Positions 1 through 64,000 of a DNA stretch of 64,000 nucleotides are shown in pieces. The notes under the pieces are model-generated. The model was not told where the DNA came from, did no database searches, and was given only the letters and a program-made list of their open reading frames with translations. The stretch is taken from the IMG/VR virus record IMGVR_UViG_3300042319_001922, positions 20,362 to 84,361 of that record. One strand, 5' to 3'. The stretch comes from a virus. Position 1 is the stretch's first letter, and each line of letters begins with the position of its first letter. The position numbers were made by a program, and so were the translations under genes.

Positions 1-564
1 GTAGTTGATTCTGTTTGTGCTGTGACTGATCTTGTGTTGAGTAAAAAATTCCTCGTACAACTTGATGCGATCCTGATTCCAGTACTCGTCCATGATGTTG
101 ACATGAAAACTCTTGCGTGGTCGAACCATTAGGCGATTGACTGCTAGTACTTTTTTAAAAAATTCAGTTTCATTCATGTACTCTGAATGTGTGCTGAAGC
201 TTATGGCTTCTACCTGAGCTGCAAGTTTTCGATAATAGTTCAAACTAGCACTGCCATTTGTGGTCAGTATGATCATGGCAATTTCGGGAAATTCTCGGCG
301 CAACCACTGTATCAAGGGCAAGAAGTTTTTGTTGGCAGTTACCTCGCCACCAGTAAAACTTATTTTATAAGGCAGTTGTTTGTGCTTTGTTTTTTCATAT
401 ATATTGGTCCATACTTTTTGCATGGTCGCAAGATCATGGGGTTTACTAGTGGTATCATGTAAATCAGCTGGACAATACATGCATTCATAGTTGCATCTTG
501 AACCCAGCATCCATCCCAAAGAAAAGTGTTTTGGCTCAGGGTCAACTCTAATTATTTTGTGCAT
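1..564 (-). CDS. Radical SAM protein (runs off the left edge; not in ORF track)
   Basis: Manual translation from ATG at 564: MHKIIRVDPEPKHFSLGWMLGSRCNYECMYC...SFTGGEVT...LTTNGS. Has CxxxCxxC, GGE and TNG motifs; open to position 1. Confidence 0.85.
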   Translation of the reverse strand, partial: MHKIIRVDPEPKHFSLGWMLGSRCNYECMYCPADLHDTTSKPHDLATMQKVWTNIYEKTKHKQLPYKISFTGGEVTANKNFLPLIQWLRREFPEIAMIILTTNGSASLNYYRKLAAQVEAISFSTHSEYMNETEFFKKVLAVNRLMVRPRKSFHVNIMDEYWNQDRIKLYEEFFTQHKISHSTNRINY

Positions 565-575
565 GTTATAGTTTA

Positions 576-827
576 TCACCGAACAACATAGTGCTTTAAA
601 ATATATTGTTTGCAATTGTCCGGTCGATCGTCAAACCATAGTATGTTGTCAAACACACAAAATGTATTGCAAAAATCACGCCCGTATCTTGTGCCACGCA
701 GAGTGGCAAATATCTGTTGATGATGCCAAGTATCAAACTGCTGACTGCTAATCTTGGATGTGGGCTTGTCTGATTCCAACGGACGTTGTATCAATTGATC
801 TATTATGAATTGTGATGGCACCGGCAT
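576..827 (-). CDS. Hypothetical phage protein (about 83 aa)
   Basis: ATG at 827 is coupled (TGATG) to the stop of the upstream gene; the longer start in the ORF track overlaps that gene. Confidence 0.6.
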   Translation of the reverse strand: MPVPSQFIIDQLIQRPLESDKPTSKISSQQFDTWHHQQIFATLRGTRYGRDFCNTFCVFDNILWFDDRPDNCKQYILKHYVVR

Positions 828-1546
828 CAATCCCACAGCGCCTGATAGTACTTGCCAAACAAGCGGAATCCGTTTTGAATACGAGTCTCTACCACTCGCA
901 TGCCGTCGTAATCGCACTTGTAGGTGTTTTTTGGACCATCCTTCATTTGGTAGTACTTGTGGTCGCCCTTGGGTACTTCGTTGCCGTGCACATCCACAGG
1001 TACCCAAATCATGTCAATGTCACCTTCACGGAAAGCATCTTCCCAGGAATCATCAACTTTGCACTCGAACGCAAAGATCATTTCCGACATGACCCAGTCC
1101 CAACGCTTGAAGTGGTTGGCATCAGTATCCCACTCGTTTTCTTTGGCAGGTGCCTCTGTACTGCGCAGGCCAAGACCTTCAGGCACATCTTCGTCATCTA
1201 CCAAGGGGCTACCGTGCTTTTTTTCTTTCAGTTGTTTCAGCATGGGCAGGATAATGGGACTCAGGGTATGATCCATGCTCCAGGTATCCCAGTAGTCAAT
1301 TTTCACATAGTCGATCTTTGGATGCACCCGATCCAGCACCCACTGGATACCCCGGCTGATGGGCTCAAGTCGGTCACTCCACTTTTCCACCCATTCAGGA
1401 TGCTCAACATATTTCTTTTCATCATCAAAGCCGCGAAAGCTCTTGTCACGACTGCACTTGCTCCAGTCGGTCCAGAAGAACATGTAGTCCAACATGGTGT
1501 AGGGGCTGATCCAGTGATAGCGAGGTTTACCAATGTAGATTTTCAT
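827..1546 (-). CDS. Hypothetical phage protein, Trp/Asp-rich (239 aa)
   Basis: Long ORF with AAGGA RBS, in the operon direction. Confidence 0.7.
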   Translation of the reverse strand: MKIYIGKPRYHWISPYTMLDYMFFWTDWSKCSRDKSFRGFDDEKKYVEHPEWVEKWSDRLEPISRGIQWVLDRVHPKIDYVKIDYWDTWSMDHTLSPIILPMLKQLKEKKHGSPLVDDEDVPEGLGLRSTEAPAKENEWDTDANHFKRWDWVMSEMIFAFECKVDDSWEDAFREGDIDMIWVPVDVHGNEVPKGDHKYYQMKDGPKNTYKCDYDGMRVVETRIQNGFRLFGKYYQALWD

Positions 1547-1579
1547 ATTAATTCCTTGACTGATTAAACAATTTATCTC

Positions 1580-2038
1580 TTACTTGGGCAAGTATTGATC
1601 GTGTGCTACCCATTTATTTTTGACCAGGAAGCCCCACTCGCGTTTTTTTGCGCCTGGCATAAAAAGTGTCCAACATTCCACAGCAGGATCTAATTCAATG
1701 CGATGATAGCTAGTGGCACTGCTAATGCGAAAATGACCCGGCTTGCGCCAGTGTGCAATCTCTCCAAATTTCTCCCCTTTGTCATTGAACTGCGGAATCC
1801 ATTCCCAGTAGCCGCCTTTCAAAATAAGTGTAGCATAAGGCCAGGGATGATCATGCACGTCATCGGGATCACTCTTTAAAAACTTGTGAACAAAAATGTT
1901 GAACGGGAACCAGGCACGCTCTTTAAGAAACACATAGTAGCGTTCCAGATAAGGATCCTGTCCCTGGCGATCTAGAATGACTCGTTGTCGTCCTAGTTTT
2001 TTCATGATCTTTTTAAACATGTATTTATTATACGACAA
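1580..2038 (-). CDS. Cupin-fold protein
   Basis: HDHPW...ILKGGYWE...YHRIEL...WTLF cupin pattern. Confidence 0.7.
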   Translation of the reverse strand: MSYNKYMFKKIMKKLGRQRVILDRQGQDPYLERYYVFLKERAWFPFNIFVHKFLKSDPDDVHDHPWPYATLILKGGYWEWIPQFNDKGEKFGEIAHWRKPGHFRISSATSYHRIELDPAVECWTLFMPGAKKREWGFLVKNKWVAHDQYLPK

Positions 2039-2057
2039 ATCTATTTATTGGACAATG

Positions 2058-2082
2058 AAAAAGGTCACCTGGTGACCTTTTT
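2058..2082. terminator. Probable intrinsic terminator, potentially bidirectional
   Basis: AAAAAGGTCACC-T-GGTGACCTTTTT perfect inverted repeat with A/T tails, just downstream of a minus-strand gene. Confidence 0.75.
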
Positions 2083-2114
2083 ACCATATGCTCTAGTGAG
2101 CTATGCAGTTGATA

Positions 2115-2384
2115 TTAAACCAGGCCAAGTGCCATGGCTTTGTAGCCTGCGGCCACAATCTTGCGACTTGGCTTGCCCATAACATACTCTGTCACAGTCA
2201 CGCCATTGCCGGCCTTGCGGGTGTTTGCATACACTGCAAAACCGTGCTGGCGGATGCGACTGGCTTCTGCTGCCAAGTTGCCAACGCTAAAACGCTTCTT
2301 GGCTTCAGCTGGGGTCAATGCTTCGCCGTTTTTGAGTGCGGTAAAAACTTTGTATGTTTTGGTTTCTGTGTTAATCAATTTCAT
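2115..2384 (-). CDS. Small basic winged-HTH-like protein
   Basis: ALKNGEALTPAEAKKRFSVGNLAAEASRIRQHGFAV resembles phage HTH proteins. AAGGA RBS before ATG 2384. Confidence 0.55.
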   Translation of the reverse strand: MKLINTETKTYKVFTALKNGEALTPAEAKKRFSVGNLAAEASRIRQHGFAVYANTRKAGNGVTVTEYVMGKPSRKIVAAGYKAMALGLV

Positions 2385-2479
2385 CTCTGTTTCCTTTAAG
2401 TTAATTCGATGTGTTACTGACATCGTGCTACTAGTATATGATATTGCTGTGGTAAAAACAAGCTGTTTGGCAACATATT

Positions 2480-2701
2480 CTAGATTACTCTGCCCAGACC
2501 CAACCAAATAAGCTGATCAAGTTCCGCTTGGTAGTCTCGACCAAGCCTACGTTTTTCGTAGATGGTTTGTAAAATTTCTTTACCATCGCCAAACTCACCG
2601 GTGCCGGCACCACGATTTTCCAATTCCTCAATTAGGTCATCGGTATCGAAGTCTGACAAGTCAACGTCAACTTCAACTTCGGTATAAATGGTCTTGTACA
2701 T
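2480..2701 (-). CDS. Hypothetical acidic phage protein
   Basis: 73-aa ORF coupled to the upstream stop. Confidence 0.65.
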   Translation of the reverse strand: MYKTIYTEVEVDVDLSDFDTDDLIEELENRGAGTGEFGDGKEILQTIYEKRRLGRDYQAELDQLIWLGLGRVI

Positions 2702-3057
2702 TATTTGTATTCCTGTGTGATAGATTCAGTGTGCTTGCAGTTTCCCCTAAACTTGAAACCACTGCAAGTACATGTCATGCCGTTTTCTGTCTTTTCCACT
2801 GTGTATTTGTTACCTTTACTGCCCGTCACAGTCCATTGTGGGTTAACCGGTGCATCCCGATCCTCAAAATTCCACCGATTTGGCACTTCCAAAAACTTGC
2901 GTCCACGTGTGTCAATCCGTATGGGTTTTTTAAATTTAAACACAATGTCGGTGCCGTGCTTGACATAGGCAAACATCTTGCTTTTGCTGTTGTCCAAAAA
3001 GTACACATGATTGTGTGTGGGAGTGTCCCACACTGTGGTTTCTTGAAATGCTTTCAT
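2701..3057 (-). CDS. SWIM zinc-finger protein
   Basis: GSKGNKYTV...CTCSGFKFRGNCKH fits the CxC-xn-CxH SWIM motif. Confidence 0.8.
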   Translation of the reverse strand: MKAFQETTVWDTPTHNHVYFLDNSKSKMFAYVKHGTDIVFKFKKPIRIDTRGRKFLEVPNRWNFEDRDAPVNPQWTVTGSKGNKYTVEKTENGMTCTCSGFKFRGNCKHTESITQEYK

Positions 3058-3296
3058 TTGGAAATAAACAATCCTATAATATACAATCCCAACAACACGC
3101 CATTGACCACTATAAGATTTCGTTCACCAATACGTATTGACCATACCAAGTACAATGCGGCACCTAGATTCAAAAAATAAATGTTCATTGGATCAATGCG
3201 AAAACTAGTCAACAAAGCACCTATGCATACTGCAACACAACCTAGCCATTTTAAAATATCATCAATTTGACTTCGAGTCATGTCATAGCCTTTCAA
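3054..3296 (-). CDS. Small membrane protein (about 3 TM)
   Basis: Three hydrophobic segments. Confidence 0.65.
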   Translation of the reverse strand: MKGYDMTRSQIDDILKWLGCVAVCIGALLTSFRIDPMNIYFLNLGAALYLVWSIRIGERNLIVVNGVLLGLYIIGLFISK

Positions 3297-3311
3297 CAGT
3301 TAGTGCATACA

Positions 3312-3340
3312 TTATAGCAAACAAGTCTTTACTAGCCAAC
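3312..3340 (-). promoter_or_regulatory. Sigma70-like early promoter
   Basis: Minus strand TTGGCT-N17-TATAAT; shares the TTTGC-TATAAT context with the repeated promoters. Confidence 0.55.
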
Positions 3341-3343
3341 CAC

Positions 3344-3577
3344 TTATTTCTGCGACTTTTTTAAGCAGAAAAACGTGGCATCTGAATTGTTACGAAAATA
3401 CAATACCAGTTTTAATTTTGCATTTCGTCCTTTTCTGCGCCACTCTGCGGCAGGAATTATCATACGATAAAACCAACGTCGGCCTGTCTGTGTGCCCGGA
3501 GCACCAAATAATTGATTGGTTAGGTAAGTGAGATCGCCATTATAATAATAGCCGCAGTCAACTCGTGTGGATTTCAT
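3344..3577 (-). CDS. Hypothetical phage protein
   Basis: 77-aa ORF in the early cluster. Confidence 0.55.
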   Translation of the reverse strand: MKSTRVDCGYYYNGDLTYLTNQLFGAPGTQTGRRWFYRMIIPAAEWRRKGRNAKLKLVLYFRNNSDATFFCLKKSQK

Positions 3578-3586
3578 TGTTGGATA

Positions 3587-4084
3587 TCAACTTCCTGTGG
3601 ACAACACCAAAACAGTGGCATCGTCTTTGCTGGGCTTAAAATCTTCGATATACGTGTGATGGGTGTCACCGCTGTCACGGATGGCAGCATTAGCGGCCAC
3701 GTACAATGCGGCCCAGGTCAAGCCATTGATTGGCACTTGCACTTTACTTGTGTGCCCCCAGTGATCCGTGTACAGCACCGTGGTAGCACCTGTGTAGGAA
3801 TGACGCTCACCAAGATCATCAACTTGGTATATGCTCCACACCGCAGAAAGTCCTAGTTCTTCCCGAATGCGTTCATAGTGAGCTGACTTGGACTCAAATG
3901 CACTATCATCTTGCTCGTATGCATTGTCAAGACCTCGACGAATCTCACTGACTCCATGAAGCAGTCGCTTTAGAAGTTCTGGATCAAGCACACCTTCGAG
4001 GTGTTGAATCGCACCATTGAGTTCGCAGATGCCGTTGTGAATAGTTTTGAATTCGTCGGCTGTTAGAGTAGGATTGCAGTTCAT
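3587..4084 (-). CDS. Hypothetical phage protein
   Basis: Likely start ATG 4084, coupled (TAATG) to the upstream small ORF. Confidence 0.65.
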   Translation of the reverse strand: MNCNPTLTADEFKTIHNGICELNGAIQHLEGVLDPELLKRLLHGVSEIRRGLDNAYEQDDSAFESKSAHYERIREELGLSAVWSIYQVDDLGERHSYTGATTVLYTDHWGHTSKVQVPINGLTWAALYVAANAAIRDSGDTHHTYIEDFKPSKDDATVLVLSTGS

Positions 4085-4263
4085 TATAAACCTATTTCTT
4101 TCCACATGTTTTCACGGCGCTCAAGTTCTTGAACATAAAATTCTTGCATGGCTTCGTCCTGCGGGCTTTTTGACAGTGAGTCTCTCAGCACCAGCCAGGC
4201 CTGCTCAAGCTCTGAATATGTCATTGCTTTTAGTTCAACATCCAAGTCACTCATTCGACTCAT
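4084..4263 (-). CDS. Hypothetical 59-aa protein (not in ORF track)
   Basis: MSRMSDLDVELKAMTYSELEQAW...KEIGL*. Start overlaps the upstream stop, stop overlaps the downstream ATG, GGAGG RBS present. Confidence 0.65.
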   Translation of the reverse strand: MSRMSDLDVELKAMTYSELEQAWLVLRDSLSKSPQDEAMQEFYVQELERRENMWKEIGL

Positions 4264-4547
4264 GCTGCCTCCAGCATGTTGGCGGGAACCTTGAACAGAA
4301 GTTGACCAGTATCAACTGTCACAAACTTGATGGCAATTTTACGAACGGTGCCACGATAAGTCACACCGTTTCGGTTACTGGTAAACTTCACAGTGTCGCC
4401 CAACATGAGACTGCGTTTGGTCTTCTGTGTGAGCTGAGCTCGGGCAAAGCGAATTGCATCACCAATGCTGGTGAGTTGATCATTTGTAAACGATCCAGAA
4501 AGAATTGCACGATTGATGTCTTGAATAGTGGTCATTGTTGTCTCCAA
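4260..4547 (-). CDS. Hypothetical protein with SH3/KOW-like C-terminus
   Basis: LGDTVKFTS...YRGTVRKI...VTV beta-barrel-like pattern. Confidence 0.6.
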   Translation of the reverse strand: METTMTTIQDINRAILSGSFTNDQLTSIGDAIRFARAQLTQKTKRSLMLGDTVKFTSNRNGVTYRGTVRKIAIKFVTVDTGQLLFKVPANMLEAA

Positions 4548-4874
4548 TTAGTCTGCACGAGAATTCATGTAAGCGTCAATGCCATGTTCACGCAGAACTT
4601 TGGCATAGGCTTCAGCACCAGCTTCTTTGATGTCCATGCTTTGTGTAAAACTACCACCAGGATTCCAAAAGCTTAGACCGCCGCCGTATTCTTTGCGGAA
4701 CCCCACGGTCTTGAGTGCACGGCCCAGTTTGGTTGATGCTTTTTCACGCACTACAACCCAGGCAAATCCACAGTAGCCAGGCTCGCCGTGACGGGCACGG
4801 AACTCGTTCTCGGCTTGGATAGCGGCCTCTCGGGCAGTGTTATGAATAGATTCCAAGTTATCTAAAGCAATCAT
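4548..4874 (-). CDS. Hypothetical early phage protein
   Basis: CGFAWVVV motif; AAGGAG RBS directly after a repeated promoter. Confidence 0.7.
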   Translation of the reverse strand: MIALDNLESIHNTAREAAIQAENEFRARHGEPGYCGFAWVVVREKASTKLGRALKTVGFRKEYGGGLSFWNPGGSFTQSMDIKEAGAEAYAKVLREHGIDAYMNSRAD

Positions 4875-4880
4875 CTCTCG

Positions 4881-4936
4881 CTCCTTTTTGTTTACAATAC
4901 AAGTATTATAGCAAATGATCAGATTCTGGTCAACCA
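4881..4936 (-). promoter_or_regulatory. Repeated early promoter plus RBS cassette, copy 1
   Basis: TTGACC-N17-TATAAT...AAAAAGGAG; 56 bp identical to 5212-5267. Confidence 0.85.
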
Positions 4937-5205
4937 AATTCGTACATGAATTTGGACATATTTGGATCCAATTTGACTAGATCCTTAGCGGCCGCTGTCA
5001 GGGCACGATAGCGAGCTTGAACTTGGCTACGGGGCAACTCACCATCGCAAGAAAGATTTTCTGGGCTCAAGGCACAATCAATAGCCTCAGCCACTCGTTT
5101 CCGTCCTGCGGCAGTTTGAATTTCGTACAAGGGTTCGGTACGCTGACCTTTGAACAAACTAGCCCAGCGATTTTGTTGATCAACCCAGGTGTTAAGTGCT
5201 TGCAT
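4930..5205 (-). CDS. Hypothetical early phage protein
   Basis: 91 aa with LSPENLSCDGE motif; flanked by the identical 56-bp repeats. Confidence 0.7.
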   Translation of the reverse strand: MQALNTWVDQQNRWASLFKGQRTEPLYEIQTAAGRKRVAEAIDCALSPENLSCDGELPRSQVQARYRALTAAAKDLVKLDPNMSKFMYEFG

Positions 5206-5211
5206 TTCTGA

Positions 5212-5292
5212 CTCCTTTTTGTTTACAATACAAGTATTATAGCAAATGATCAGATTCTGGTCAACCAGAATCTGTGTTGTATTTTTACAACA
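5212..5292 (-). promoter_or_regulatory. Repeated early promoter cassette, copy 2, with upstream palindrome
   Basis: Same 56 bp as copy 1, plus TGTTGTA-N4-TACAACA at 5275-5292. Confidence 0.85.
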
Positions 5293-5297
5293 ATTAT

Positions 5298-5507
5298 CTA
5301 GGCTCGTACTAGGTCAAAAATTGAATTCTGCAGGCGGGCCACATCTTCGTTGTCAACATAGAAGTCGGTACGTGGATCCCAGTACTCGCCTGCCTTTGGA
5401 TCATAATACAACACCTGACCGTTGGGATAGTGAAAAGGTCCTTCAAGTCCTGCACGTGGACCGTATTCATTGCCGTGTTTGAAAACTCGATATCCCATGT
5501 TATTCAC
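5298..5507 (-). CDS. Hypothetical early phage protein
   Basis: GLEGPFHYPNGQVLYYDPKAGEYWDP; AAGGAG RBS. Confidence 0.7.
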   Translation of the reverse strand: MNNMGYRVFKHGNEYGPRAGLEGPFHYPNGQVLYYDPKAGEYWDPRTDFYVDNEDVARLQNSIFDLVRA

Positions 5508-5656
5508 TCCTTGACAAATTTCACGCCAGATGCCATGACCATCAACCCAAACGATGATATCAATGCTGAATAAAACAAATCAAGGTCAGACAGACTTTTT
5601 TCAATTCCGCCCACGCCCGACATCACTATAATCAATCCAAGAATAATTCGAATCAT
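5504..5656 (-). CDS. Small 2-TM membrane protein, 50 aa (not in ORF track)
   Basis: MIRIILGLIIVMSGVGGIEKS...VKE*; coupled to both neighbours. Confidence 0.6.
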   Translation of the reverse strand: MIRIILGLIIVMSGVGGIEKSLSDLDLFYSALISSFGLMVMASGVKFVKE

Positions 5657-6099
5657 GATGCCTCCGCTACTTTGATTGACTCCAGTGCTTGGCTCAACAA
5701 CACCAAGCGACCTTTGAACTCGCCGTACATGCTACCACAGTACCATTCACCATTTTCCATGATGTAGTAATACTCTCCGCCACAATTGTCTACCTGTTCC
5801 AGAAATTCAGCAAAAGTGTGTGCCACTTTAAAGTCGGTACCAGTCTCACCGCGGTCACGACCGTAAAACACTGTGGTGCCAGGCAAGGGCTTTTCAAAAC
5901 TGTGATCAACGCCATCGGGAACCAGGATGTTTTCGCGCAGAGTAGACAAATCACCCAGTGCCACCAGGTGATTGGCTTTGGCGCTGTTATAGTGCTCTTG
6001 CAGGATTGTCCCATTGTGCTCCAAGTAGCCGTCCCAGTGACAGTAGACTGACTTGCAAACTGTACCATGCATGACACCAATTCTTGAACGTGTACCCAT
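5653..6099 (-). CDS. Hypothetical early phage protein (MGTRS...YCHWDGY type)
   Basis: MGTRSRIG...SVYCHWDGY pattern that I recall as common in phage and mobile-element early genes. Confidence 0.75.
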   Translation of the reverse strand: MGTRSRIGVMHGTVCKSVYCHWDGYLEHNGTILQEHYNSAKANHLVALGDLSTLRENILVPDGVDHSFEKPLPGTTVFYGRDRGETGTDFKVAHTFAEFLEQVDNCGGEYYYIMENGEWYCGSMYGEFKGRLVLLSQALESIKVAEAS

Positions 6100-6130
6100 C
6101 TTGAGCTCCTGTTTTGTTACTGTATGTTTC

Positions 6131-6188
6131 TATTATAGCAAATGGAGCATTTCTGGTCAACCAAAATTTGTGTTGTATTTTTACAACA
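6131..6188 (-). promoter_or_regulatory. Repeated early promoter, copy 3, with upstream palindrome
   Basis: TTGACC-N17-TATAAT; 33 bp identical to 36603-36635; palindrome at 6171-6188. Confidence 0.85.
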
Positions 6189-6189
6189 T

Positions 6190-7302
6190 TTAGAAAATCA
6201 AGGGTAAATTTCTGCGAGAATTGAGATTTTTAGTGGGTGCAACCAGTGCAAGATATTCAGGATTAATTCGTCCAATAATCTGTTTGCATATACTAGCATC
6301 AATAATGTGTTTGATTAACTCATCAATGGGTAACTGAAGCATTATCTTGGTTAATTCTATATCCTTAAATGGAGTGTGAGTTAATGTATTACCCAAGTGC
6401 CAGTATTGATAATCGTTGATATTGGCATCTAGTATTTGTCGAACCAGGTGCATGTATGTGGGATATCTATCACGAATTTCATGCCTGTTTGAATATGCGT
6501 CTTGGAATATTTTTAAATTTTTAGGCTTGTTAAAATACCCCACATGGTATCCGGTTGACTTTGCTAGTATGTCAACAATGTCAATATCCTGCCAAGCACA
6601 CCAGGTGGCTAGGGTATTTGGTCCACGGAGCAGAAACTCGTCTCCACATGCTCCAGTCAATAACATTGTGGGACTACGCCAATGATGTATCTGTCCGTAA
6701 CCCCAGTGCCGGGCTCGAATGTCTTCCCAATTAGCATTGGTAAAGGCGTCATACTCAAAGTGTTCATAGTCAACCACATCATGAACAACCCTGTGTTGTC
6801 GTGACAGAGCCAGTATTAATGCAGTATCAATCCCGCCAGACACAAATAATTTTTTTGGCAGATTGGCATAATCTTGTGCAAGGGCCACAAACTTTGTGCG
6901 CAGGTTTTGTTCAATTGCATCCAGACCCTGTTCAAGAGTCAACGATCCAGATCGTAGTTGACCCAGGGCTGGGTGCTTTTTAAATTGTATTCCAGTTGGT
7001 TCAAGAGTAATTTGAGTAGCAGTCCATACCGGTTGCCCAGATCCCAAAAGGTTGGTCAATGTTTCTGTAACGTCATTGTACCACAACGGAAATGAACGTT
7101 CAGCTTCGTGCACAAGCTGTATAGTTTCACCACTGACTGCTAGTTCTAGAAAATTGCCGCCAGGCAAAGTGTTGTGTCTATAGCCCTTGAACCAACCGCT
7201 GGCAGTGAGAGACCACCCATTATCATGACTGAACCACCAAGAGGCCAGGCGGTCATGATTGGGCAATCTCTGATCCGGTTGTCGGCTCAGGGTAAAAAAC
7301 AT
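6190..7302 (-). CDS. Asparagine synthetase-like ATP-pyrophosphatase/amidoligase
   Basis: PP-loop VSGGIDT and LTGACGDE; no N-terminal Ntn Cys. Confidence 0.7.
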   Translation of the reverse strand: MFFTLSRQPDQRLPNHDRLASWWFSHDNGWSLTASGWFKGYRHNTLPGGNFLELAVSGETIQLVHEAERSFPLWYNDVTETLTNLLGSGQPVWTATQITLEPTGIQFKKHPALGQLRSGSLTLEQGLDAIEQNLRTKFVALAQDYANLPKKLFVSGGIDTALILALSRQHRVVHDVVDYEHFEYDAFTNANWEDIRARHWGYGQIHHWRSPTMLLTGACGDEFLLRGPNTLATWCAWQDIDIVDILAKSTGYHVGYFNKPKNLKIFQDAYSNRHEIRDRYPTYMHLVRQILDANINDYQYWHLGNTLTHTPFKDIELTKIMLQLPIDELIKHIIDASICKQIIGRINPEYLALVAPTKNLNSRRNLPLIF

Positions 7303-7922
7303 TAGCGTTTGGCCAAAATCTTGTCAGCAAGCCCGTATGCCACAGCTTCTTCTGCACTCAAGAACGTGTCAAACTTCATGGTGTTAAATAACTCGTCGTA
7401 TGTTTTGCCTGCTGTGTTGTGACGCACATACAATTCTGTCAGACGCTTGTTAATACGAACGCTTTCTTCAAAGATACGTTTGGAATCTTCAAACTGCAAA
7501 TCTTGTACATGCACTGATCCACGGGTGCCGGGCGTACCTGAACTAACACGGTGAATCATTGTGCGAGATTCAGGCAGCACAATACGTTTGCCGGGGGCGC
7601 CGGCTTGTGCTAGAAAACTGCCCATGCTGGCAGCTTGGCCCATTACAATGGTTTGCACGTCGGGTTTGATAAACTGCATGGTGTCGTAAATGGCCAGACC
7701 CGCTGTGACATTTCCGCCAGGGCTATTGATGTAAAAACTAATGTCTTTTTCTGGATCTTCGCTTTCCAAAAACAACAACTGCGCCACCAGTAGGCTGGCA
7801 GTGTGCTCGTTCACATCGGTATCTAGCATGATGATTCGATCTTTGAGCAAGCGACTGTAAATATCGTAACTGCGTTCACCTTTTGCAGTTTGTTCAACAA
7901 CCATGGGGATTAAACTTGGCAT
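7302..7922 (-). CDS. clpP: Clp protease proteolytic subunit (host-like)
   Basis: [41 protein letters not shown] (Ser), MIH (His), [10 protein letters not shown] (Asp). Confidence 0.97.
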
Positions 7923-8038
7923 TGTGTTCCTTGTAAATAATGCGGTCTCTAGTAGACTGTGAAGTAATTATACATGATTTTTGCAGTCAGCGCAATAGTT
8001 TCACTGCTCATATAGCTCAAAACAATAAATACTCTACT

Positions 8039-9418
8039 ATGCAAATAACAGATCTAACCGAAGCATCACTTGCTGCCTCCGAAATCCCCCCAAACAAGGC
8101 CAGTGCAGTTGCCAACCCAAAAACTGGCAAACCATTCACTCGCACAGAATTGTTTCTATACAAAGTAATGAGTGGATCACCATTTACCAAGGTAAGCGGC
8201 GGTGAAGTAACCATTGATCCCAAAGAAGCAAAGAATGTCAAGACTTGGCTGCAAACCGGGCCTAGGGGCGTGATAAAACTCAACACTATTGATCCAGCAA
8301 CCAAGCAGGTGAATGGTCAGATTAAAAATAACGAATTACAAAAAACTGTGGAGTTTGGCAGCAAAGAGAGCGAAGGCATCCCTGTTAAACCTGCAGATGT
8401 ATTTCCCAGTCAGGACGTGGATCCAGAAAAATTAGAAACTGGTGTTGCTAGCATACTAGATTACGGTGGCTTTCCTGCCAGCGAGTTGTACAATAAAATT
8501 GTCAATTCTCACTTGAAAGATCTAGGACAAGTTGGCGATGCTGTGATTGCCATGGCCAAGCAAATTTCTCAAAAGCAGGTACCAACAGTGCCACAAAATC
8601 TCAGTGCACAAGAACAAAAGGCCATTGAGCTCTATGCCAGCGAATTTCTTGGTGTGATGAGTGTGTTAAATGGCGTGGCAGATTTTCCCAAGCGTGATGC
8701 ATTCTTGGACTGGGTGGGTCAAGACCTGGGCAGTTTACTATTGTATTTTCCCAAGAACACCAGTAACCCCATTGCGGATAGTTATGGCTTGTTGAATAGA
8801 CAAACCGGTAATGCTCTTGCCATGAGCAGCAAGGCTGCCGGCAAAGGAGCGCCGCCTGCACTGACTTCCTTAAAGGTGCCACCATTCTTGGCAAAGAAAT
8901 ATCCTGAAGCCTACAGTTTCATCAAAGAAGCACAAGACCCATCACTTAGTGGTGTGTCACAACCGTTTGCATTGATGAACTGGTTGTATCAATACAGCCC
9001 CGAATTGGTACCTGAAGTATGGCGTCCATATTTGCCTTGGCAACCCGACGAAGTGCAAGACATTGTGACCAGTTTTAAAAAACAGGGAGGAAGTTTACCT
9101 CCAAAATTGATGAAGGCAGCCAGTGCTAGATTGAGTCCGCAAGTGGCAAATGGCAATGCCACAGATGGTGGCAAAGTATACTATGCAGTGATTAATGATG
9201 TTATGAAATTGGTCAATGCTGGGGCAGTGCCCAATTTCCGCGAAGCTGTCTTGACCAGCTTGGGATTCAACTTTGTTCAAATTTACAGCAATATCAAGAA
9301 TGGTAAATTGATCACAAAGGCCTTCTGGCCAGCCAAGGTTGATGGAAAGGTTTCACTCAAGACCAAGAGTTCGGCCCAGGAAGACAAGGGCAAAATTAGT
9401 TATCAGGTCAGCGACTGA
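8039..9418 (+). CDS. Hypothetical protein (about 460 aa), probably late/virion-associated
   Basis: Long plus-strand ORF; likely start MQITDLTEA just after an AATAAATA motif. Confidence 0.7.
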   Translation: MQITDLTEASLAASEIPPNKASAVANPKTGKPFTRTELFLYKVMSGSPFTKVSGGEVTIDPKEAKNVKTWLQTGPRGVIKLNTIDPATKQVNGQIKNNELQKTVEFGSKESEGIPVKPADVFPSQDVDPEKLETGVASILDYGGFPASELYNKIVNSHLKDLGQVGDAVIAMAKQISQKQVPTVPQNLSAQEQKAIELYASEFLGVMSVLNGVADFPKRDAFLDWVGQDLGSLLLYFPKNTSNPIADSYGLLNRQTGNALAMSSKAAGKGAPPALTSLKVPPFLAKKYPEAYSFIKEAQDPSLSGVSQPFALMNWLYQYSPELVPEVWRPYLPWQPDEVQDIVTSFKKQGGSLPPKLMKAASARLSPQVANGNATDGGKVYYAVINDVMKLVNAGAVPNFREAVLTSLGFNFVQIYSNIKNGKLITKAFWPAKVDGKVSLKTKSSAQEDKGKISYQVSD

Positions 9419-9995
9419 CCGGGCGGCTCACACTTGCCACTAGATCGCAGATGCCATGAGTCAGTGCTTCTTGTGCCGACAAATACACATCTTGCGGTGG
9501 CAGTAACACTCGTTGAATTTCTTCAAGAGATAGGCCTGTGCAAGTCTTGTACAGTTCTATCATTCTCTGTTGTGTAAGTTCAAATTCTTTCACTGTGGCA
9601 AACAACTCATGTACCTTGCCCGAACTTCCCCAGCTGAACTGATGACTCAGGATACTGGTATTGGGTGTTAGAATTCTGCGTCCGGGAGTGCCGGCAATAA
9701 AAATACAAAGTCCAGCACTGGCAATCTGTCCCAGGCCCACTGTCTTGATGGGAATCGATGATGAATTCATCACGTCAATCAATGCAAATGCAGATGACAA
9801 ATCCCCACCCTCACTACAGATCATCAACAATAATTCCTTGTGTTTCTTCTTGCGAACAAGGGTTTCATGTAATATCCACTCTATCACTGGACGAACACTG
9901 TCATCTTCAATTTGATCCATAAGGACCATGATTCCCGAATCATTCAAGGATTGAGTGTGTGTTTCAAATGCTGGAAGTTCTTTTTCTTGAGTCAT
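9408..9995 (-). CDS. clpP: Second, divergent ClpP-family protease
   Basis: ICSEGG, GLGQIASAG (Ser), ILSHQFS (His), QDVYLSAQEA (Asp). Confidence 0.88.
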   Translation of the reverse strand: MTQEKELPAFETHTQSLNDSGIMVLMDQIEDDSVRPVIEWILHETLVRKKKHKELLLMICSEGGDLSSAFALIDVMNSSSIPIKTVGLGQIASAGLCIFIAGTPGRRILTPNTSILSHQFSWGSSGKVHELFATVKEFELTQQRMIELYKTCTGLSLEEIQRVLLPPQDVYLSAQEALTHGICDLVASVSRPVSR

Positions 9996-10092
9996 GGTCT
10001 ATATAATCTACGTGTGGTTGGGCTAAATCAATATTTTACAGCATGTCCAATATTTCTTCTAGTACTTATGTGGTCAATAAGTGTAGCTCTGA

Positions 10093-11130
10093 CTAACAAC
10101 GCCCATTTCGAATAACCTGTATTTCAATCCGGTCCAGGTCCTGGGCTGGATTTTTGCCCAAATCCACCGACACAATGAATCTTTTGCTACGCACTGAATC
10201 AATATGCACTTCTTGCCCACCAATTTCTGCATAATACCAAGGTGCATACTGGGCATGAGATAATTCAGCCACAGCAAAGCAGTGCTGATATTGCACTGTG
10301 TTTTGTGTGTCCTTGATGGAGACCTGCACTCGCGGCCCCGACAATATCATTTCTCGTTGAATCAAATCGTACACCGCAGTATCATCATAAAAACTGGTGG
10401 CACGGCCCAGGACAGATACTACACTGGTGGTTTGACATTGGATAAACCACTTGCCGCAATCACTTCTTTGATTGGTGGCTTTCACAGCCTCGGCCAGACT
10501 GTTGATGTATTTTGAATTCCACGATATTGTGAATGGTATTTGTAAATGTCCTTGGTGACCAGGAACAACCAGCACTTGTGTTTTTCCAATAACAATATCA
10601 AATGCACGAGCAGGATAGTCAGCCAGCACAGATCCCAATAGGGTCATTGCAGTTGTTCTCTCTTGCTGGATAGTGTGTAATTGTACACTGACCCGATTTC
10701 CGTCAACGGTTCCTGCATCACGACTGACATTTAGCAACCGTTTGCTCAGTGCACTGTGACTGACCCAGACACGCATTGACATGCGCACCTGATTGCCCAC
10801 CTGTTGCTGGTTTAATATTTCATAGTCACTCACATAGCCAGCGGCGTATGTAATAATTTCATTGCGTCGAATACGAGACTGTTCAACTTCAGTTTCACTT
10901 GTGACAATGGTTCCAACTGCACGTTCCACTGCCATTTGGAATCCAGTTTTACGTGCTTGATCAACTGTGACACCGGTGGACGTTACGTCAACTTGAAACA
11001 CCCTCTGGCGATCCTTGAGAACCCATTGCGCCAAAGTGATGCCAACTCCCAATGGGGTTGGTTGGTAAGATATACCGGCATCTGCATAGATGCTGACTGC
11101 GCACAGCAGACCAGCAATTGTGCGCTTCAT
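10093..11130 (-). CDS. Exported protein with LPP20/FlgT-N-like N-terminal region
   Basis: Signal peptide; GVTVDQARKTGFQMAVERAVGTIVTSET pattern. Confidence 0.55.
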   Translation of the reverse strand: MKRTIAGLLCAVSIYADAGISYQPTPLGVGITLAQWVLKDRQRVFQVDVTSTGVTVDQARKTGFQMAVERAVGTIVTSETEVEQSRIRRNEIITYAAGYVSDYEILNQQQVGNQVRMSMRVWVSHSALSKRLLNVSRDAGTVDGNRVSVQLHTIQQERTTAMTLLGSVLADYPARAFDIVIGKTQVLVVPGHQGHLQIPFTISWNSKYINSLAEAVKATNQRSDCGKWFIQCQTTSVVSVLGRATSFYDDTAVYDLIQREMILSGPRVQVSIKDTQNTVQYQHCFAVAELSHAQYAPWYYAEIGGQEVHIDSVRSKRFIVSVDLGKNPAQDLDRIEIQVIRNGRC

Positions 11131-11131
11131 G

Positions 11132-11809
11132 TCATTGACTCATCAATGTTCGTAAATTTTGACGGATAGGAGTGTGTTTCTCATCCCACCGATACACAAC
11201 TCGCACAGTTTTGCCGTTGTTGATTATATCGCTTTCGACCAGGTACAGGCCGCCAAGAATACCTTGATTGCGTACTGAAATGTTTGTTCGCACACGACTG
11301 GCAATACTCAGGGCATCGTTGCGGATGGCCACATTTTGTTCTGAATTAAGTTCACCTTTGTTGTCCGAATCATCATCACTGGCAATACTTGCAACTTCAT
11401 CACGACTCTTGTTTGTTGCAAATTTGTTTGTTTTGTTGTCGCGAGCCTTTTCCAAGTTGCGGCTGATCATCAACACTGAAGTAGAACTGGTGATAGTTTC
11501 CTTGTTGATAAAATCATTCAGTGCTTTCTTGGCTTCAAGTTCGGCAACTCTAAATGCCTCACGCGATGCATTCTGACTTCCGCCCCAGACTGGTGCATAT
11601 CCTGTGGTTTCAATTGCTTCCAATTTGCCCGACCAAGAATACACAATTTTGACCCCTTGACGCTTGAAGTTATTTGTGAGTTTCTGTTCACTGATGGCCT
11701 GCTGTGGACCAGCCGGGATAGCATCCTTTGATGATACGTCAGCTAACCTGGTTGATCCACAAGCGGTCAACATAGCAACAACAGGTATTAGCAATAGAGT
11801 TTTTTTCAT
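11132..11809 (-). CDS. Lipoprotein (LPP20-like)
   Basis: MKKTLLLIPVVAMLTA-C lipobox; AFRVAELEAKKALNDFI helix. Confidence 0.7.
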   Translation of the reverse strand: MKKTLLLIPVVAMLTACGSTRLADVSSKDAIPAGPQQAISEQKLTNNFKRQGVKIVYSWSGKLEAIETTGYAPVWGGSQNASREAFRVAELEAKKALNDFINKETITSSTSVLMISRNLEKARDNKTNKFATNKSRDEVASIASDDDSDNKGELNSEQNVAIRNDALSIASRVRTNISVRNQGILGGLYLVESDIINNGKTVRVVYRWDEKHTPIRQNLRTLMSQ

Positions 11810-11810
11810 T

Positions 11811-11933
11811 TTATTTTCCCGACATTTTGTCTTTAGTATAATCAGCAACTGATGAAATATCTTTGCCAAGCCCCGACACAGTTGAGCATGCGGCTAGTGT
11901 ACTCGACAACACAAGTGCTATAAAGATTTTCAT
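11811..11933 (-). CDS. Entericidin EcnA/B-like small lipoprotein, 40 aa (not in ORF track)
   Basis: MKIFIALVLSSTLAA-CSTVSGLGKDISSVADYTKDKMSGK*: lipobox plus C-x-T-x-x-G-x-G-x-D-I entericidin pattern. Confidence 0.7.
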   Translation of the reverse strand: MKIFIALVLSSTLAACSTVSGLGKDISSVADYTKDKMSGK

Positions 11934-12058
11934 TTTGCTAGATCCTGACTATGTGTTTTAACTGTGTCAACACCCTTGTCCAGCATCCGAGCAATACCAG
12001 AAAACCCCACTGTGGCCAAAATTAGCCCAAAAACTGTGCCAACAATAAAATTACGCAT
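11930..12058 (-). CDS. Small single-TM protein, 42 aa (not in ORF track)
   Basis: MRNFIVGTVFGLILATVGFSGIARMLDKG...; AGGAG RBS; ATGA coupling to the next gene. Confidence 0.65.
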   Translation of the reverse strand: MRNFIVGTVFGLILATVGFSGIARMLDKGVDTVKTHSQDLAK

Positions 12059-12101
12059 GATGCATCTCCTTGGTTACTAAAGAAAAAATCCTGTTATGCG
12101 T

Positions 12102-12130
12102 ATAATAGCACAACAGGATTTATTTGTCAA
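12102..12130 (-). promoter_or_regulatory. Sigma70 promoter for the lipoprotein operon
   Basis: TTGACA-N17-TATTAT on the minus strand. Confidence 0.7.
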
Positions 12131-12154
12131 GTGCTCTTAAAGAGCACTGGGTTA

Positions 12155-12430
12155 TTACTTTTTGGTTGTAGTAGCTGTGTAAGCTTTCATGATACCTTCA
12201 CCAAATTTGGTGTAGTCGAACTTCATGGCATTCTGGCTTGCTTTGACCATTTCAGAACTGATTGTGGTAAATGTATCAATACCAACTTTTGCAGCCTTTT
12301 TGGTGTAGTCTGCTTGGGCGTCAATGAACTCATTCATGGCCTTGGCTGCTGTTTCGTTTTGTACAAAAGTCTTGACAAAAGTCTTTTTACCGGTTTGAAC
12401 GGTGTCGATGATTGCGTCTGCTGTAAACAT
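12155..12430 (-). CDS. Small amphipathic helical protein, possibly phasin-like
   Basis: 91 aa, Ala/Thr/Lys-rich, all-helical pattern; upstream TGC palindrome. The phasin call is inference. Confidence 0.5.
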   Translation of the reverse strand: MFTADAIIDTVQTGKKTFVKTFVQNETAAKAMNEFIDAQADYTKKAAKVGIDTFTTISSEMVKASQNAMKFDYTKFGEGIMKAYTATTTKK

Positions 12431-12436
12431 ATAATT

Positions 12437-12488
12437 CTCCTATTAAGCGAGTTTACTACAGGACCCGGCCTATCCAGCGTCCTATGTA
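12437..12488 (-). promoter_or_regulatory. Structured 5' leader with ROSE-like SD hairpin
   Basis: Hairpin followed by CUCGCU-UAAU-AGGAG; the U(U/C)GCU motif can pair with the SD. Confidence 0.55.
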
Positions 12489-12505
12489 CTATTATATATG
12501 ATATC

Positions 12506-12524
12506 TATGTTGCATTGCAACATA
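12506..12524. promoter_or_regulatory. Operator-like palindrome overlapping a -35 (PhaR-box-like)
   Basis: TATGTTGCA-T-TGCAACATA perfect 9-1-9 inverted repeat; minus strand TTGCAA-N18-TATAAT. Confidence 0.6.
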
Positions 12525-12596
12525 AATTTCTAGTGTTTGATCACTAATTTTTGGTATAAACCTTGTGAACAATAAATAAAAACATAGGAGAACACT

Positions 12597-12902
12597 ATGT
12601 TTAACAAAATTAAAGAATTATTGTTTGGTAAACCAGCTCAGACTGTTGCTGAAGTACCTTACAAGGTTGAAACACCTGTGGTGGACACTGCTGATATTGC
12701 TCTGGCACAACTGCCTGCCGGCGGCGCAGAAATTGCAGACCGAACTACTCAAGCAGTGGTTGAAGGATCTACAAACAGGGTAGAAAAACCTGCGGCCAAG
12801 GCAGCATCACCTGCGGCCAAGGCACCTGTCAAGAAGCAACAGTTTGAAAAGAAAGCAGCGCCACCAAAACCTCGAGTACCCCGAAAACCTGTTGCAAAAT
12901 AA
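12597..12902 (+). CDS. Hypothetical protein with Lys/Ala/Pro-rich basic tail
   Basis: AGGAG RBS, AATAAATA motif upstream, terminator downstream. Confidence 0.75.
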   Translation: MFNKIKELLFGKPAQTVAEVPYKVETPVVDTADIALAQLPAGGAEIADRTTQAVVEGSTNRVEKPAAKAASPAAKAPVKKQQFEKKAAPPKPRVPRKPVAK

Positions 12903-12926
12903 AAAGCCCCGAAAGGGGCTTTTTTA
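12901..12926. terminator. Intrinsic terminator, bidirectional
   Basis: AAAAAGCCCC-GAAA-GGGGCTTTTTT between convergent genes. Confidence 0.9.
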
Positions 12927-12982
12927 TAAGTGCTGGTTACGCAAATCCAGCGACACGCTATTTTGTGTCCGATTTCTAAGTA

Positions 12983-13738
12983 TTAATCAATTGCTTGGCT
13001 GACTAGATGCGCCCAGGCTCGATTGGTTTCAATGCCCGGATGGAATTTATCACCGTTGTAGTCGTTGGCTGCATAAGCCATTTCATAGATACCGTTGCGT
13101 TGCGAATCAGAGAAAATCCATCTTGCCCAGTCTATGTCATGAATCAAGGGCTGTAGTTCTGGATATTTCAGCACACCAAAATCTCCATTGGGACTACAAT
13201 GATCTTGATGGTGCCAGTAGTTCACATAGCTCATGAAATGGTAGGGTATGCCCCGAGCTTTGAGAAAATTCTGAGTTTTAACAATCTCCAGGAGATTGGT
13301 ATGAGCCAGACTGAGATTTGAGCTAACACGATACATAGGCTTGAACAAGTCTGTAGCATCTGAATTCAATGTCCAGGGACCAAGAAACCCACCACTAAAA
13401 ATATAGCCTAGGGTATTAGGGCCTGACTCCATCCGTCGATAAAACTTGTATCTATCAAACAGTGCATGCAAGCTGGGTGTGCTGATGTCAGTTAAAAAAT
13501 CTAACCTGCTAACGCCCGACCACATGATCAGCACATGATCTGTTGTGCCAGGATTTTGTAACACGTGCCTAACTACACTGTTGGCTATGTACAGGTTGCC
13601 TGCGCCAGGCTCAGCTAGATTAGTAATCTCAAAATCTGGGCGCAGTTGTTGTAATGGAGTGGGCCAACATACATTTTTCGGACTGCCTGGATGTTCGGGC
13701 CAGTGTGTAAAACTGCAACCAGATATGAGTATTTGCAT
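12983..13738 (-). CDS. SGNH/GDSL-like protein
   Basis: SGCSFT block I, NLAEPGAGN, C-terminal DKFHPG. Confidence 0.65.
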   Translation of the reverse strand: MQILISGCSFTHWPEHPGSPKNVCWPTPLQQLRPDFEITNLAEPGAGNLYIANSVVRHVLQNPGTTDHVLIMWSGVSRLDFLTDISTPSLHALFDRYKFYRRMESGPNTLGYIFSGGFLGPWTLNSDATDLFKPMYRVSSNLSLAHTNLLEIVKTQNFLKARGIPYHFMSYVNYWHHQDHCSPNGDFGVLKYPELQPLIHDIDWARWIFSDSQRNGIYEMAYAANDYNGDKFHPGIETNRAWAHLVSQAID

Positions 13739-13751
13739 TTTTGTGTTTGAT

Positions 13752-14756
13752 TTACTTGATCTGTGTCCAAACACGCTCACGGATCTGTTTTGTCAAACTG
13801 TCCGGCAATGCTACATAGTCTAAGTCTGCGGCATCTTTCTTGCCGTTCTTAAATGCCCAATCAAAGAACTTTAGTACTTCATCACTGTTAGCTTTGTTGG
13901 CAGGAGTCTTATACATGATAATGAAACTTGCTGAACTCACAGGCCAAGCATTAGGATTCTTTTGATCCACAATACTCAGGCCCATACCAGGCACGCTAAA
14001 CCAATCAGCACCATCTGCGGCTGCGGCAAATGTTAAGTCATCTGGACTAACATACTTGCCACTCTTGTTCTGTAGTTGTAGGAATGTCATATTGTTTTTC
14101 TTAACATACGCATATTCTACATAACCTATTGAACCTTTGATGCGGTTCACGTTGGCAGCAACACCTTCATTGCCCTTGCCACCCACTGAACTAGCAGCAG
14201 GCCATTTAACAGCAGCGCCACGACCTACACGTTGTAGCCACTCAGGACTTACTGTGGCCAAATAGTCTGTCCAATTGAATGTTGTTCCACTACCGTCTGC
14301 ACGATGTACAATGGTGATGTTTTCGTTAGGCAGGTTCTTACCTGGATTCAATGCTGCTAATTTAGGATCATTCCACTTGGTGATGTTGCCCATAAACACT
14401 TCGGCCATGACTGGTCCAGTGATGCGTAGTTCGCCTGGCTTGAAACCGTCTAAGTTGACAACAGGAACTGTTCCGCCAATGATGGCAGGAAACTGTACTT
14501 GTCCCATCTTGTCTAAGTTCTCACCACTGACAGGTGCGTCTGTAGCACCAAAGTCTACGGTCTTTGCGTTGATTTGTCTAATACCACCTGAACTACCGAT
14601 GCTTTGATAGTTCATACCAGTACCTGTGGCTTTTTTGTAGCCTTCAGCCCACTTGGCATAGATCGGAAATGGGAAGGTAGCGCCTGCTCCAGTAATGTCT
14701 GCGGCTTGTGCTGACATTGTTAATGCGGCTAATAAAATTGCTAGTAATTTGTTCAC
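13752..14756 (-). CDS. pstS: Phosphate ABC transporter substrate-binding protein
   Basis: ITGAGATFPFPIYAKWA, NYQSIGSSGG, DFGATD, HRADGSGTT, GGKGNEGV; signal peptide. Confidence 0.98.
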   Translation of the reverse strand: MNKLLAILLAALTMSAQAADITGAGATFPFPIYAKWAEGYKKATGTGMNYQSIGSSGGIRQINAKTVDFGATDAPVSGENLDKMGQVQFPAIIGGTVPVVNLDGFKPGELRITGPVMAEVFMGNITKWNDPKLAALNPGKNLPNENITIVHRADGSGTTFNWTDYLATVSPEWLQRVGRGAAVKWPAASSVGGKGNEGVAANVNRIKGSIGYVEYAYVKKNNMTFLQLQNKSGKYVSPDDLTFAAAADGADWFSVPGMGLSIVDQKNPNAWPVSSASFIIMYKTPANKANSDEVLKFFDWAFKNGKKDAADLDYVALPDSLTKQIRERVWTQIK

Positions 14757-14798
14757 GGTGAATCTCCTTGTTGTGACAAACTTATTTAGGCTAAATCA

Positions 14799-14817
14799 TG
14801 TTACAATTTTGTTACAA
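14799..14817 (-). promoter_or_regulatory. Pho box upstream of pstS
   Basis: Minus strand TTGTAACA-AAA-TTGTAACA: direct repeat with an 11-bp period, like the PhoB-binding TGTCA repeat. Confidence 0.8.
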
Positions 14818-14819
14818 AA

Positions 14820-15536
14820 CTATGACCAGTATTTAGATGAATCTAACCGGTCCCAATATGCTTTATTGTTACGGTTGACAAAATTTTTGATTAGGTATTT
14901 GCCCATGCCAAGATATCCCATCTTTTTGAATCTACGACTATCCTGCCCAAAGTGATGACGAACAATTCTAAACTTTTTAGGACTGTATTTGCGACTTAAG
15001 AAGAAATCTTCGCTGGTGGAAAACTGTTCAGGGAAGCCGCCAAACTCTTCAAAACGATCTCTGCGTGTTAGCATAAATGCTCCAACGGCAAAAGGGGAGA
15101 AGAATTTTAGTGTGTGATTGATTACGTTAAATGCTGTAAATCCAATCATGGCTCTTGGGTCTCGATCATAACATTTGATGTTTAATCCAATGAGGTCTAG
15201 ATTCCTAGACTCTATCATATTAACAGCATCGTGGATAACAGTATCCTTGAAGAAGCGAACATCAGCATCAATGAACAAGATGTAAGGAGTAGTGACTAGC
15301 TTGGCTCCGCGGTTCTTTGCAACAGATACAGGACCACCGTCGATAACTTCAACATTCAGTTCACCTTTCATTATTTGAATAACTTCGCGTGTGTTGTCGG
15401 TTGAGCAGTCAGCAATGATAATTCTGGTGTTGCCTATGGATTGCTGACGCAAGTGCATTAGCAAATGTGCAATGTAGTTTTCCTCATTCTTGCAAGGAAC
15501 TACAATGGTAATTTTATCGCTTATTGTCGTTTGCAT
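14820..15536 (-). CDS. GT2 family glycosyltransferase
   Basis: TIVVPCKNEE, IIADCSTDNT, AKNRGA, FIDAD (DxD), EDF. Confidence 0.9.
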   Translation of the reverse strand: MQTTISDKITIVVPCKNEENYIAHLLMHLRQQSIGNTRIIIADCSTDNTREVIQIMKGELNVEVIDGGPVSVAKNRGAKLVTTPYILFIDADVRFFKDTVIHDAVNMIESRNLDLIGLNIKCYDRDPRAMIGFTAFNVINHTLKFFSPFAVGAFMLTRRDRFEEFGGFPEQFSTSEDFFLSRKYSPKKFRIVRHHFGQDSRRFKKMGYLGMGKYLIKNFVNRNNKAYWDRLDSSKYWS

Positions 15537-15691
15537 TGTCCTTCTACCTTAAAATTATTAAACTTTAGCTGCCATTTCATTGACGCCAAGGTCATCTCGC
15601 AACTTAGTTGATCTTTGAATGTTAGTTCTATTCTTCCGGGAATGTCCTGAGGGTTGTTCACGTGAACTGCTATCAGTATCAGTAGCCACAT
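15521..15691 (-). CDS. Small 56-aa ORF overlapping both flanking genes (not in ORF track)
   Basis: MWLLILIAVHVNNPQDIPGRIELTFKDQLSCEMTLASMKWQLKFNNFKVEGQCKRQ*, preceded by GGAGAAAGACA. Confidence 0.6.
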   Translation of the reverse strand: MWLLILIAVHVNNPQDIPGRIELTFKDQLSCEMTLASMKWQLKFNNFKVEGQCKRQ

Positions 15692-16439
15692 TGTCTTTCT
15701 CCTTGGTCCAAGTTATAATTTCCCAACGACCGTCCCAGTGTTCCACCAGTGCTGTACAGGATTCAACCCAATCACCGTCATTCATATATGCTACGCCGTT
15801 GATCTCTTTGATCTCTGCATGATGTATGTGTCCACAGATGACACCATCAAATCCACGTTTCTTGCAGTAGTTGGCCAAGTTTTCTTCAAACTTGAACACA
15901 AAGTCTACTGCTTTTTTAACCTTGTACTTAAGATAACGGCTAAGGCTCCAGTAGCCAAACCCCAAGCGACGACGTACCCAATTAAACTTATTGTTGAGTT
16001 CAAGAACAAAGTCATACGCTTTATCTCCCAGAAATGCTATCCATGGTGCCAGACGGGTAATGCCATCAAACAAGTCTCCGTGTACCACAAGATAGTGCTT
16101 ACCGTCTGCACCTATGTGCTCTGTCTGATTGTGTATTTCTATTAGGCCAAATGAGAAACCATACGGTATCATGGGTCTTAAGAACTCATCGTGATTACCA
16201 GCAATGTACACAACGCGAGTACCACGCTTGGCATGCCCCAGTACTCTACGTACCACATTGGTATGACTTTGTTTCCAACGCCATTTGTTTTGCTGTATCT
16301 TCCATGCATCTATTATATCACCTACTAGATATAATGTATCACATGAGTTGTGTTTGAGAAAGTTGTTGAGACGATCGGCTTGACAATCTTTGGTTCCAAG
16401 GTGGACATCACTGACAAAGATTGATCGATAAGTCTTCAT
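15558..16439 (-). CDS. plcP: PlcP-like metallophosphoesterase (phospholipase C; LpxH-related family)
   Basis: SDVHLG, LVGDIID, GNHDE, HGDLFD, LGDKAY...GYWSLS, GHIHH, NDGDWVESCTALVE. Has GNHD rather than the LpxH GNRD; Pho box upstream. Confidence 0.8.
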   Translation of the reverse strand: MKTYRSIFVSDVHLGTKDCQADRLNNFLKHNSCDTLYLVGDIIDAWKIQQNKWRWKQSHTNVVRRVLGHAKRGTRVVYIAGNHDEFLRPMIPYGFSFGLIEIHNQTEHIGADGKHYLVVHGDLFDGITRLAPWIAFLGDKAYDFVLELNNKFNWVRRRLGFGYWSLSRYLKYKVKKAVDFVFKFEENLANYCKKRGFDGVICGHIHHAEIKEINGVAYMNDGDWVESCTALVEHWDGRWEIITWTKEKDNVATDTDSSSREQPSGHSRKNRTNIQRSTKLRDDLGVNEMAAKV

Positions 16440-16459
16440 CTAGTATTTAAGACAAAGAC

Positions 16460-16478
16460 TGTTACAACTTTGTTACAA
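16460..16478 (-). promoter_or_regulatory. Pho box upstream of the plcP-like gene
   Basis: Minus strand TTGTAACA-AAG-TTGTAACA; 18/19 identical to the pstS box. Confidence 0.8.
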
Positions 16479-16499
16479 ATTCACAACGTAACAGAATAT

Positions 16500-17345
16500 C
16501 TACTTTTGACTCAGGTGTTCTTTTGCCCGAGTTGCCACCCAATCAGCAGTGATTAAATCAAAGTGATGGCCATCACGTGCACGATCTCGAGATTTAACTG
16601 GCACAACTGTGGCATACACTGATTGACGTTTTGCCAAATTGTCTCTGAGTTCGTCTAGTCTTCCGTGTAAATTTTCTAGCTCGTGTAATATCCAATCCGG
16701 TAATGAATTTAATTCTTCTACAGTAGCTGGAAAATTTACTGGCCAATCTGAGCCACGCATTGACTCCCAGGCATCAAGAATTGAATTACGGCAAAAAAAA
16801 GGTATTGCAAACTGCACAGAGTTTGCAATCAAATCAACTCTTTTTTTGCAATCTAAAAAATTTACCCAGTCGTCGTGATCAGTGCTGTCAATATTGTGAA
16901 TTCTTCGAAGCTCGTCACTGAGTAACGTATTGGCATTTTCCCGACGATGCGTGTAACTCCACATTATTGCAATCTGCGTAGGATCTATAGCGTGAACAAT
17001 GTTTTCTGTGATTCTTGCAATCCATTCATTACTGGCACCATCCATTGATACATTTATGATACGTTGATTGGCAGCAGTTGACAACAGATATGGCCAGGTG
17101 TGTTCTAAAGGAGAACCCAGCCCCACAGTAAAGCTGTCACCAATACACCACACAGCGTCACGCAGGTCTTGCATGTTATCTGGCCATTCTTGATCACGAA
17201 AGCCGCGACTGTTGTAGTTGTATGTTATGCTATGTGGATAAGATAAAAAGTGATTCTTATCCTTGCAATGATCAAAAGAATCTATTCCTGAAAATTCACA
17301 GTGCTGATTTACACGACTAGACAGTACTAAATTGTGCAATATCAT
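16500..17345 (-). CDS. SGNH/GDSL-like protein
   Basis: YNSRGFRD, IGDSFT, NVSMDGASN, DGHH. Confidence 0.65.
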   Translation of the reverse strand: MILHNLVLSSRVNQHCEFSGIDSFDHCKDKNHFLSYPHSITYNYNSRGFRDQEWPDNMQDLRDAVWCIGDSFTVGLGSPLEHTWPYLLSTAANQRIINVSMDGASNEWIARITENIVHAIDPTQIAIMWSYTHRRENANTLLSDELRRIHNIDSTDHDDWVNFLDCKKRVDLIANSVQFAIPFFCRNSILDAWESMRGSDWPVNFPATVEELNSLPDWILHELENLHGRLDELRDNLAKRQSVYATVVPVKSRDRARDGHHFDLITADWVATRAKEHLSQK

Positions 17346-17363
17346 ATCACAATTTTGTTACAA
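17345..17363 (-). promoter_or_regulatory. Possible third, degenerate Pho box
   Basis: Minus strand TTGTAACA-AAA-TTGTGATA abutting the start codon. Confidence 0.45.
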
Positions 17364-17366
17364 TGC

Positions 17367-17873
17367 TCAACTGTTCAACACCTTGGCAACACTATTCATA
17401 ACACTGGCAATACGCCCGATATCACGTAGGTTTTCTACAGTATAGCCTTCTTGTTTGAGTGTTTCGTAATGTGCTTTCACACAGAAGTGACACTTGCCCA
17501 CAATACTTGCTGCCAAACTGAATGCTTCAAAGTTGCTCTTAGTTGTACCGCCATGGCTAGCAATGGCATTCATTCTCAACTGTGCTGGCAAACCTTTTAG
17601 AGCAGGATCGTCAACCATCTCAATGTAGGGATACCATACATTGTTCTGTGCCATGATGCTGGCAGCAGTCATTGCTGACTCTGCATGTACTGGTGCGTCT
17701 GCTAGCAAGATGCTTAGAACTTTGCCATTGCCAGTTGCTGCCAGTGCGGCCACAGCACAACCCATGGCCACATCAGCATCTAGAGTACTGCGAACTAGAA
17801 CAGCATCCAAATTTAACTTGGTGTCCTTGGCATAATCTGGCAATGCACCTTTTACTGATTCAATAAAACTCAT
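17367..17873 (-). CDS. ahpD: Alkylhydroperoxidase AhpD
   Basis: LPDYAKDTKLNL, MAQNNVWY, LRMN, SIVGKCHFCVKAH (CxxC). Confidence 0.93.
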   Translation of the reverse strand: MSFIESVKGALPDYAKDTKLNLDAVLVRSTLDADVAMGCAVAALAATGNGKVLSILLADAPVHAESAMTAASIMAQNNVWYPYIEMVDDPALKGLPAQLRMNAIASHGGTTKSNFEAFSLAASIVGKCHFCVKAHYETLKQEGYTVENLRDIGRIASVMNSVAKVLNS

Positions 17874-18502
17874 TTTCTTTCCTCTATATTATAAAACCAA
17901 TCATCCCCGGCTGTCCACTTGCGTGTGCCATCCACTGTGAATATGGTCTGAGCAGCCTTGAAATCGGGGAATTTCACTGCACTGGAAATCAAACTTTGAT
18001 CATACCACAAACAACGATTGTTGGGTTGGCAAGCAAACTGCCCATTTTCCAATCGGATAAAGTTAAAGCTCTTGTGTTCTTCAGCCACTTCAGTAAAGCC
18101 TGTGTCCACATCCATGCCGTCGGCACAGAAGTCTACTGTGAACAAATAGGTTCCGTGATGCCATTCTTTGTCTTTGCCCAGGAACTTCACTCCTAAATTA
18201 CGCAGGCCTATTTTTTCAATGATAGTAAAACGATAGCCCATACAATCCCAGAGCTGTAGCGTATCTATAGGCAAATTGCCTGTGTGGTTTTCTTGCCACA
18301 CATAAGCATGAATAGGCAATTTGTCGTACAGTGCTCCGTAGTTGGGTAACAAACTTTCAATACGAAACACCTGCCCTCGCAAGGCTTTGAGACTGACCCA
18401 GATAGCGGGTTCCAATTCACCGTGACCTTTTTCAAAGTTATAAAGAAACTCACGTTTTACCCAACACTTGACAGGAGGCAATGATCCTACAATGTAACTC
18501 AT
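17870..18502 (-). CDS. Conserved hypothetical phage protein
   Basis: 210-aa ORF coupled inside the ahpC-ahpD run. Confidence 0.7.
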   Translation of the reverse strand: MSYIVGSLPPVKCWVKREFLYNFEKGHGELEPAIWVSLKALRGQVFRIESLLPNYGALYDKLPIHAYVWQENHTGNLPIDTLQLWDCMGYRFTIIEKIGLRNLGVKFLGKDKEWHHGTYLFTVDFCADGMDVDTGFTEVAEEHKSFNFIRLENGQFACQPNNRCLWYDQSLISSAVKFPDFKAAQTIFTVDGTRKWTAGDDWFYNIEERK

Positions 18503-18909
18503 TTTGTTTTCTCCGCTATTGTTTTATAACCCTTGTATGTAGGATGCACTTGATCCAGACTGGTATCATGCTTTTTAGCATCGATTACAAAATCCTTGTA
18601 CTTGTCTGCTATTGCAAGAACTGCTCGTCTTTTATCTTCTTTTATGTTAGGCACAATCCAATAAACACGATCAGCCTCAACAAGTTGCCTGATTGTATCT
18701 AATTCTTCAAATGTGTTTATCTTTGCTGTGTCGTTTGACCCTAAACTAATAATCACAGTTTTTGCTTTGGTGTTTCCTTGTGTGTATAACACATGACGAT
18801 TCACATAGTCATAACTGTTAATACCACCCTTAGCGTAAGTGGCACATTCAGTTCTAATCTGTCCTATACCAACTGCTAGGCTATCGCCTAGAATCAAACA
18901 TTCTAACAT
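18499..18909 (-). CDS. Minimal SGNH/GDSL hydrolase
   Basis: ILGDSL, SLGSND, DQVHPTYKGY. Confidence 0.8.
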   Translation of the reverse strand: MLECLILGDSLAVGIGQIRTECATYAKGGINSYDYVNRHVLYTQGNTKAKTVIISLGSNDTAKINTFEELDTIRQLVEADRVYWIVPNIKEDKRRAVLAIADKYKDFVIDAKKHDTSLDQVHPTYKGYKTIAEKTK

Positions 18910-18910
18910 G

Positions 18911-19546
18911 TTAATATTTCCCTGATGCTAAAACAATTTGGCAAATGTGTTCTAATCGTTCGATGTGCTCAAACGCACGCCATGGTGTTGTGTCAATAGC
19001 AACTACACCGTGACCCTTAATACCCACAATGTCAAAACCAATTGTTCCATCTTTTTGTAGCCACAAATTTTCATGACAACGATCAGCAAGTTCTTGACTG
19101 ATAGGTGGAACATCGCCAACGTTCTTGGCCACTCGTGTATAGCGGCTAAGTTCTGGAAAGTCATCAACAATGGTACTCAAATCAATTCCGGCGTGCATGG
19201 CTGCAACACAGTAAGTAGGATGCAGGTGAACCACCACTCTAACATCGTTACTGTGCTGTCCCATGTTCTTCTGCAAACCAAAGTGCAATGGTAGTTCACC
19301 GCTTGGCTTTAGATTAGCACTGATATCAGTATAAGGAAGCTCGATTGCAGTAGGAGTAGTGTGACTGCCATTGCTGATACCAATCTTCTTAAACTGATCA
19401 GGTTGCATGGTCTGCTTACGGACGCCACTGGGTGTGATATAAAAGTGATCACGGTCGTGATGACGAATACTCACATTGCCATCACGACTGGTAATCCAGT
19501 TGCGTCTATATGCTTCAACAAGTGTGTCGCATATAGTTTCTAACAT
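18911..19546 (-). CDS. Class II aldolase/adducin-family metalloenzyme
   Basis: DGNVS, ITPSG, PSGELPLH, HLHP, GHGVV. Confidence 0.88.
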   Translation of the reverse strand: MLETICDTLVEAYRRNWITSRDGNVSIRHHDRDHFYITPSGVRKQTMQPDQFKKIGISNGSHTTPTAIELPYTDISANLKPSGELPLHFGLQKNMGQHSNDVRVVVHLHPTYCVAAMHAGIDLSTIVDDFPELSRYTRVAKNVGDVPPISQELADRCHENLWLQKDGTIGFDIVGIKGHGVVAIDTTPWRAFEHIERLEHICQIVLASGKY

Positions 19547-20085
19547 TACAGTGTCTCGCCGCCCACTGTGCGGTTGCAAGCACACAGTTCGCCTGTTTGC
19601 AATGCGTCCAATACACGAAGCGTTTCTTCTGGGCTACGACCAACGTTCAAGTTGTTAACAGTAACGTGTTGGATTTCATTGTTTGGGTCAACAATGAATG
19701 TTGCACGAAGTGCGGCACCTGCTGGAGCATAGAATACACCCAACTGCTCAATCAAGCTCAACTCACCACGCTGTGTATCAGCAAACTGGTGGTGTGTGAT
19801 TTTACGCAAGTCATCGTGACTCTTTTGCCAGGCCACTTTGCAGAACTCATTGTCTGTTGAACCTGTTAGCAACACTGCATCACGATCAGCAAAGTCTTGT
19901 GCCAACTTGTCGTAGGCCACAATTTCTGTGGGGCAAACAAATGTGAAATCCTTGGGGTAGTACACAATTACTTTCCACTTGCCAGGGAAGCTGGTTGCGG
20001 TGATGTCATAAAATGCATCATCAGGTTGTCCGGGCTTGACGCCTGTGACTGTGAATGGGGCCAATTTATCGCCAACTGTTTTCAT
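19546..20085 (-). CDS. ahpC: 2-Cys peroxiredoxin AhpC
   Basis: YYPKDFTFVCPTEI, RATFIVDP, VGRSPEETLRVLDALQTGELCAC. Confidence 0.96.
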   Translation of the reverse strand: MKTVGDKLAPFTVTGVKPGQPDDAFYDITATSFPGKWKVIVYYPKDFTFVCPTEIVAYDKLAQDFADRDAVLLTGSTDNEFCKVAWQKSHDDLRKITHHQFADTQRGELSLIEQLGVFYAPAGAALRATFIVDPNNEIQHVTVNNLNVGRSPEETLRVLDALQTGELCACNRTVGGETL

Positions 20086-20187
20086 TTTAGTTTCCTTTGT
20101 GTTAAAATGTTGAGTCTCAGTGTTTGTACTGAATGTTTATTGTAATAGTATATATCTATGAAATCAAGTAAATCTTAGATTTTTCCT

Positions 20188-20224
20188 ATTGAATTTTTCT
20201 ATAAGGTCAATTGGAAAAATTAAT
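20188..20224 (-). promoter_or_regulatory. OxyR-type (LysR) binding site upstream of ahpC
   Basis: Minus strand ATTA-N7-CAAT-N7-ATAG-N7-CAAT versus the consensus ATAG-N7-CTAT-N7-ATAG-N7-CTAT. Confidence 0.65.
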
Positions 20225-20507
20225 ACAGCATACGAATTAACCCTATGCTGTCAATTGTGGTCAGCAGAATATAGTTAGCGAGCATGCCAAAAGATTTCCT
20301 AGTCCAACTAGCCCAAGCATACATAGAACACCCAAGAATCCAAGCGGGATAAAGAGCAAGAAGCGGTGGAGTGGGGACTGTGAGTGCCATAGTAACACTG
20401 CAACCAATGCTAATAGCCCAAGCAAGCAACTCAATAACAAAACGAATTCTGTTAGATTTAAAGTCATCTCGAATCCAATCAACGGTGGGTTTTAAAAATT
20501 CATTCAT
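20220..20507 (-). CDS. Small membrane protein (about 3 TM)
   Basis: Hydrophobic; ATGA-coupled to the upstream amidinotransferase. Confidence 0.7.
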   Translation of the reverse strand: MNEFLKPTVDWIRDDFKSNRIRFVIELLAWAISIGCSVTMALTVPTPPLLALYPAWILGCSMYAWASWTRKSFGMLANYILLTTIDSIGLIRMLY

Positions 20508-21652
20508 GTTCTGTCGGGGAAAAAATCCTGCATCACACCTTCTCGATGCAAGTCCATGGTAACACAATGTATGCCGCCATCCCAGAAATATCTATGACGG
20601 AAAGGTACTATGTGCGGAGTCATGCCATATCGGTCTAGTGCATCAAAAACTTGTTTGTTGTAGTTGAATACTATAACGTTCTTTGGGTCAATAATCAACA
20701 TGTTGACATCAAACACGGTTTCTTCAACGTACCCTGTCCAATTATCCAACCAAGTCTCTACTGTTTCCACAACATCGTTGTCGTGTTCAAATCCTGGGAT
20801 CCACCACTTGCCTTTGTTTTTCTCTTTGAGAATCATAAAAGGTTTTACTTTTTCCCAGCTTTGGTTTTCCAAATAAATCACTTCCCAGCCCGGGAATGTG
20901 TTTTTGTAAGTGGGCACATCATTGAGACTGACTATCAATCCTGGACACACTGGGCAGTATACTGCATCGCCGTGGCCACCAGTGTTGACAATATGATTGC
21001 GAGTTTTGGGGAATCTTGAATTTACAAATTTCTGTTGTTCAACAATATTGTCAGTGTAGTTTTTTGTGGCAAAATACAAATCCTTGCCAATTCGAGATAT
21101 CATTGCACCGTTGATCAGTAGGGGATTGTTTGAGTAATCAATTACTGGGTTTCCTTGCTGCCGAATATGGTCAAATATATGATCGTATCCAGACCTCTGA
21201 TTCATCCAGGCTCGTTCGCGATCAAACCCAAATTGTTGTATGCATTCAAGCCGAATACGATCAGGTAATTTATCAAAGTCCTGCCAAGTCTCGCAGTCAG
21301 GCCAGCTGGCATCACGAATAGTGTTATAGAGTTTTGCAACTGTAGTTGGCGCATAAGACTGATAAAAATCATTACCAACCATGACCATAAAATCTCGTGG
21401 GGTCATTGGCGGCGGAGTAAACTTGCCATTCACAGTTTCAATCTGCTCCGGCAAGTTGGGCCGCATCACAGTGATTCCAAAACTTTTTAATTTTTGAATA
21501 ATTGCCTGGTAGTCTTCTTCAGTTTCAATTGCAATTTTTTCAAACAAGGATCGAACATGTGGTATTTGAATCCAACTGTAAAATTCCGGAGGATAGCTTT
21601 GGCCAACCACACAGACTTTGAGTGGATCCCAGTGCTGATAAACATTATACAT
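20504..21652 (-). CDS. Amidinotransferase (pentein fold) with internal insertion
   Basis: HWDPLKVCVVG, TPRD, HGDA, C-terminal GGIHC. Confidence 0.85.
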   Translation of the reverse strand: MYNVYQHWDPLKVCVVGQSYPPEFYSWIQIPHVRSLFEKIAIETEEDYQAIIQKLKSFGITVMRPNLPEQIETVNGKFTPPPMTPRDFMVMVGNDFYQSYAPTTVAKLYNTIRDASWPDCETWQDFDKLPDRIRLECIQQFGFDRERAWMNQRSGYDHIFDHIRQQGNPVIDYSNNPLLINGAMISRIGKDLYFATKNYTDNIVEQQKFVNSRFPKTRNHIVNTGGHGDAVYCPVCPGLIVSLNDVPTYKNTFPGWEVIYLENQSWEKVKPFMILKEKNKGKWWIPGFEHDNDVVETVETWLDNWTGYVEETVFDVNMLIIDPKNVIVFNYNKQVFDALDRYGMTPHIVPFRHRYFWDGGIHCVTMDLHREGVMQDFFPDRT

Positions 21653-22667
21653 TTATAAATTTATTTGCAAAGGCATGACTAGCTAGATTTTTACCCTTGG
21701 CCTCGCACTGAATATCAAACTGTTCACTAAACTCGGCAGCCCAAGTGCTCACAGCGTCATTCCAATAAAAGTCGCTGTGTGCTCGGAGCTTTTGCTTTTT
21801 ATAACCTCTAGCAAGAAGTTCAGCAAGATCGGGTCTAGTTCCCCGATCATGGTCCACCAAAACGTCTTCGCGACTAACTGAGTAGTGAAGACCAGGACGA
21901 GTACCGCGCCAAGAGTCAATAACCCGCTTGACACGATCGTCCTGCGGGGAGATGTATTCTCCTGAGTTGATCCAGTGGTGGTGTAGATCCAATACCAGAG
22001 CCACATGCTGAGCCACAGCCAAAGTAGTGTCAAGTCCATTTGTCATCTCATCATTCTCGATGGTAATTAAGTTTCTTGCTTCGGGACTGAGCCTACCCAG
22101 TGTACGCAAGAATTTAGTGGCACCACCTTTGCCACTTAAATGTACGTTGATCTTGAATCCATGATCATGCCATGTCGAACCATAGCCCATCCAACGAGCC
22201 ATGTCTGCATGATACTCAAATTCCAAGATTGAACGTTCTACAATTTCATCTGCTTCGCTTGCCAGCACACAAAATTGCCCAGGATGAAAGGATAATCTAA
22301 CACCAAGTCTGCGAGCAGCTTCACCAACTGGTGCAAAAATTTTAGCACAATGATCTTGCACATCCTTTTGTTTCCACCAGTTGATCCACGAAGGCTCTGT
22401 ATAGCCCTGCAACATTTCGCTGCCTAGTCGTACCATGCGCAGGTGCTCAGGTAAACTGCCCACACGCTCAACCATTTTAAGTGCGGCAGAGGCATTGTGA
22501 TTCATAATGTCCCACTGGCGCTGTTCAGCTTCGTCTTTGTGCTCACGAAGCCAGCGCATTGTAGTTGATCGCCCGTTAAGGTCTCGATCTACTGCATTGA
22601 CTTTCATGCCGCCACATTCACTTGGATCATTAAGCCATTTGCAACAGAATCCAACACGAGGTACCAT
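21645..22667 (-). CDS. uvsE: UV-damage endonuclease
   Basis: RVGFCC, RLSFHPGQFCVLAS, NVHLSG, TIENDE, DLHHH, HYS, RAHSD, EAKGK. Confidence 0.92.
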   Translation of the reverse strand: MVPRVGFCCKWLNDPSECGGMKVNAVDRDLNGRSTTMRWLREHKDEAEQRQWDIMNHNASAALKMVERVGSLPEHLRMVRLGSEMLQGYTEPSWINWWKQKDVQDHCAKIFAPVGEAARRLGVRLSFHPGQFCVLASEADEIVERSILEFEYHADMARWMGYGSTWHDHGFKINVHLSGKGGATKFLRTLGRLSPEARNLITIENDEMTNGLDTTLAVAQHVALVLDLHHHWINSGEYISPQDDRVKRVIDSWRGTRPGLHYSVSREDVLVDHDRGTRPDLAELLARGYKKQKLRAHSDFYWNDAVSTWAAEFSEQFDIQCEAKGKNLASHAFANKFINV

Positions 22668-22684
22668 AGCAATTCCCGGTAAAG

Positions 22685-23242
22685 TTATTTTGTTAGTAAT
22701 TGTAACACGTTTTCCATTATATCGCAAGTGAGATTTGGCAATTCTTGGTAATGTTTACCAAGATCAACAGCGTGATCTACCAGAACGTATTGTGTAGTAG
22801 GGTTATTCTGGAACAAACTGCGCATGAGTCCATGATAATTTTGTAGTTGTTCAACTTGGTCAGATGATTCTAATTTCTGACCCAACCCAAGATCAAACCC
22901 CAACATCAGTATGATGCTGTTGGTTTGGCTGGCCAAGTGCAATGATATAATGTCATCAAATCTGTGAACTGGATGGTTGTACTCACCATCATATGCTTTG
23001 AGGCCTGGCTGGCTACCAATTTTTAGATATACATCACGAGCAACGTAAAAATTGCACACAGCATGAAATGCCTTGGAAATTAATGCATTTGCCTCAGCTG
23101 AGTCTGAGCAAACTACATTGTCTGTTTGATTGTTTTTCCAGGTGCGCCACGATCCCCAGCTGGGACCAATTGACTTGATGGCTGCTGTGTCAACCAATAT
23201 GTTTGGTTGATATGTTGATGCATATACCCAACTTATTTGCAT
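22685..23242 (-). CDS. Hypothetical protein
   Basis: Coupled ORF; IILMLGFD segment. Confidence 0.6.
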   Translation of the reverse strand: MQISWVYASTYQPNILVDTAAIKSIGPSWGSWRTWKNNQTDNVVCSDSAEANALISKAFHAVCNFYVARDVYLKIGSQPGLKAYDGEYNHPVHRFDDIISLHLASQTNSIILMLGFDLGLGQKLESSDQVEQLQNYHGLMRSLFQNNPTTQYVLVDHAVDLGKHYQELPNLTCDIMENVLQLLTK

Positions 23243-24438
23243 TATACTGCCCTTAAAGGATTCCACTGAAAGGATCCCAGGCAAACCCAAGCAAATGGTG
23301 CATCGATCTGAGGATCATTATTCAGCACTAGATCGCCACGAGTACCAGCCCAGCCCGGCACTGCATTAGAATGAGAAATTCTCCAACGGTCAATTCGTAA
23401 CTTTGGTGCTACCACAAGACCGTCTGATTCAATACTGAGGTGGCGTCCACGGTTAACACCCAAAGACAATGTGCCCGGGCGGGCCGTTCCAATGTATGCA
23501 GTGTCTTTGGCCAGCTTGCCAACAATCACGGTGGTTTCTTCGTCCCACACTGTCAGTGCCATTTCTGGGTGGTTGGTATTGATACCAACACGTTTATTAG
23601 TCACTGCAAGAGTATCATTAAATGCTGCCGGACCAGCAACATCTAGTTCTCTCAAAATTCCAAGTGCTTGTATGTTTGTGTCAGTGATTGCCGAACTCAA
23701 TTGGTTGCCAGTCACTAACGGTTGTCCATTAACAAGCACTTCAGAAAAATCAATACCTTGTGATTTACTTAATTCTAAAACCTGTACTACCAGTGACTGT
23801 TTCCAGTCCTCAGTAATTTGATTTAGAGTTTTGGCTGCGGTCTTGTCAATAACTTCGTCCCATGCTGTGTTGTCAACATTGACTACTCCGCGAACTGCAA
23901 GATTATTCACTGATAAACTGCCGCCCACTGTGATATCTTTAGTTACATCAATGTCAGTTGCCGACACTTTGTGTGCTACATTTATACCATTGTCATCAAT
24001 TGTCAATTGTAATTCTGTTGCAGTATCAGTAATACCCAGTGTTTTAAAATCTTTCTTGAACCGATCTCTCCAGCGATCAATGCCGGCGTCGATTTGACCA
24101 ACTAGCAAACTGTTAAGATCAATATTACTAATTTGTGACAGCAACCTTTGTGTCATTTGTTGATTGACTTGTGTTTCAATCTTGTTGATCCAGGCTTGGT
24201 CCAAAATCAAGTTATCAATAGTGGCAGACACCATGGTCTGTACCGCGCTATCAACAGCTTGAGTCATTGTAGAGATACTAGAAAATCTAGCAGATATTTT
24301 TTCTTCTACGAATTTAGTAATTTGTTTTTCAAGATCAGTTTGCCAATTTTTGTCAGATGTGATATCTTCAACGTGTTTATTAACTGATCGAATAAGTTCT
24401 TGTTCAACAAGCGTTGGTAATAAGTTAGGGTCAAGCAT
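23242..24438 (-). CDS. Probable virion/fibre-like protein
   Basis: Helical N-terminus, beta-rich repeats, RVGINT, C-terminal GDLVLN...WVC typical of fibre proteins. Confidence 0.5.
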   Translation of the reverse strand: MLDPNLLPTLVEQELIRSVNKHVEDITSDKNWQTDLEKQITKFVEEKISARFSSISTMTQAVDSAVQTMVSATIDNLILDQAWINKIETQVNQQMTQRLLSQISNIDLNSLLVGQIDAGIDRWRDRFKKDFKTLGITDTATELQLTIDDNGINVAHKVSATDIDVTKDITVGGSLSVNNLAVRGVVNVDNTAWDEVIDKTAAKTLNQITEDWKQSLVVQVLELSKSQGIDFSEVLVNGQPLVTGNQLSSAITDTNIQALGILRELDVAGPAAFNDTLAVTNKRVGINTNHPEMALTVWDEETTVIVGKLAKDTAYIGTARPGTLSLGVNRGRHLSIESDGLVVAPKLRIDRWRISHSNAVPGWAGTRGDLVLNNDPQIDAPFAWVCLGSFQWNPLRAV

Positions 24439-25351
24439 GGTTTCTCCATAAATCTAATGTTACACAATGGAACCCACCGCCCAGTGTGCGACTGTGTCGC
24501 AGTTCAAGAGGAACAACTTTAAACTTTGATAATTCTAACAACTTTATCAACGCTGTTTGGTGCTGGTCTACAATAACTGTATTGGGATCCACTACTAACA
24601 TATTTAAGGCAATCCACTTGCTGGCATATGGATACTGATAAAAGTCTTGTTCAACCACTTGGTCAACCCAGATCACTTCCCAATTTTTAAAACATTTGGG
24701 CAACATTTCTGTTGAAACTCTAGTGGCGTTGATTAGCACCAGGCCTTCGCGCAAAGGCACAATTGTAGAATCAATGTGTACCCCAGAGTAAAAATTACAC
24801 ATTTCTATGTCAACTTCGGGAAATTGTTGACATAACCAATTGTAGGCTGCTTTGTTGCCACTGGCTGATTCTAAAAACAACATGTTGGTTGGGCCAAGAC
24901 GTAGCACATTGGCAGCATCTAGTACTAATCCAGCACGTCTGGGCATTTCAATTATGGTGTCAGCTTCGTTGAATACGTCAGCAAGGCATTGACTCTCCAT
25001 GTCTCGGCAAGGGTACATCATGGCTGGATCAACTACTGTGGTTCCGTGTACTAGTAATCGGTCTCGGGGACAATAGTTGTACATACCATCATGAGTTTGA
25101 AAATTCATGGGGTCTGGCCTAACAACTTGCACTCCAAGCAACACAAGAGTATCGGCTAGACGCTGTAGATCTTGATTTGCTTCGTCGATTATCCAGTCGG
25201 GCACAGGCCCCGAAGGTACCGGTGTTTCTTTCCACAGTGTTTTTTCACTTTCTTTACTAAACACTGGATCATAGCGAGGCCAATTAGCAAAGGAAGCATC
25301 ACCAACCACTACCTTGCGCAGTGGATCCCATTCATTATAAGAATTAATCAT
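24431..25351 (-). CDS. Amidinotransferase (inosamine-phosphate/glycine amidinotransferase-like)
   Basis: NSYNEWDPLRKVVVG, YCPRD, DAANVLR, HIDST, LGGGFHCVTLD. Confidence 0.9.
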   Translation of the reverse strand: MINSYNEWDPLRKVVVGDASFANWPRYDPVFSKESEKTLWKETPVPSGPVPDWIIDEANQDLQRLADTLVLLGVQVVRPDPMNFQTHDGMYNYCPRDRLLVHGTTVVDPAMMYPCRDMESQCLADVFNEADTIIEMPRRAGLVLDAANVLRLGPTNMLFLESASGNKAAYNWLCQQFPEVDIEMCNFYSGVHIDSTIVPLREGLVLINATRVSTEMLPKCFKNWEVIWVDQVVEQDFYQYPYASKWIALNMLVVDPNTVIVDQHQTALIKLLELSKFKVVPLELRHSRTLGGGFHCVTLDLWRNHA

Positions 25352-25866
25352 TTGTGTCCAGTAATCTGAAGAGTGTATCTAGGAGTAGTTCCTAGATTGG
25401 CTGCCAGGTGTGGTGTATCATACGACCACTCAACAACATCTCCAGCACGCCAATTTATATAGGGTTTGCCATTGCCTTCAAAGTAATGCCCCGACTGCCA
25501 ATCTTCTAGAAATATAATTGCTCTCCGAATTGACTGTTCTTGTCCTTGAAGATTAAACAAGTCAATATATTTCAGATATAAATCACTGTGCGTAGGAAGT
25601 ATGGTGCCAGTGCCCATTCTGTAGTAACTTGTGCCAATATCTTTCCAGCCCAGTAATGTGTAAAAGTCAATAAAAAGATTGTTCCACTTTGGTTGCCGGC
25701 TACGCATATCACACATGTCACCAGTAAACTTATTGGTGTATCCTAACGACAGCCAGTTTTCGAGACTGACCGAGTCGTTGAATGTTTCGTTGATATACTC
25801 TAAGTGTTTAAATTCATCATCCCAAAAAGCAGGAATGTGATACTTAACTAACTCGTGTGTTGCCAT
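25348..25866 (-). CDS. 2OG-Fe(II) oxygenase-like protein
   Basis: LPTHSD (HxD)...PHLAAN...RYTLQITG. Confidence 0.75.
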   Translation of the reverse strand: MATHELVKYHIPAFWDDEFKHLEYINETFNDSVSLENWLSLGYTNKFTGDMCDMRSRQPKWNNLFIDFYTLLGWKDIGTSYYRMGTGTILPTHSDLYLKYIDLFNLQGQEQSIRRAIIFLEDWQSGHYFEGNGKPYINWRAGDVVEWSYDTPHLAANLGTTPRYTLQITGHK

Positions 25867-27094
25867 AATGAATCACAGTTATTCCTGGAATATTGGCAAT
25901 TTTGCGCCAGGGGTCAACAACAACTGATCCGGGTTTGATATCACAATACGGCTGGGTGTCTTCTTGATCACCGGTGTATTCGTAAGTGATTTTACGGTTG
26001 TGTGCCCAAAGAAACACAGCAGGAGTATCAACAGCAGTAACCACATCAGCAGGATCGTCAGCTAAAGGATCTACATATTTGACCTGTACTCCCAGTTGTT
26101 TGAGATAGTGTCCAACCAAAGTGCTGTAGCTGCCAATACAGTATGGCACATCGGGTTTGTAGGCTTTGCCGTGAATCACAATGGGCAAGATCTTTTGGTC
26201 CTGGGTGGCAGTGTCAAACAAAAATTTGGCAAGATTTTTTGCTTGAATTTCTCTAGCATGCATCACAGTATCAAATAGGTCGTAGCCGATGTCGTACTCT
26301 TGTGCCAGCCAACGCAGTGCAATGTTGTCACGTGGATGGCAAGCACCTGCATCGCCCATGCCAGCTGTCATGTACTTAGGCCCCATGATACGCATAGTAC
26401 TACGAGCTAGTGCATCGGTTACAACATCAACATTGATGTGACCAATTTTCATAGCAAAGTCTTGAATCATGTTGACCAAGCCAACCTTGGCGCTGATAAA
26501 TGTGTTGTAGAATATTTTAATGGCTTCGCATTCATCCCAGGTACCAATCTCATAGCGCGGATTGTTCTGCATTATGCTCTTGTAGATCTCCACAAGCTCG
26601 TTGGCCAATGCATTGGGATTGCCGTCCTCGGTTCCGATCATGATCATTTCTGGATTGACCATGTCCCACTTAACTGACCCCATGGCAATCAAATACGGAT
26701 TGTATAAAAATTGATGTTTTTTATCCAACAATGGCACAAAGTGTTTCCGAGTAGTTCCGGGTAGTACAGTGCTGATCAGCACAATCTTCTTGGGAGTTGT
26801 TGCGTGGGCATTGATTTTCTCAATAGCATCTTTAACAGCATCATGTCCAAAGTCTTTTGGAGTCATGTGACTAGATGGAACACTGCCATCATACCCTTCT
26901 TGGTGTGGGGTTGGTACTGCTATAAAGATCCAATCACTGTTGTTTATGGTGTCTTCAATGCTGCAAACTTCTACCTGGTCACTTTGTCTTGGGTAAATAT
27001 CATACCCGAAAACTTTATATTTCTCTGCAAATACTTCTGCACAATCTAGGCCAAGTTTGCCAAGACCAATAAAACCCACTTTGATATCGTTCAT
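25844..27094 (-). CDS. UDP-glucose/GDP-mannose dehydrogenase family protein
   Basis: GLGKLG, IAVPTP, STVLPGTT, EAIKIFYN, GACHPRD (catalytic Cys), GKAYKP. Confidence 0.9.
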   Translation of the reverse strand: MNDIKVGFIGLGKLGLDCAEVFAEKYKVFGYDIYPRQSDQVEVCSIEDTINNSDWIFIAVPTPHQEGYDGSVPSSHMTPKDFGHDAVKDAIEKINAHATTPKKIVLISTVLPGTTRKHFVPLLDKKHQFLYNPYLIAMGSVKWDMVNPEMIMIGTEDGNPNALANELVEIYKSIMQNNPRYEIGTWDECEAIKIFYNTFISAKVGLVNMIQDFAMKIGHINVDVVTDALARSTMRIMGPKYMTAGMGDAGACHPRDNIALRWLAQEYDIGYDLFDTVMHAREIQAKNLAKFLFDTATQDQKILPIVIHGKAYKPDVPYCIGSYSTLVGHYLKQLGVQVKYVDPLADDPADVVTAVDTPAVFLWAHNRKITYEYTGDQEDTQPYCDIKPGSVVVDPWRKIANIPGITVIHYGNTRVS

Positions 27095-28409
27095 GAATGT
27101 TCCTCTTAATCAAATTTATAACTACCTCGAAGGGCTCGTCGGAGTTAATAGTACATTAATTTATCGTTTTGATCCACCGGGTAGTAAAAAAATTGGCAGT
27201 CTAACTGGGTCTAAACCTGTTACCATACCCTGGACTGAATACCAACGACTTATTGTCACTGTAATGCACGATCAAGAGCCGTTGAATTTTGATTTGTACA
27301 CTGAATCTAGCATTGGGTCTGAATTATTTCAATGGTTCCGCGATCATCGCAACGGTCAAGATGCATGGTTTACTTCCACTATGTATAACGAAATTTGCAA
27401 TCGCAATCTTGGGTTTGTGTATCATGGATCTACCACCTATGATCGAAACATCTTGGTACACAGTGAAAAACGCAGTACTGAATTGCAAAAGTACAGCAAT
27501 ATTGGGCTGGAGCCAGTGTATTGGTGGAGTCATGCCCTAATTGCACGTGACTGGTACCGATATGCAGAAATAGATCCGTTGTTGTTGCAACTGCCCACCG
27601 ATTACAAGTATGACTTTAATGTCTACAATCGAGCTTGGTCTGGCACCCGAGAATATCGATTAAAATTTACTGATCTCGTAATTGACCAAGATTTAGTACA
27701 CAATTGTAATATCGCATTTAATCAATTTGACAACAATGTGCACTATCAGAACTATGAGCTATGCAACAAGGCGTTTGCCCCAGATCATGATTTAACAGTT
27801 TTGCCCAGCAATGCCGCTAGTTCAGCTTCTAGTGCAGATTACGATTGTTATGATTATTCAATCTCTTGGTTTGATGTGGTTCTAGAAACACTATTTGATG
27901 ATCCAAGGCTTCATCTGACTGAAAAAATTCTGCGACCAATTGCATGTGGCAAACCATTTCTATTGGCTGCAACACACGGCAGCTTGCAGTATCTCAGGGA
28001 CTATGGGTTCATGACGTTTGGTGACTTCATTGACGAATCGTATGATCTAATACAAGACCCAGTGCTTAGACTAAGAGCTCTAGTCGAGACCATGAAACAA
28101 ATATCAGCACTGAGTCTTGCGCAAAAAAGATCACTAAAACAAAATATCAAACACATAACTCAGCATAACCGAGCTAGATTTTTCTCTCAAGACTTTTTCA
28201 ATCAAGTCACTCAGGAATTTGTGCACAACCATCAACACGCACGTGAAATCTGCCAGAGCCACAATCTAGGCCAAAACTACGTTGATTATCGAAAAGTAGC
28301 AAAAACTGTGCCAGCCTTGCGTGATATACTAACCTCAGACGATCAATATCGTAGCCGGACTGATCTAGCAGTGCTGTTACAAGAAATACGAAAACACCAG
28401 GGACGTTAA
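27093..28409 (+). CDS. Probable GT-B glycosyltransferase-like protein
   Basis: DVVLETLF...LTEKILRPIACGKPF...YLRDYGFMTF resembles the GT10-like nucleotide-sugar-binding region. Confidence 0.6.
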   Translation: MNVPLNQIYNYLEGLVGVNSTLIYRFDPPGSKKIGSLTGSKPVTIPWTEYQRLIVTVMHDQEPLNFDLYTESSIGSELFQWFRDHRNGQDAWFTSTMYNEICNRNLGFVYHGSTTYDRNILVHSEKRSTELQKYSNIGLEPVYWWSHALIARDWYRYAEIDPLLLQLPTDYKYDFNVYNRAWSGTREYRLKFTDLVIDQDLVHNCNIAFNQFDNNVHYQNYELCNKAFAPDHDLTVLPSNAASSASSADYDCYDYSISWFDVVLETLFDDPRLHLTEKILRPIACGKPFLLAATHGSLQYLRDYGFMTFGDFIDESYDLIQDPVLRLRALVETMKQISALSLAQKRSLKQNIKHITQHNRARFFSQDFFNQVTQEFVHNHQHAREICQSHNLGQNYVDYRKVAKTVPALRDILTSDDQYRSRTDLAVLLQEIRKHQGR

Positions 28410-28762
28410 CTTCTTGTCACAATTCCAGTCCAGTCACTGCCTGGGTCAACAATTTCAAAATCTTTAATTCGATCCAGCAATGTATCATAGAAGCTGTCCA
28501 ATTCACCTCGCCATTTGCCTTGCAAATGTTCAATTGCATCACGACAGTATTTCCAATTCTTCAATCGATAATTGATCATGAGATTATGGTGCAAGTCGGT
28601 GAATTGCGTAATGGTCAACATTTCAGTCAGCGGTATCTGTTCCATCACACAATACGCTGTGACTGGTGCATCGCTGTTGGGGAATTGCATGGTATCTAAT
28701 TCTAATACCATGTAGCGATCATCTAGTGATGAAAAATTCTCTTTGCCAAAAATTATATTCAT
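28406..28762 (-). CDS. Hypothetical protein
   Basis: 118 aa, AAGGA RBS. Confidence 0.65.
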   Translation of the reverse strand: MNIIFGKENFSSLDDRYMVLELDTMQFPNSDAPVTAYCVMEQIPLTEMLTITQFTDLHHNLMINYRLKNWKYCRDAIEHLQGKWRGELDSFYDTLLDRIKDFEIVDPGSDWTGIVTRS

Positions 28763-28786
28763 GTGTAATTTCCTTTTAAATATGTA

Positions 28787-29569
28787 TTGATGAAACTAGC
28801 CTTTGACCTTATTTCTGACTTGCATGTCAGCTCGCATACCGAGTTTGATTGGACCAGTCAAGCCACCAGCCCCATTTGTGTAGTCGCCGGAGATGTAGCG
28901 CATGATCACAGCGAACTTAGACGAGTGCTTAAACATTTGGGTAAAAATTACCAAGCAGTATTTTATATTGACGGGAACGATGAACATCGACATGCACTTG
29001 AGACACTAGACACTAACTACGCTGCCGTGCGAGCCGCAGTTGAAGGTATTGATAACGTCACATACATGCATGATCATGTTGTTATCATCAATGGGGTAGC
29101 AATTATTGCCACCAATGGTTGGTGGAGCTTTGATTGGTCCAAGCAATTCACAGTTGAGGAAACCAAGGCAGGTGTTGAGAATCATTATGGCATAACCAAT
29201 ATTGGAACATCGTTGATAGAATCTATTGCCAACAGTGATTCATTGTATCTGGATCGAAGCATAGCTAGATTACAAACCTTTAATGATGTCAAACGAATAG
29301 TTATAGTAACACACACTGTTCCCCGGGGAATATTTTTACAACACGACCCTGATCTCGCAAACTACAGAATCAATTCTTCTATCAATAGCAACATCACCAT
29401 GGGATTGAGTAGTGACACTGAGAAAAAAGTAACCACCTGGTGCTTTGGGCACTATCACTGGCCTGTTGACCAAGTGATTGACAATGTCAGATACGTGTCT
29501 AATCCACGTGGCAGAATAGACTCGCCCTGGCATCGTAACCCATATTTTCCCATACGGATAGAAGTTTAA
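28787..29569 (+). CDS. Calcineurin-like metallophosphoesterase
   Basis: ISDLH, AGD, GNDEH (variant of GNHE), THTVP, FGHYH, SNPRG. Confidence 0.85.
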   Translation: MMKLAFDLISDLHVSSHTEFDWTSQATSPICVVAGDVAHDHSELRRVLKHLGKNYQAVFYIDGNDEHRHALETLDTNYAAVRAAVEGIDNVTYMHDHVVIINGVAIIATNGWWSFDWSKQFTVEETKAGVENHYGITNIGTSLIESIANSDSLYLDRSIARLQTFNDVKRIVIVTHTVPRGIFLQHDPDLANYRINSSINSNITMGLSSDTEKKVTTWCFGHYHWPVDQVIDNVRYVSNPRGRIDSPWHRNPYFPIRIEV

Positions 29570-29880
29570 CCACCATCTGGCTCAAGTTTGATTTGCAACG
29601 GAAATCCTTTTTCCCTTGCACTAACTGTGATTTCAATTCCCTTTTGTTCGGCAATCTCGTAGGGCAACACTGCCACTGTGGCTGCACCAGCTTCGTGAAT
29701 ACTTTGTGTTATATTCTCTGCTGTTGTAACAGAATAATCAAAATGTTCGATCAAACTTTCAATTACAAAATCCACTGGAGTTGAATTGTCATTGATATAG
29801 ATCACTCGATACAACGGTGGTTCTTTAAGAGATAAGTTGGTTTTTACTCGTACTCGAGTTTTAGGGTCAGCTTGTGACAT
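29566..29880 (-). CDS. clpS: Clp protease adaptor ClpS
   Basis: PPLYRVIYINDNSTPVDFV, IHEAG, EIAEQK, AREKGFPL. Confidence 0.92.
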   Translation of the reverse strand: MSQADPKTRVRVKTNLSLKEPPLYRVIYINDNSTPVDFVIESLIEHFDYSVTTAENITQSIHEAGAATVAVLPYEIAEQKGIEITVSAREKGFPLQIKLEPDGG

Positions 29881-29890
29881 AATATTCCTT

Positions 29891-29925
29891 GAAAAACTGG
29901 GGGCAATGCGCCCCCAGTGTTATTT
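29891..29925 (-). terminator. Intrinsic terminator after hsp20
   Basis: CTGGGGGC-loop-GCCCCCAG followed by TTTTT on the minus strand. Confidence 0.75.
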
Positions 29926-30382
29926 ACGTTGGTGAAGAGTTTTCGTAAGCAATAGCAATGCTCTTGGGTTTCATTGCTTCTGGCACACGTTGCTCCAATC
30001 GTACAGTTAGGATACCGTCACGTGCGATAGCGTCCACAACTTCAACGTAATCGCCTAGTGGCCAACTACGTAAAAATTTGCGAGCACTGATGCCTTGATA
30101 ATAGTACTCATGCCCAGCTGGCAATGTAGATACACGTTTTTCGCCCACAATATTAATAACGCCTTCGCGCACAGTGATATCAATTTCACCCTGAGTAAAA
30201 CCAGCCACAGCCAGTTGTAATTCAAAAGTGTGTTCACCAGTCTTGATGATGTTATAAGGGGGATAGTTTGTACCCGATGTTGCCGATGTTTCAATTTGAT
30301 TGATAATTCTATCAAACAAGCGATCAACACCAATAGAAGTACGATACAAGGGGGATAGATCGAAAGCTGTAATTTTAGTCAT
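29924..30382 (-). CDS. Small heat-shock protein Hsp20 (IbpA-like)
   Basis: FDLSPLYRTSIGVDRLF, NYPPYNI, LAVAGF, GISARKF, DGIL, PEAMKPKSIAI. Confidence 0.96.
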   Translation of the reverse strand: MTKITAFDLSPLYRTSIGVDRLFDRIINQIETSATSGTNYPPYNIIKTGEHTFELQLAVAGFTQGEIDITVREGVINIVGEKRVSTLPAGHEYYYQGISARKFLRSWPLGDYVEVVDAIARDGILTVRLEQRVPEAMKPKSIAIAYENSSPT

Positions 30383-30389
30383 TTGTTTT

Positions 30390-30451
30390 CTCCTTTAATA
30401 AGCAAGTTGACTTTTTGTAGCCCGACTGTCGGCACTACAAGTGTATTTATA
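30390..30451 (-). promoter_or_regulatory. TATAAATA late promoter plus two-hairpin ROSE-like leader of hsp20
   Basis: TATAAATA at 30444-30451; hairpin TTGTAGTGCCGAC-A-GTCGGGCTACAA; then CUUGCUU-AUUA-AAGGAG. Confidence 0.7.
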
Positions 30452-30464
30452 ACACATTTTTTAA

Positions 30465-30734
30465 TTATGTACGATTGTTTAGGTCTGACACCACACGAAA
30501 ATTTATCCAATCATGCGCTTGATTCCAACTTTTGGGATTCCAGGTCAGCACAAATAATGTGTAGTTACGGTCGTCCTCAAATGTCAATCTGTGTTTGTTT
30601 TTTATTGTTTTTTGCTTGGATGACACTGGGTATTTTTCCAACCAACTGTGTATTTCTTCACGTATGATCGTCAAGGCATAGTAGGTATATTGATTGTCCT
30701 TGCCCGACTGTGGCAAACTGAATTCGATGTACAT
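30465..30734 (-). CDS. Hypothetical protein
   Basis: 89 aa, coupled to the clpX stop. Confidence 0.65.
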   Translation of the reverse strand: MYIEFSLPQSGKDNQYTYYALTIIREEIHSWLEKYPVSSKQKTIKNKHRLTFEDDRNYTLFVLTWNPKSWNQAHDWINFRVVSDLNNRT

Positions 30735-31921
30735 TAAAGTGCATTGGGAATCTTGACTAGCTCAGCATCAATAGTAAGCGATCCGCGCCCTTCATCTCTA
30801 TAACGAATCAAATCAAACATGTGCGGCATAAGCACACGTTCAAGTTCACTGTGCAATGCTCGGGCCCCGGTGCCGGATACTATGGCTCGATCAACCAATG
30901 CTTCTAGTGCATCAGGTGTGATAATGACTTCAACATTGTCTTTTTTGAATAGCCATTTGTACTGATCAATGTAGTTGTTGCGCACTTCAGTCAACACCCG
31001 AATCAAATCCTTACGATCAAGATGGTTGAGTGTGACCATTGTTGGAAATCGACCTACAAATTCTGGAATAAGACCAAAGCGAACCAAATCGTCAGGTACC
31101 ACTTGTGTCAGTTCAACATCTCTTGTGGTTGTTACTGGGGAAGTGAATCCCATAGACGAGCCGTTGACTCTATTTTTAATAACTTGTTCTAGGCCAACAA
31201 ATGCGCCTCCGGCAATAAACAATATATTGCTTGTGTCAATTTCAATTATTTCGCCTGCAGGATTTTTACGACCTCCCCCAGACGGTATACGACAAACTGT
31301 GCCTTCAACCAATTTAAGCAGTGCTTGTTGAACACCTTCTCCGGATACATCTCGAGTGATGCTGGAGCTTTCGCTTTTGCGAGCAATTTTATCAATTTCA
31401 TCCACAAAAACAATGCCACGTTGTGTTTTTTCAACACTGTTGCCCGATGCTGTGTACAATCGACCTATCAAGCTTTCCACATCATCGCCCACGTAACCTG
31501 CTTCGGTGATGCTGGTGGCATCAGCAATCACAAATGGTACGTCGAGGTATCGTGCCACACTTCGTGCCAGCAATGTTTTGCCCGACCCAGTGGGGCCTAG
31601 CACAAGAATGTTTGCCTTGGTAACTTCAGGATCACTGTCCAGTCGTTGAATACGTTTGTAGTGGTTGATTACTGCAACCCCCAAAACTATTTTGGCATTT
31701 TCTTGACCAATAACATACTGATCTAGATATTTCTTTAATAGTCTTGGATCAGTCAACTCTTGATCTAATTTTAAAACTTCCTCTGCTGGGTCAAGTAATA
31801 AATCCTGACACAGCTGAACGCATTCGTTGCATATTGCACTGCGATCACTAACAATGAGTTTTTGCACACTATCTTTGTGCTTGTTGCAAAAGCTACATGT
31901 ATCGGTAATATTATCTGCCAT
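30734..31921 (-). CDS. clpX: Clp protease ATPase subunit ClpX
   Basis: CSFC...CNEC zinc domain, [43 protein letters not shown]. Confidence 0.97.
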
Positions 31922-33456
31922 TAAATTTCCTGTCGAAGTCGTTGTTCAATTTGTAAACGTTCACTATCTGTTAAGAGTTCAGGGTCGTATTCGCCCGAAC
32001 TCACTCGATCAATTAAGCTTGTGATATATGCAGAATTGTAAGAATAAGTATCGCTGTTGTTTTTGTCAACCTCTATCCATGATGTACCATTGTATTTGTA
32101 AAGCTTGGTTGGGATAGACACAGTGTCTATAAACATATCTCCCTTGATTGGGAATTCTGGAAATTCTTTTCCGTAAGACATTTCAGGACCGTCAAGGTAT
32201 ACCTCCCACGGCAATCTTTTGATAATGCCACGTGCCAATAACTGTCTCTGAACTTTTAATGTATCAGTTGGATGCAATGATTTCCAACGATTTTTAGCTG
32301 CCTTGACTTCGGGTTCATCGGACTCCTCGTCATGATCAACTTCATTGTTGTGTGTGTTGGCAGTTACTTCTTGACTGGGACTAGGCTGTGCTGTTGCTGG
32401 TGGGGGATACACCATGGGCTTGAGATCTTCAAAATGCTTGAATGGTTGATTCAAGTATGGGTGTTGTTCAAGTAACGATTTCTCAGGTTCTACTTTTTCT
32501 ACTGGATCTGGTTCAGGAAGAGGTTGTTCAACAACAGAGTCTTGAGTTATCTTGTCATCAAAATCTTTAGGATGCTCACCTGGGTCAACAAACTTCATTC
32601 CTGTTTCTTTTATTTCTTCAACTGGTTCTTGTATATTTTTTGGTGGTTCAGGCACTTGTGCAACATGAGTGGGTTGAGGAAGTTCTATTTCCTCTTTTGG
32701 TTTTCTGTACCACTTGCGACTTTCTGTTGCTGCCAACAACATCATGATAGCCAAAGGATCAAACACAGCAACAATGATGATGATAACCCAGGTCACTGCC
32801 TTTTCCAACAAGTTAGCATCGGGATCGTTCCCGTAGATAAACGCCGCAATGTATTTTAACGGACCAACTTCTGCTTCCACCTTGCGTACTTCAGCGGCGA
32901 TGGGTGCCCGTTCTTCACTAAGTTGAGTAATTGTTTTCTGTTCGGCTGTAATCTCAGAAAGTAGTCTAGTGCGTTCTTTGGCCTGCGCCTTGCGCAACGC
33001 AACTGCTTTGTCCGCACCTTTTTCATCTTGACTTCGACCCATAACTTGGTCCACAGACTCATCCATCTGTTTGAGTACTCGGCGATTAGCATCAATGTTT
33101 TCCTTTGCTACTTTAATCTTTTCGTCATACACAGCAATCTTTGCCTGTACATCTCCACCCACCAGACTTTGATCTGAGTGTGCTTTGCTCAAGAAGCCAA
33201 AGATGCCCATGCTGGTAATCAACATCAGCATGCCCACAGCAGGCACTAGATACACCTTCATTGTGAGTCTGCATCGATCCCAGTACTCGTGTAACCACAC
33301 AGTTACAACAAGCTTGGCCACTTCCAAGATACTGCCCATGATAACAATAGGAACCACAGCCGCGGCAAAGATAGCGGTTAAACCCACTATAGAATAAAAA
33401 GCAGCCACAGCAGATAAGCATATGGCAACTATAAACATCAATGCAGTTAGTATCAT
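31921..33456 (-). CDS. Membrane-anchored coiled-coil protein with Pro/Glu-rich linker
   Basis: Three N-terminal TMs, [13 protein letters not shown], coiled coil, VFDPLAI TM. Confidence 0.75.
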
Positions 33457-33461
33457 TTGAA

Positions 33462-33749
33462 TTATTTATCGACTCCGTTAGGGGCTCTGATAGTGATTTG
33501 CACTGCCATCTTGGTAGCTACCCAAGTGGCCCATCTCGGGTCTGGTACATCAAACCAAACATAAATGCCTGCTTTGCTAGTGCTTGCTTGTAACCTTCTT
33601 TTAACTTTGGGCTGACAGCGCCAGTTCCTGTGGAACCATTGCTGTGCTTCGTGAATTATCTGATACCACTGATTGGTAGAGTTAACCTTTATCCAGAATC
33701 GGTGTAGCTCGGGGGTCGTTTCTTTAAGCGGATCAATTATCGTTGACAT
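33462..33749 (-). CDS. Hypothetical protein
   Basis: Trp-rich ORF of about 95 aa from ATG 33749. Confidence 0.6.
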   Translation of the reverse strand: MSTIIDPLKETTPELHRFWIKVNSTNQWYQIIHEAQQWFHRNWRCQPKVKRRLQASTSKAGIYVWFDVPDPRWATWVATKMAVQITIRAPNGVDK

Positions 33750-33754
33750 AAAAT

Positions 33755-34008
33755 TTAGAGATCTCTGAATTGATACATCGTAATACGTTGCTTTACACCT
33801 CACTGCACTTTTATTGGCCTACCAATCAGTAGCGGTACCCTAAAGGTACATTTCTGAAGTTTTAACACAGAATTCAGCAGTTGTTTTTCTGCATCAAGCA
33901 GGTGCCGCACCTCGAGGAATTAAACAGTACTTGCCACGGTCTCTTACCTCTTTTGATTCGAATAATAAGACCTAACTACCACCCCAGTTCCCCTTTGCTA
34001 CACTCACA
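33755..34008 (-). ncRNA. Candidate structured non-coding RNA or long leader (family unassigned)
   Basis: About 250-nt gap in an otherwise packed genome, preceded by TTGTTA-N17-TATTAT, with several predicted helices. Confidence 0.4.
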
Positions 34009-34045
34009 TAATAACAGAATGTAATAAATTTAACAATACTTTTGG

Positions 34046-34288
34046 TTAATTGTTTTTGTTTCTCAGCAAGTACATTGTGACTTCGCTGCCGGATACCTTG
34101 ACCAGTTCTTGCGGATACTTGTTGCAGTCGGCCCACCGATTGCTCACGCCTTTGACCCCTACCATTTTGGGATTGAGTTTGGCCACGGTGCCCACGTTCA
34201 TGCTGTTGCTTCGCGGGTAAACCACACAGTCGCCTATGTCCAAGGGTTGGCCAAACAGGTCTGAATGTTGAACCGGCACTTTAGACAT
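34046..34288 (-). CDS. Small SH3/KOW-like phage protein
   Basis: DLFGQPLDIGDCVVY...GTVAKLNPKMV. Confidence 0.7.
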   Translation of the reverse strand: MSKVPVQHSDLFGQPLDIGDCVVYPRSNSMNVGTVAKLNPKMVGVKGVSNRWADCNKYPQELVKVSGSEVTMYLLRNKNN

Positions 34289-34547
34289 CTGTGTCCTTTA
34301 GAAGTTCTTTGAGTTTTCTGACATCTTTGTGCTTGGGGAAAATAAAAGTATGATGCCAGACGTTGTTGTATTTGATAGGCAAGTCGTTGAACACTGTTAA
34401 TCTTGGCCCTTCTGTTTCATTGATCACCGTATCATTACCTACTGTGCCAACAAAAGGAATCTTGTTCCATGTGCCAGCCACGCGATCGCCAATCTGATAT
34501 CTTGCTTTGTATCTATTTGCGGCAAAGTATTCGGCTAGATTTGCCAT
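34281..34547 (-). CDS. Small SH3-like phage protein
   Basis: YQIGDRVAG...FVGTV. Confidence 0.7.
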   Translation of the reverse strand: MANLAEYFAANRYKARYQIGDRVAGTWNKIPFVGTVGNDTVINETEGPRLTVFNDLPIKYNNVWHHTFIFPKHKDVRKLKELLKDTDV

Positions 34548-34564
34548 GCTATTTTACCTTTTGA

Positions 34565-35938
34565 TTAGAGTTTTTCGCCAGCTTCAAATCCACGGAATCG
34601 CTTGTGACGGGGGAATCTCAGTGAGTATGTTCCGTCTTGGTTTTGCGTAACTGCATCAGCTTCGACTTCACCGATGACACCAAGTAACTGATCCCGTGCG
34701 GCCCAAAACTCATCGCGATCGCTATCGCTATAACCAGTACCAACATTAACCCGAATATTTCGTTCATTGTCAACTCCTTCGTAAATTATAGCACCCAACC
34801 GGCCCTGATTGCGACCAGTACCTTCTTCAAAACCCACAATGGTCAAGTCCACAGTGATAGTGGGTTTCCATTTCATCCATGAGTCGCTACGCTTGCAGAT
34901 GTAAGGTGCATCCAGATTCTTGATCATGATGCCTTCGTAGCCCTGTTCCACCGATGCTTCGGCAAAACGGCGCATGACGTCATGCCCTTCTGCTGTGTCC
35001 AGGTCCACATCCATGCCCGGCATGATACGCAGGTTGTCAGTCTCTTCTAGAGCTGATTTGGCACTGTCAAGCCACTCCAGCCGTTTGTGCTGTTGCACAT
35101 TCCAGTGACCTTCTTTAAGGGCATCCAAGGGCAACACATCAAAAATGTGATACACCATGCCCGAAGTTTCAGCATCACTCTTGCGGTGTGCCTGTTTCAT
35201 GAGCTTTTGAAAAGTCTCGCCCACAATCTCACCGTCCAGCACAAATTGGCCACCAGTACCGCGCCCGTATTGAAACGCCTTGCGGTTGACTTCAATGGCT
35301 TCGGCAATCTGCGGAAAGTTTTCAAACACCTTGCCATTGCGGCTGTACAGTGTGCAAACATCACCTTGTACCACAGCCACCACACGAACACCGTCCAGTT
35401 TGACTTCCAGGCGCTTGATGCCCTTCATCTTTTTGGGTTGATCAGCACTGTCCTGTGCCAACTGCACACTGAACACTGGAATCCGCCACTCTGTATTGCC
35501 CACAACTTTGTTGATGGTCTTTTCAGAGATACCGCAACGCAGGTCCTTGATGATCACTCTGCGGGCCAAGTTATTCCACTCGTCTGAGTCAAACTGTTCG
35601 GCTACTTCTTGAATACGATCACGAGCACGGTGTCCTGTGATACCACGGGTACGTAGATTTTCCAACAGGGCCCAGAACACTGGCCAAGGATTGTCGCGGC
35701 CAGTGAGGCCCGACGTTTCTGGCACTTGCCTTACATTGAATGTGTAGAAAGGATTGTAGGCCTGATAGCAGTTGAACAAGAAAATCTGTGCGTTGGCGCT
35801 CCCCAGCTGAGAGGCCATTAATGCTTTCTCGATCACTTTTTCTTTATGAAGTCTGCTGTCGCTACTTTCTAGGTCGCGAATCCAATCTGCCGCCACTTTG
35901 ATCCCATTATATTCTGGTGATGTTAAATCACGTATCAT
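34565..35938 (-). CDS. ATP-dependent DNA ligase
   Basis: EVKLDGVR (motif I), SRNGK, LDGEI, IFDVL, EGIMIK, WMKWKP, LRFPR OB domain. Confidence 0.96.
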   Translation of the reverse strand: MIRDLTSPEYNGIKVAADWIRDLESSDSRLHKEKVIEKALMASQLGSANAQIFLFNCYQAYNPFYTFNVRQVPETSGLTGRDNPWPVFWALLENLRTRGITGHRARDRIQEVAEQFDSDEWNNLARRVIIKDLRCGISEKTINKVVGNTEWRIPVFSVQLAQDSADQPKKMKGIKRLEVKLDGVRVVAVVQGDVCTLYSRNGKVFENFPQIAEAIEVNRKAFQYGRGTGGQFVLDGEIVGETFQKLMKQAHRKSDAETSGMVYHIFDVLPLDALKEGHWNVQQHKRLEWLDSAKSALEETDNLRIMPGMDVDLDTAEGHDVMRRFAEASVEQGYEGIMIKNLDAPYICKRSDSWMKWKPTITVDLTIVGFEEGTGRNQGRLGAIIYEGVDNERNIRVNVGTGYSDSDRDEFWAARDQLLGVIGEVEADAVTQNQDGTYSLRFPRHKRFRGFEAGEKL

Positions 35939-35976
35939 TTCAAGCTCCTGTAATACTTACTCAATTTGCAACAACT

Positions 35977-36006
35977 ATTATACAACATGTTGATTTTAAA
36001 ATCAAC
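35977..36006 (-). promoter_or_regulatory. Sigma70 promoter of the ligase gene with a perfect 18-bp palindrome over the -35
   Basis: TTGATT-N17-TATAAT; GTTGATTTTAAAATCAAC at 35989-36006. Confidence 0.65.
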
Positions 36007-36007
36007 C

Positions 36008-36298
36008 TTAATCACCACTGTCAATTTGATACTGGTCATCGCAGTGACTGCATCGATAATTGGTCAAACAACGACCAGCATTAGAGCTTTGGTAAAGATG
36101 TGTGCAAGGTTCGCCTTGTTTGTTTAGACGAACGTCACCTCGCGGGTTTCCAAACATGTACTGGCCACCACAATTGTTGCAAGCAAGGGTATCGGTAGAT
36201 TTATCATACCCTGAATAAACATGTTTGTATTTTTGTTGCTCTGGACTGAGAGGTACTCGGCAAGAGCCGTTGCAAACTGGACAAATTCCTCGAGACAT
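36008..36298 (-). CDS. Small Cys-rich zinc-binding protein
   Basis: CPVCNGS, CNNCGG, CTH, CSHC. Confidence 0.7.
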   Translation of the reverse strand: MSRGICPVCNGSCRVPLSPEQQKYKHVYSGYDKSTDTLACNNCGGQYMFGNPRGDVRLNKQGEPCTHLYQSSNAGRCLTNYRCSHCDDQYQIDSGD

Positions 36299-36308
36299 TT
36301 TTATCCTT

Positions 36309-36572
36309 TCAGCGGCTAAGATTCATAACACGAGCATCAAATTCCATAAAGCTGACTTCGAATGGCACAAAGACTTCTTTACCAACGCGGCCCTTGTCTT
36401 CGCTGTCACTCCAACTGTCCTTGGTGACTACAATCACAAAGCAGTCGTAACCTTTGTTGTCAATTTTTTCAACAACACCCTCAACAAAACAATCATCTCG
36501 GCCCAACATGGGTTTGAAATCGTATGCACGGATTGTGTCGCCAACTCGGGCAATATTTGCAAATTTCAGCAT
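36309..36572 (-). CDS. Hypothetical early protein
   Basis: VGDTIRAYDF...VEGVV; AAGGAG RBS after a repeated promoter. Confidence 0.7.
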   Translation of the reverse strand: MLKFANIARVGDTIRAYDFKPMLGRDDCFVEGVVEKIDNKGYDCFVIVVTKDSWSDSEDKGRVGKEVFVPFEVSFMEFDARVMNLSR

Positions 36573-36602
36573 CTTCAGCTCCTTTGTTTCTTACTATACT
36601 TG

Positions 36603-36661
36603 TATTATAGCAAATGGAGCATTTCTGGTCAACCAGAATTAGGTGTTGTATTTTTACAACA
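36603..36661 (-). promoter_or_regulatory. Repeated early promoter, copy 4, with upstream palindrome
   Basis: TTGACC-N17-TATAAT; TGTTGTA-N4-TACAACA at 36644-36661. Confidence 0.85.
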
Positions 36662-36714
36662 AAATTGTGTATTTTTATCCTAAAAAAGTAGTACTTTGTA
36701 TTACTTTTTAAAAA

Positions 36715-38721
36715 TCAAGTGCCCGGAAGCTGTGTGTCCATGTCAATGTTGGCGTCTTGTAGAGCCGCTAGATTGCGACCTTCTCGCAAGCTTGCAATTA
36801 TACATTGACCACTCAGCGTAGACATGTTGGCCAGTGCAGTCAAAACCTCGTTGGCCTGGCCTGGTTCAACTTCAGTTCCGTATTGATGCAACCCGCTGGC
36901 AAAACTCAGTCCTGATGAATTTGAACTTTGTGAACTATAAATTGTACCAAAGTTTATCAAAGCTTTTTGTTGATTGCTAGCTTCACGTGCCAATTCAGTA
37001 GTTATATCAGTCCAGGTAGTATTAGTAGAGCTCACTGTAGCTGGATTGGCATTTGCTATGTTTGCAATTGCAGAGTTTGCTGCCGGTATTAGTCCTGCAG
37101 AAAATGCATCATCTAAACTGCTATAGGTTCCGGCTGCTGGCCCAGTTGGAATTGTGATTGTGGTTGCTGGATCTGGATCATTGTAATCGCCGGCTTGGGT
37201 GTTGGCCATGTACTGGTAGACGCTTGACAAGGCAGCTGTGTTTGTGTTTGTGATTGAATTAGCCGCAGATGTAAATCCCAGGGTAAAAATTGAACTTGTT
37301 AACACTCCCAGGACATCAGTTAACAGCAGTGTTCCGCGAGGTCCCGAGCCGCTGCCTAGCCCAGATGTATATGTTGTTTTTACTGAATCTGGAACTGGAG
37401 TGGTCAGTGCATTCACAGCCGGCAAATCTGTATTGGTTTCTACCAGAGCCATTGCTTTAGAAAATGTTGGCAAAGTAGAATTGGTGATTCCTTTAATTTG
37501 CTGTAGTCCACGAGTGAAGGCCTTGGCAGCTAGAGCCTGGTCAGGTGGTATCACAAACTTCATCACTTGGTAACTGTCTTGATTGTTGGGACCAGTGTAG
37601 GCTTGAACAATGCTGTTGTCAACTACTGGTATTAGATCTGAATTGACTGTGTTGTTGGCTAGATATACCGGCAGTAACACATCGTTATTGGGGCATACTA
37701 GTGTGCGATAACTACCGGGCAAAATGTAAACCAGATTCAACAACTGTGCCATATTGGTTAACCCAGTTGTGGTCACTCCTAGCAATGCGAGCATCTGATC
37801 CAGTGCGCTTCCAACAATTTTTTCCATTGCTGAATATGCCAACTTCTCCTCGCTAGGGCTCAATGGATTTACACCGGATGCCAATAACAATATTTGAGAT
37901 TCAGAAATACCAGCGCCAATCAATAAAACCGCAATTGATGGTGGAATGCCACCGCATGTTTTACCCACCTGTGCCAACAGTGTGCCAGGCAAGCCAAAAC
38001 TGTTGAGTGCTGTTAAATCTATCAATTTTCCTAGTTTGATTAGGTCAGCTGACAGTGCCACTAGATCAGTGCTTACTTGATTGAGTGCCCCAGTGGTCAA
38101 TGTTGTCATTCCGCCCTTGGCCACATCAAATGTTGTGACCAATATATCACTATTGTTTACAGCATTTATGTTGTAATTGGATTGTGAAACATATCCCTGG
38201 GCACCACTAAACACCTGACAGAACACATCAAGGTCGCCATTGCCCAACAAGGCATTTGCATCTGTTGTTACTATGCCTGGCAGAGAGTAAACATCAATGT
38301 TGATATCCCAGAAAGCTGAATTTGCAGTTGGTGTTTCATCTTGCGATTCAGCAGTTGCCACAAACACATTGCCAGTATAGGACACTGTATTTCCAACTAC
38401 ATATTTTACAGTATTATCGTATCCAAGATACAATCCATTGACCACTAGACTCAGCAGTGGGGTAGAGGATGGTACCACACCAGTGACTGCCGGAAAATTA
38501 TTGGCGCCCATGGTCAACAAAGATACAAATGTGGATTGTGTTAGAGAATTGCCAACATTGCCCCAGATGCCTTGCAATTGCGAAATAATCGGCACACTGG
38601 TGTATGCGCTGACAGCATTGGCAAGTGCTGTGGGAATGGCCAATGCAACTCCCACATCAGCCGGGGGGTTAGGCAAGAGGCCGGCCCCTGCAATAGTCAT
38701 AACTGGAGATAATACAGACAC
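36715..38721 (-). CDS. Probable baseplate/tail-associated structural protein
   Basis: 668 aa, A/S/T/N/G-rich, directly downstream of PAAR. A short YDNTVKYVVGNTVSYTGNVF..W segment resembles a carbohydrate-binding module. Confidence 0.55.
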   Translation of the reverse strand: MSVLSPVMTIAGAGLLPNPPADVGVALAIPTALANAVSAYTSVPIISQLQGIWGNVGNSLTQSTFVSLLTMGANNFPAVTGVVPSSTPLLSLVVNGLYLGYDNTVKYVVGNTVSYTGNVFVATAESQDETPTANSAFWDINIDVYSLPGIVTTDANALLGNGDLDVFCQVFSGAQGYVSQSNYNINAVNNSDILVTTFDVAKGGMTTLTTGALNQVSTDLVALSADLIKLGKLIDLTALNSFGLPGTLLAQVGKTCGGIPPSIAVLLIGAGISESQILLLASGVNPLSPSEEKLAYSAMEKIVGSALDQMLALLGVTTTGLTNMAQLLNLVYILPGSYRTLVCPNNDVLLPVYLANNTVNSDLIPVVDNSIVQAYTGPNNQDSYQVMKFVIPPDQALAAKAFTRGLQQIKGITNSTLPTFSKAMALVETNTDLPAVNALTTPVPDSVKTTYTSGLGSGSGPRGTLLLTDVLGVLTSSIFTLGFTSAANSITNTNTAALSSVYQYMANTQAGDYNDPDPATTITIPTGPAAGTYSSLDDAFSAGLIPAANSAIANIANANPATVSSTNTTWTDITTELAREASNQQKALINFGTIYSSQSSNSSGLSFASGLHQYGTEVEPGQANEVLTALANMSTLSGQCIIASLREGRNLAALQDANIDMDTQLPGT

Positions 38722-38724
38722 TAG

Positions 38725-39015
38725 TTATCCACCAATAAAGGTATTAAAGCTACCAGATGCAATGGCTGTGCACATCAGCAACTTGTCTCCAAGTCTGGCA
38801 GCCGGCCTGCCTTCAATAAACACTGTTGCACTGCCGGATATGATAGATGCAGTGTGAGGACGACATCTTCTAGCAGGTTGAAGATGAGGTGTTACACTGT
38901 CACCAAGTCTGGCTGCTGGTCTGCCATTGATAAGGACAGTTGTTGCCCCTGTCATAATAGACATTGGGCTACAGTGCGGAATGCACGAATCGCCTAATCT
39001 TGCTGCTGGACGCAT
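38725..39015 (-). CDS. PAAR-repeat spike tip protein (T4 gp5.4-like)
   Basis: Three PAARLGD repeats. Confidence 0.95.
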   Translation of the reverse strand: MRPAARLGDSCIPHCSPMSIMTGATTVLINGRPAARLGDSVTPHLQPARRCRPHTASIISGSATVFIEGRPAARLGDKLLMCTAIASGSFNTFIGG

Positions 39016-39206
39016 GTGGCTCTCTCCAATAATTGTTCAAACTTACTATTCCACGAATCAATTTCTTCGTGTTGTTCATGAGTATGCGGTCCAGGGGGTA
39101 TTTCGGGCAAAAATGCAACCAGGTGTTCAAACACCTGCGGTACATCGTCATACCTGGTGTAGGTACAGAGTTTGCCATTTAAAATAATGTCAAACCGGTG
39201 TGCCAT
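38994..39206 (-). CDS. Small hypothetical protein next to PAAR
   Basis: FLPEIPPGPHTHEQHEEI. Confidence 0.7.
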   Translation of the reverse strand: MAHRFDIILNGKLCTYTRYDDVPQVFEHLVAFLPEIPPGPHTHEQHEEIDSWNSKFEQLLERATCVQQQD

Positions 39207-39207
39207 T

Positions 39208-39504
39208 TTAACCAGTTAATATTTGTTTGCCCACGGCAATTCCTGTTGTGGCTTGAATATAGCTATTGGCCACATCCTCACGAGTTTCGGCCACCATGGC
39301 CCAACTAGAATTATTTAGCCTTACAGTTTTGTCAATATTTGAGCTAAACAAGCTGGGCATCATTTGTAGACCCTGTGGACTAACAACACAGCAAATTGGC
39401 TGCTTGATCATCATGTAAGTGTCGTGAAGTTCTATAATTTTGGCAACAATTTCTTCGCCAGTGATAAGTTTGAAAGTGTAAATTTCATTGCATGCAGGTG
39501 TCAT
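39208..39504 (-). CDS. Sm-like fold phage protein
   Basis: FKLITGEEIVAK...YIQATTGI pattern of T4-like phage Sm-like proteins. Confidence 0.65.
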   Translation of the reverse strand: MTPACNEIYTFKLITGEEIVAKIIELHDTYMMIKQPICCVVSPQGLQMMPSLFSSNIDKTVRLNNSSWAMVAETREDVANSYIQATTGIAVGKQILTG

Positions 39505-39764
39505 GGTGTTCCTAAGTTAGAGTTTAAACGTGCTTGAAGTTCATCAACGCTAAGTTTACTTAACCCCTCAAAGCCACCCTCAACAAATAATTTGCCGTCT
39601 TTGTAAATTTGAGGCACAGTTCGATGTCCTGCACCCACAATAAATTCACGAGCATCACTGTCCTCGTCAATTTTAATTTCTTCAAACGCAATGCCTTTTT
39701 GATCTAATAGATATTTTGCCTTGACGCAAAAAGGACAATTATTTTTACTGTAAACTGTTAACAT
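39501..39764 (-). CDS. Glutaredoxin
   Basis: CPFC, RTVPQI, GGF; follows nrdB. Confidence 0.95.
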   Translation of the reverse strand: MLTVYSKNNCPFCVKAKYLLDQKGIAFEEIKIDEDSDAREFIVGAGHRTVPQIYKDGKLFVEGGFEGLSKLSVDELQARLNSNLGTP

Positions 39765-40891
39765 TATAAACTAAATCCTGTAAATGTATTGCTATCCACA
39801 TCTTGTTTGGTACCACCAATGATGTAGCTGGAAATTTCTGTTTCTTGTGGAGCCACTTGTACATCTGCTCCTGCGATCCATTTGGCTGTCCACGGTAATG
39901 GGTTTGAGCCGGTCTTGACTGTGGTTGGGAGACCAATTGCAGTCATGCGTTTGTGTGCAATCCAATCCACGTAGTCGCACAACAACTGTTTGTTGAGTCC
40001 AATCATGGACCCATCTTTAAACAAGTATTCAGCCCATTTTTTCTCCTGGGCCACAGCACCATTGAACATTGCTACCAACTCATCTCGAGTTTCTTCCTTG
40101 ATTCGAGCAAAATCAGGATCATCAGATGGCAATAGTTTGATCAGTGTCTGTGTACTAGCCAAGTGCACATTTTCATCACGTGCAATCAATTTGATAATCT
40201 TGGCGTTGCCTTCCATTTTTTTCAATTCAGCAAATGCCCATGAGCAAGCAAACGACACATAAAATCTTATACCTTCAAGAGCGTTGACAGAATTTATTGC
40301 CAACCACAACTTTTTCTTGAGATCATACAAGTTGACGACAATTTCCTTTCCGTTGACCTTGTGGGTTCCTTCGCCTAAGGTTTGATACCACAGACTGGAT
40401 TCAATTAGTGAATCATAATATTTGGTGATATCAATGGCACACTCTGAAATTTCTTCAATGTCCAACATCTCATCAAAGATTTTGCTTGGGTCACTGTACA
40501 CATTGCGAATAATGTGTGTGTAACTACGACTATGAATTGTTTCGTTAAACGTCCATGTTGTGATCCATGTTTCTAACTCGGGTATGGATACCAGTGGTCC
40601 AAATGCTAAATTGGGACTGCGGCCTTGAACACTGTCTAGCAGTATCTGTCGTTTTAGATTGCTGGTAAAAATGTGTTGTTCAAAATCTGTCAAGTCCTTG
40701 AAGTCCTTGGCATCACGCAACACATCTACTTCTTCTGGTCGCCAAAAAAACCCCAACTGCTTGTCAGTCAGTTTGTCAAATTGTCGATATTTAAGTGTGT
40801 CAAATCGTTGCATACCAACTGACCCTTGTGGGTCAAGGAAAGCAAGACTGGTGGTATGATCGCGATTTTTCCGTAAATTTAATGTGCTCAT
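39764..40891 (-). CDS. nrdB: Class Ia ribonucleotide reductase beta subunit
   Basis: FFWRPEEVD, LDSVQGR, ETIHSRSY, LEGIRFYVSF, RDENVH, VAPQETEISSY. Confidence 0.98.
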   Translation of the reverse strand: MSTLNLRKNRDHTTSLAFLDPQGSVGMQRFDTLKYRQFDKLTDKQLGFFWRPEEVDVLRDAKDFKDLTDFEQHIFTSNLKRQILLDSVQGRSPNLAFGPLVSIPELETWITTWTFNETIHSRSYTHIIRNVYSDPSKIFDEMLDIEEISECAIDITKYYDSLIESSLWYQTLGEGTHKVNGKEIVVNLYDLKKKLWLAINSVNALEGIRFYVSFACSWAFAELKKMEGNAKIIKLIARDENVHLASTQTLIKLLPSDDPDFARIKEETRDELVAMFNGAVAQEKKWAEYLFKDGSMIGLNKQLLCDYVDWIAHKRMTAIGLPTTVKTGSNPLPWTAKWIAGADVQVAPQETEISSYIIGGTKQDVDSNTFTGFSL

Positions 40892-40902
40892 TTTTATCTT
40901 TC

Positions 40903-43215
40903 TTAAATCTTGCAACTGTCACAGTCTGCATCATCTGCCAGAGTGTTATCAACTGATTCTGATAGAACAGCGCGACCAGTCATGCGATCAATGTCAATCT
41001 CGCCCTGTCCATCATATGTGTTAAAGTAATACAACTGTTTGCCACCGTATTTGTAAAAAGTAATCACGTGCTTTAGCATTTCACTCATTGGTATCTTTTC
41101 ATCCTCGTAGAATTGAGGATTGTAGCTGGTGTTTACGCTGATGCCCTGGTCGATATATTTTTGCAAAATTGCCATGATGTTCAAGTAGCCTTCGGGGCTT
41201 TTTTGATCCCACAACAACTCGTACTTGTTTTTTAGTCTTCTATACTCTGGCACCACTTGTTTTAACACACCATCCTTGCTTTGTTTGATTGATACATAGC
41301 TACGGGGAGGCTCGATACCATTGGTACTGTTGCTAATTTGTGCGCTGGTCTCAGCTGGCATCAGAGCCATTAGTGTGCTGTTTCGAATCCCTGTTCGGCG
41401 CAATTGTTCGCGGAGACCTTCCCAATCCACACAATCAGTATGCGGTAACAACTCATCAACTTCTTGCTTGTACGTGTCAACTGGCAACACGCCATCATGA
41501 TATTTTGTTTCGTTGCTCTTGGGACATGCACCAAATTCTGCTGCCAGGTCAGCACTGGCCTTGATCAAATAATAACTCCAGTGCTGGGCCCAACGATCTA
41601 CTTCAGCTAGAGATGCAGGATTGCTGTAACTTAGATCATGCTTGGCCAACCAGTAAGCAAAGTTAATAATACCAACGCCAAGTGGCCTACGTGCTTCGGT
41701 GGCCATCTGTGCTGCCAGAATTGGATAATGTTGATAACTCAACAGTGCATCAAGACCGCGCACTGCTAGATTGCAGGCCTTTTGCATGTCCTCGGGATTA
41801 CGAAACACACCCCAATTCAATGCACTAAGAGTACACAATGCAATTTCACCATCGGTGTCATTGACATCATTTAACGGCTTGGTTGGCAGTGTGATTTCAC
41901 AGCAGAGATTGCTCATTTTAACTGGTGCCAAATCAGACTTGAAGCTGCTGTGAGTGTTGGCATGATCAACGTTTTGTAAATATACTCGTCCGGTATCCTT
42001 GCGCTCTTGCATGAAAGTAGTAAACAGATCAATTGCCTTGAGTTTTTTCTTTCTTAGCTTGGTACTGCGTTCAGCTGACTCGTACAATTCACGGAATCGA
42101 TCTTGATCGTTAAAAAATGCTTCGTACATTTCTGGCACATCATGTGGGCTGAACAATGTGATATCTCCACCTGACAGCAAGCGTTCGTACATTAACTTGT
42201 TGAACTGCACACCGTAATCCATGTGGCGCACACGATTATCTTCTGTACCTTTGTTGTTTTTTAACACCATCAAGTCTTCAACTTCAAGGTGCCATATGGG
42301 ATAATACATGGTGGCAGCACCGTTACGAACCCCACCCTGACTGCAACTACGAGTGGCGGCTTGGAACATCTTGTAAAAAGGAACCACGCCAGTGTGATAA
42401 GCATCGCCGTTGCGTATGGGACTTCCAAGTGCTCGGATGCGCCCGCCCCCGATGCCAATGCCGGCTTTTTGGCTCACATACTTGACAATGCTAGAAGTTG
42501 TGGCATTGATGCTGTCTAGGCTATCACCAGTTTCAATCAACACACATGAACTGAATTGACGTTGCGGAGTTCGCACACCTGCCATGACTGGAGTTGGTAA
42601 ACTGATTTGATGTGTGCTAATTGCATCGTAATAGTCTCTGACGTAGGCCAAGCGGGTGCTGGCTGGATACTTACTGAACAATGTGGCAGCAATCAACACA
42701 TACGCCACTTGTGGGGTTTCGTATATGGTTTTGGTAACACGATTTTGCACCAGGTACTTGCCACGGAATTGTTCCATGGCAGCATAGGTAAGATTTTCGT
42801 CACGTTCGTGGCGTACAAAACTATTGATGCGATCCCACTCGTCTGCTGAGTAAGTGGTCAATAGTTCAGCATCGTAGAACCCACGCTCAACATTGAGCTT
42901 GACCAGTTCATGCAAATGGCATGGAGTGAATGTGTTGTACACTTGTTTGCGTATGTGATAGCAAATCAAGCGGCCAGCAACATACTGATAATTTGGAGTA
43001 TCCTCGCTGATTAGATCAGCTGCACTTTTGATCAAGGTCTCTTGAATGTTTGCAGTTGGGATACCATTATAAAATTGCAGTTGGCTTTTGATTTCAACTT
43101 CAGATGCTGATACTCCTGTGATTCCTTGTGTGGCCCAAAATACCACTTTATGTAATTTTTCAATGTTTAATGGCTCGCGATTGCCGTTGCGTTTTTGTAC
43201 TTGTGTTTGTGTCAT
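40903..43215 (-). CDS. nrdA: Class Ia ribonucleotide reductase alpha subunit
   Basis: ATP cone, FSSCVLI, SQGGVRNG, SNLCCEI, LMPAETS, C-terminal CDSCKI. Confidence 0.98.
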   Translation of the reverse strand: MTQTQVQKRNGNREPLNIEKLHKVVFWATQGITGVSASEVEIKSQLQFYNGIPTANIQETLIKSAADLISEDTPNYQYVAGRLICYHIRKQVYNTFTPCHLHELVKLNVERGFYDAELLTTYSADEWDRINSFVRHERDENLTYAAMEQFRGKYLVQNRVTKTIYETPQVAYVLIAATLFSKYPASTRLAYVRDYYDAISTHQISLPTPVMAGVRTPQRQFSSCVLIETGDSLDSINATTSSIVKYVSQKAGIGIGGGRIRALGSPIRNGDAYHTGVVPFYKMFQAATRSCSQGGVRNGAATMYYPIWHLEVEDLMVLKNNKGTEDNRVRHMDYGVQFNKLMYERLLSGGDITLFSPHDVPEMYEAFFNDQDRFRELYESAERSTKLRKKKLKAIDLFTTFMQERKDTGRVYLQNVDHANTHSSFKSDLAPVKMSNLCCEITLPTKPLNDVNDTDGEIALCTLSALNWGVFRNPEDMQKACNLAVRGLDALLSYQHYPILAAQMATEARRPLGVGIINFAYWLAKHDLSYSNPASLAEVDRWAQHWSYYLIKASADLAAEFGACPKSNETKYHDGVLPVDTYKQEVDELLPHTDCVDWEGLREQLRRTGIRNSTLMALMPAETSAQISNSTNGIEPPRSYVSIKQSKDGVLKQVVPEYRRLKNKYELLWDQKSPEGYLNIMAILQKYIDQGISVNTSYNPQFYEDEKIPMSEMLKHVITFYKYGGKQLYYFNTYDGQGEIDIDRMTGRAVLSESVDNTLADDADCDSCKI

Positions 43216-43219
43216 TTAT

Positions 43220-43645
43220 TCAGCCTAGATGTTGATGTAAAATTGAACTATCCAGCTGGCGTTGGATGGTGAGTTGTGTGGATTCGATATTTAACACTAC
43301 CCTGGGTGCCCAATTCATTATATATTTCCCATGTTCAATTAGGACTAAATTATCAGTTTTTGTTTGAACAAGTGATGCGTGTATGTCTGTTAGGTTGTTA
43401 ATCATCAACATAGTATACAGCATTCCAAGCCCGCGAGCAAGCTCACAATAGGTGTTGTCGGCCAATAGATCCCAGGGGCCGGGCCAGTTTTTGACCTCGT
43501 CCCATTTTAAATGTCTAGCAACTATTGGTACGCGAAACCACCAGTCATTGATCACTGCCACTTGAGTTGCAATGTCAGCGGTGGCAAGATTAGTACGCAG
43601 TTGGTGCCAATCTGCCAACTGTTCTTCAAACGTGTTTGGCCACAT
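43220..43645 (-). CDS. Hypothetical protein (possibly transglutaminase-like)
   Basis: WPGPWDLLADNTYCELARGL resembles the W-x-TP-x-E...GDC pattern of BTLCP proteins; weak. Confidence 0.5.
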   Translation of the reverse strand: MWPNTFEEQLADWHQLRTNLATADIATQVAVINDWWFRVPIVARHLKWDEVKNWPGPWDLLADNTYCELARGLGMLYTMLMINNLTDIHASLVQTKTDNLVLIEHGKYIMNWAPRVVLNIESTQLTIQRQLDSSILHQHLG

Positions 43646-45201
43646 TAGGATAGGTGTGAAATAGAGTAAGTTAAAGTTCCGTCTACACCAGTGTTAGATG
43701 ATGTAAACAACACCGATATCTGATTTCCAGCTTGTGTAGCCGACAAAGTGATGCCGGTGCTAGAATTTTCAGTATAGTCGTCGTTGTAATTACCACCGTT
43801 GCCGGTCACGGTCAAAATACCGTAACGAATATTGCTGTCGCGTTGAATAGAGTACTGCATTTGAAACGCCTTGGTATACAATTGATTAACAGATAAAATA
43901 GTCTGATTGACCACGTTGTTGACCAATGTGACTGTTTTACCTGTTTCTCTAGTGTATGCTCCCATCTGCAACTGAGTGCCACCCGACATGGTCTGCCCAG
44001 CTGTAATAATTTCTATTCGGGGGATTGTGTAGGCATCTGCATCTGATCTAGTGAACAAGTCATGCACCGACACATTGTTGTCATTGTTAAAGGTAATAAC
44101 CGGTGATATTGGACCAGTGTTGCTGATACCAAAGCCTACATTGTTAAACGCATTATACGCCGACACGTTGAGATTGATATCTCCATATGAAATTGCTTCT
44201 GCGTAGATATTGTCAAACACATTGTGTAGTGCACGGAAGTTGCTGGGGTTGACGTCTAGTACAATGCCTTGATATAATATGTTAAACAAACTGTTGGACA
44301 CAGTGATTCCGTACATGCCTGCGGTGGTGTTAAATGCATAAGTGGTATTAGTAAATCCGCATTTGTCAAATGTAATGTCAGTACAGGTTAACACTCCGTC
44401 GCTGGCGAATCTCACCGCAGCATTGTTTGGTAATGGGGTAATTCCTGAGTTCTCAACGTCTGTCAAGGACAAGGCACCAACAAAATACACACTGTCAAAC
44501 CAACACTGCGATGCGCGATCAACTAGGAAAACATCAGTTGATTCAGCTGATTGAAAAGTCATTGAATTTATCTCAATGTGCTTTGGCGGCGTTGCTCCGT
44601 TGGTGCCAATGTTTACCCCAGTCTGTTGTAAACTATCACCATACTGTGCCACATACGCAGGTACACTGCTGTCTTGTGTGTCTAAATAAATGATTGAACA
44701 GTCGGCGCCTTCACCAATTAGTTTGGCATAGGTAGGAATTACAATGGGTGAACTGGTTCTATAAGTACCGGCTGGGAAAAACAAACTTCGACGAATCTGC
44801 GTATTGGTCTCTCGGCAATACAATTGAAACAAGGCTCGGTTGATTGCCGCAGTGTCATCAGCTAGTCCGTCACCAATAGCACCAAAATCTCGCACACTAG
44901 CATAGTCATCCAGCGTGGCTTGTAGTGTACGCACAATCGGGCTTGATGGTGACTCGCCGGTTTGAGCCTCGTATCCCACTGCTATGTCTTTGTAGGTGTA
45001 ATTGGTGAGAACTGTGATGTCTGAGAATTCAGTCAGTACCTCGGTGTTGCCAATAACCGGGGCACCATCTTGTAAGGTACCGTTACCAATGAATAGCTGG
45101 CGTGTGTCTAGGCACCAGCCCAATTCAGCGCCGGCCAACTGCGGCAGGTCTTCGGAGTACCCTTTTCTTTGCGTAATCTGGGAGATTTGTACTATAGCCA
45201 C
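43645..45201 (-). CDS. Virion fibre/spike protein with beta-helix (pectate-lyase-3-like) region
   Basis: LAGAELGW...IGNG N-terminus; SVRDFGAIGDGLADDTAAINRA...FFPAGTY. Confidence 0.8.
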   Translation of the reverse strand: MAIVQISQITQRKGYSEDLPQLAGAELGWCLDTRQLFIGNGTLQDGAPVIGNTEVLTEFSDITVLTNYTYKDIAVGYEAQTGESPSSPIVRTLQATLDDYASVRDFGAIGDGLADDTAAINRALFQLYCRETNTQIRRSLFFPAGTYRTSSPIVIPTYAKLIGEGADCSIIYLDTQDSSVPAYVAQYGDSLQQTGVNIGTNGATPPKHIEINSMTFQSAESTDVFLVDRASQCWFDSVYFVGALSLTDVENSGITPLPNNAAVRFASDGVLTCTDITFDKCGFTNTTYAFNTTAGMYGITVSNSLFNILYQGIVLDVNPSNFRALHNVFDNIYAEAISYGDINLNVSAYNAFNNVGFGISNTGPISPVITFNNDNNVSVHDLFTRSDADAYTIPRIEIITAGQTMSGGTQLQMGAYTRETGKTVTLVNNVVNQTILSVNQLYTKAFQMQYSIQRDSNIRYGILTVTGNGGNYNDDYTENSSTGITLSATQAGNQISVLFTSSNTGVDGTLTYSISHLS

Positions 45202-45226
45202 TTGGAATTCCTCTATTTGTCAGTAT

Positions 45227-45937
45227 TTAGCTGACCAAGTAATACATTTCAACCCGTTTGAGCCACTCGTTATGCCAGTGTGCAAATTCATCGTCTTTGA
45301 TCACATACTCTGTATACACAGGTTTATCCAGTGATCCGTCGGGTAACTCAGCTGGCTGCATGGCCATCATGATCACCCCTGTTTTTATGTCTGTGCCATG
45401 AGTGTGATTGTGTGCGGCTGCATAGGCTGCAAGTTGAATAAAATAGTCGTCAATCCACTCACGTTTTTTGGGCTTGTTTGTTTGCTTAAAATCAATAATT
45501 GCAGGTTGCCCTTTCCAAATACCAAGGCAGTCTGTTGTGCCAGCGTAAAGCCCACTGTAGTACACAGGAACTTCTACTCCCCAAAATTCATCCACATTGC
45601 ACAAGCCTTGTAGAATAACTTCTGCGGCCATGAACCAACTGGGATGAGCAAAGGGATTACCAGGCAAGGGCTTCATATCTGTTTGCAATGCATAGTGCTC
45701 AAGATAAGCATGCATTCGTGTGCCTCGGCTGGCTGCTTCTGTGGTAATTTCTTGCGCCTTGACTTCGCCTACTCTCTTTTTCCAGTTAGCAAGAGCTTGA
45801 CGTTTTTCCTCAGGCTTGGTGCGATCTAGGATGGTAGTAACGCTGGGCACTTTAGAACCGTCAGGCAAACAATAGTGTCGCTTTCCTTCAACAGTTGTTC
45901 GATTAAGCGGTGCATAGTTATATCTTGTGTTGATCAT
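45227..45937 (-). CDS. PD-(D/E)XK exonuclease
   Basis: PSVTTIL, RGTRMH, YAGTTD, IIDFKQT, QLAAYA. Confidence 0.9.
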   Translation of the reverse strand: MINTRYNYAPLNRTTVEGKRHYCLPDGSKVPSVTTILDRTKPEEKRQALANWKKRVGEVKAQEITTEAASRGTRMHAYLEHYALQTDMKPLPGNPFAHPSWFMAAEVILQGLCNVDEFWGVEVPVYYSGLYAGTTDCLGIWKGQPAIIDFKQTNKPKKREWIDDYFIQLAAYAAAHNHTHGTDIKTGVIMMAMQPAELPDGSLDKPVYTEYVIKDDEFAHWHNEWLKRVEMYYLVS

Positions 45938-46616
45938 ATTTTTTTAAAAAAGTTCTGGCCATTTCAGCATGCCATTGTGGTCCCGGGTGGTCGTCTCGTC
46001 CTTGGTCATGAATGCTCATGTCAAAGTCATGTATGTTGTGTTCGTAGACTGTGTAATTATTAACTGTGGCAAGTAGTCCTACCATGGCACGATTTCTCTG
46101 TCGTATGTTATTAAAATTTTCATCTGTTAACATTGTTGGAGTGTATCCATTTTGCACATGTGGATACACTGTTGCTATTTTTAATTCTTGATATTGTTCG
46201 TACCTGTAGATATCTGTCCATAGCACAAATACAATGCTGGGAGTGATTACTCCACTGATATTGTATAATGTGCGAGCAACTGCATCACCTGAGCTTCCGC
46301 CAACCCCAAAATTATAAACTACGTGTTGTGGGAAATTCTTTTCAATCTGTGCAACCCAACTGTCTTCGTAGTTTATTCCTATTGCTTCAGTAAAGCTACA
46401 TCCTATGCAAATAATACTTGGAATTGAATTGGTTAGGTCAAACTCTCTAGTACGATATCCATAGCTGTTGTATTTGTAAACAATGGAGGTTTTGGTGTAT
46501 CCAGGCTTGGGAGATTTTTTAAAGTTTTCCTCAGTATCAGTTCCAGACCAAAACAAAGTGGCACCGCACCTAGAAGATATTTTGGGTATATATCCGCGTT
46601 GCCAGTAATTGTTCAT
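45918..46616 (-). CDS. SGNH/GDSL-like protein
   Basis: YNSYGYR, IGCSFT, NFGVGGSS, DDHPG. Confidence 0.65.
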   Translation of the reverse strand: MNNYWQRGYIPKISSRCGATLFWSGTDTEENFKKSPKPGYTKTSIVYKYNSYGYRTREFDLTNSIPSIICIGCSFTEAIGINYEDSWVAQIEKNFPQHVVYNFGVGGSSGDAVARTLYNISGVITPSIVFVLWTDIYRYEQYQELKIATVYPHVQNGYTPTMLTDENFNNIRQRNRAMVGLLATVNNYTVYEHNIHDFDMSIHDQGRDDHPGPQWHAEMARTFLKKYDQHKI

Positions 46617-46939
46617 TTCACTCGAAAACTTTCTCCACAGCCACAACGGTCACGTTCATTTGGATTGCTAAATTCAAATCCCTCATTTAGTCCGTTGCGC
46701 ACAAAATCAATAACTGTTCCGTCAAGATACGGCTTGTTTTTGGGATCTATAAAAATTCTCACACCATTGCTGTCATAATGTTGAACACAGTGCAAATGAG
46801 GATTGTCCACGTATTCCAACACATAGGCAAGGCCCGAACAACCAGTAGTGCGGACGCCAACTTGTATGCCCAGGCCTGATCCACGCTTGGCCAAAGATGT
46901 TTTAATTTTGCAAGCTGCCTTGTCAGTTATTGAAATCAT
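46613..46939 (-). CDS. iscA: A-type Fe-S carrier IscA
   Basis: TTGCSGLAY, FSNPN, CGCGESF. Confidence 0.96.
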   Translation of the reverse strand: MISITDKAACKIKTSLAKRGSGLGIQVGVRTTGCSGLAYVLEYVDNPHLHCVQHYDSNGVRIFIDPKNKPYLDGTVIDFVRNGLNEGFEFSNPNERDRCGCGESFRVK

Positions 46940-47316
46940 CAGTGTTTGCTTCTGTAATCGGCCACTGCGGCCTTGATAGCATCTTCTGCTAGAATACTAC
47001 AATGTATCTTGACTGGGGGAAGGGCTAGTTCTTCGGCGATTTGGGAATTTTTGATTGATCCTGCTTCGTCGAGTGTTTTTCCTTTGACCCATTCTGTAAC
47101 GAGGCTTGAGCTCGCGATAGCCGATCCGCAGCCATACGTTTTAAATTTTGCATCTGTAATAACACCTGTAACATGGTCAACCTTTATCTGTAGTTTCATT
47201 ACATCACCGCAAGCAGGTGCACCAACCATGCCAGTGCCCACAGTATCATCAATATCCATTTTGCCCACATTGCGTGGGTTTTCGTAATGATCAACTACTT
47301 TTTCACTGTAAGCCAT
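46939..47316 (-). CDS. iscU: Fe-S scaffold IscU
   Basis: MAYSEKVVDHYENPRNVG, APACGD, GCGSAIAS, LPPVKIHC. Confidence 0.98.
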   Translation of the reverse strand: MAYSEKVVDHYENPRNVGKMDIDDTVGTGMVGAPACGDVMKLQIKVDHVTGVITDAKFKTYGCGSAIASSSLVTEWVKGKTLDEAGSIKNSQIAEELALPPVKIHCSILAEDAIKAAVADYRSKH

Positions 47317-47331
47317 TGTGCTCTCCTGTTA

Positions 47332-47736
47332 TTAGTTACTGTTAAATGTTTGAGTAAACATTCGTCCGCGATAGTTAAATGTAACTATTTCACCTTGTTG
47401 AATTTGAACAGGAGTAAATCGGCACACTTGTCTTTGTTCTATTCTATTTGAATCTCGCCCAACTTCATTGCCAATGGCGCCGCCTATCAATGCTCCAATC
47501 ACAGTGCCTGCCACTTGATCATTTCGATTGCTACCAAGTGTGCTGCCTAGCAATCCTCCAGCCACGGCTCCAATGGTACCAGAGCCTGTGTTGCTTTCGC
47601 GATAAAATTCCTGAACATGACATTGTTGTTGTTGCACAGTGACAAATCTTGGTTGCACGTTTACCACATAGACATCTTGTGCTGTTGCCAGTGATGCAGA
47701 TACCAATAATGACAATGCTAAAAGTATTTTTTTCAT
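47332..47736 (-). CDS. Exported glycine-zipper 2TM protein (YcfJ-like)
   Basis: Signal peptide; GAVAGGLLG...GALIGGAIG. Confidence 0.8.
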   Translation of the reverse strand: MKKILLALSLLVSASLATAQDVYVVNVQPRFVTVQQQQCHVQEFYRESNTGSGTIGAVAGGLLGSTLGSNRNDQVAGTVIGALIGGAIGNEVGRDSNRIEQRQVCRFTPVQIQQGEIVTFNYRGRMFTQTFNSN

Positions 47737-47767
47737 AACGTTTCCTTTAAAAGGCTGCTAGCTACAA

Positions 47768-47796
47768 GTATACTACCTGCCGACTACAAAGTCAAC
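47768..47796 (-). promoter_or_regulatory. Sigma70 promoter for the glycine zipper-iscU-iscA run
   Basis: TTGACT-N17-TATACT. Confidence 0.7.
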
Positions 47797-47827
47797 CATC
47801 TTGGGCGACAATCAGTATGTGTATTTA

Positions 47828-48775
47828 CTACTTGGGTCGTTTGGATTTTTGTACTGGGTGAATCATTATTGATTTGCCAGCAACTGGGCAAAATTTGCAT
47901 TGAGGTATTACGTTATCAATGTTGGCCAAAAACTCACGCCCAGACTGGTCAAATTCATCAATGGTAAGGGGCCGGTAGCTGTGTAACAATTCCCGGTCCG
48001 AATCTGACAATGTTAGTTTGTGTTGAAGGTCAAATTCTGGCATCAGTGCCACTGGGCCGCATTTGTACAACGCACCGCGTATGAAATGATAATTTTTGTT
48101 CGTAGCAAACCCACATCCGTCATGTGCCTGAATTGGGTTGTTGTTGCAAACTGAATAACTACCGTCAGGATGTTTGGTTATTGCACTTGGCAAAAACTCA
48201 TTCTGAATCCAGACTGGAATTCTAATCTTATTCTCATTATCTACGTAACAGTAGTCGGCATTGAAGGGATTTAAATCACGCCCAATAAGAACCTCAGCCC
48301 GACCTTGCAGAAATTGTCTAATTATTTTATCAATGTCGTCAAATTCTGCCATGTTGTGTAAACTGACACCTAGCCAGTTGCCCATGGTGTGATTGGATCG
48401 AGTGTGTAGGTTACGCACTGCTGAATACTCACTTTTGTTTTTTAAAAACAATTGATATAACCCACTGACATGATTGAGACGATACCCGTTTGTTAATATT
48501 TGTACGTTGCAATCCCAAATAGCATTGATTCCAGTTACCCACTTGATTAGAGATGGGTTTAGCAAAGGCTCGCCACCGAGTATGACTATTTGCTCAGGTT
48601 TGATTTTGGTGGCCCATTTAGAGTAAGTCTCAGCATAGTCATCCCAGTTTTGCCAACCTTTGAAATCAAAGTCGTTGAAACGATTACAACTTGGACAAGC
48701 CAAGTTGCAAACATTTGTGATATAAAATTCTAATTTGGGTATTATTACCCGGTCTGCGTCAAGATTTAGCTGCAC
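47828..48775 (-). CDS. Radical SAM protein
   Basis: CNLACPSC, LGGEPLL, LTNG, additional C-terminal Cys residues. Confidence 0.88.
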   Translation of the reverse strand: MQLNLDADRVIIPKLEFYITNVCNLACPSCNRFNDFDFKGWQNWDDYAETYSKWATKIKPEQIVILGGEPLLNPSLIKWVTGINAIWDCNVQILTNGYRLNHVSGLYQLFLKNKSEYSAVRNLHTRSNHTMGNWLGVSLHNMAEFDDIDKIIRQFLQGRAEVLIGRDLNPFNADYCYVDNENKIRIPVWIQNEFLPSAITKHPDGSYSVCNNNPIQAHDGCGFATNKNYHFIRGALYKCGPVALMPEFDLQHKLTLSDSDRELLHSYRPLTIDEFDQSGREFLANIDNVIPQCKFCPVAGKSIMIHPVQKSKRPK

Positions 48776-49091
48776 GTTTGGCCATCTTATCTACCGTGGC
48801 CCGGGCTTGGTCAACACTCATGTCAGAATCGTCAACCTCGGGTTCGGCACCACGAAACTGTATTTCATTTGGTTCAACATTGGCTATCACCCCACTCAGC
48901 GGAGGTTGTTGGCTCAATGTCATCAGTTGCTGACGTGATAAACTAATACCCATGCCGTGAGCCAATTGAATAAATGCATCAGTTGAAATTGTTTTGGGGG
49001 CATCTGAATCAGATGCTCTTCCTAGCAAAAATTCAGCTAATGCAGCCAGTCTGGCAGAATCAACAGGGGCTGTTAGTTCATCTATTCGCAT
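48759..49091 (-). CDS. Hypothetical protein (probable late)
   Basis: 110 aa, starts MRIDEL. Confidence 0.7.
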   Translation of the reverse strand: MRIDELTAPVDSARLAALAEFLLGRASDSDAPKTISTDAFIQLAHGMGISLSRQQLMTLSQQPPLSGVIANVEPNEIQFRGAEPEVDDSDMSVDQARATVDKMAKRAAKS

Positions 49092-49927
49092 TATCGGCGC
49101 TCACGACCTAGTGACGATTTAACTTCGGTGTTGTCATCAGGTTCAGGCTCAACATCAACATCAACTTCTGCGTCAATTTCTGCATCAGGGGCTGCCATAG
49201 GATCCAATGCAGAAAAATCAGTATCTCCCGCGGCGTCATCCTCACCAGGTACAATTGGAGCTGTACCAGTAATTGATGCTTGAGCTGCTTCAAGTTGTGT
49301 TTTGCCTTGCTGTACTGCGCTGAGCAATGTACTAAGTGCCGCACTTGCTTGTGCTTGGAATGCAGTGGCCTGTTCAGTGCCCATGTCGTTTTTGATACTA
49401 TCAGTCAATGCTGGCAAGTCTTTAAACTGCATTTCAGAAATTTCTTCAGTCATTTTTTGCACACGATCCAACATGTCCTGACTGGCCAAAACAACTTGTG
49501 CAGTTTGAATTTCGCTTTCCTTGACCATGCGCTTTGTTTTTGCGCCTTCCTTTTTCATGAGAGCAATTGCAGTCATGGTTTTTTGCTCTTCAGGATTTAG
49601 CGTTTGACCATTGCTGGCTTTTTGTATAGTCTGCTTGGTCTTGGCATCGTTGACATCAATTGCCATTGGTGCTTCTCCCACTTCAGCTAGATGACTTTGC
49701 AGAGCTTGCTCCATCATGATTAGCTTTAGGTAGCTAGGATCTTGTTGACTTTGATAAAAGTCCGGAGTAGATCTGGCTTCTTTCACCAGTGAACGTACAC
49801 GGCGCAACATGTGTTGTGCCTGCATAGGGTTCATAGATTCGACCGCCAGGCGTTTACCTAGGTGTGTTTCGAATACTTTGGCGATTGTCTTTGTTTGACG
49901 CAGGGCGCCTAGTTCGTTCAATTTCAT
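49091..49927 (-). CDS. Helical acidic-tailed protein, possibly head scaffold/core-like
   Basis: Starts MKLNEL; coiled-coil character and acidic C-terminus. Function is inference. Confidence 0.55.
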   Translation of the reverse strand: MKLNELGALRQTKTIAKVFETHLGKRLAVESMNPMQAQHMLRRVRSLVKEARSTPDFYQSQQDPSYLKLIMMEQALQSHLAEVGEAPMAIDVNDAKTKQTIQKASNGQTLNPEEQKTMTAIALMKKEGAKTKRMVKESEIQTAQVVLASQDMLDRVQKMTEEISEMQFKDLPALTDSIKNDMGTEQATAFQAQASAALSTLLSAVQQGKTQLEAAQASITGTAPIVPGEDDAAGDTDFSALDPMAAPDAEIDAEVDVDVEPEPDDNTEVKSSLGRERR

Positions 49928-50381
49928 CGTTAAATCCTCTTATTTGCCAATATTTAGCCAAATCGGCACATTTGTCTAGTCCGATTTCAACTGTCTTTAA
50001 AAGCCCTTTTTTAGCTTCTAATTTGGTTAGTGCAGTTTCGCGTATTTCTGGATTACGAAACGTTTTTGTTAACTGGGAAGAAAAACTCACATCGTCTCTG
50101 AGACGGCGGCGTTTAGTGTCTAGCAGAGTGATTTCATCTGCTAGACGATGTTGTCTATATTTGTCTGCAATGCACCAGCTCAGGGCTGTTCTGATATTGT
50201 TAAAACACAGTGTCTCACCGTGACGTTTTTTAACTTCAACTGTGTCGATATTTTTAATAATAGTATATCGATCAAAGACTTCGTATCCTTGACCAGTGTT
50301 GATAATCATGTTGTTCTTGGCCAACTCATAGTCGGCAGACAAAAGCTGTTCTAGGCGGTTGAATGTTGTCTGAGTGATCAT
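49854..50381 (-). CDS. Hypothetical protein
   Basis: 175-aa ORF in the operon. Confidence 0.65.
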   Translation of the reverse strand: MITQTTFNRLEQLLSADYELAKNNMIINTGQGYEVFDRYTIIKNIDTVEVKKRHGETLCFNNIRTALSWCIADKYRQHRLADEITLLDTKRRRLRDDVSFSSQLTKTFRNPEIRETALTKLEAKKGLLKTVEIGLDKCADLAKYWQIRGFNDEIERTRRPASNKDNRQSIRNTPR

Positions 50382-50389
50382 TGGTGTGA

Positions 50390-50653
50390 TTATTTAAACA
50401 CGTACTGGGTCAACAGATATGAACATGCTGCAACCAAAATGCCAATGATACCAACTCCCCAGGTAACAACACGATCATTGTTTTTAGATGCCATTGCTTC
50501 AACTGTATGTTGTACTGACGATATAGACGCTACCAAACTTGAAATTTTTCCTTCAAGAGACTCTAGTTTTTCTTCAATAAACCGATACCTCTCGGCACAG
50601 AGCTCAACATGGGCTTCAAGGTTTTTCTTCTCTATTTCTGTAGCATCAGACAT
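50390..50653 (-). CDS. Coiled-coil plus C-terminal TM protein (XhlA-like architecture)
   Basis: HVELCAERY coiled coil, then a hydrophobic tail. Confidence 0.65.
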   Translation of the reverse strand: MSDATEIEKKNLEAHVELCAERYRFIEEKLESLEGKISSLVASISSVQHTVEAMASKNNDRVVTWGVGIIGILVAACSYLLTQYVFK

Positions 50654-50667
50654 ACAAATCCTTTTTT

Positions 50668-51105
50668 TTATTTAGCGGGATTACACCAGAACCATATATT
50701 CGGATTGACACCGTCGGGTACTAGAGTAGAGACAATTTGACTAGATTCTGTTAGATCCAGAATCATAGGAACATCACGGCAGTCTTGAATCAGTGCGCCC
50801 ACTGGATTGTCTGCTAATGTAATGGTTTCAATTGATTCAATAACAAAATCAAATTGCCAGTATTGTGTGGTATCGTGCGTGACAATCACCGGATTTGTTA
50901 TGTCATCTGGTAACACTCGCAACGAGATCAATTGGTTTAATGTTTCCCAATTTCGTTGTTGATTTCTAGCATGATGCCAGTCATCGATATTGCTGATGGT
51001 GGTTCCGCTATCATCAACAAAGGGTATGCGTGAACTTTTGTAGTGACTTCTCACCCCGGTTGCGGTGATGTCAAAAAGTGTTTTGCATTTTATTTGATGG
51101 GCCAT
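50668..51105 (-). CDS. Hypothetical protein
   Basis: TLFDITATG...QQRNWETL; TAAATA motif upstream. Confidence 0.7.
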   Translation of the reverse strand: MAHQIKCKTLFDITATGVRSHYKSSRIPFVDDSGTTISNIDDWHHARNQQRNWETLNQLISLRVLPDDITNPVIVTHDTTQYWQFDFVIESIETITLADNPVGALIQDCRDVPMILDLTESSQIVSTLVPDGVNPNIWFWCNPAK

Positions 51106-51126
51106 GGCCTGTATTTAACGGCCAAG

Positions 51127-51156
51127 AAAAACCCTGGAATTAATCCAGGGTTTTTT
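51127..51156. terminator. Intrinsic terminator
   Basis: AAAAACCCTGGA-ATTAA-TCCAGGGTTTTTT. Confidence 0.85.
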
Positions 51157-51172
51157 ATCAATTTAGAATTGA

Positions 51173-51637
51173 TTAGGCTAGTTTGAAGCCTGGGTTTGTG
51201 ACCAATGTGCCGGACACGTTAACACCAGTAACTGTGCCATCGCTAGAAGTGATCTGCACGTTGCCCAATGCCTGCAGGCTGGTTTGCAATGTGGCCGCAG
51301 TCCAAGCACCGCTTGGGTACACGCCAACAGAGATTTGACCTGTGTTGTCGCCTTCGACCTGGTACATAGCAATAGTAGCTGTCTTCTGAATGTCTTGGTT
51401 GATTTGAACCACAACACCCGGAGTGAACACGCCGCCCGAATAGGTACCAAGTTGGTCACGCAAATCAATTGCGCCAGCAGAACCGTCTTTGACTAGAATT
51501 TTGAAAAAGTCTAGTTTAGGACCAGCCATCTGCACTAGTGCATCAGTAGCGCCGATGTTACCGGTCTGAGGACCGTTGTTGATGTCTAGCGCAAATACTG
51601 GTTGCGCATCACCATTGAAAGGTGGAAAATATGCCAT
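51173..51637 (-). CDS. Probable abundant virion protein
   Basis: Own TATAAATA (51678-51685), AGGAG RBS and terminator; G/A/T/V-rich. Confidence 0.6.
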   Translation of the reverse strand: MAYFPPFNGDAQPVFALDINNGPQTGNIGATDALVQMAGPKLDFFKILVKDGSAGAIDLRDQLGTYSGGVFTPGVVVQINQDIQKTATIAMYQVEGDNTGQISVGVYPSGAWTAATLQTSLQALGNVQITSSDGTVTGVNVSGTLVTNPGFKLA

Positions 51638-51703
51638 TTTGAATCTCCTAATTGTTAATGGGCCTTAGCCCTACACTTATTTATACCAGATATCAAAAAA
51701 CAC

Positions 51704-53647
51704 TTACTTGGGGTTGTTTTGTGCGGCGTTTCCTGCTGAAAATACGCCACGATTTACTAACTTTACCAATCCAGTTTTTGTTGGCACAACAAAGCCCTCA
51801 CCCTCGGCAGCACCAGCTGTGCTTTGGCCAAGTCCTTGCACTTGTTGTTCCAGTTGCTGGGCTAGATTCAATTTTAAATTATAAATTGCATTCCATATAG
51901 CCAACAACCCTACATGGGCTTGACTTGGTACCGGTTTATTTGCTGCATCTAGTGTGTATAACTTGCCTGGAACATTATTAGTTTTGGCATTGTATTGCCC
52001 ACTTGCATCTGGGTTACCTGTAACCAGGTCGCTGTATTGTTTAGCACTGGATTTTGTTTTTAACCAGTTGGGCATGCTGAGAGTTGTGCCCCCAATGATG
52101 CGCTGATTAAAGTATGTTTGCATTTGAGCTCGTGTGCTGGCTGGAAGAGAATTCAACAAGTTGTCCACTGCTGTGCCATAGGTGCTGACTGCTTGCTTGG
52201 CCGAGTTGATCAATCCAGGTGGTGCAGTTAATTTGAATGTGATACCAACATTGGGCTTGATAATATCAACGCCACCTTGCACATTTTGCAGACCCTTGCC
52301 GTCCCAAACTTGCGCTGTTTGATCGCCGAGATTGGCAAACTGTTGGTGTACAACTATGCCCCCAGTTTTGCCGGGGATAGTCTGCCCAAGTTCGCTATTA
52401 GCGGGCACTGTGTATTGCACAAGATTGGGTTTGAATGTGTAGTTGCCACCTTGTGGTTTCAACTCGCCGGCCCACATTAGATCGCCCCAGTAGAATCCTG
52501 GACCCACTGTGGCTGCATCCAGGCCTGGCCATATTGCTTTGAGTTTGGGATACAGGTCTGTTCTTAAGTTGCCAGATTTTTTCTGTTGATCATACTTGAC
52601 CCAGTCCTCGGGACTCTGTGCCGGATACTTGGCATCAAACATGTACTTGTCCATTACAGCCAAGCGGCCATTGGGCAATCGTCCCCAGATCAAGGCAGGT
52701 TTACCGTCCCACTTGATGGTAGTTTTGCTGGCATTGGCAATTGCCCCTTGAAGGTCTTGTATGGCTTTGCTGGCCGCAGTACTGCCGCCTAGAAAAAACG
52801 CATCTTCGGGGTGTGGTATTCTAGGGTCTTTTTTCTTGACAGGTGCTTCATCTTCAATGATAATGTGGTATCCTTGATTGATAATTCTGTCACGCAGACG
52901 TGCCATGAAACCGCCTTCACTCTCTTGTACCTGTCCGGGTTCTTTCAATCCCTCACGAGCAAGATATTCGCGGAAGTCTGTTAACTTGGCATCTCGATTT
53001 GGATCCTTGTCTAGAGTGGCGTAGATACTCTCAACATTTTTAAGATTATCTTTTGTGGCATTGTTGCCCAGTATGGTTCGAGCCAATTGATCAGGATCCA
53101 GCGACACCACTTGATTTGTTTGTCGATCAATCACTCCATTAGCGCCAACCTTGAGTCCGCTGTGCTTGGCTAGGCTACTCAACAACACGTTTCGAGTCAT
53201 GCCCTTGTAGACTGAATTTGTGCCGCCACCATAGTAGAACACTCCCCAGTCTACGTTGGGGAAAAACATAAAATCTGTTTGAACATACCCTTGCTTGGGG
53301 TCTCCATTGATGGGAGTTCTCAAATGAACCTCGCCACCTTTTTTGATCCAAAGCTTGGGATCTTGACCCATGCTTGTGACCCATTTGTTTAGTCTTGCAA
53401 ATACTTCATCTTTAGAGATTTCGTTGCTGTCTACAGCAAGATCCATGTCGCCTGATGTGGGTGCTTTTCCAGTACTGCCCAACCACTTGACTGGCATCTG
53501 TGTTTCTTGATCAATTGCACTGGAAAAATCAAGACCGCTTATTTTTTCCAACCAGTTGACTGTGCCCGGTACATCGGCTTTGTTGATGCGCTGTGTCAGT
53601 GGCTGACCGCTTGCGTCTTTAAATACATTTCCGCCTTCAGCTAGCAT
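51704..53647 (-). CDS. Two-domain protein: Pol-beta-type nucleotidyltransferase plus ligase-like (KWDG) domain
   Basis: WLGSTGK...SGDMDLAVD...VQTDF, then TIKWDGKPA...GDLMW...EGEGFVV...KLVNR. Confidence 0.65.
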   Translation of the reverse strand: MLAEGGNVFKDASGQPLTQRINKADVPGTVNWLEKISGLDFSSAIDQETQMPVKWLGSTGKAPTSGDMDLAVDSNEISKDEVFARLNKWVTSMGQDPKLWIKKGGEVHLRTPINGDPKQGYVQTDFMFFPNVDWGVFYYGGGTNSVYKGMTRNVLLSSLAKHSGLKVGANGVIDRQTNQVVSLDPDQLARTILGNNATKDNLKNVESIYATLDKDPNRDAKLTDFREYLAREGLKEPGQVQESEGGFMARLRDRIINQGYHIIIEDEAPVKKKDPRIPHPEDAFFLGGSTAASKAIQDLQGAIANASKTTIKWDGKPALIWGRLPNGRLAVMDKYMFDAKYPAQSPEDWVKYDQQKKSGNLRTDLYPKLKAIWPGLDAATVGPGFYWGDLMWAGELKPQGGNYTFKPNLVQYTVPANSELGQTIPGKTGGIVVHQQFANLGDQTAQVWDGKGLQNVQGGVDIIKPNVGITFKLTAPPGLINSAKQAVSTYGTAVDNLLNSLPASTRAQMQTYFNQRIIGGTTLSMPNWLKTKSSAKQYSDLVTGNPDASGQYNAKTNNVPGKLYTLDAANKPVPSQAHVGLLAIWNAIYNLKLNLAQQLEQQVQGLGQSTAGAAEGEGFVVPTKTGLVKLVNRGVFSAGNAAQNNPK

Positions 53648-53894
53648 CACTTTTCCTAACACTGCGGGTAAATTTTGTTGAATCACGATCCCGGATAGCA
53701 TTCAACAACTTTCGAACTAGATTCTCGGCTTGATCTTCCGAGTAAGATTCCTCAATCTGTTCAATTAATCGTATGGCCGAGGCAATAACATTACTCGCAC
53801 GACTTTCAATGATGTATTGGCGATCTCGATTTGCATTGCGTTCAACGTAAATAGCGTCTAGTTCTTCTAGAATGCTGCGAGTTTTCTTTTGCAT
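53637..53894 (-). CDS. Hypothetical protein
   Basis: MQKKTRSILEEL...; TAAATA motif upstream. Confidence 0.7.
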   Translation of the reverse strand: MQKKTRSILEELDAIYVERNANRDRQYIIESRASNVIASAIRLIEQIEESYSEDQAENLVRKLLNAIRDRDSTKFTRSVRKSDAS

Positions 53895-53953
53895 AATAAC
53901 CAAAACCTTTTTTTTATTTATGGGATAATATTTAATATTAGGAATTGTTTAAA

Positions 53954-55405
53954 TTATGATTGTTTGATTTGTCCCAGCAATTGTTTGAGCTTGCTGCTCT
54001 GCACTTCGGCTGCAACTTTGGGTGCTTGTTCCCAGGCCGGTGTGCCTGTTGCCTTTTCCCAGGTTGATTTACTACTAGCATTGCCTTCAACTTCATCGGC
54101 GGCCTTGGCTTGACTCTTGGCCTTGATAGACTCGTATATGCTGGGTTTATTAAAAAATCCGCCACTGTTTTCTTGGTCGCCGCCTTCGTCTGTAATGCGC
54201 ATGGTTTCAATGTTGTATTCCAAATCAATTTTTTGTCCTACACCTGTTGAACTACGACTCTTCATACACTGAATCTGATACTTGCCACGTTCTTTCATGG
54301 CACGTGACGTAAAGATGCCAAACACATTATCTGCTGTGTTAATCTTTGAAATGCCGCCTGAAATGTGTGAGTGATCAAACTCAATTTCTTCCACCGCACT
54401 ACGATTCAACTGACTTGCTGTGACCAGCAATATGCCAAGTTCCTTGGCCAAGTTTCGTAATTCCTCACTTACATATTTGTCCTTGACAAACAAGTCGTTG
54501 GGACTGACCTTTGCACTCACTGGCATCAACAAATCAAGATAGTCAACCATCACAAAGTCCACTTTGATACCAGTTTGCACTTGTACTTCTTTCAAGTAAC
54601 TGCGCACATCATTGATGTTGCTTTGTGCTGGCAAACCTTTTACTCGATACTGCCCCGACTTCTTCCCCACCATTTTAACCTTGAGTTCGGTGGTATCAAT
54701 GTCTTTGCGAATGTCTTTGGTGCTCATACTGGTCAACATAGCGTCAGTTCTCAGAGAAGTTAACTCTTCTGACAGTTCCAGCGTGATGTACACACCGCTG
54801 AGTCCTTGTTGCAACCAGTTCAGCGCAATGTTCATCATCACAAGTGACTTGCCTGATCCAGAGCCACCTGCAAAAATATTCAACTCGCCTCGACTAAAGC
54901 CACCGTACAACAATCTGTCTAGTTGTGGCCAACCTGTGCTAACTTGGCCGCCTGAGTTGAAATACTTTTCAATACGGGCCTTGGGGTCAGCAAAATAATC
55001 TGTACCCATGTCCTTGGTAAGCGAAATTTGCACTGCGTCTTTGATTAGTTTCTCAACAGGATCAAAGTCTCCTTTCTCAAGCATGTCTGCTGCCTTGAGA
55101 ATCGCACGTTCTAACTCTTGTCGTTTGGTAAATGATTCAAATTCTGCCATGAACCATTCAAAATGCCCCTCGTTCAAGTCGGGCACATGTGCCAACGTTA
55201 CATTGCATGCGGCTGCAATTTGTGATCGGTCAGGTAATGTCTTGTATGTGTTGCTGTGTTCTTTAATAAACTCTGCGGCTTTGCGCAAACTTTTATCAAA
55301 GTTTTCTGGGTTGTAGATATTTTGTACGCGAACATAACTGGCCGCATCCTCTAACATCATTTCTAAAAATAATTTTTGGACATCAAGTCCGTACTCTTTT
55401 AACAA
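53954..55405 (-). CDS. DnaB-like replicative helicase (T4 gp41-like)
   Basis: GGSGSGKS, ITLELS, MVDYLDL, TASQLNR, KSR. Confidence 0.95.
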   Translation of the reverse strand: MLKEYGLDVQKLFLEMMLEDAASYVRVQNIYNPENFDKSLRKAAEFIKEHSNTYKTLPDRSQIAAACNVTLAHVPDLNEGHFEWFMAEFESFTKRQELERAILKAADMLEKGDFDPVEKLIKDAVQISLTKDMGTDYFADPKARIEKYFNSGGQVSTGWPQLDRLLYGGFSRGELNIFAGGSGSGKSLVMMNIALNWLQQGLSGVYITLELSEELTSLRTDAMLTSMSTKDIRKDIDTTELKVKMVGKKSGQYRVKGLPAQSNINDVRSYLKEVQVQTGIKVDFVMVDYLDLLMPVSAKVSPNDLFVKDKYVSEELRNLAKELGILLVTASQLNRSAVEEIEFDHSHISGGISKINTADNVFGIFTSRAMKERGKYQIQCMKSRSSTGVGQKIDLEYNIETMRITDEGGDQENSGGFFNKPSIYESIKAKSQAKAADEVEGNASSKSTWEKATGTPAWEQAPKVAAEVQSSKLKQLLGQIKQS

Positions 55406-55418
55406 GTTGTTTCCTTAA

Positions 55419-56051
55419 TCAAGTCAACCCAAGCACATGGGTATCTATTATTGTTTTTACTTCCTGATAATTTGTGCACAAATTAGAGTAATTTATGTCT
55501 GCATGCACAAAATTAAAATTCTGTTGAACTACAGTTTTTCCCAAAATTAGTTGTGGAACATTGTTCAAATATAAATCGTAGTCAAATATATCGTATGGTA
55601 TCTGGTGTGATTTTAAATCAGCAATAACTTGATGATACCGACGATGTTCAGCAAGCCAAGAATTTAAAAAATTCATGTTGACGGTAAATTCAACTGGTTC
55701 AACTGTTTCAAATCGCGAGTAGTGAAACTTATCAACCACCTGCTCAGCATAGTAAAGACTGGCACAACAATCAACTAGATTATTTCGTGTTGTTACTACT
55801 AACTGCATTGGTACTTCTGCAAGCAACTTAATTATGTCAACAGCAGTGGTATTGTGTTGATATAAATTGGTGCTCAATAGTTTCATCACTGAAGATTTTT
55901 GTCCGGCTGCCCAGGTATAGACATCATGTGCAATTTCGTCTCCACAGAACGGTTCGTTTAAATTTTTAAAATTAAACAATCTAGCCAATGTAAGCTGTAG
56001 CACCGTTGTGGCAGTTCTTGGCAATCCAAAGATTAGTATGCTAGCTGTCAT
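55419..56051 (-). CDS. Sulfotransferase-like P-loop protein
   Basis: IFGLPRTATT (PAPS-binding-like loop), NEPF, RNNLVDCCAS. Confidence 0.6.
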   Translation of the reverse strand: MTASILIFGLPRTATTVLQLTLARLFNFKNLNEPFCGDEIAHDVYTWAAGQKSSVMKLLSTNLYQHNTTAVDIIKLLAEVPMQLVVTTRNNLVDCCASLYYAEQVVDKFHYSRFETVEPVEFTVNMNFLNSWLAEHRRYHQVIADLKSHQIPYDIFDYDLYLNNVPQLILGKTVVQQNFNFVHADINYSNLCTNYQEVKTIIDTHVLGLT

Positions 56052-57036
56052 GCTGTGTCAACTTTTTCAACAGTTGCTTTTTGCGCATTTCAATTTTGAT
56101 CTTGCTAGTTTCTCTAGCTTGCATGATCATTACCAATGTTGCCAGCTTACCATGTGCTATTACAGAATCGTTTACATCTTTGCAATTGCCCCAGTTGGGA
56201 ATACTAACTGCCCAGCCCAGTTCCACTGCACGGTCAATCAAGTCAATCCCGGCCTTGTCCTGGTCAGGGATCACAGTGACTTGTTTACCCAAATTGCGTA
56301 TAAGCCTTGCCTGTGTATCACTGATTGTGCTGTGCATCACAGCCAAGCCCGATATAGATAGTGCACAAAACACACCTTCCATGACCAGCACATGTTCCCA
56401 ATCAGAATGTTGTAAGTCAGTACCAAATACATATCCCGGTTGTGTATGATTGATGTACTTAGGGATTTTGTTATCCAGCATCCTAGCACTCCACCCAACT
56501 ACTGTGTTATCCCATGTAAAGGGAATGATCACTTGTGGGCGTGTCCAGTGGATGTTGTCGTTTTGCACTGCTGTTAAAAACGGGTAATCATCTGGTGCAC
56601 ATCTTGATCTCAGGTACTCCCACTGAACCTGATGCTCGGGGCTCACTGGTTCGGCATAGGGAGGAAACTCGTCAAACTCTTCAAATTTGATGTCTGCTAG
56701 ATTGTTAACTATGCGTTGGCGATCTTCCAGTATGCCATGTATATTTTTATACTTCAAACTTTCAAGATTCAAATGCTCAATCTCGCTGTCGGGCACTCCC
56801 AGCCAACTCAACAGTTTCTTGGCCTTGTATGATACGTTGCGTCCCAGAATAAAACTGGCTTTGTAGCCACAGTTGAAACAATGATAACTCCAGCCTTGCT
56901 CATTAGCTTTGAGCCCACCACGTTGACGCTTGTCTTGTTTTTCCCCGTTATGGGAACAACAAACTGCATTGAAACTAATCCAGCCCGATGGAGTTTGCTT
57001 TCTCTTACCTGGCAAGTATTGGACTATATCTATCAT
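56041..57036 (-). CDS. DNA primase (T4 gp61-like)
   Basis: Zinc domain (CC...YHCFNC), YLRSR, GWSAR, TOPRIM VMEGVF, PDQDKAG, KDVND. Confidence 0.9.
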   Translation of the reverse strand: MIDIVQYLPGKRKQTPSGWISFNAVCCSHNGEKQDKRQRGGLKANEQGWSYHCFNCGYKASFILGRNVSYKAKKLLSWLGVPDSEIEHLNLESLKYKNIHGILEDRQRIVNNLADIKFEEFDEFPPYAEPVSPEHQVQWEYLRSRCAPDDYPFLTAVQNDNIHWTRPQVIIPFTWDNTVVGWSARMLDNKIPKYINHTQPGYVFGTDLQHSDWEHVLVMEGVFCALSISGLAVMHSTISDTQARLIRNLGKQVTVIPDQDKAGIDLIDRAVELGWAVSIPNWGNCKDVNDSVIAHGKLATLVMIMQARETSKIKIEMRKKQLLKKLTQHDS

Positions 57037-57086
57037 CAAACAAGTATAACACACTTGCCCCGGGAAATCAACTCCTCTCGGGCAAA

Positions 57087-57872
57087 TTATCTATATGTGA
57101 TGAGATCAACGTTGCCGTTGTTGATTCCAAGTTCCAATCGCAAATAAGGATGATATCCTTCAACGTTGATGCCGCGACGATCAGTAGCATTGGTAAATGT
57201 TAATTCGGACACAGTATTGCCAGATTGCAAGTCTTCAAAGGGAATAGAATACCATTCCACAGTGTTTGAAGTTGCATCTGTTGCACCCTGAACTGCAACT
57301 GTCCCAGTAAAATCAACTGGATCCAGTTGGAATGTGGTCAAGCTAGAGCCATCGGTGGTCAAGGTACTGGTGTAGTAAATTGAGCTGTCAGGTGCTTGAC
57401 TGGGAATAGTCAGCACTTGACTTGCAACAAACGCTGGGAATACAGAATTAACAATGTTGATGTCTCCCCTGGCTCCACTGTAGTCATCAGTAAACACTGC
57501 TTGGTTTAACACCCCCGATGAAATTTCAATGCTCCAGCTTGCTGGTTGTGCTTGAAAATACGCTGTGTCCGCAGCTGGTATGGTTACTTTGGATCGACCC
57601 AGCGTGTTGCTGAGACTTACAAGTTCTTTTGCGTACAAAAGATTTTGCCCATCCTGACTGATAATACGGAACGTGAAAGTCGCTCCGGTGATGTTCACGG
57701 GCTTTTGATCTTGATTTTGGAACTGGAACAATATCACATTGTCCACCCCAAGGTTAAGGGTTAATGATTTTGCGTACACTGGCTTCCATCTCCGATCGAA
57801 ATAGGCCCCCGTAACGTCAACCAAAAGTACGGTCTGAATTTGCTGATATAAATAGGCTGTGGTTGCATACAT
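57087..57872 (-). CDS. Probable structural protein (beta-sandwich)
   Basis: NQDQKPVNITGATFTF segment typical of Ig-like/BppU-like virion domains. Confidence 0.55.
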   Translation of the reverse strand: MYATTAYLYQQIQTVLLVDVTGAYFDRRWKPVYAKSLTLNLGVDNVILFQFQNQDQKPVNITGATFTFRIISQDGQNLLYAKELVSLSNTLGRSKVTIPAADTAYFQAQPASWSIEISSGVLNQAVFTDDYSGARGDINIVNSVFPAFVASQVLTIPSQAPDSSIYYTSTLTTDGSSLTTFQLDPVDFTGTVAVQGATDATSNTVEWYSIPFEDLQSGNTVSELTFTNATDRRGINVEGYHPYLRLELGINNGNVDLITYR

Positions 57873-57892
57873 AGGAATCTCCAACAATATTT

Positions 57893-58270
57893 ATGGGCGA
57901 AAATGTCTTTAAGACTCTAACAGAGCGATACCCTTTTATCACGCTATGCGTGTACGCAGACGCTGAATATCTGGGTGTGGTACAAAACCGAGACGAGGTG
58001 GTTACCACCATCTATGACTTTGGTATGATAGTTGATCCAGTTCAGAAAAAAGTGTTTCTTGAGCTGGCATCTGTCTGGTGGTGGGAAAGCAATCGTAGCA
58101 TACCTATCAATATATTTCTTAAAAATGAGTGGGATCCGTTCCGTTTGTATCTAAGAACGTTTGCCAACAAGGATCTTGAAATCTTGCATGGGCCAGTGTG
58201 CAGCCTTAACGATATCTCTCGTAGAAAAAGCAAACGCAGATCCATTACTCTGGTCAAACGCCCAGATTAA
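57893..58270 (+). CDS. Hypothetical protein
   Basis: 125 aa, WWWESNRSIPINIFL, basic C-terminus. Confidence 0.7.
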   Translation: MGENVFKTLTERYPFITLCVYADAEYLGVVQNRDEVVTTIYDFGMIVDPVQKKVFLELASVWWWESNRSIPINIFLKNEWDPFRLYLRTFANKDLEILHGPVCSLNDISRRKSKRRSITLVKRPD

Positions 58271-58281
58271 CAACGCTACCA

Positions 58282-58842
58282 TCAATTAAGCAGATTCATG
58301 TGCAAAGCCACCAAGGCTGCATAACTCACTGCATGCGACTTTTTAAAAGTATACCCTCGGGTAGAGTTGCCGTCCCAAACTTCATCAAAAATTTGATCCC
58401 AGCTTTTGTTTTGTAAATGTGCTTTGCCCGGGCGTATCAACGAGATAAATGCTGCCATTCTAGGGATACTGTCCGGTTTCATGCTCTGTAATAAATTGGT
58501 ATAATTTCCCACGTGCACCAGCTGCTGACTCCATTCGGGATCTAGCCATAGCCTAGTCCACGGGGGTGTGGCTGTTAACATTTGTTGATAGTGCGCAGGG
58601 CTGTTTATCAATTGATACACACCCATGTTTAAAAAATCTATTTTAAAATACCCACGGTGTTCAGCTTCCTCATATTCAATTGCCGAACACTGGTTCACAG
58701 GATCATAAGGTATGTCTGTTACATACACCCCGGAGTTGTGACGTCGCACCTGCTCCTGCACAACTTGCGCGGCTGGAGTGTGCTGAATCAAGGACAATAT
58801 CTTGTTTCTGTCAGCAAAATCAATGTCAATGTCTGCGCTCAT
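58282..58842 (-). CDS. Minimal DnaE (Pol III alpha)-like protein
   Basis: DIDIDF, HNSGVY, GYFKIDFL, SLIRPG, YTFKKSHAVSYA within 186 aa. Confidence 0.8.
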   Translation of the reverse strand: MSADIDIDFADRNKILSLIQHTPAAQVVQEQVRRHNSGVYVTDIPYDPVNQCSAIEYEEAEHRGYFKIDFLNMGVYQLINSPAHYQQMLTATPPWTRLWLDPEWSQQLVHVGNYTNLLQSMKPDSIPRMAAFISLIRPGKAHLQNKSWDQIFDEVWDGNSTRGYTFKKSHAVSYAALVALHMNLLN

Positions 58843-59837
58843 GGTGTCTTATTAAAGTACTGGTGTATTTGACTGCTGTGAGTAAACCACTGTGTTTGCT
58901 CAAATGGCAACTCTTTGTTGTAATGTAGTTCTAGTTTAGCACTTAGATAACTTTCTTGCAAGAGGTCCAGGCCAGATATCACAAAACTTTCACCAGTTAC
59001 TATACTGTTAAACAAAAAGTCACACTCGGTCTTGGTGTACTTGTAGGGCTGTCGTTTTAGGAACTCGTTGTGTACAGATATAAATTCATGACTGGGAACA
59101 AAGTCAAACCCAAAAGTTTGGGCAACTTTTTTTAATTGTTCTGCAAACAAATCAGTTTTGTAAAAACTTGTGTATGGAATTACAAAAACATTACCGTTTG
59201 TGTTGTAATTCATTTGCTGTTGTATTAACATTGGCCATGACTGATCTGGGATCTTGAATGCCAGCTTAAAAAATTCTCGTAGAATATATCTAGGACAGTC
59301 TGGCTGCTCACTGGTCAGTGTCAACAATTTCAAGTTGTGTGTGGTCATACACTCGGTTTGTATCCAGGCCGGCAACTGATTGAATTCATCTACAGTAGCA
59401 ATATCTGGCCAGGATTCATCTTTGACTGCTTGATAACTATCTCGAAGTTGATTTTTAAAAAACTTGTCAATAATGTTATCCAGGGCGGGTTTGTAACTAG
59501 AGTTGTTGAGCTTGTGGAATGTGTTTTGTTCCAGCAACTCATTGTCAATGCCAAGCCCGCCTGCTCGCAACAAACATATAGACATCAACGGCAATAGGTC
59601 ATCGGGCAATAGCTGAATTGACAACATGTTGTAGTCATTGGGCAAGATTGATAAATCAGTGTAATGGTGCCCTGACAAAAATTCCACTGGTGATCCCGGT
59701 ATGTGCCAGCTGCCATGCGATGATCCTTTTGTATCAAAGGGCGGTCCATTTGTGTCCAGGCCAGCAATAAAGTGATTGCACACATACTCTAGATAAGCGC
59801 CATGGGCACCTGGTTGGAAGTCGATATAAATCATCAC
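58839..59837 (-). CDS. Hypothetical protein containing the shared WP/LP module
   Basis: IDFQPGAHG N-terminal loop; YQAVKDESWPDIATVDEFNQLPAWIQTEC. Confidence 0.65.
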   Translation of the reverse strand: MMIYIDFQPGAHGAYLEYVCNHFIAGLDTNGPPFDTKGSSHGSWHIPGSPVEFLSGHHYTDLSILPNDYNMLSIQLLPDDLLPLMSICLLRAGGLGIDNELLEQNTFHKLNNSSYKPALDNIIDKFFKNQLRDSYQAVKDESWPDIATVDEFNQLPAWIQTECMTTHNLKLLTLTSEQPDCPRYILREFFKLAFKIPDQSWPMLIQQQMNYNTNGNVFVIPYTSFYKTDLFAEQLKKVAQTFGFDFVPSHEFISVHNEFLKRQPYKYTKTECDFLFNSIVTGESFVISGLDLLQESYLSAKLELHYNKELPFEQTQWFTHSSQIHQYFNKTP

Positions 59838-60508
59838 CAGCCTGTTTGTTTTAAAATATTTCGCACATAGTCAACTTCATCTGGATTGTCCTTGAACTTT
59901 TTGCTCCAAAAGTCTGTATCAATGCATGACCATATTATGGCCAATTGACTTGGATTTATACGTGCTAGAAATTCGTTGCCCGAATCACAATTGTACAAAA
60001 TCCAGGCACTAACACGCCCGGTACTCACCGCATAACACAAGGCATTGTCATTGCCATACCGCAAGTAGTCTGCTAGTGGGTTTTGTGTTTTTTCTTGCCA
60101 TATCTGGGCTTCTTCAATTGCACGAGTCAATGCATCAGCTATGTTTTCCACACGCAAGTACTCGTTCAAGTACTCGGTATACACTGCATCATTGCACCAG
60201 TTGTCAATCTTTTTGTTCTGTCTCACAACCCACTCTATAAATCTTGGTGGGTTTACAGCACGAATGGCCTGTATGTGCCGGCCAAACTTTACAAACGCAC
60301 GATAAAACGAACTGCCAGCAAAGTCATCAAATGTTTTGGCCTTGGCAGATCCTTGGGTTATCTCATAGAATCGCAAGTATGCGCGAAGTCCAAGTTGTAC
60401 TCCAACTTCTTTCTGCTCTAGAAAGCGTCTCTTTTGTTCACATACGTGCACAGCCAGCGTTTTTTCTTTTACAAAACTACGGCTACAATGTTGGCAAACA
60501 AATGACAT
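59834..60508 (-). CDS. Zinc-finger protein (C2H2-like N-terminus)
   Basis: FVCQHCSRSFVKEKTLAVHVC. Confidence 0.75.
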   Translation of the reverse strand: MSFVCQHCSRSFVKEKTLAVHVCEQKRRFLEQKEVGVQLGLRAYLRFYEITQGSAKAKTFDDFAGSSFYRAFVKFGRHIQAIRAVNPPRFIEWVVRQNKKIDNWCNDAVYTEYLNEYLRVENIADALTRAIEEAQIWQEKTQNPLADYLRYGNDNALCYAVSTGRVSAWILYNCDSGNEFLARINPSQLAIIWSCIDTDFWSKKFKDNPDEVDYVRNILKQTGW

Positions 60509-60547
60509 GTTGTTGGGTGCGTGATCCAGTGTTGATAGTAAGAACAA

Positions 60548-60997
60548 TTACAGTGCTCCGTCAATGCCCATGTCCTTGAGATATGACGATAGTTCTTTTT
60601 TAGAATTAAGCTGACTCATGAGTTCAATTTCATCCATCTTCATATTTGGGTACAACTTCATCAAAAGTTTTTTAACATCGGTGGTGCCTTTGTCTTTTTT
60701 CTTGGGAGAGATCCAATTGTGTGTATGGCATCCTGTATCAGGGCTTACTGCTGTGGCTCCCAGCCATTGCAACTTTGGATGTTTGTTGATAGAGAAAAAA
60801 TGTTTGTTGAGATAATGGTTGCAACTTTGTACATAATACTCTTGCAACTCTCTAGGACCTGTAACTTGACTGCTCCACCGTATCATCAAAAAATTGCTGA
60901 ACTTCTTGAGTTCGTCAACAGTCAGGCTATCATAGAAGTCTCGATCCTTGGTATCAAGTCTTGCCATCTCGTATCGTATGTTAAGTCTATCGCTCAC
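60548..60997 (-). CDS. Probable clamp-loader small subunit (T4 gp62-like)
   Basis: FSNFLMIRWSS...N...HPKLQW...WISPKK pattern, size, and replication-gene context. Confidence 0.55.
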   Translation of the reverse strand: MSDRLNIRYEMARLDTKDRDFYDSLTVDELKKFSNFLMIRWSSQVTGPRELQEYYVQSCNHYLNKHFFSINKHPKLQWLGATAVSPDTGCHTHNWISPKKKDKGTTDVKKLLMKLYPNMKMDEIELMSQLNSKKELSSYLKDMGIDGAL

Positions 60998-61229
60998 GAC
61001 GAACTCCTGTGACCACTGTGTTAAGATTGTTTTTCAAACGAAGAAATTCTTTTTGTAACTTCTCAATTGTTTTTTGTTGTTCCACTAGTTTTTCTTCCAG
61101 GATGTCAATTTTCTGCATTGCAGATTTAAGTGCAGTATCCACAACTGGTTTAACTGGGGCTACCACTCGTTCAGCCGATTCATCTTGTTTGTATTGATCC
61201 ATTATATCACCATGCTTGATTGTAGTCAA
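60987..61229 (-). CDS. Small coiled-coil protein
   Basis: Heptad pattern. Confidence 0.6.
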   Translation of the reverse strand: MTTIKHGDIMDQYKQDESAERVVAPVKPVVDTALKSAMQKIDILEEKLVEQQKTIEKLQKEFLRLKNNLNTVVTGVRRER

Positions 61230-61707
61230 CTATTTCACAGTTGCGACTTACGTCTTTGACAAAATACACACATTCAGGTTCTATGTTGTCATTCAACGGC
61301 ACACACAGCATTTGGCCATTCTTGAGTTTGGGTGCGTACCAAGTGACTTCATGATATACGTCAACAATCTCGATTGTGGGGAAGCTGGGTCGAAATCCAG
61401 TTAGTGGATTGAATTGAAATACTCTAAACCCCCTGTCGTTGATTGCTGTCAACGGCAGAACCTCTAGGTCTCCCAGGTCTGGCTCACCAATTAGAATTTG
61501 CCAATCCATGGGCATTTTAATTGTGTACTCGCCAATTTTGAGAACCAATGCTGGAGCATTAAAGCTTTCAAGAAAGATGAGTGGAATATAGTGATAATCA
61601 ACATTGTTTGGATCCGAGTTGTCTAGAATTGAAAATCGCATGTCGTCGACTTCTTCAGGCAGGGTGTCCAAATCGTATGCAATGTTGTTTAAAGTTAGTA
61701 TTCTCAT
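61207..61707 (-). CDS. Hypothetical protein
   Basis: 166 aa; TTGACT-N17-TATAAT promoter at 61715-61743 almost abuts the ATG. Confidence 0.7.
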   Translation of the reverse strand: MRILTLNNIAYDLDTLPEEVDDMRFSILDNSDPNNVDYHYIPLIFLESFNAPALVLKIGEYTIKMPMDWQILIGEPDLGDLEVLPLTAINDRGFRVFQFNPLTGFRPSFPTIEIVDVYHEVTWYAPKLKNGQMLCVPLNDNIEPECVYFVKDVSRNCEIVDYNQAW

Positions 61708-61771
61708 AAAGTATATTATATATGGTTATTGTCTGTTAGTCAAGACTTAGCTGATTTTATTTTTAGCAATA

Positions 61772-62422
61772 TCAAAATAGCTGTACTGCATGTGCAATCA
61801 ATGTGTCTGGACTTGCAGAAAGATTGTCTACCGATTGCTGTGTAAACAAATCAAATGCCACCGACAGTCTTACTGGTTCAGTCACAATGCCGACTTCGTG
61901 ATCGGCCCAGCAGGGAAAAATTGTGATGCCGCCAAGGCTGTTTTTGATGACTTCGTTACGAGCAGGATAATGAAACGTGGTTGATGTGTTGTCTGTCAAA
62001 CTGATAAATCCACTCAAGTGATAATGAGGAGAATGCCAATGCATGCTCAAACTTACCCCAGCTTCTAGGATATTGATCCATCCCGATATCCAAAGAGATT
62101 TCTCTGGCTCAAACTCATATGCTTGTGAAAAATCATGATAGGCTCTGGCAATATCTTGCTTGAACCTGTGTACACTGGGCATGTCAAACTTGAAAAAATT
62201 ATAACTGTCCCAGGGCACATGTCCCGGTGGAATATTTTGCCAATCCCAGTTGTGAGGTCTAACATACTGTGCATAGTTGTCATTCACAAACTGGTGAATA
62301 TCCGCAAAGTCTGTGGTGCTGACTTGATCTTTCCAAATAGGCACTCGCATATCCAATGCAAAAGGGCCCGGCATTTGTATGCGTCTAACAATTAGCCTAG
62401 GATCTACTTGATGGTCATCCAC
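61772..62422 (-). CDS. 2OG-Fe(II) oxygenase-like protein
   Basis: WINI...HWH...LSG...FPCWADHEV...RLSVAFD. Confidence 0.8.
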   Translation of the reverse strand: MDDHQVDPRLIVRRIQMPGPFALDMRVPIWKDQVSTTDFADIHQFVNDNYAQYVRPHNWDWQNIPPGHVPWDSYNFFKFDMPSVHRFKQDIARAYHDFSQAYEFEPEKSLWISGWINILEAGVSLSMHWHSPHYHLSGFISLTDNTSTTFHYPARNEVIKNSLGGITIFPCWADHEVGIVTEPVRLSVAFDLFTQQSVDNLSASPDTLIAHAVQLF

Positions 62423-63873
62423 TCTAGTTTCTCCTGTGTAAACGGATAATTGGCTTCTTTATAAAATTGTTTACGCTTGGTAAGGTGGCGTTTTGCAAAC
62501 TTGCACGTTGACGTGATGTCCCAGATTTGGACATGGTCTTTGTCTTCTGCTTTTCTAATGCCTCGCCCAATACTTTGTATAACGCGGACAAAGCTTTTTC
62601 CGGGCTCCAAAAGAACCAAATTAAAAATACGGGGGATATTAATACCCACAGCGGCCACACCGTAAGTCGCCACAATAATCTTGCCAGTAGATTCTGCCAC
62701 TTGATCATAATGTTCTTGCCTTTCTGTTCCTTTGGTTGCACCTGATACAAACACTGCCTGATCTCCCAGTCTCTTGACTAGTTCATGACCCGATGCCACT
62801 CGATCCACAAGCACCAGGGTGTTGCCGGTTTCATTGACCCTGGCAACCAAATTGGATATAGTATCCAATCTTCCAGACTCTTCAAGCAAGTATTTTAACT
62901 CGCTTTGATAATCTTTGTATTCCACATGGTCCACAAGTTGCACAACATTCACGTGACATTGAGCCAATACTCCCATGTCTTGCAAGGTGCTGGCAGCAAG
63001 TTTGCTGATCACTGGACCAAGACTAACATGCAATGCTTCTGATTCAAACTTTTCTTTTGGCACAGTGCCAGTTAGACCCCAGCGAATTGGGATATGAGCC
63101 ATTACTCCAGTCAATAGAGTTTTCAATGCATCAGCTTTGGCCATGTGCACTTCGTCGACCATGACACAAACCACATCCTCAATAAAGTCTTGAATTGTCA
63201 CTTCCCCGACTCCAGCCTTGGTGTTCTTTAACAACACATTCAAGCTTTGCCAAGTGCAAATGGTATGTGTTCGACCATGTTCTTTTCTATCACCAAAGTA
63301 CACGCCCACATCTAGTCCTAGATTGATATAGTCCTTTTCAGTTTGTCGCACAAGATCTTTGTTGGGCACAATAACAATACTGCGCCCGTAATCTTGTACA
63401 CTCCAGCTCAAGGCAGCTGTCATGATTGTCTTGCCTGCGCCAGTGGCCACTTCCTGAATACATTGAGGATTATTTAAAAAATCATTAATGATATCAATTT
63501 GATAGTCACGCAACACAATTGGTTGTCCTTCTGCCACATGACCCTTGGGCCACAAGTGATTGACAAATGTGTTTTCAGAAGTCAGTGCAAATTCAAATGT
63601 GGTTTTGTAATTGCGTTGATCATCTAGTTCAACATCATATCCTTCAGCCTCAAGCACCGGGATAATCTCTGGCAGCAAGTTTACAAATGTGCTGCCACCC
63701 ATTTGAAAATAGCTGACCTTGCCATCCCATCGACCCAGTCGCACAGCCGGAAGATATCTTGCATACGGAATGTCATATTTGAATTTGTTAACTAGACGCT
63801 TGCGAGTGTCTAGGTCAAGTCCTTCAATTTTAACATTGACCTCGTCGTTTAGTATAAGGGTTGCTTGTTTCAT
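62404..63873 (-). CDS. uvsW: SF2 DNA helicase UvsW-like
   Basis: LRDYQ, ATGAGKT, VDEVH, GLTGT, GINIP, QSIGRGIR. Confidence 0.92.
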   Translation of the reverse strand: MKQATLILNDEVNVKIEGLDLDTRKRLVNKFKYDIPYARYLPAVRLGRWDGKVSYFQMGGSTFVNLLPEIIPVLEAEGYDVELDDQRNYKTTFEFALTSENTFVNHLWPKGHVAEGQPIVLRDYQIDIINDFLNNPQCIQEVATGAGKTIMTAALSWSVQDYGRSIVIVPNKDLVRQTEKDYINLGLDVGVYFGDRKEHGRTHTICTWQSLNVLLKNTKAGVGEVTIQDFIEDVVCVMVDEVHMAKADALKTLLTGVMAHIPIRWGLTGTVPKEKFESEALHVSLGPVISKLAASTLQDMGVLAQCHVNVVQLVDHVEYKDYQSELKYLLEESGRLDTISNLVARVNETGNTLVLVDRVASGHELVKRLGDQAVFVSGATKGTERQEHYDQVAESTGKIIVATYGVAAVGINIPRIFNLVLLEPGKSFVRVIQSIGRGIRKAEDKDHVQIWDITSTCKFAKRHLTKRKQFYKEANYPFTQEKLEWMTIK

Positions 63874-64000
63874 TTAAAATATATGTTTGTTATGAGTTGT
63901 CTGCGTCTAATGTTATCAATTATTTCTTCTCTATTGCCAATGTTGATCAATTTTGCCACCTTGTATCTGTATGGATGTGCTAGTGGATGATTAATGCTGT
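63870..64000 (-). CDS. C-terminal end of a gene entering from the right edge
   Basis: ...HPYRYKVAKLINIGNREEIIDNIRRRQLITNIYFK*; TGA overlaps the uvsW ATG. Confidence 0.55.
   Translation of the reverse strand, partial: SINHPLAHPYRYKVAKLINIGNREEIIDNIRRRQLITNIYFK

Follow-up and report, generated by a model that had tools for sequence, protein, structure and literature searches.

Accessory genes of a lake-water jumbo phage lie behind predicted control sequences of host stress-response type

Introduction

Are the accessory genes of a virus controlled by the regulators of the cell that it infects? The question is posed by the 84-kb IMG/VR fragment IMGVR_UViG_3300042319_001922 (CheckV 22%), of which we analyzed a stretch of 64 kb, here called the window. 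The fragment stems from a T4-capsid-type jumbo phage in lake water, whose relatives reach 345-367 kb, and is best explained as part of a phage of about 350 kb with a T4-type capsid that relies on the host RNA polymerase. It carries accessory genes of phosphate, peroxide, heat-shock and storage-granule type, and in an island of 18 kb four genes or operons are preceded by cis-elements of host stress-class type.

The five sequence features on which a first-pass annotation of this DNA was built are all present at their positions. Its broader proposal, that each accessory gene is preceded by the type of control sequence that likely hosts use for the matching stress, is partly supported by our comparisons. 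With moderate confidence, we favor the reading that host PhoB, OxyR and PhaR, together with ROSE-like leaders, govern the phage accessory genes; all binding and regulation by host factors we infer from sequence. RNA runs containing this DNA were not found.

Results

Candidate hosts and their regulators

The candidate host clades are Burkholderiales, within which the clues disagree: the phage PstS and PlcP are nearest to Comamonadaceae, whereas the leader of the phage hsp20 gene recurs only in Polynucleobacter (6 of 37 genomes; it precedes hsp20 in both loci that were read), and a sample of Comamonadaceae gave none (0/37). In line with the earlier claim for proteobacteria, the type of site matches promoters of the same gene class in Burkholderiales, namely those of pstS, phasin genes, ahpC and, in Polynucleobacter, hsp20. 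Scans with host-derived weight matrices for PhoB, OxyR and PhaR place the predicted phage promoters at the top of the window, and in related phages the sites are kept where their flanks differ. Trans_reg_C, LysR HTH_1 and PHB_acc_N domains were found in none of five records, G000 and four relatives that are 97-100% complete. Our analysis shows directly what these sequences are, how far they are conserved, how they agree with promoters of the hosts, and that the relatives are without regulator domains of the matching types.

Pho boxes joined to a phage-wide promoter core

The phosphate module comprises the following features:

13752-14756, minus strand: pstS, periplasmic phosphate-binding protein (GTG start, signal peptide; Pfam PBP_like_2, 2.5e-34)
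14783-14828, minus strand: pstS promoter, with three repeats of 11-bp period (14800-14828), an 11-nt spacer and TAAATA (14783-14788)
14820-15536, minus strand: GT2 glycosyltransferase (Pfam Glycos_transf_2, 9.9e-19), 21 nt 3' of plcP
15558-16439, minus strand: plcP-type metallophosphoesterase (Pfam Metallophos)
16444-16478, minus strand: plcP promoter, with a Pho box (16461-16478), an 11-nt spacer and TAAATA (16444-16449)
17346-17363, minus strand: third Pho-box-like site, degenerate (2 mismatches) and directly adjacent to the ATG of a GDSL-like ORF (host PhoB matrix 13.5)

The GT2 gene and plcP are probably in one operon. Phage PstS is 74-82% identical to PstS of Comamonadaceae, and the plcP product is 51-54% identical to its homologues in four Comamonadaceae genomes. 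Pho-box repeats had been reported before pstS and plcP, and the exact box, TTGTAAC-N4-TTGTAAC, indeed occurs only at these two places in 64 kb, at 14800-14817 and 16461-16478, respectively (both minus strand). The looser pattern TGTMAY-N5-TGTMAY was found twice against 0.33 expected, a count reached in 2 of 100 shuffles; a search with up to three mismatches gave about as many matches as chance would (12, with 11.2 expected) and was not informative. In the scan with a PhoB matrix built from 27 host pstS sites, the plcP promoter came first in the window (16.0) and the pstS promoter second (15.9). The third site has no TAAATA downstream. At its position, the relatives L117 and L118 carry pstS and its Pho box, behind a CMD gene.

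TAAATA is the most enriched hexamer within 50 nt 5' of genes (17/129 sense vs 3 antisense, genome-wide) and is a phage-wide promoter core. It adjoins the host-type element at pstS, plcP and hsp20, as noted previously, and carries an A at -7, where sigma70 favors T, which counts against the proposal. At plcP it lies only 4 nt from the ATG, and an SD is absent.

The arrangement of Pho box, 11 nt and TAAATA is retained in 51 of 56 pstS relatives. Among 72 plcP relatives, 44 have the Pho box and 32 the full composite with TAAATA; the 28 without a full Pho box count against the proposal. Control upstream sets yielded no Pho box (0/73, 0/62, 0/66). In all 83 composite promoters (51/51 pstS, 32/32 plcP) the spacer between box and TAAATA measures 11 nt, although its sequence changes and the start codon follows at a variable distance. 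The fixed spacing therefore speaks for one PhoB-plus-(-10) unit rather than two independent controls, and the earlier hint of dual host and phage control gives way at pstS and plcP to a single composite promoter, for which the arrangement argues. Phosphorylated host PhoB would bind the Pho box at the -35 position and recruit polymerase, and the genes for phosphate uptake and lipid remodelling would thus fire mainly in phosphate-starved cells.

The pstS promoters of Comamonadaceae and Polynucleobacter resemble those of the phage in having two direct repeats with an 11-bp period, which replace the -35 and are followed after about 10 nt by a TAnAnT -10 (TAAAGT or TAGAGT in the hosts). They differ in their repeats, which are mostly TGTAAY in the phage and TGTCAC in the hosts, in the -10, which is TAAATA in the phage, and in the spacer of 11 nt compared to 10 in the hosts.

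Host PhoBR control of cyanophage pstS and phoA was reportedly the subject of a study on P-SSM2. According to PMC10976474, pstS of cyanophages is under the control of the host's PhoBR system, and EMSA showed that S-PM2d promoters are shifted by PhoB; the paper also warns that phage Pho boxes predicted without EMSA are unreliable, which counts against our proposal. Like P-SSM2 and S-PM2d as described there (PMC10976474), ours is a lytic T4-type phage with pstS behind a host-type Pho box and with a host two-component regulator, predicted in our case. Unlike theirs, its box is a 7+4+7 direct repeat and not the cyanobacterial PyTTAAPyPy(T/A), because the host is proteobacterial; it is also predicted to drive the plcP-GT2 lipid-remodelling operon, and a constant spacer of 11 nt joins it to the TAAATA core that is the phage's own.

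A PhaR-type palindrome before a virus-restricted gene

At one end of the island lies a short gene with two palindromes upstream:

12155-12430, minus strand: 91-aa "phasin-like" gene (ORF), encoding an orphan, helical, Lys-rich protein
12491-12496, minus strand: -10 hexamer TATAAT of its promoter, read from the sequence
12507-12523, no strand assigned: 17-nt perfect palindrome with a TGCA-N-TGCA core over the -35, predicted PhaR-type operator
12530-12547, no strand assigned: second palindrome, TTAG-N10-CTAA, upstream of the PhaR-type site

The gene had been called phasin-like and assigned to a carbon-storage module; that assignment depends on the phasin label, which is weak. The match to Pfam Phasin_2 (E 0.0087) misses the cut-off, sub-threshold matches occur in only 4 of 19 relatives, and comparison with 12 host phasins by hhalign gave a probability of 0.3%, values on which a phasin identity is not demonstrable. 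The nearest Atlas clusters are 88-100% viral, making the protein virus-restricted, and a host homologue is not detectable.

The TGC palindrome reported before this gene is real. Its extended form is unique in the window, where it also ranks first with a host phaP matrix (26.1 vs 16.4 for the next site). Comamonadaceae and Polynucleobacter have a matching operator before their phasin genes, a motif that precedes 11 of 12 host phasin genes, and the palindrome also agrees with YGCRNYGCR, the EMSA-validated PhaR motif of S. meliloti (PMC12542648). Relatives of the 91-aa gene have TGC-N3-GCA in 41 of 66 cases and the extended form in 38, with none in four control sets, and carry TACAAT or TATAAT at the equivalent -10 place. 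In about nine of them the palindrome is missing and the -35 is a plain TTGAYT, which counts against the proposal. TTAG-N10-CTAA is found in 26/67 phage relatives and 4/12 host phaP upstream regions (controls 0/62, 0/74, 0/57, 1/73).

We propose a sigma70 promoter whose -35 is buried in the PhaR-type palindrome; host PhaR would repress it, and PHB granules may titrate PhaR away and so derepress the gene. Where PhaR (AniA) represses phasin genes, a palindrome built around YGCR-N-YGCR likewise lies on or beside the promoter -35 (host phaP promoters; PMC12542648). Unlike in that system, the phage protein has half the length of host phasins and no detectable homology to them, and its gene resides in a lytic phage and has a ROSE-like leader too.

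An OxyR-type array before ahpC

The peroxide module has four features:

19546-20085, minus strand: ahpC-type peroxiredoxin (Pfam AhpC-TSA, 2.1e-21)
20117-20132, minus strand: 5'-terminal hairpin of the ahpC mRNA, stem TCAGT/ACTGA, read from the sequence
20139-20167, minus strand: sigma70-type ahpC promoter, TTGATT (20162-20167), N17, TACAAT (20139-20144)
20177-20224, no strand assigned: OxyR-type array with the tetrads ATTA/CAAT/ATAG/CAAT at an 11-bp period (20188-20224)

By regex, 62 of 76 non-redundant relatives have such a promoter before ahpC, and both sides of the hairpin stem change among relatives with pairing kept (read by eye). The ahpC cluster also includes, further downstream, an AhpD-like CMD gene.

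The OxyR-spaced tetramer array described earlier is there, with its tetrads and 11-bp period at 20188-20224 and, as part of the upstream array, an overlapping second dyad (ATAG-N7-ATCT, 20177-20189); but the E. coli OxyR consensus has no match in the window at up to three mismatches. The array agrees with this consensus at 12 of 16 core positions. With a matrix from 24 host ahpC sites, themselves chosen with the consensus, it is first in the window (18.4 vs 13.1 for the next site elsewhere). This matrix scores 29 of 74 relatives above the 95th percentile of shuffles, compared to 2/57, 3/73, 1/61 and 0/67 controls; by the consensus, 12 of 74 reach at least 12/16, compared to none in four control sets. 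Host OxyR would act on a strong sigma70 promoter behind four tetrads and raise ahpC transcription under peroxide stress.

OxyR-activated ahpC promoters likewise have four tetrads with an 11-bp period directly 5' of a sigma70 -35 and before a peroxiredoxin gene; the host sites read ATAG/CAAT/ATTG/CAAT. The phage array differs from the classical consensus, with weak outer tetrads, and has the second overlapping dyad, and its peroxiredoxin is of another subtype than host AhpC (only about 30% identity to canonical AhpC in five candidate host genomes).

ROSE-like leaders of hsp20 and the 91-aa gene

Two genes of the island have similar 5' leaders:

29924-30382, minus strand: hsp20, small heat shock protein (Pfam HSP20, 1.5e-14)
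30383-30441, minus strand: ROSE_3-like hsp20 leader (hairpin 1 30417-30438, anti-SD 30400-30406, SD 30390-30394)
30444-30451, minus strand: T4-late-type octamer TATAAATA, directly upstream of the hsp20 leader
12431-12484, minus strand: ROSE-like 5' leader of the 91-aa gene (hairpin 1 12459-12484, anti-SD 12445-12451, SD 12437-12441)

The ROSE-like SD hairpins proposed for these genes are present, with a covarying hairpin 1 and with scores below the Rfam gathering score of 43. Rfam ROSE_3 (RF02523), a short ROSE-like RNA thermometer of the Pseudomonas ibpA type, matches the hsp20 leader over the full model length (30377-30441, minus strand; 32.8 bits, E 0.0022) and that of the 91-aa gene with 20.3 bits (12425-12486, minus strand; E 3.3). 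For a model built from hsp20 leaders only (R1), the leader of the 91-aa gene is the second-best match in the window (26.4 bits, E 0.0016), and the pattern of anti-SD, SD and ATG occurs only at these two genes (0.13 matches expected). Covariation in hairpin 1 is seen for both leaders; at one pair of the hsp20 hairpin, for example, 13 sequences have GC and 11 have AU. Of the relatives, 29 of 36 for hsp20 and 57 of 63 for the 91-aa gene carry the anti-SD motif. In this two-hairpin leader, a YUYGCU stretch would pair with the SD and limit translation of both genes, and heat or another trigger may open the structure and release translation.

ROSE_3 thermometers also have two hairpins, of which the second masks the SD via YUYGCU, before a small heat-shock gene. 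In contrast to them, the phage leaders remain below the gathering threshold, stand on phage genes, one of which is not a small heat-shock gene, and have an extra helix that may close over the AUG.

The octamer TATAAATA is that of T4 late promoters, which depend on gp55. Its full form occurs three times (2.24 expected) and only the TAAATA core is conserved; in some relatives, TTGACA-N17 precedes the octamer upstream of the hsp20 leader. The phage element is like T4 late promoters in being an A/T-rich, -10-only element without a -35 before many genes of a T4-type-capsid phage, and unlike them in that TAAATA is tied to a Pho box at pstS and plcP and only its core is conserved.

Discussion

For single elements, other readings have to be weighed. 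The ahpC array could be a phased A-tract, UP-element-like curved DNA or the operator of another peroxide regulator, before a constitutive strong promoter: it coincides with phased A-tracts, which counts against OxyR, conserved A/T runs recur every ~10-12 bp upstream of the -35, the E. coli consensus fails, 45 of 74 relatives do not exceed the shuffle threshold of the host matrix and merely 12 reach 12/16, and the best conserved dyad, CTAT-N7-AT(A/T)G, is the junction of two OxyR half-sites and no half-site itself. We nevertheless consider this unlikely for ahpC, where the host-derived matrix has its top match, CAAT occupies the same two tetrad positions as in host ahpC sites, and the enrichment is missing from four AT-rich control promoter sets. 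A slightly stronger possibility, although not the one we prefer, is that the two leaders are no thermometers but a general translation or stability element, such as a protein-binding 5' hairpin with an SD/AUG-closing helix, for timing or dosage. Both the sequence and the structure of their hairpin 1 are conserved, only one of the two leaders belongs to a heat-shock gene, lake temperatures rarely attain the classical heat-shock range, and in 34/52 and 15/24 leaders the 5-6 nt before the anti-SD pair with the AUG and codons 2-3 as an outer helix. ViennaRNA predicts heat-melting SD masking for neither leader: between 4 and 42 °C, P(unpaired) of the SD goes from 0.52 to 0.61 for hsp20 and from 0.85 down to 0.62 for the 91-aa gene. 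Against this stand the full-length ROSE_3 match, the YUYGCU anti-SD with a G forced to bulge opposite the SD, which is a ROSE signature, and the same element before Polynucleobacter hsp20 behind a sigma32-like promoter. Nearest-neighbor models, according to PMC4166951, also miss the non-canonical pairs underlying ROSE sensing.

For the pattern as a whole, the motifs could be operators of phage-encoded regulators of unknown fold that merely resemble host sites, in a programme independent of host physiology. TAAATA is phage-wide, other palindromes recur (the 18-nt TGTTG-N8-CAACA, for example, three times), the 91-aa gene lacks a host homologue, and a 350-kb phage holds many proteins of unknown function. 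Yet host-only matrices put the phage sites first in 128 kb (both strands counted), each box, palindrome or array stands once or twice, at the functionally matching gene, and none of them is a signal spread across the phage genome, and PhoB, LysR and PhaR type domains were not found in the four near-complete relatives, so that we judge this improbable. Still less probable in our view is that the sites are decaying passengers, imported with horizontally acquired host genes and now irrelevant, even though the phage pstS promoter layout mirrors that of the hosts and elements were lost in 5/56 pstS, 28/72 plcP and ~9 relatives of the 91-aa gene. A number of the sites cannot just have arrived with their gene, because a separate Pho box is missing at host plcP (4/4 genomes read), no host counterpart exists for the gene behind the PhaR-type site, phage AhpC shares only ~30% identity with the host AhpC whose upstream sites went into the matrix, the elements are conserved at 78-97% protein identity with differing flanks and spacer sequences, and the 11-nt spacing is invariant. 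The first-pass notion that the phage "kept" host elements is correspondingly wrong for plcP, which in all four host genomes with a homologue sits inside an operon, and unfit for the 91-aa gene.

Our preferred reading remains that host regulators and ROSE-like leaders may govern these genes. Host-type control sequences stand before matching stress genes, and the virus therefore probably reads the physiological state of the cell that it has infected.

The accessory region and its phage

The window comprises bases 20362–84361 of a single contig of 84,361 bases (an IMG/VR virus record) with a completeness of 22% (CheckV). Between about 12.1 and 30.5 kb it contains a run of accessory genes, mostly on the minus strand:

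12155–12430, minus strand: ORF of 91 residues with a sub-threshold Phasin_2 match (91-aa gene)
13752–14756, minus strand: pstS
within 14820–16439, next to plcP: GT2 glycosyltransferase
15558–16439, minus strand: calcineurin-type phosphoesterase, plcP-like
same region: two GDSL/SGNH-like ORFs
same region: AhpD-like CMD protein
same region: class II aldolase
19546–20085, minus strand: ahpC
same region: UvdE
25844–27094: UDP-sugar dehydrogenase
same region: ClpS, hsp20 (29924–30382, minus strand) and ClpX

DNA ligase, ribonucleotide reductase and helicases are encoded elsewhere in the window, beyond the accessory region. The plcP and GT2 genes (14820–16439), taken together with the UDP-sugar dehydrogenase gene 10 kb away, resemble the bacterial PlcP-glycosyltransferase lipid-remodelling pair (PMC4796936).

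A megablast search with 19 kb against 50,697 phage records yielded no match. Relatives in IMG/VR, by which we mean phage loci with homologous genes (individual loci are numbered with L), comprised at least 599 matching stretches each for plcP, ahpC and hsp20, 369 for pstS and 138 for the 91-aa gene, and some of their contigs are 345–367 kb long and 97–100% complete. Since all four near-complete relatives tested have a T4-type Gp23 capsid protein (E about 1e-100) and none of the four has an RNA polymerase β-type subunit, the contig is a fragment of a T4-related jumbo phage that depends on the host polymerase. The stretch is present in lake-water metagenomes (24 runs listed, all DNA). For the comparisons with relatives, upstream regions identical over 80–150 nt were collapsed before counting, and hsp20 relatives with less than 44% identity were left out of two hsp20 comparisons.

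As to the host, the closest bacterial PstS sequences are those of Comamonadaceae (Limnohabitans, Acidovorax, Hydrogenophaga, Polaromonas, Rhodoferax; 74–82% identity), followed by Polynucleobacter (61–66%). The best 120 matches of the PstS homologue search were all phage-type copies, at least 85% identical, and gave no clue to the host. In five genomes of candidate hosts, the Hsp20 protein query found a homologue in one and the 91-residue protein in none.

Pho boxes at pstS and plcP

The consensus PhoB box consists of two CTGTCAT-like direct repeats of 7 bp with 4 bp between them, which gives a period of 11 bp. The repeats in the window contain TGTAAC, those of relatives TGTAAY or TGTCAY. Upstream of pstS, three repeats with this period are followed by 11 nt, the hexamer TAAATA, a 26-nt leader with AAGGAG and a GTG start codon; upstream of plcP, the same two repeats are followed by 11 nt, TAAATA, four bases and the ATG. 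A search allowing up to 3 mismatches performed no better than in shuffled sequence (12 vs 11.2 matches), and we therefore used exact and degenerate patterns instead. In the 64-kb window, TTGTAAC-N4-TTGTAAC occurs only at the pstS and plcP sites, and the degenerate TGTMAY-N5-TGTMAY matches twice, at the same two sites (0.33 matches expected; 2 of 100 shuffles reach two).

Among relatives, 51 of 56 non-identical pstS upstream regions have a Pho box, all 51 with TAAATA; for plcP the box is found in 44/72 and the combination with TAAATA in 32/72. The control upstream sets gave no Pho box at all (ahpC 0/73, hsp20 0/62, 91-aa gene 0/66), and several of the plcP genes without a box lie directly behind pstS, whose promoter they would share. 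The spacer between box and TAAATA measures 11 nt in every one of these composite promoters (51/51 for pstS, 32/32 for plcP). Its sequence varies among relatives, and TAAATA is placed at varying distances from the start codon (23–35 nt for pstS, 4–14 nt for plcP). The invariant spacing argues that box and hexamer act as one promoter, and the dual control by host and phage at which the first-pass annotation hinted is accordingly left without support in the sense of two independent controls. Situated 11 nt before TAAATA, the Pho box occupies the place of a −35 element; in host promoters it lies about 10 nt before the −10 element. Across 3.15 Mb of phage loci we counted 181 Pho boxes, 153 of them followed by TAAATA, and the ORFs behind them encode PstS or PlcP, and in a small number of relatives a coiled-coil protein. 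The latter, which starts with MRFEDLAARL or MRLEDLAARL (L046, L007, L041, L002), represents a third gene class behind a Pho box with TAAATA.

We derived a host PhoB matrix from 27 of 39 host pstS loci, namely those with a site recognized by regular expression, and ranked its matches in the window.

Best matches of the host PhoB matrix in the window
Rank 1: plcP site, score 16.0, promoter
Rank 2: pstS site, score 15.9, promoter
Rank 3: 24122–24142, minus strand, score 14.1, inside a 398-residue ORF (23242–24438)
Rank 4: degenerate third site, score 13.5, before a GDSL-like ORF

The match at rank 3 is probably due to chance. The third site, a degenerate Pho box with 2 mismatches (17346–17363, minus strand), touches the start codon (ATG) of a GDSL-like ORF and follows closely on the CMD gene; in the relatives L117 and L118, pstS with its Pho box is found at this place. 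The site may be a remnant, or the true start of the GDSL-like ORF may be located further in.

The pstS promoters of the host groups Comamonadaceae and Polynucleobacter have the same design, with TGTCAC-N5-(T/C)GTCAC, about 10 nt and TAAAGT, TAGAGT or TACAGT. Homologues of the phage plcP, found in four of five host genomes (51–54% identical), are internal operon genes preceded by another gene and lack a Pho box of their own, and the box of the phage gene was thus not simply imported along with it.

The TAAATA core

Of all hexamers, TAAATA shows the highest enrichment within 50 nt upstream of the contig's 129 ORFs, where it precedes 17 genes in sense vs 3 in antisense orientation; both strands of the 84 kb together have only 39 copies. 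It has no recognizable −35 partner and is placed either 15–61 nt before a start codon with a Shine-Dalgarno sequence (SD) or 3–9 nt before one without. The sites close to a start codon without SD are:

16439–16449: before plcP, at a distance of 4 nt
near 28777, plus strand: 3–9 nt before the start
near 33463, minus strand: 3–9 nt before the start
near 51112, minus strand: 3–9 nt before the start
near 57888, minus strand: 3–9 nt before the start
contig site 16.4 kb before the window: 3–9 nt before the start

If TAAATA is a −10 element, this placement suggests that the mRNAs of these genes, plcP included, would be leaderless or nearly so.

Late promoters of phage T4 have TATAAATA at −10 and no −35 element, precede late genes and are read by gp55. 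The full T4 octamer is not enriched here (3 vs 2.24 expected), and we dropped it as a general signal of this phage. TAAATA is absent directly upstream of the capsid gene in four relatives, since this gene lies inside an operon. The late character of TAAATA is thus putative. At pstS and plcP, a phage late factor may be a second reader of the same hexamer.

The ahpC promoter and its OxyR-type array

The ahpC gene has a textbook σ70 promoter, TTGATT-N17-TACAAT; a regular expression recovers it in 62 of the 76 non-redundant relatives. When 61 relatives were aligned at the −35 element, conserved tetrads with a period of 11 bp became visible; in the window they read ATTA, CAAT, ATAG and CAAT, with an overlapping ATAG-N7-ATCT after them. 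Upstream of TTGATT, the array stops at a distance of 21 nt and the second dyad at 8 nt.

The OxyR consensus of E. coli is ATAG-N7-CTAT-N7-ATAG-N7-CTAT. It has no match with up to 3 mismatches in the window, where the ahpC site agrees with it in 12 of 16 core positions. Such agreement (at least 12/16) is found in 12 of 74 relatives and in none of the control regions (0/56, 0/73, 0/61, 0/67), as well as in 1.9% of shuffles. For a host reference, we used the canonical ahpC genes present in 28 of 41 sampled genomes from the family of a Limnohabitans genome, which have ATAG-N7-CAAT-N7-ATTG-N7-CAAT upstream, in gene orientation. A host OxyR matrix was built from 24 of the 28 sites, those with at least 11/16 matches, the sites having been picked with the E. 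coli consensus. Its best match on either strand of the window is at 20188–20224 (score 18.4; next elsewhere 13.1), and its scores exceed the 95th percentile of their own shuffles in 29 of 74 relatives vs 6 of 258 controls (2/57, 3/73, 1/61, 0/67). The phage array overlaps phased A/T tracts, and phage AhpC is only about 30% identical to host AhpC. OxyR is the probable regulator at this promoter.

At the predicted 5' end of the ahpC mRNA there is a small hairpin (20117–20132, minus strand), whose stem differs between relatives with the pairing kept (CAGTA/ACTG, TAGTG/CACTA, GCAGAA/TTCTGC, AGAAC/GTTCT). Host ahpC leaders contain a palindrome too.

A PhaR-type operator on an orphan gene

The 91-aa gene is preceded by a promoter of the form TTGCAA-N18-TATAAT, whose −35 element is covered by a perfect palindrome of 17 nt (12507–12523). 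The core of this palindrome, TGCA-N-TGCA at 12511–12519, fits the motif YGCRNYGCR, which was derived for PhaR of S. meliloti and validated there by EMSA according to the article text of PMC12542648. For comparison with hosts, we collected 12 phasin loci with Pfam Phasin_2 matches above the cut-off from two Limnohabitans, one Comamonadaceae, one Hydrogenophaga and one Polynucleobacter genome; 11 of the 12 phaP genes have ATG(C/T)TGC-N3-GCA(A/G)CA upstream. With a matrix of 15 host phaP sites, the phage palindrome is the top match in the window (score 26.1; next site 16.4). TGC-N3-GCA is found in 41 of 66 relatives and the extended palindrome in 38, the latter being absent from four control sets. 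Most other relatives have variants of the palindrome with one base or the spacing changed, and about nine have an ordinary TTGAYT −35 element. As loose patterns, TTGC-N3-GCAA (3 vs 2.83 expected) and TAGTG-N6-CACTA with at most 1 mismatch (3 vs 1.83 expected) are not enriched.

Two further palindromes were seen. One, TTAG-N10-CTAA (12530–12547), lies upstream of the PhaR-type site and is found in 26/67 phage relatives, in 4/12 host phaP promoters (some Comamonadaceae) and in 1/266 control regions. The other, TGTTG-N8-CAACA, occurs three times as an identical 18-nt sequence (5275–5292, 6171–6188, 36644–36661) with a spacing unlike that of the PhaR-type site, and may be the operator of another regulator.

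The 91-residue protein had previously been labelled phasin-like. We compared 19 phage copies with the 12 host phasins using hhalign and obtained a probability of 0.3%; sub-threshold Phasin_2 matches were found in only 4 of the 19 copies. On present evidence we therefore reject homology to phasins and do not call the protein a phasin. The nearest Atlas clusters of the protein are viral; the nearest named ones (Phasin_2, PHB_acc, PHA_synth_III_E) are related to PHB, with scores of only 0.83–0.88, and provide a lead and no more.

ROSE-like leaders of hsp20 and the 91-aa gene

ROSE elements are characterized by a 5' hairpin and a second hairpin in which a U(U/C)GCU anti-SD masks the SD, with a bulged G opposite the SD as hallmark. 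The Rfam model ROSE_3 (RF02523) matched the hsp20 leader over its full length with 32.8 bits (E 0.0022 for 21 kb) and, more weakly, the leader of the 91-aa gene (20.3 bits, E 3.3); neither reached the gathering score of 43 bits. The two leaders have three parts in common: a 5' hairpin whose conserved core is GCCG...CGGG, then YUYGCU, and 3–12 nt further on AGGAG with the ATG. In the window, GCTTA-N1-10-AGGAG-N4-10-ATG occurs only before these two genes (2 vs 0.13 expected), and among relatives YTYGCT-N3-12-AGGA is present in 29/36 hsp20 leaders and 57/63 leaders of the 91-aa gene, with 0/72, 0/54 and 4/73 in controls. A covariance model built solely from phage hsp20 leaders (R1) had the leader of the 91-aa gene as its second-best match in the window (26.4 bits, E 0.0016; next 17.7 bits).

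Hairpin 1 was aligned for 24 of 29 non-redundant hsp20 leaders, the remaining five (L259, L260, L264, L283, L296) being left out for their divergent layout, and for 39 of 63 leaders of the 91-aa gene. Both sets show compensatory changes, including a pair that is GC in 13 and AU in 11 sequences, and double changes are found in 6/10 and 5/6 of the predicted pairs. Judged by eye, pairing between anti-SD and SD requires the G of the anti-SD to bulge out. The second hairpin was not predicted by RNAalifold, and ViennaRNA partition functions, whose model has no non-canonical pairs, gave no thermometer-like opening of the SD between 4 and 42 °C (mean probability of being unpaired 0.52 to 0.61 for hsp20, 0.85 to 0.62 for the leader of the 91-aa gene). 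Because of these two results, it is from family resemblance that we infer a thermometer function of the leaders. The hsp20 leader adjoins a small heat-shock gene and the leader of the 91-aa gene does not; the latter would be an exception to the rule, given in the text of a review (PMC4166951), that ROSE elements are always found with small heat-shock genes.

In both leaders (12422–12451 and 30374–30412, both on the minus strand), the 5–6 nt directly upstream of the anti-SD could form base pairs with the AUG and codons 2–3 (GUAAAC/GUUUAC; AGUCA/UGACU). This pairing is possible in 34/52 and 15/24 leaders, and some have alternative complementary pairs. The stretch 30380–30469 (minus strand) is also a weak match to the freshwater-2 RNA motif of Rfam (23.9 bits, gathering score 49.9), the consensus of which has at its end the SD-to-AUG stretch also seen in the hsp20 leader; this motif may stem from related lake phages.

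In bacteria, R1 matched 6 of 37 Polynucleobacter genomes, with the element, in the two loci read, before hsp20 and behind a σ32-like promoter; in the Comamonadaceae sample it matched 0 of 37. With ROSE_3, one of five host genomes and one of 81 Burkholderiales genomes gave a match; the blanks carry little weight since only 53–150 of hundreds of first-look candidates per genome were scored. The two Polynucleobacter loci L479 and L536 have a σ32-like hsp20 promoter (CTTGAAA ... CCTTAAATA) with TAAATA inside its −10 region.

Host proteins as candidate binders

We searched the contig and the four near-complete relatives for the domains Trans_reg_C, LysR HTH_1, PHB_acc_N and Sigma70_r2 and found none in any of the five records, while each family was detected in control genomes. 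Since the matching domains were not found in these five records, host proteins are the simplest candidates for binding the sites. Phage proteins of unknown fold are a less probable alternative. The comparison with host promoters speaks against them: each of the matrices for PhoB, OxyR and PhaR, all built from host sites, ranks the predicted phage promoter top in the window. The sites are conserved in relatives. LexA boxes were searched for as well, with no match.

The sequence features noted in the first-pass annotation were all confirmed. Its proposal that accessory genes are wired to matching host regulators has partial support overall, which is strong for PhoB and PhaR; for OxyR it is probable, and for the RNA leaders it has the support of family resemblance. 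The evidence does not bear out its view that the phage kept the cis-elements, as host plcP has no box of its own and the 91-aa gene no host homologue in five genomes. All regulatory steps are ones that we infer from sequence.

Comparison with published systems

Control of cyanophage pstS by host PhoBR is established, and PhoB binds promoters of phage S-PM2d in EMSA; the article reporting this also cautions that a Pho box predicted in a phage often fails (PMC10976474). For S-PM2d hsp20, its Table 2 gives an upstream "putative Pho box" with neither PhoB binding nor a response to low phosphate. The string printed there contains CTCGCTTAA, the anti-SD stretch of the phage leaders described here, and for this reason the site may be a ROSE-like leader instead. 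ROSE-like leaders may then be general on phage hsp20 genes, the distant hsp20 relatives being of interest here too. In our literature search, which covered articles without their supplements, none of the following turned up in a paper: a plcP gene in a phage, a phage hsp20 with a ROSE element or thermometer, a phage with a PhaR site, or an ahpC gene of a phage under OxyR control. The EMSA figures in the supplement of PMC10976474 and the motif tables in that of PMC12542648 may be relevant here.

Known, then, is the control of phage auxiliary genes by host regulators, established for PhoB in marine cyanophages, to which the literature found adds little more. New are the habitat and the group of hosts, the three additional inputs, the joining of a Pho box at a constant distance to the phage's own promoter core, and host-type operators sitting on genes that came without them.

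A joint reading of these observations, which we offer tentatively and as less likely than not, is that the phage, beyond carrying host promoters along with acquired genes, built mimics of host operators onto genes that never bore them: a Pho box onto plcP, and a PhaR operator together with a ROSE-family leader onto the orphan 91-aa gene, the latter taking the ROSE family outside small heat-shock genes. The Pho box would be fused at 11 nt to the phage's TAAATA, which could be read by σ70 with PhoB and later by a phage late factor, and the island as a whole would act as a multi-input sensor of phosphate, peroxide, PHB, and heat or folding stress.

The finding would extend the principle known from cyanophages to a lake-water jumbo-phage lineage of heterotrophic Betaproteobacteria, which we call abundant because of the at least 599 stretches each for plcP, ahpC and hsp20 and the lake metagenomes that carry the stretch, and to three further signals, namely peroxide (OxyR), PHB status (PhaR) and a family of RNA thermometers. 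The promoter fragments are small, clean and testable, and the 91-aa gene offers a case of regulatory mimicry on an orphan gene. If the sites work, the expression of phage functions for phosphate uptake, lipid remodelling and antioxidant defence in lakes would depend on host physiology, which would bear on models of viral effects on phosphorus and carbon cycling.
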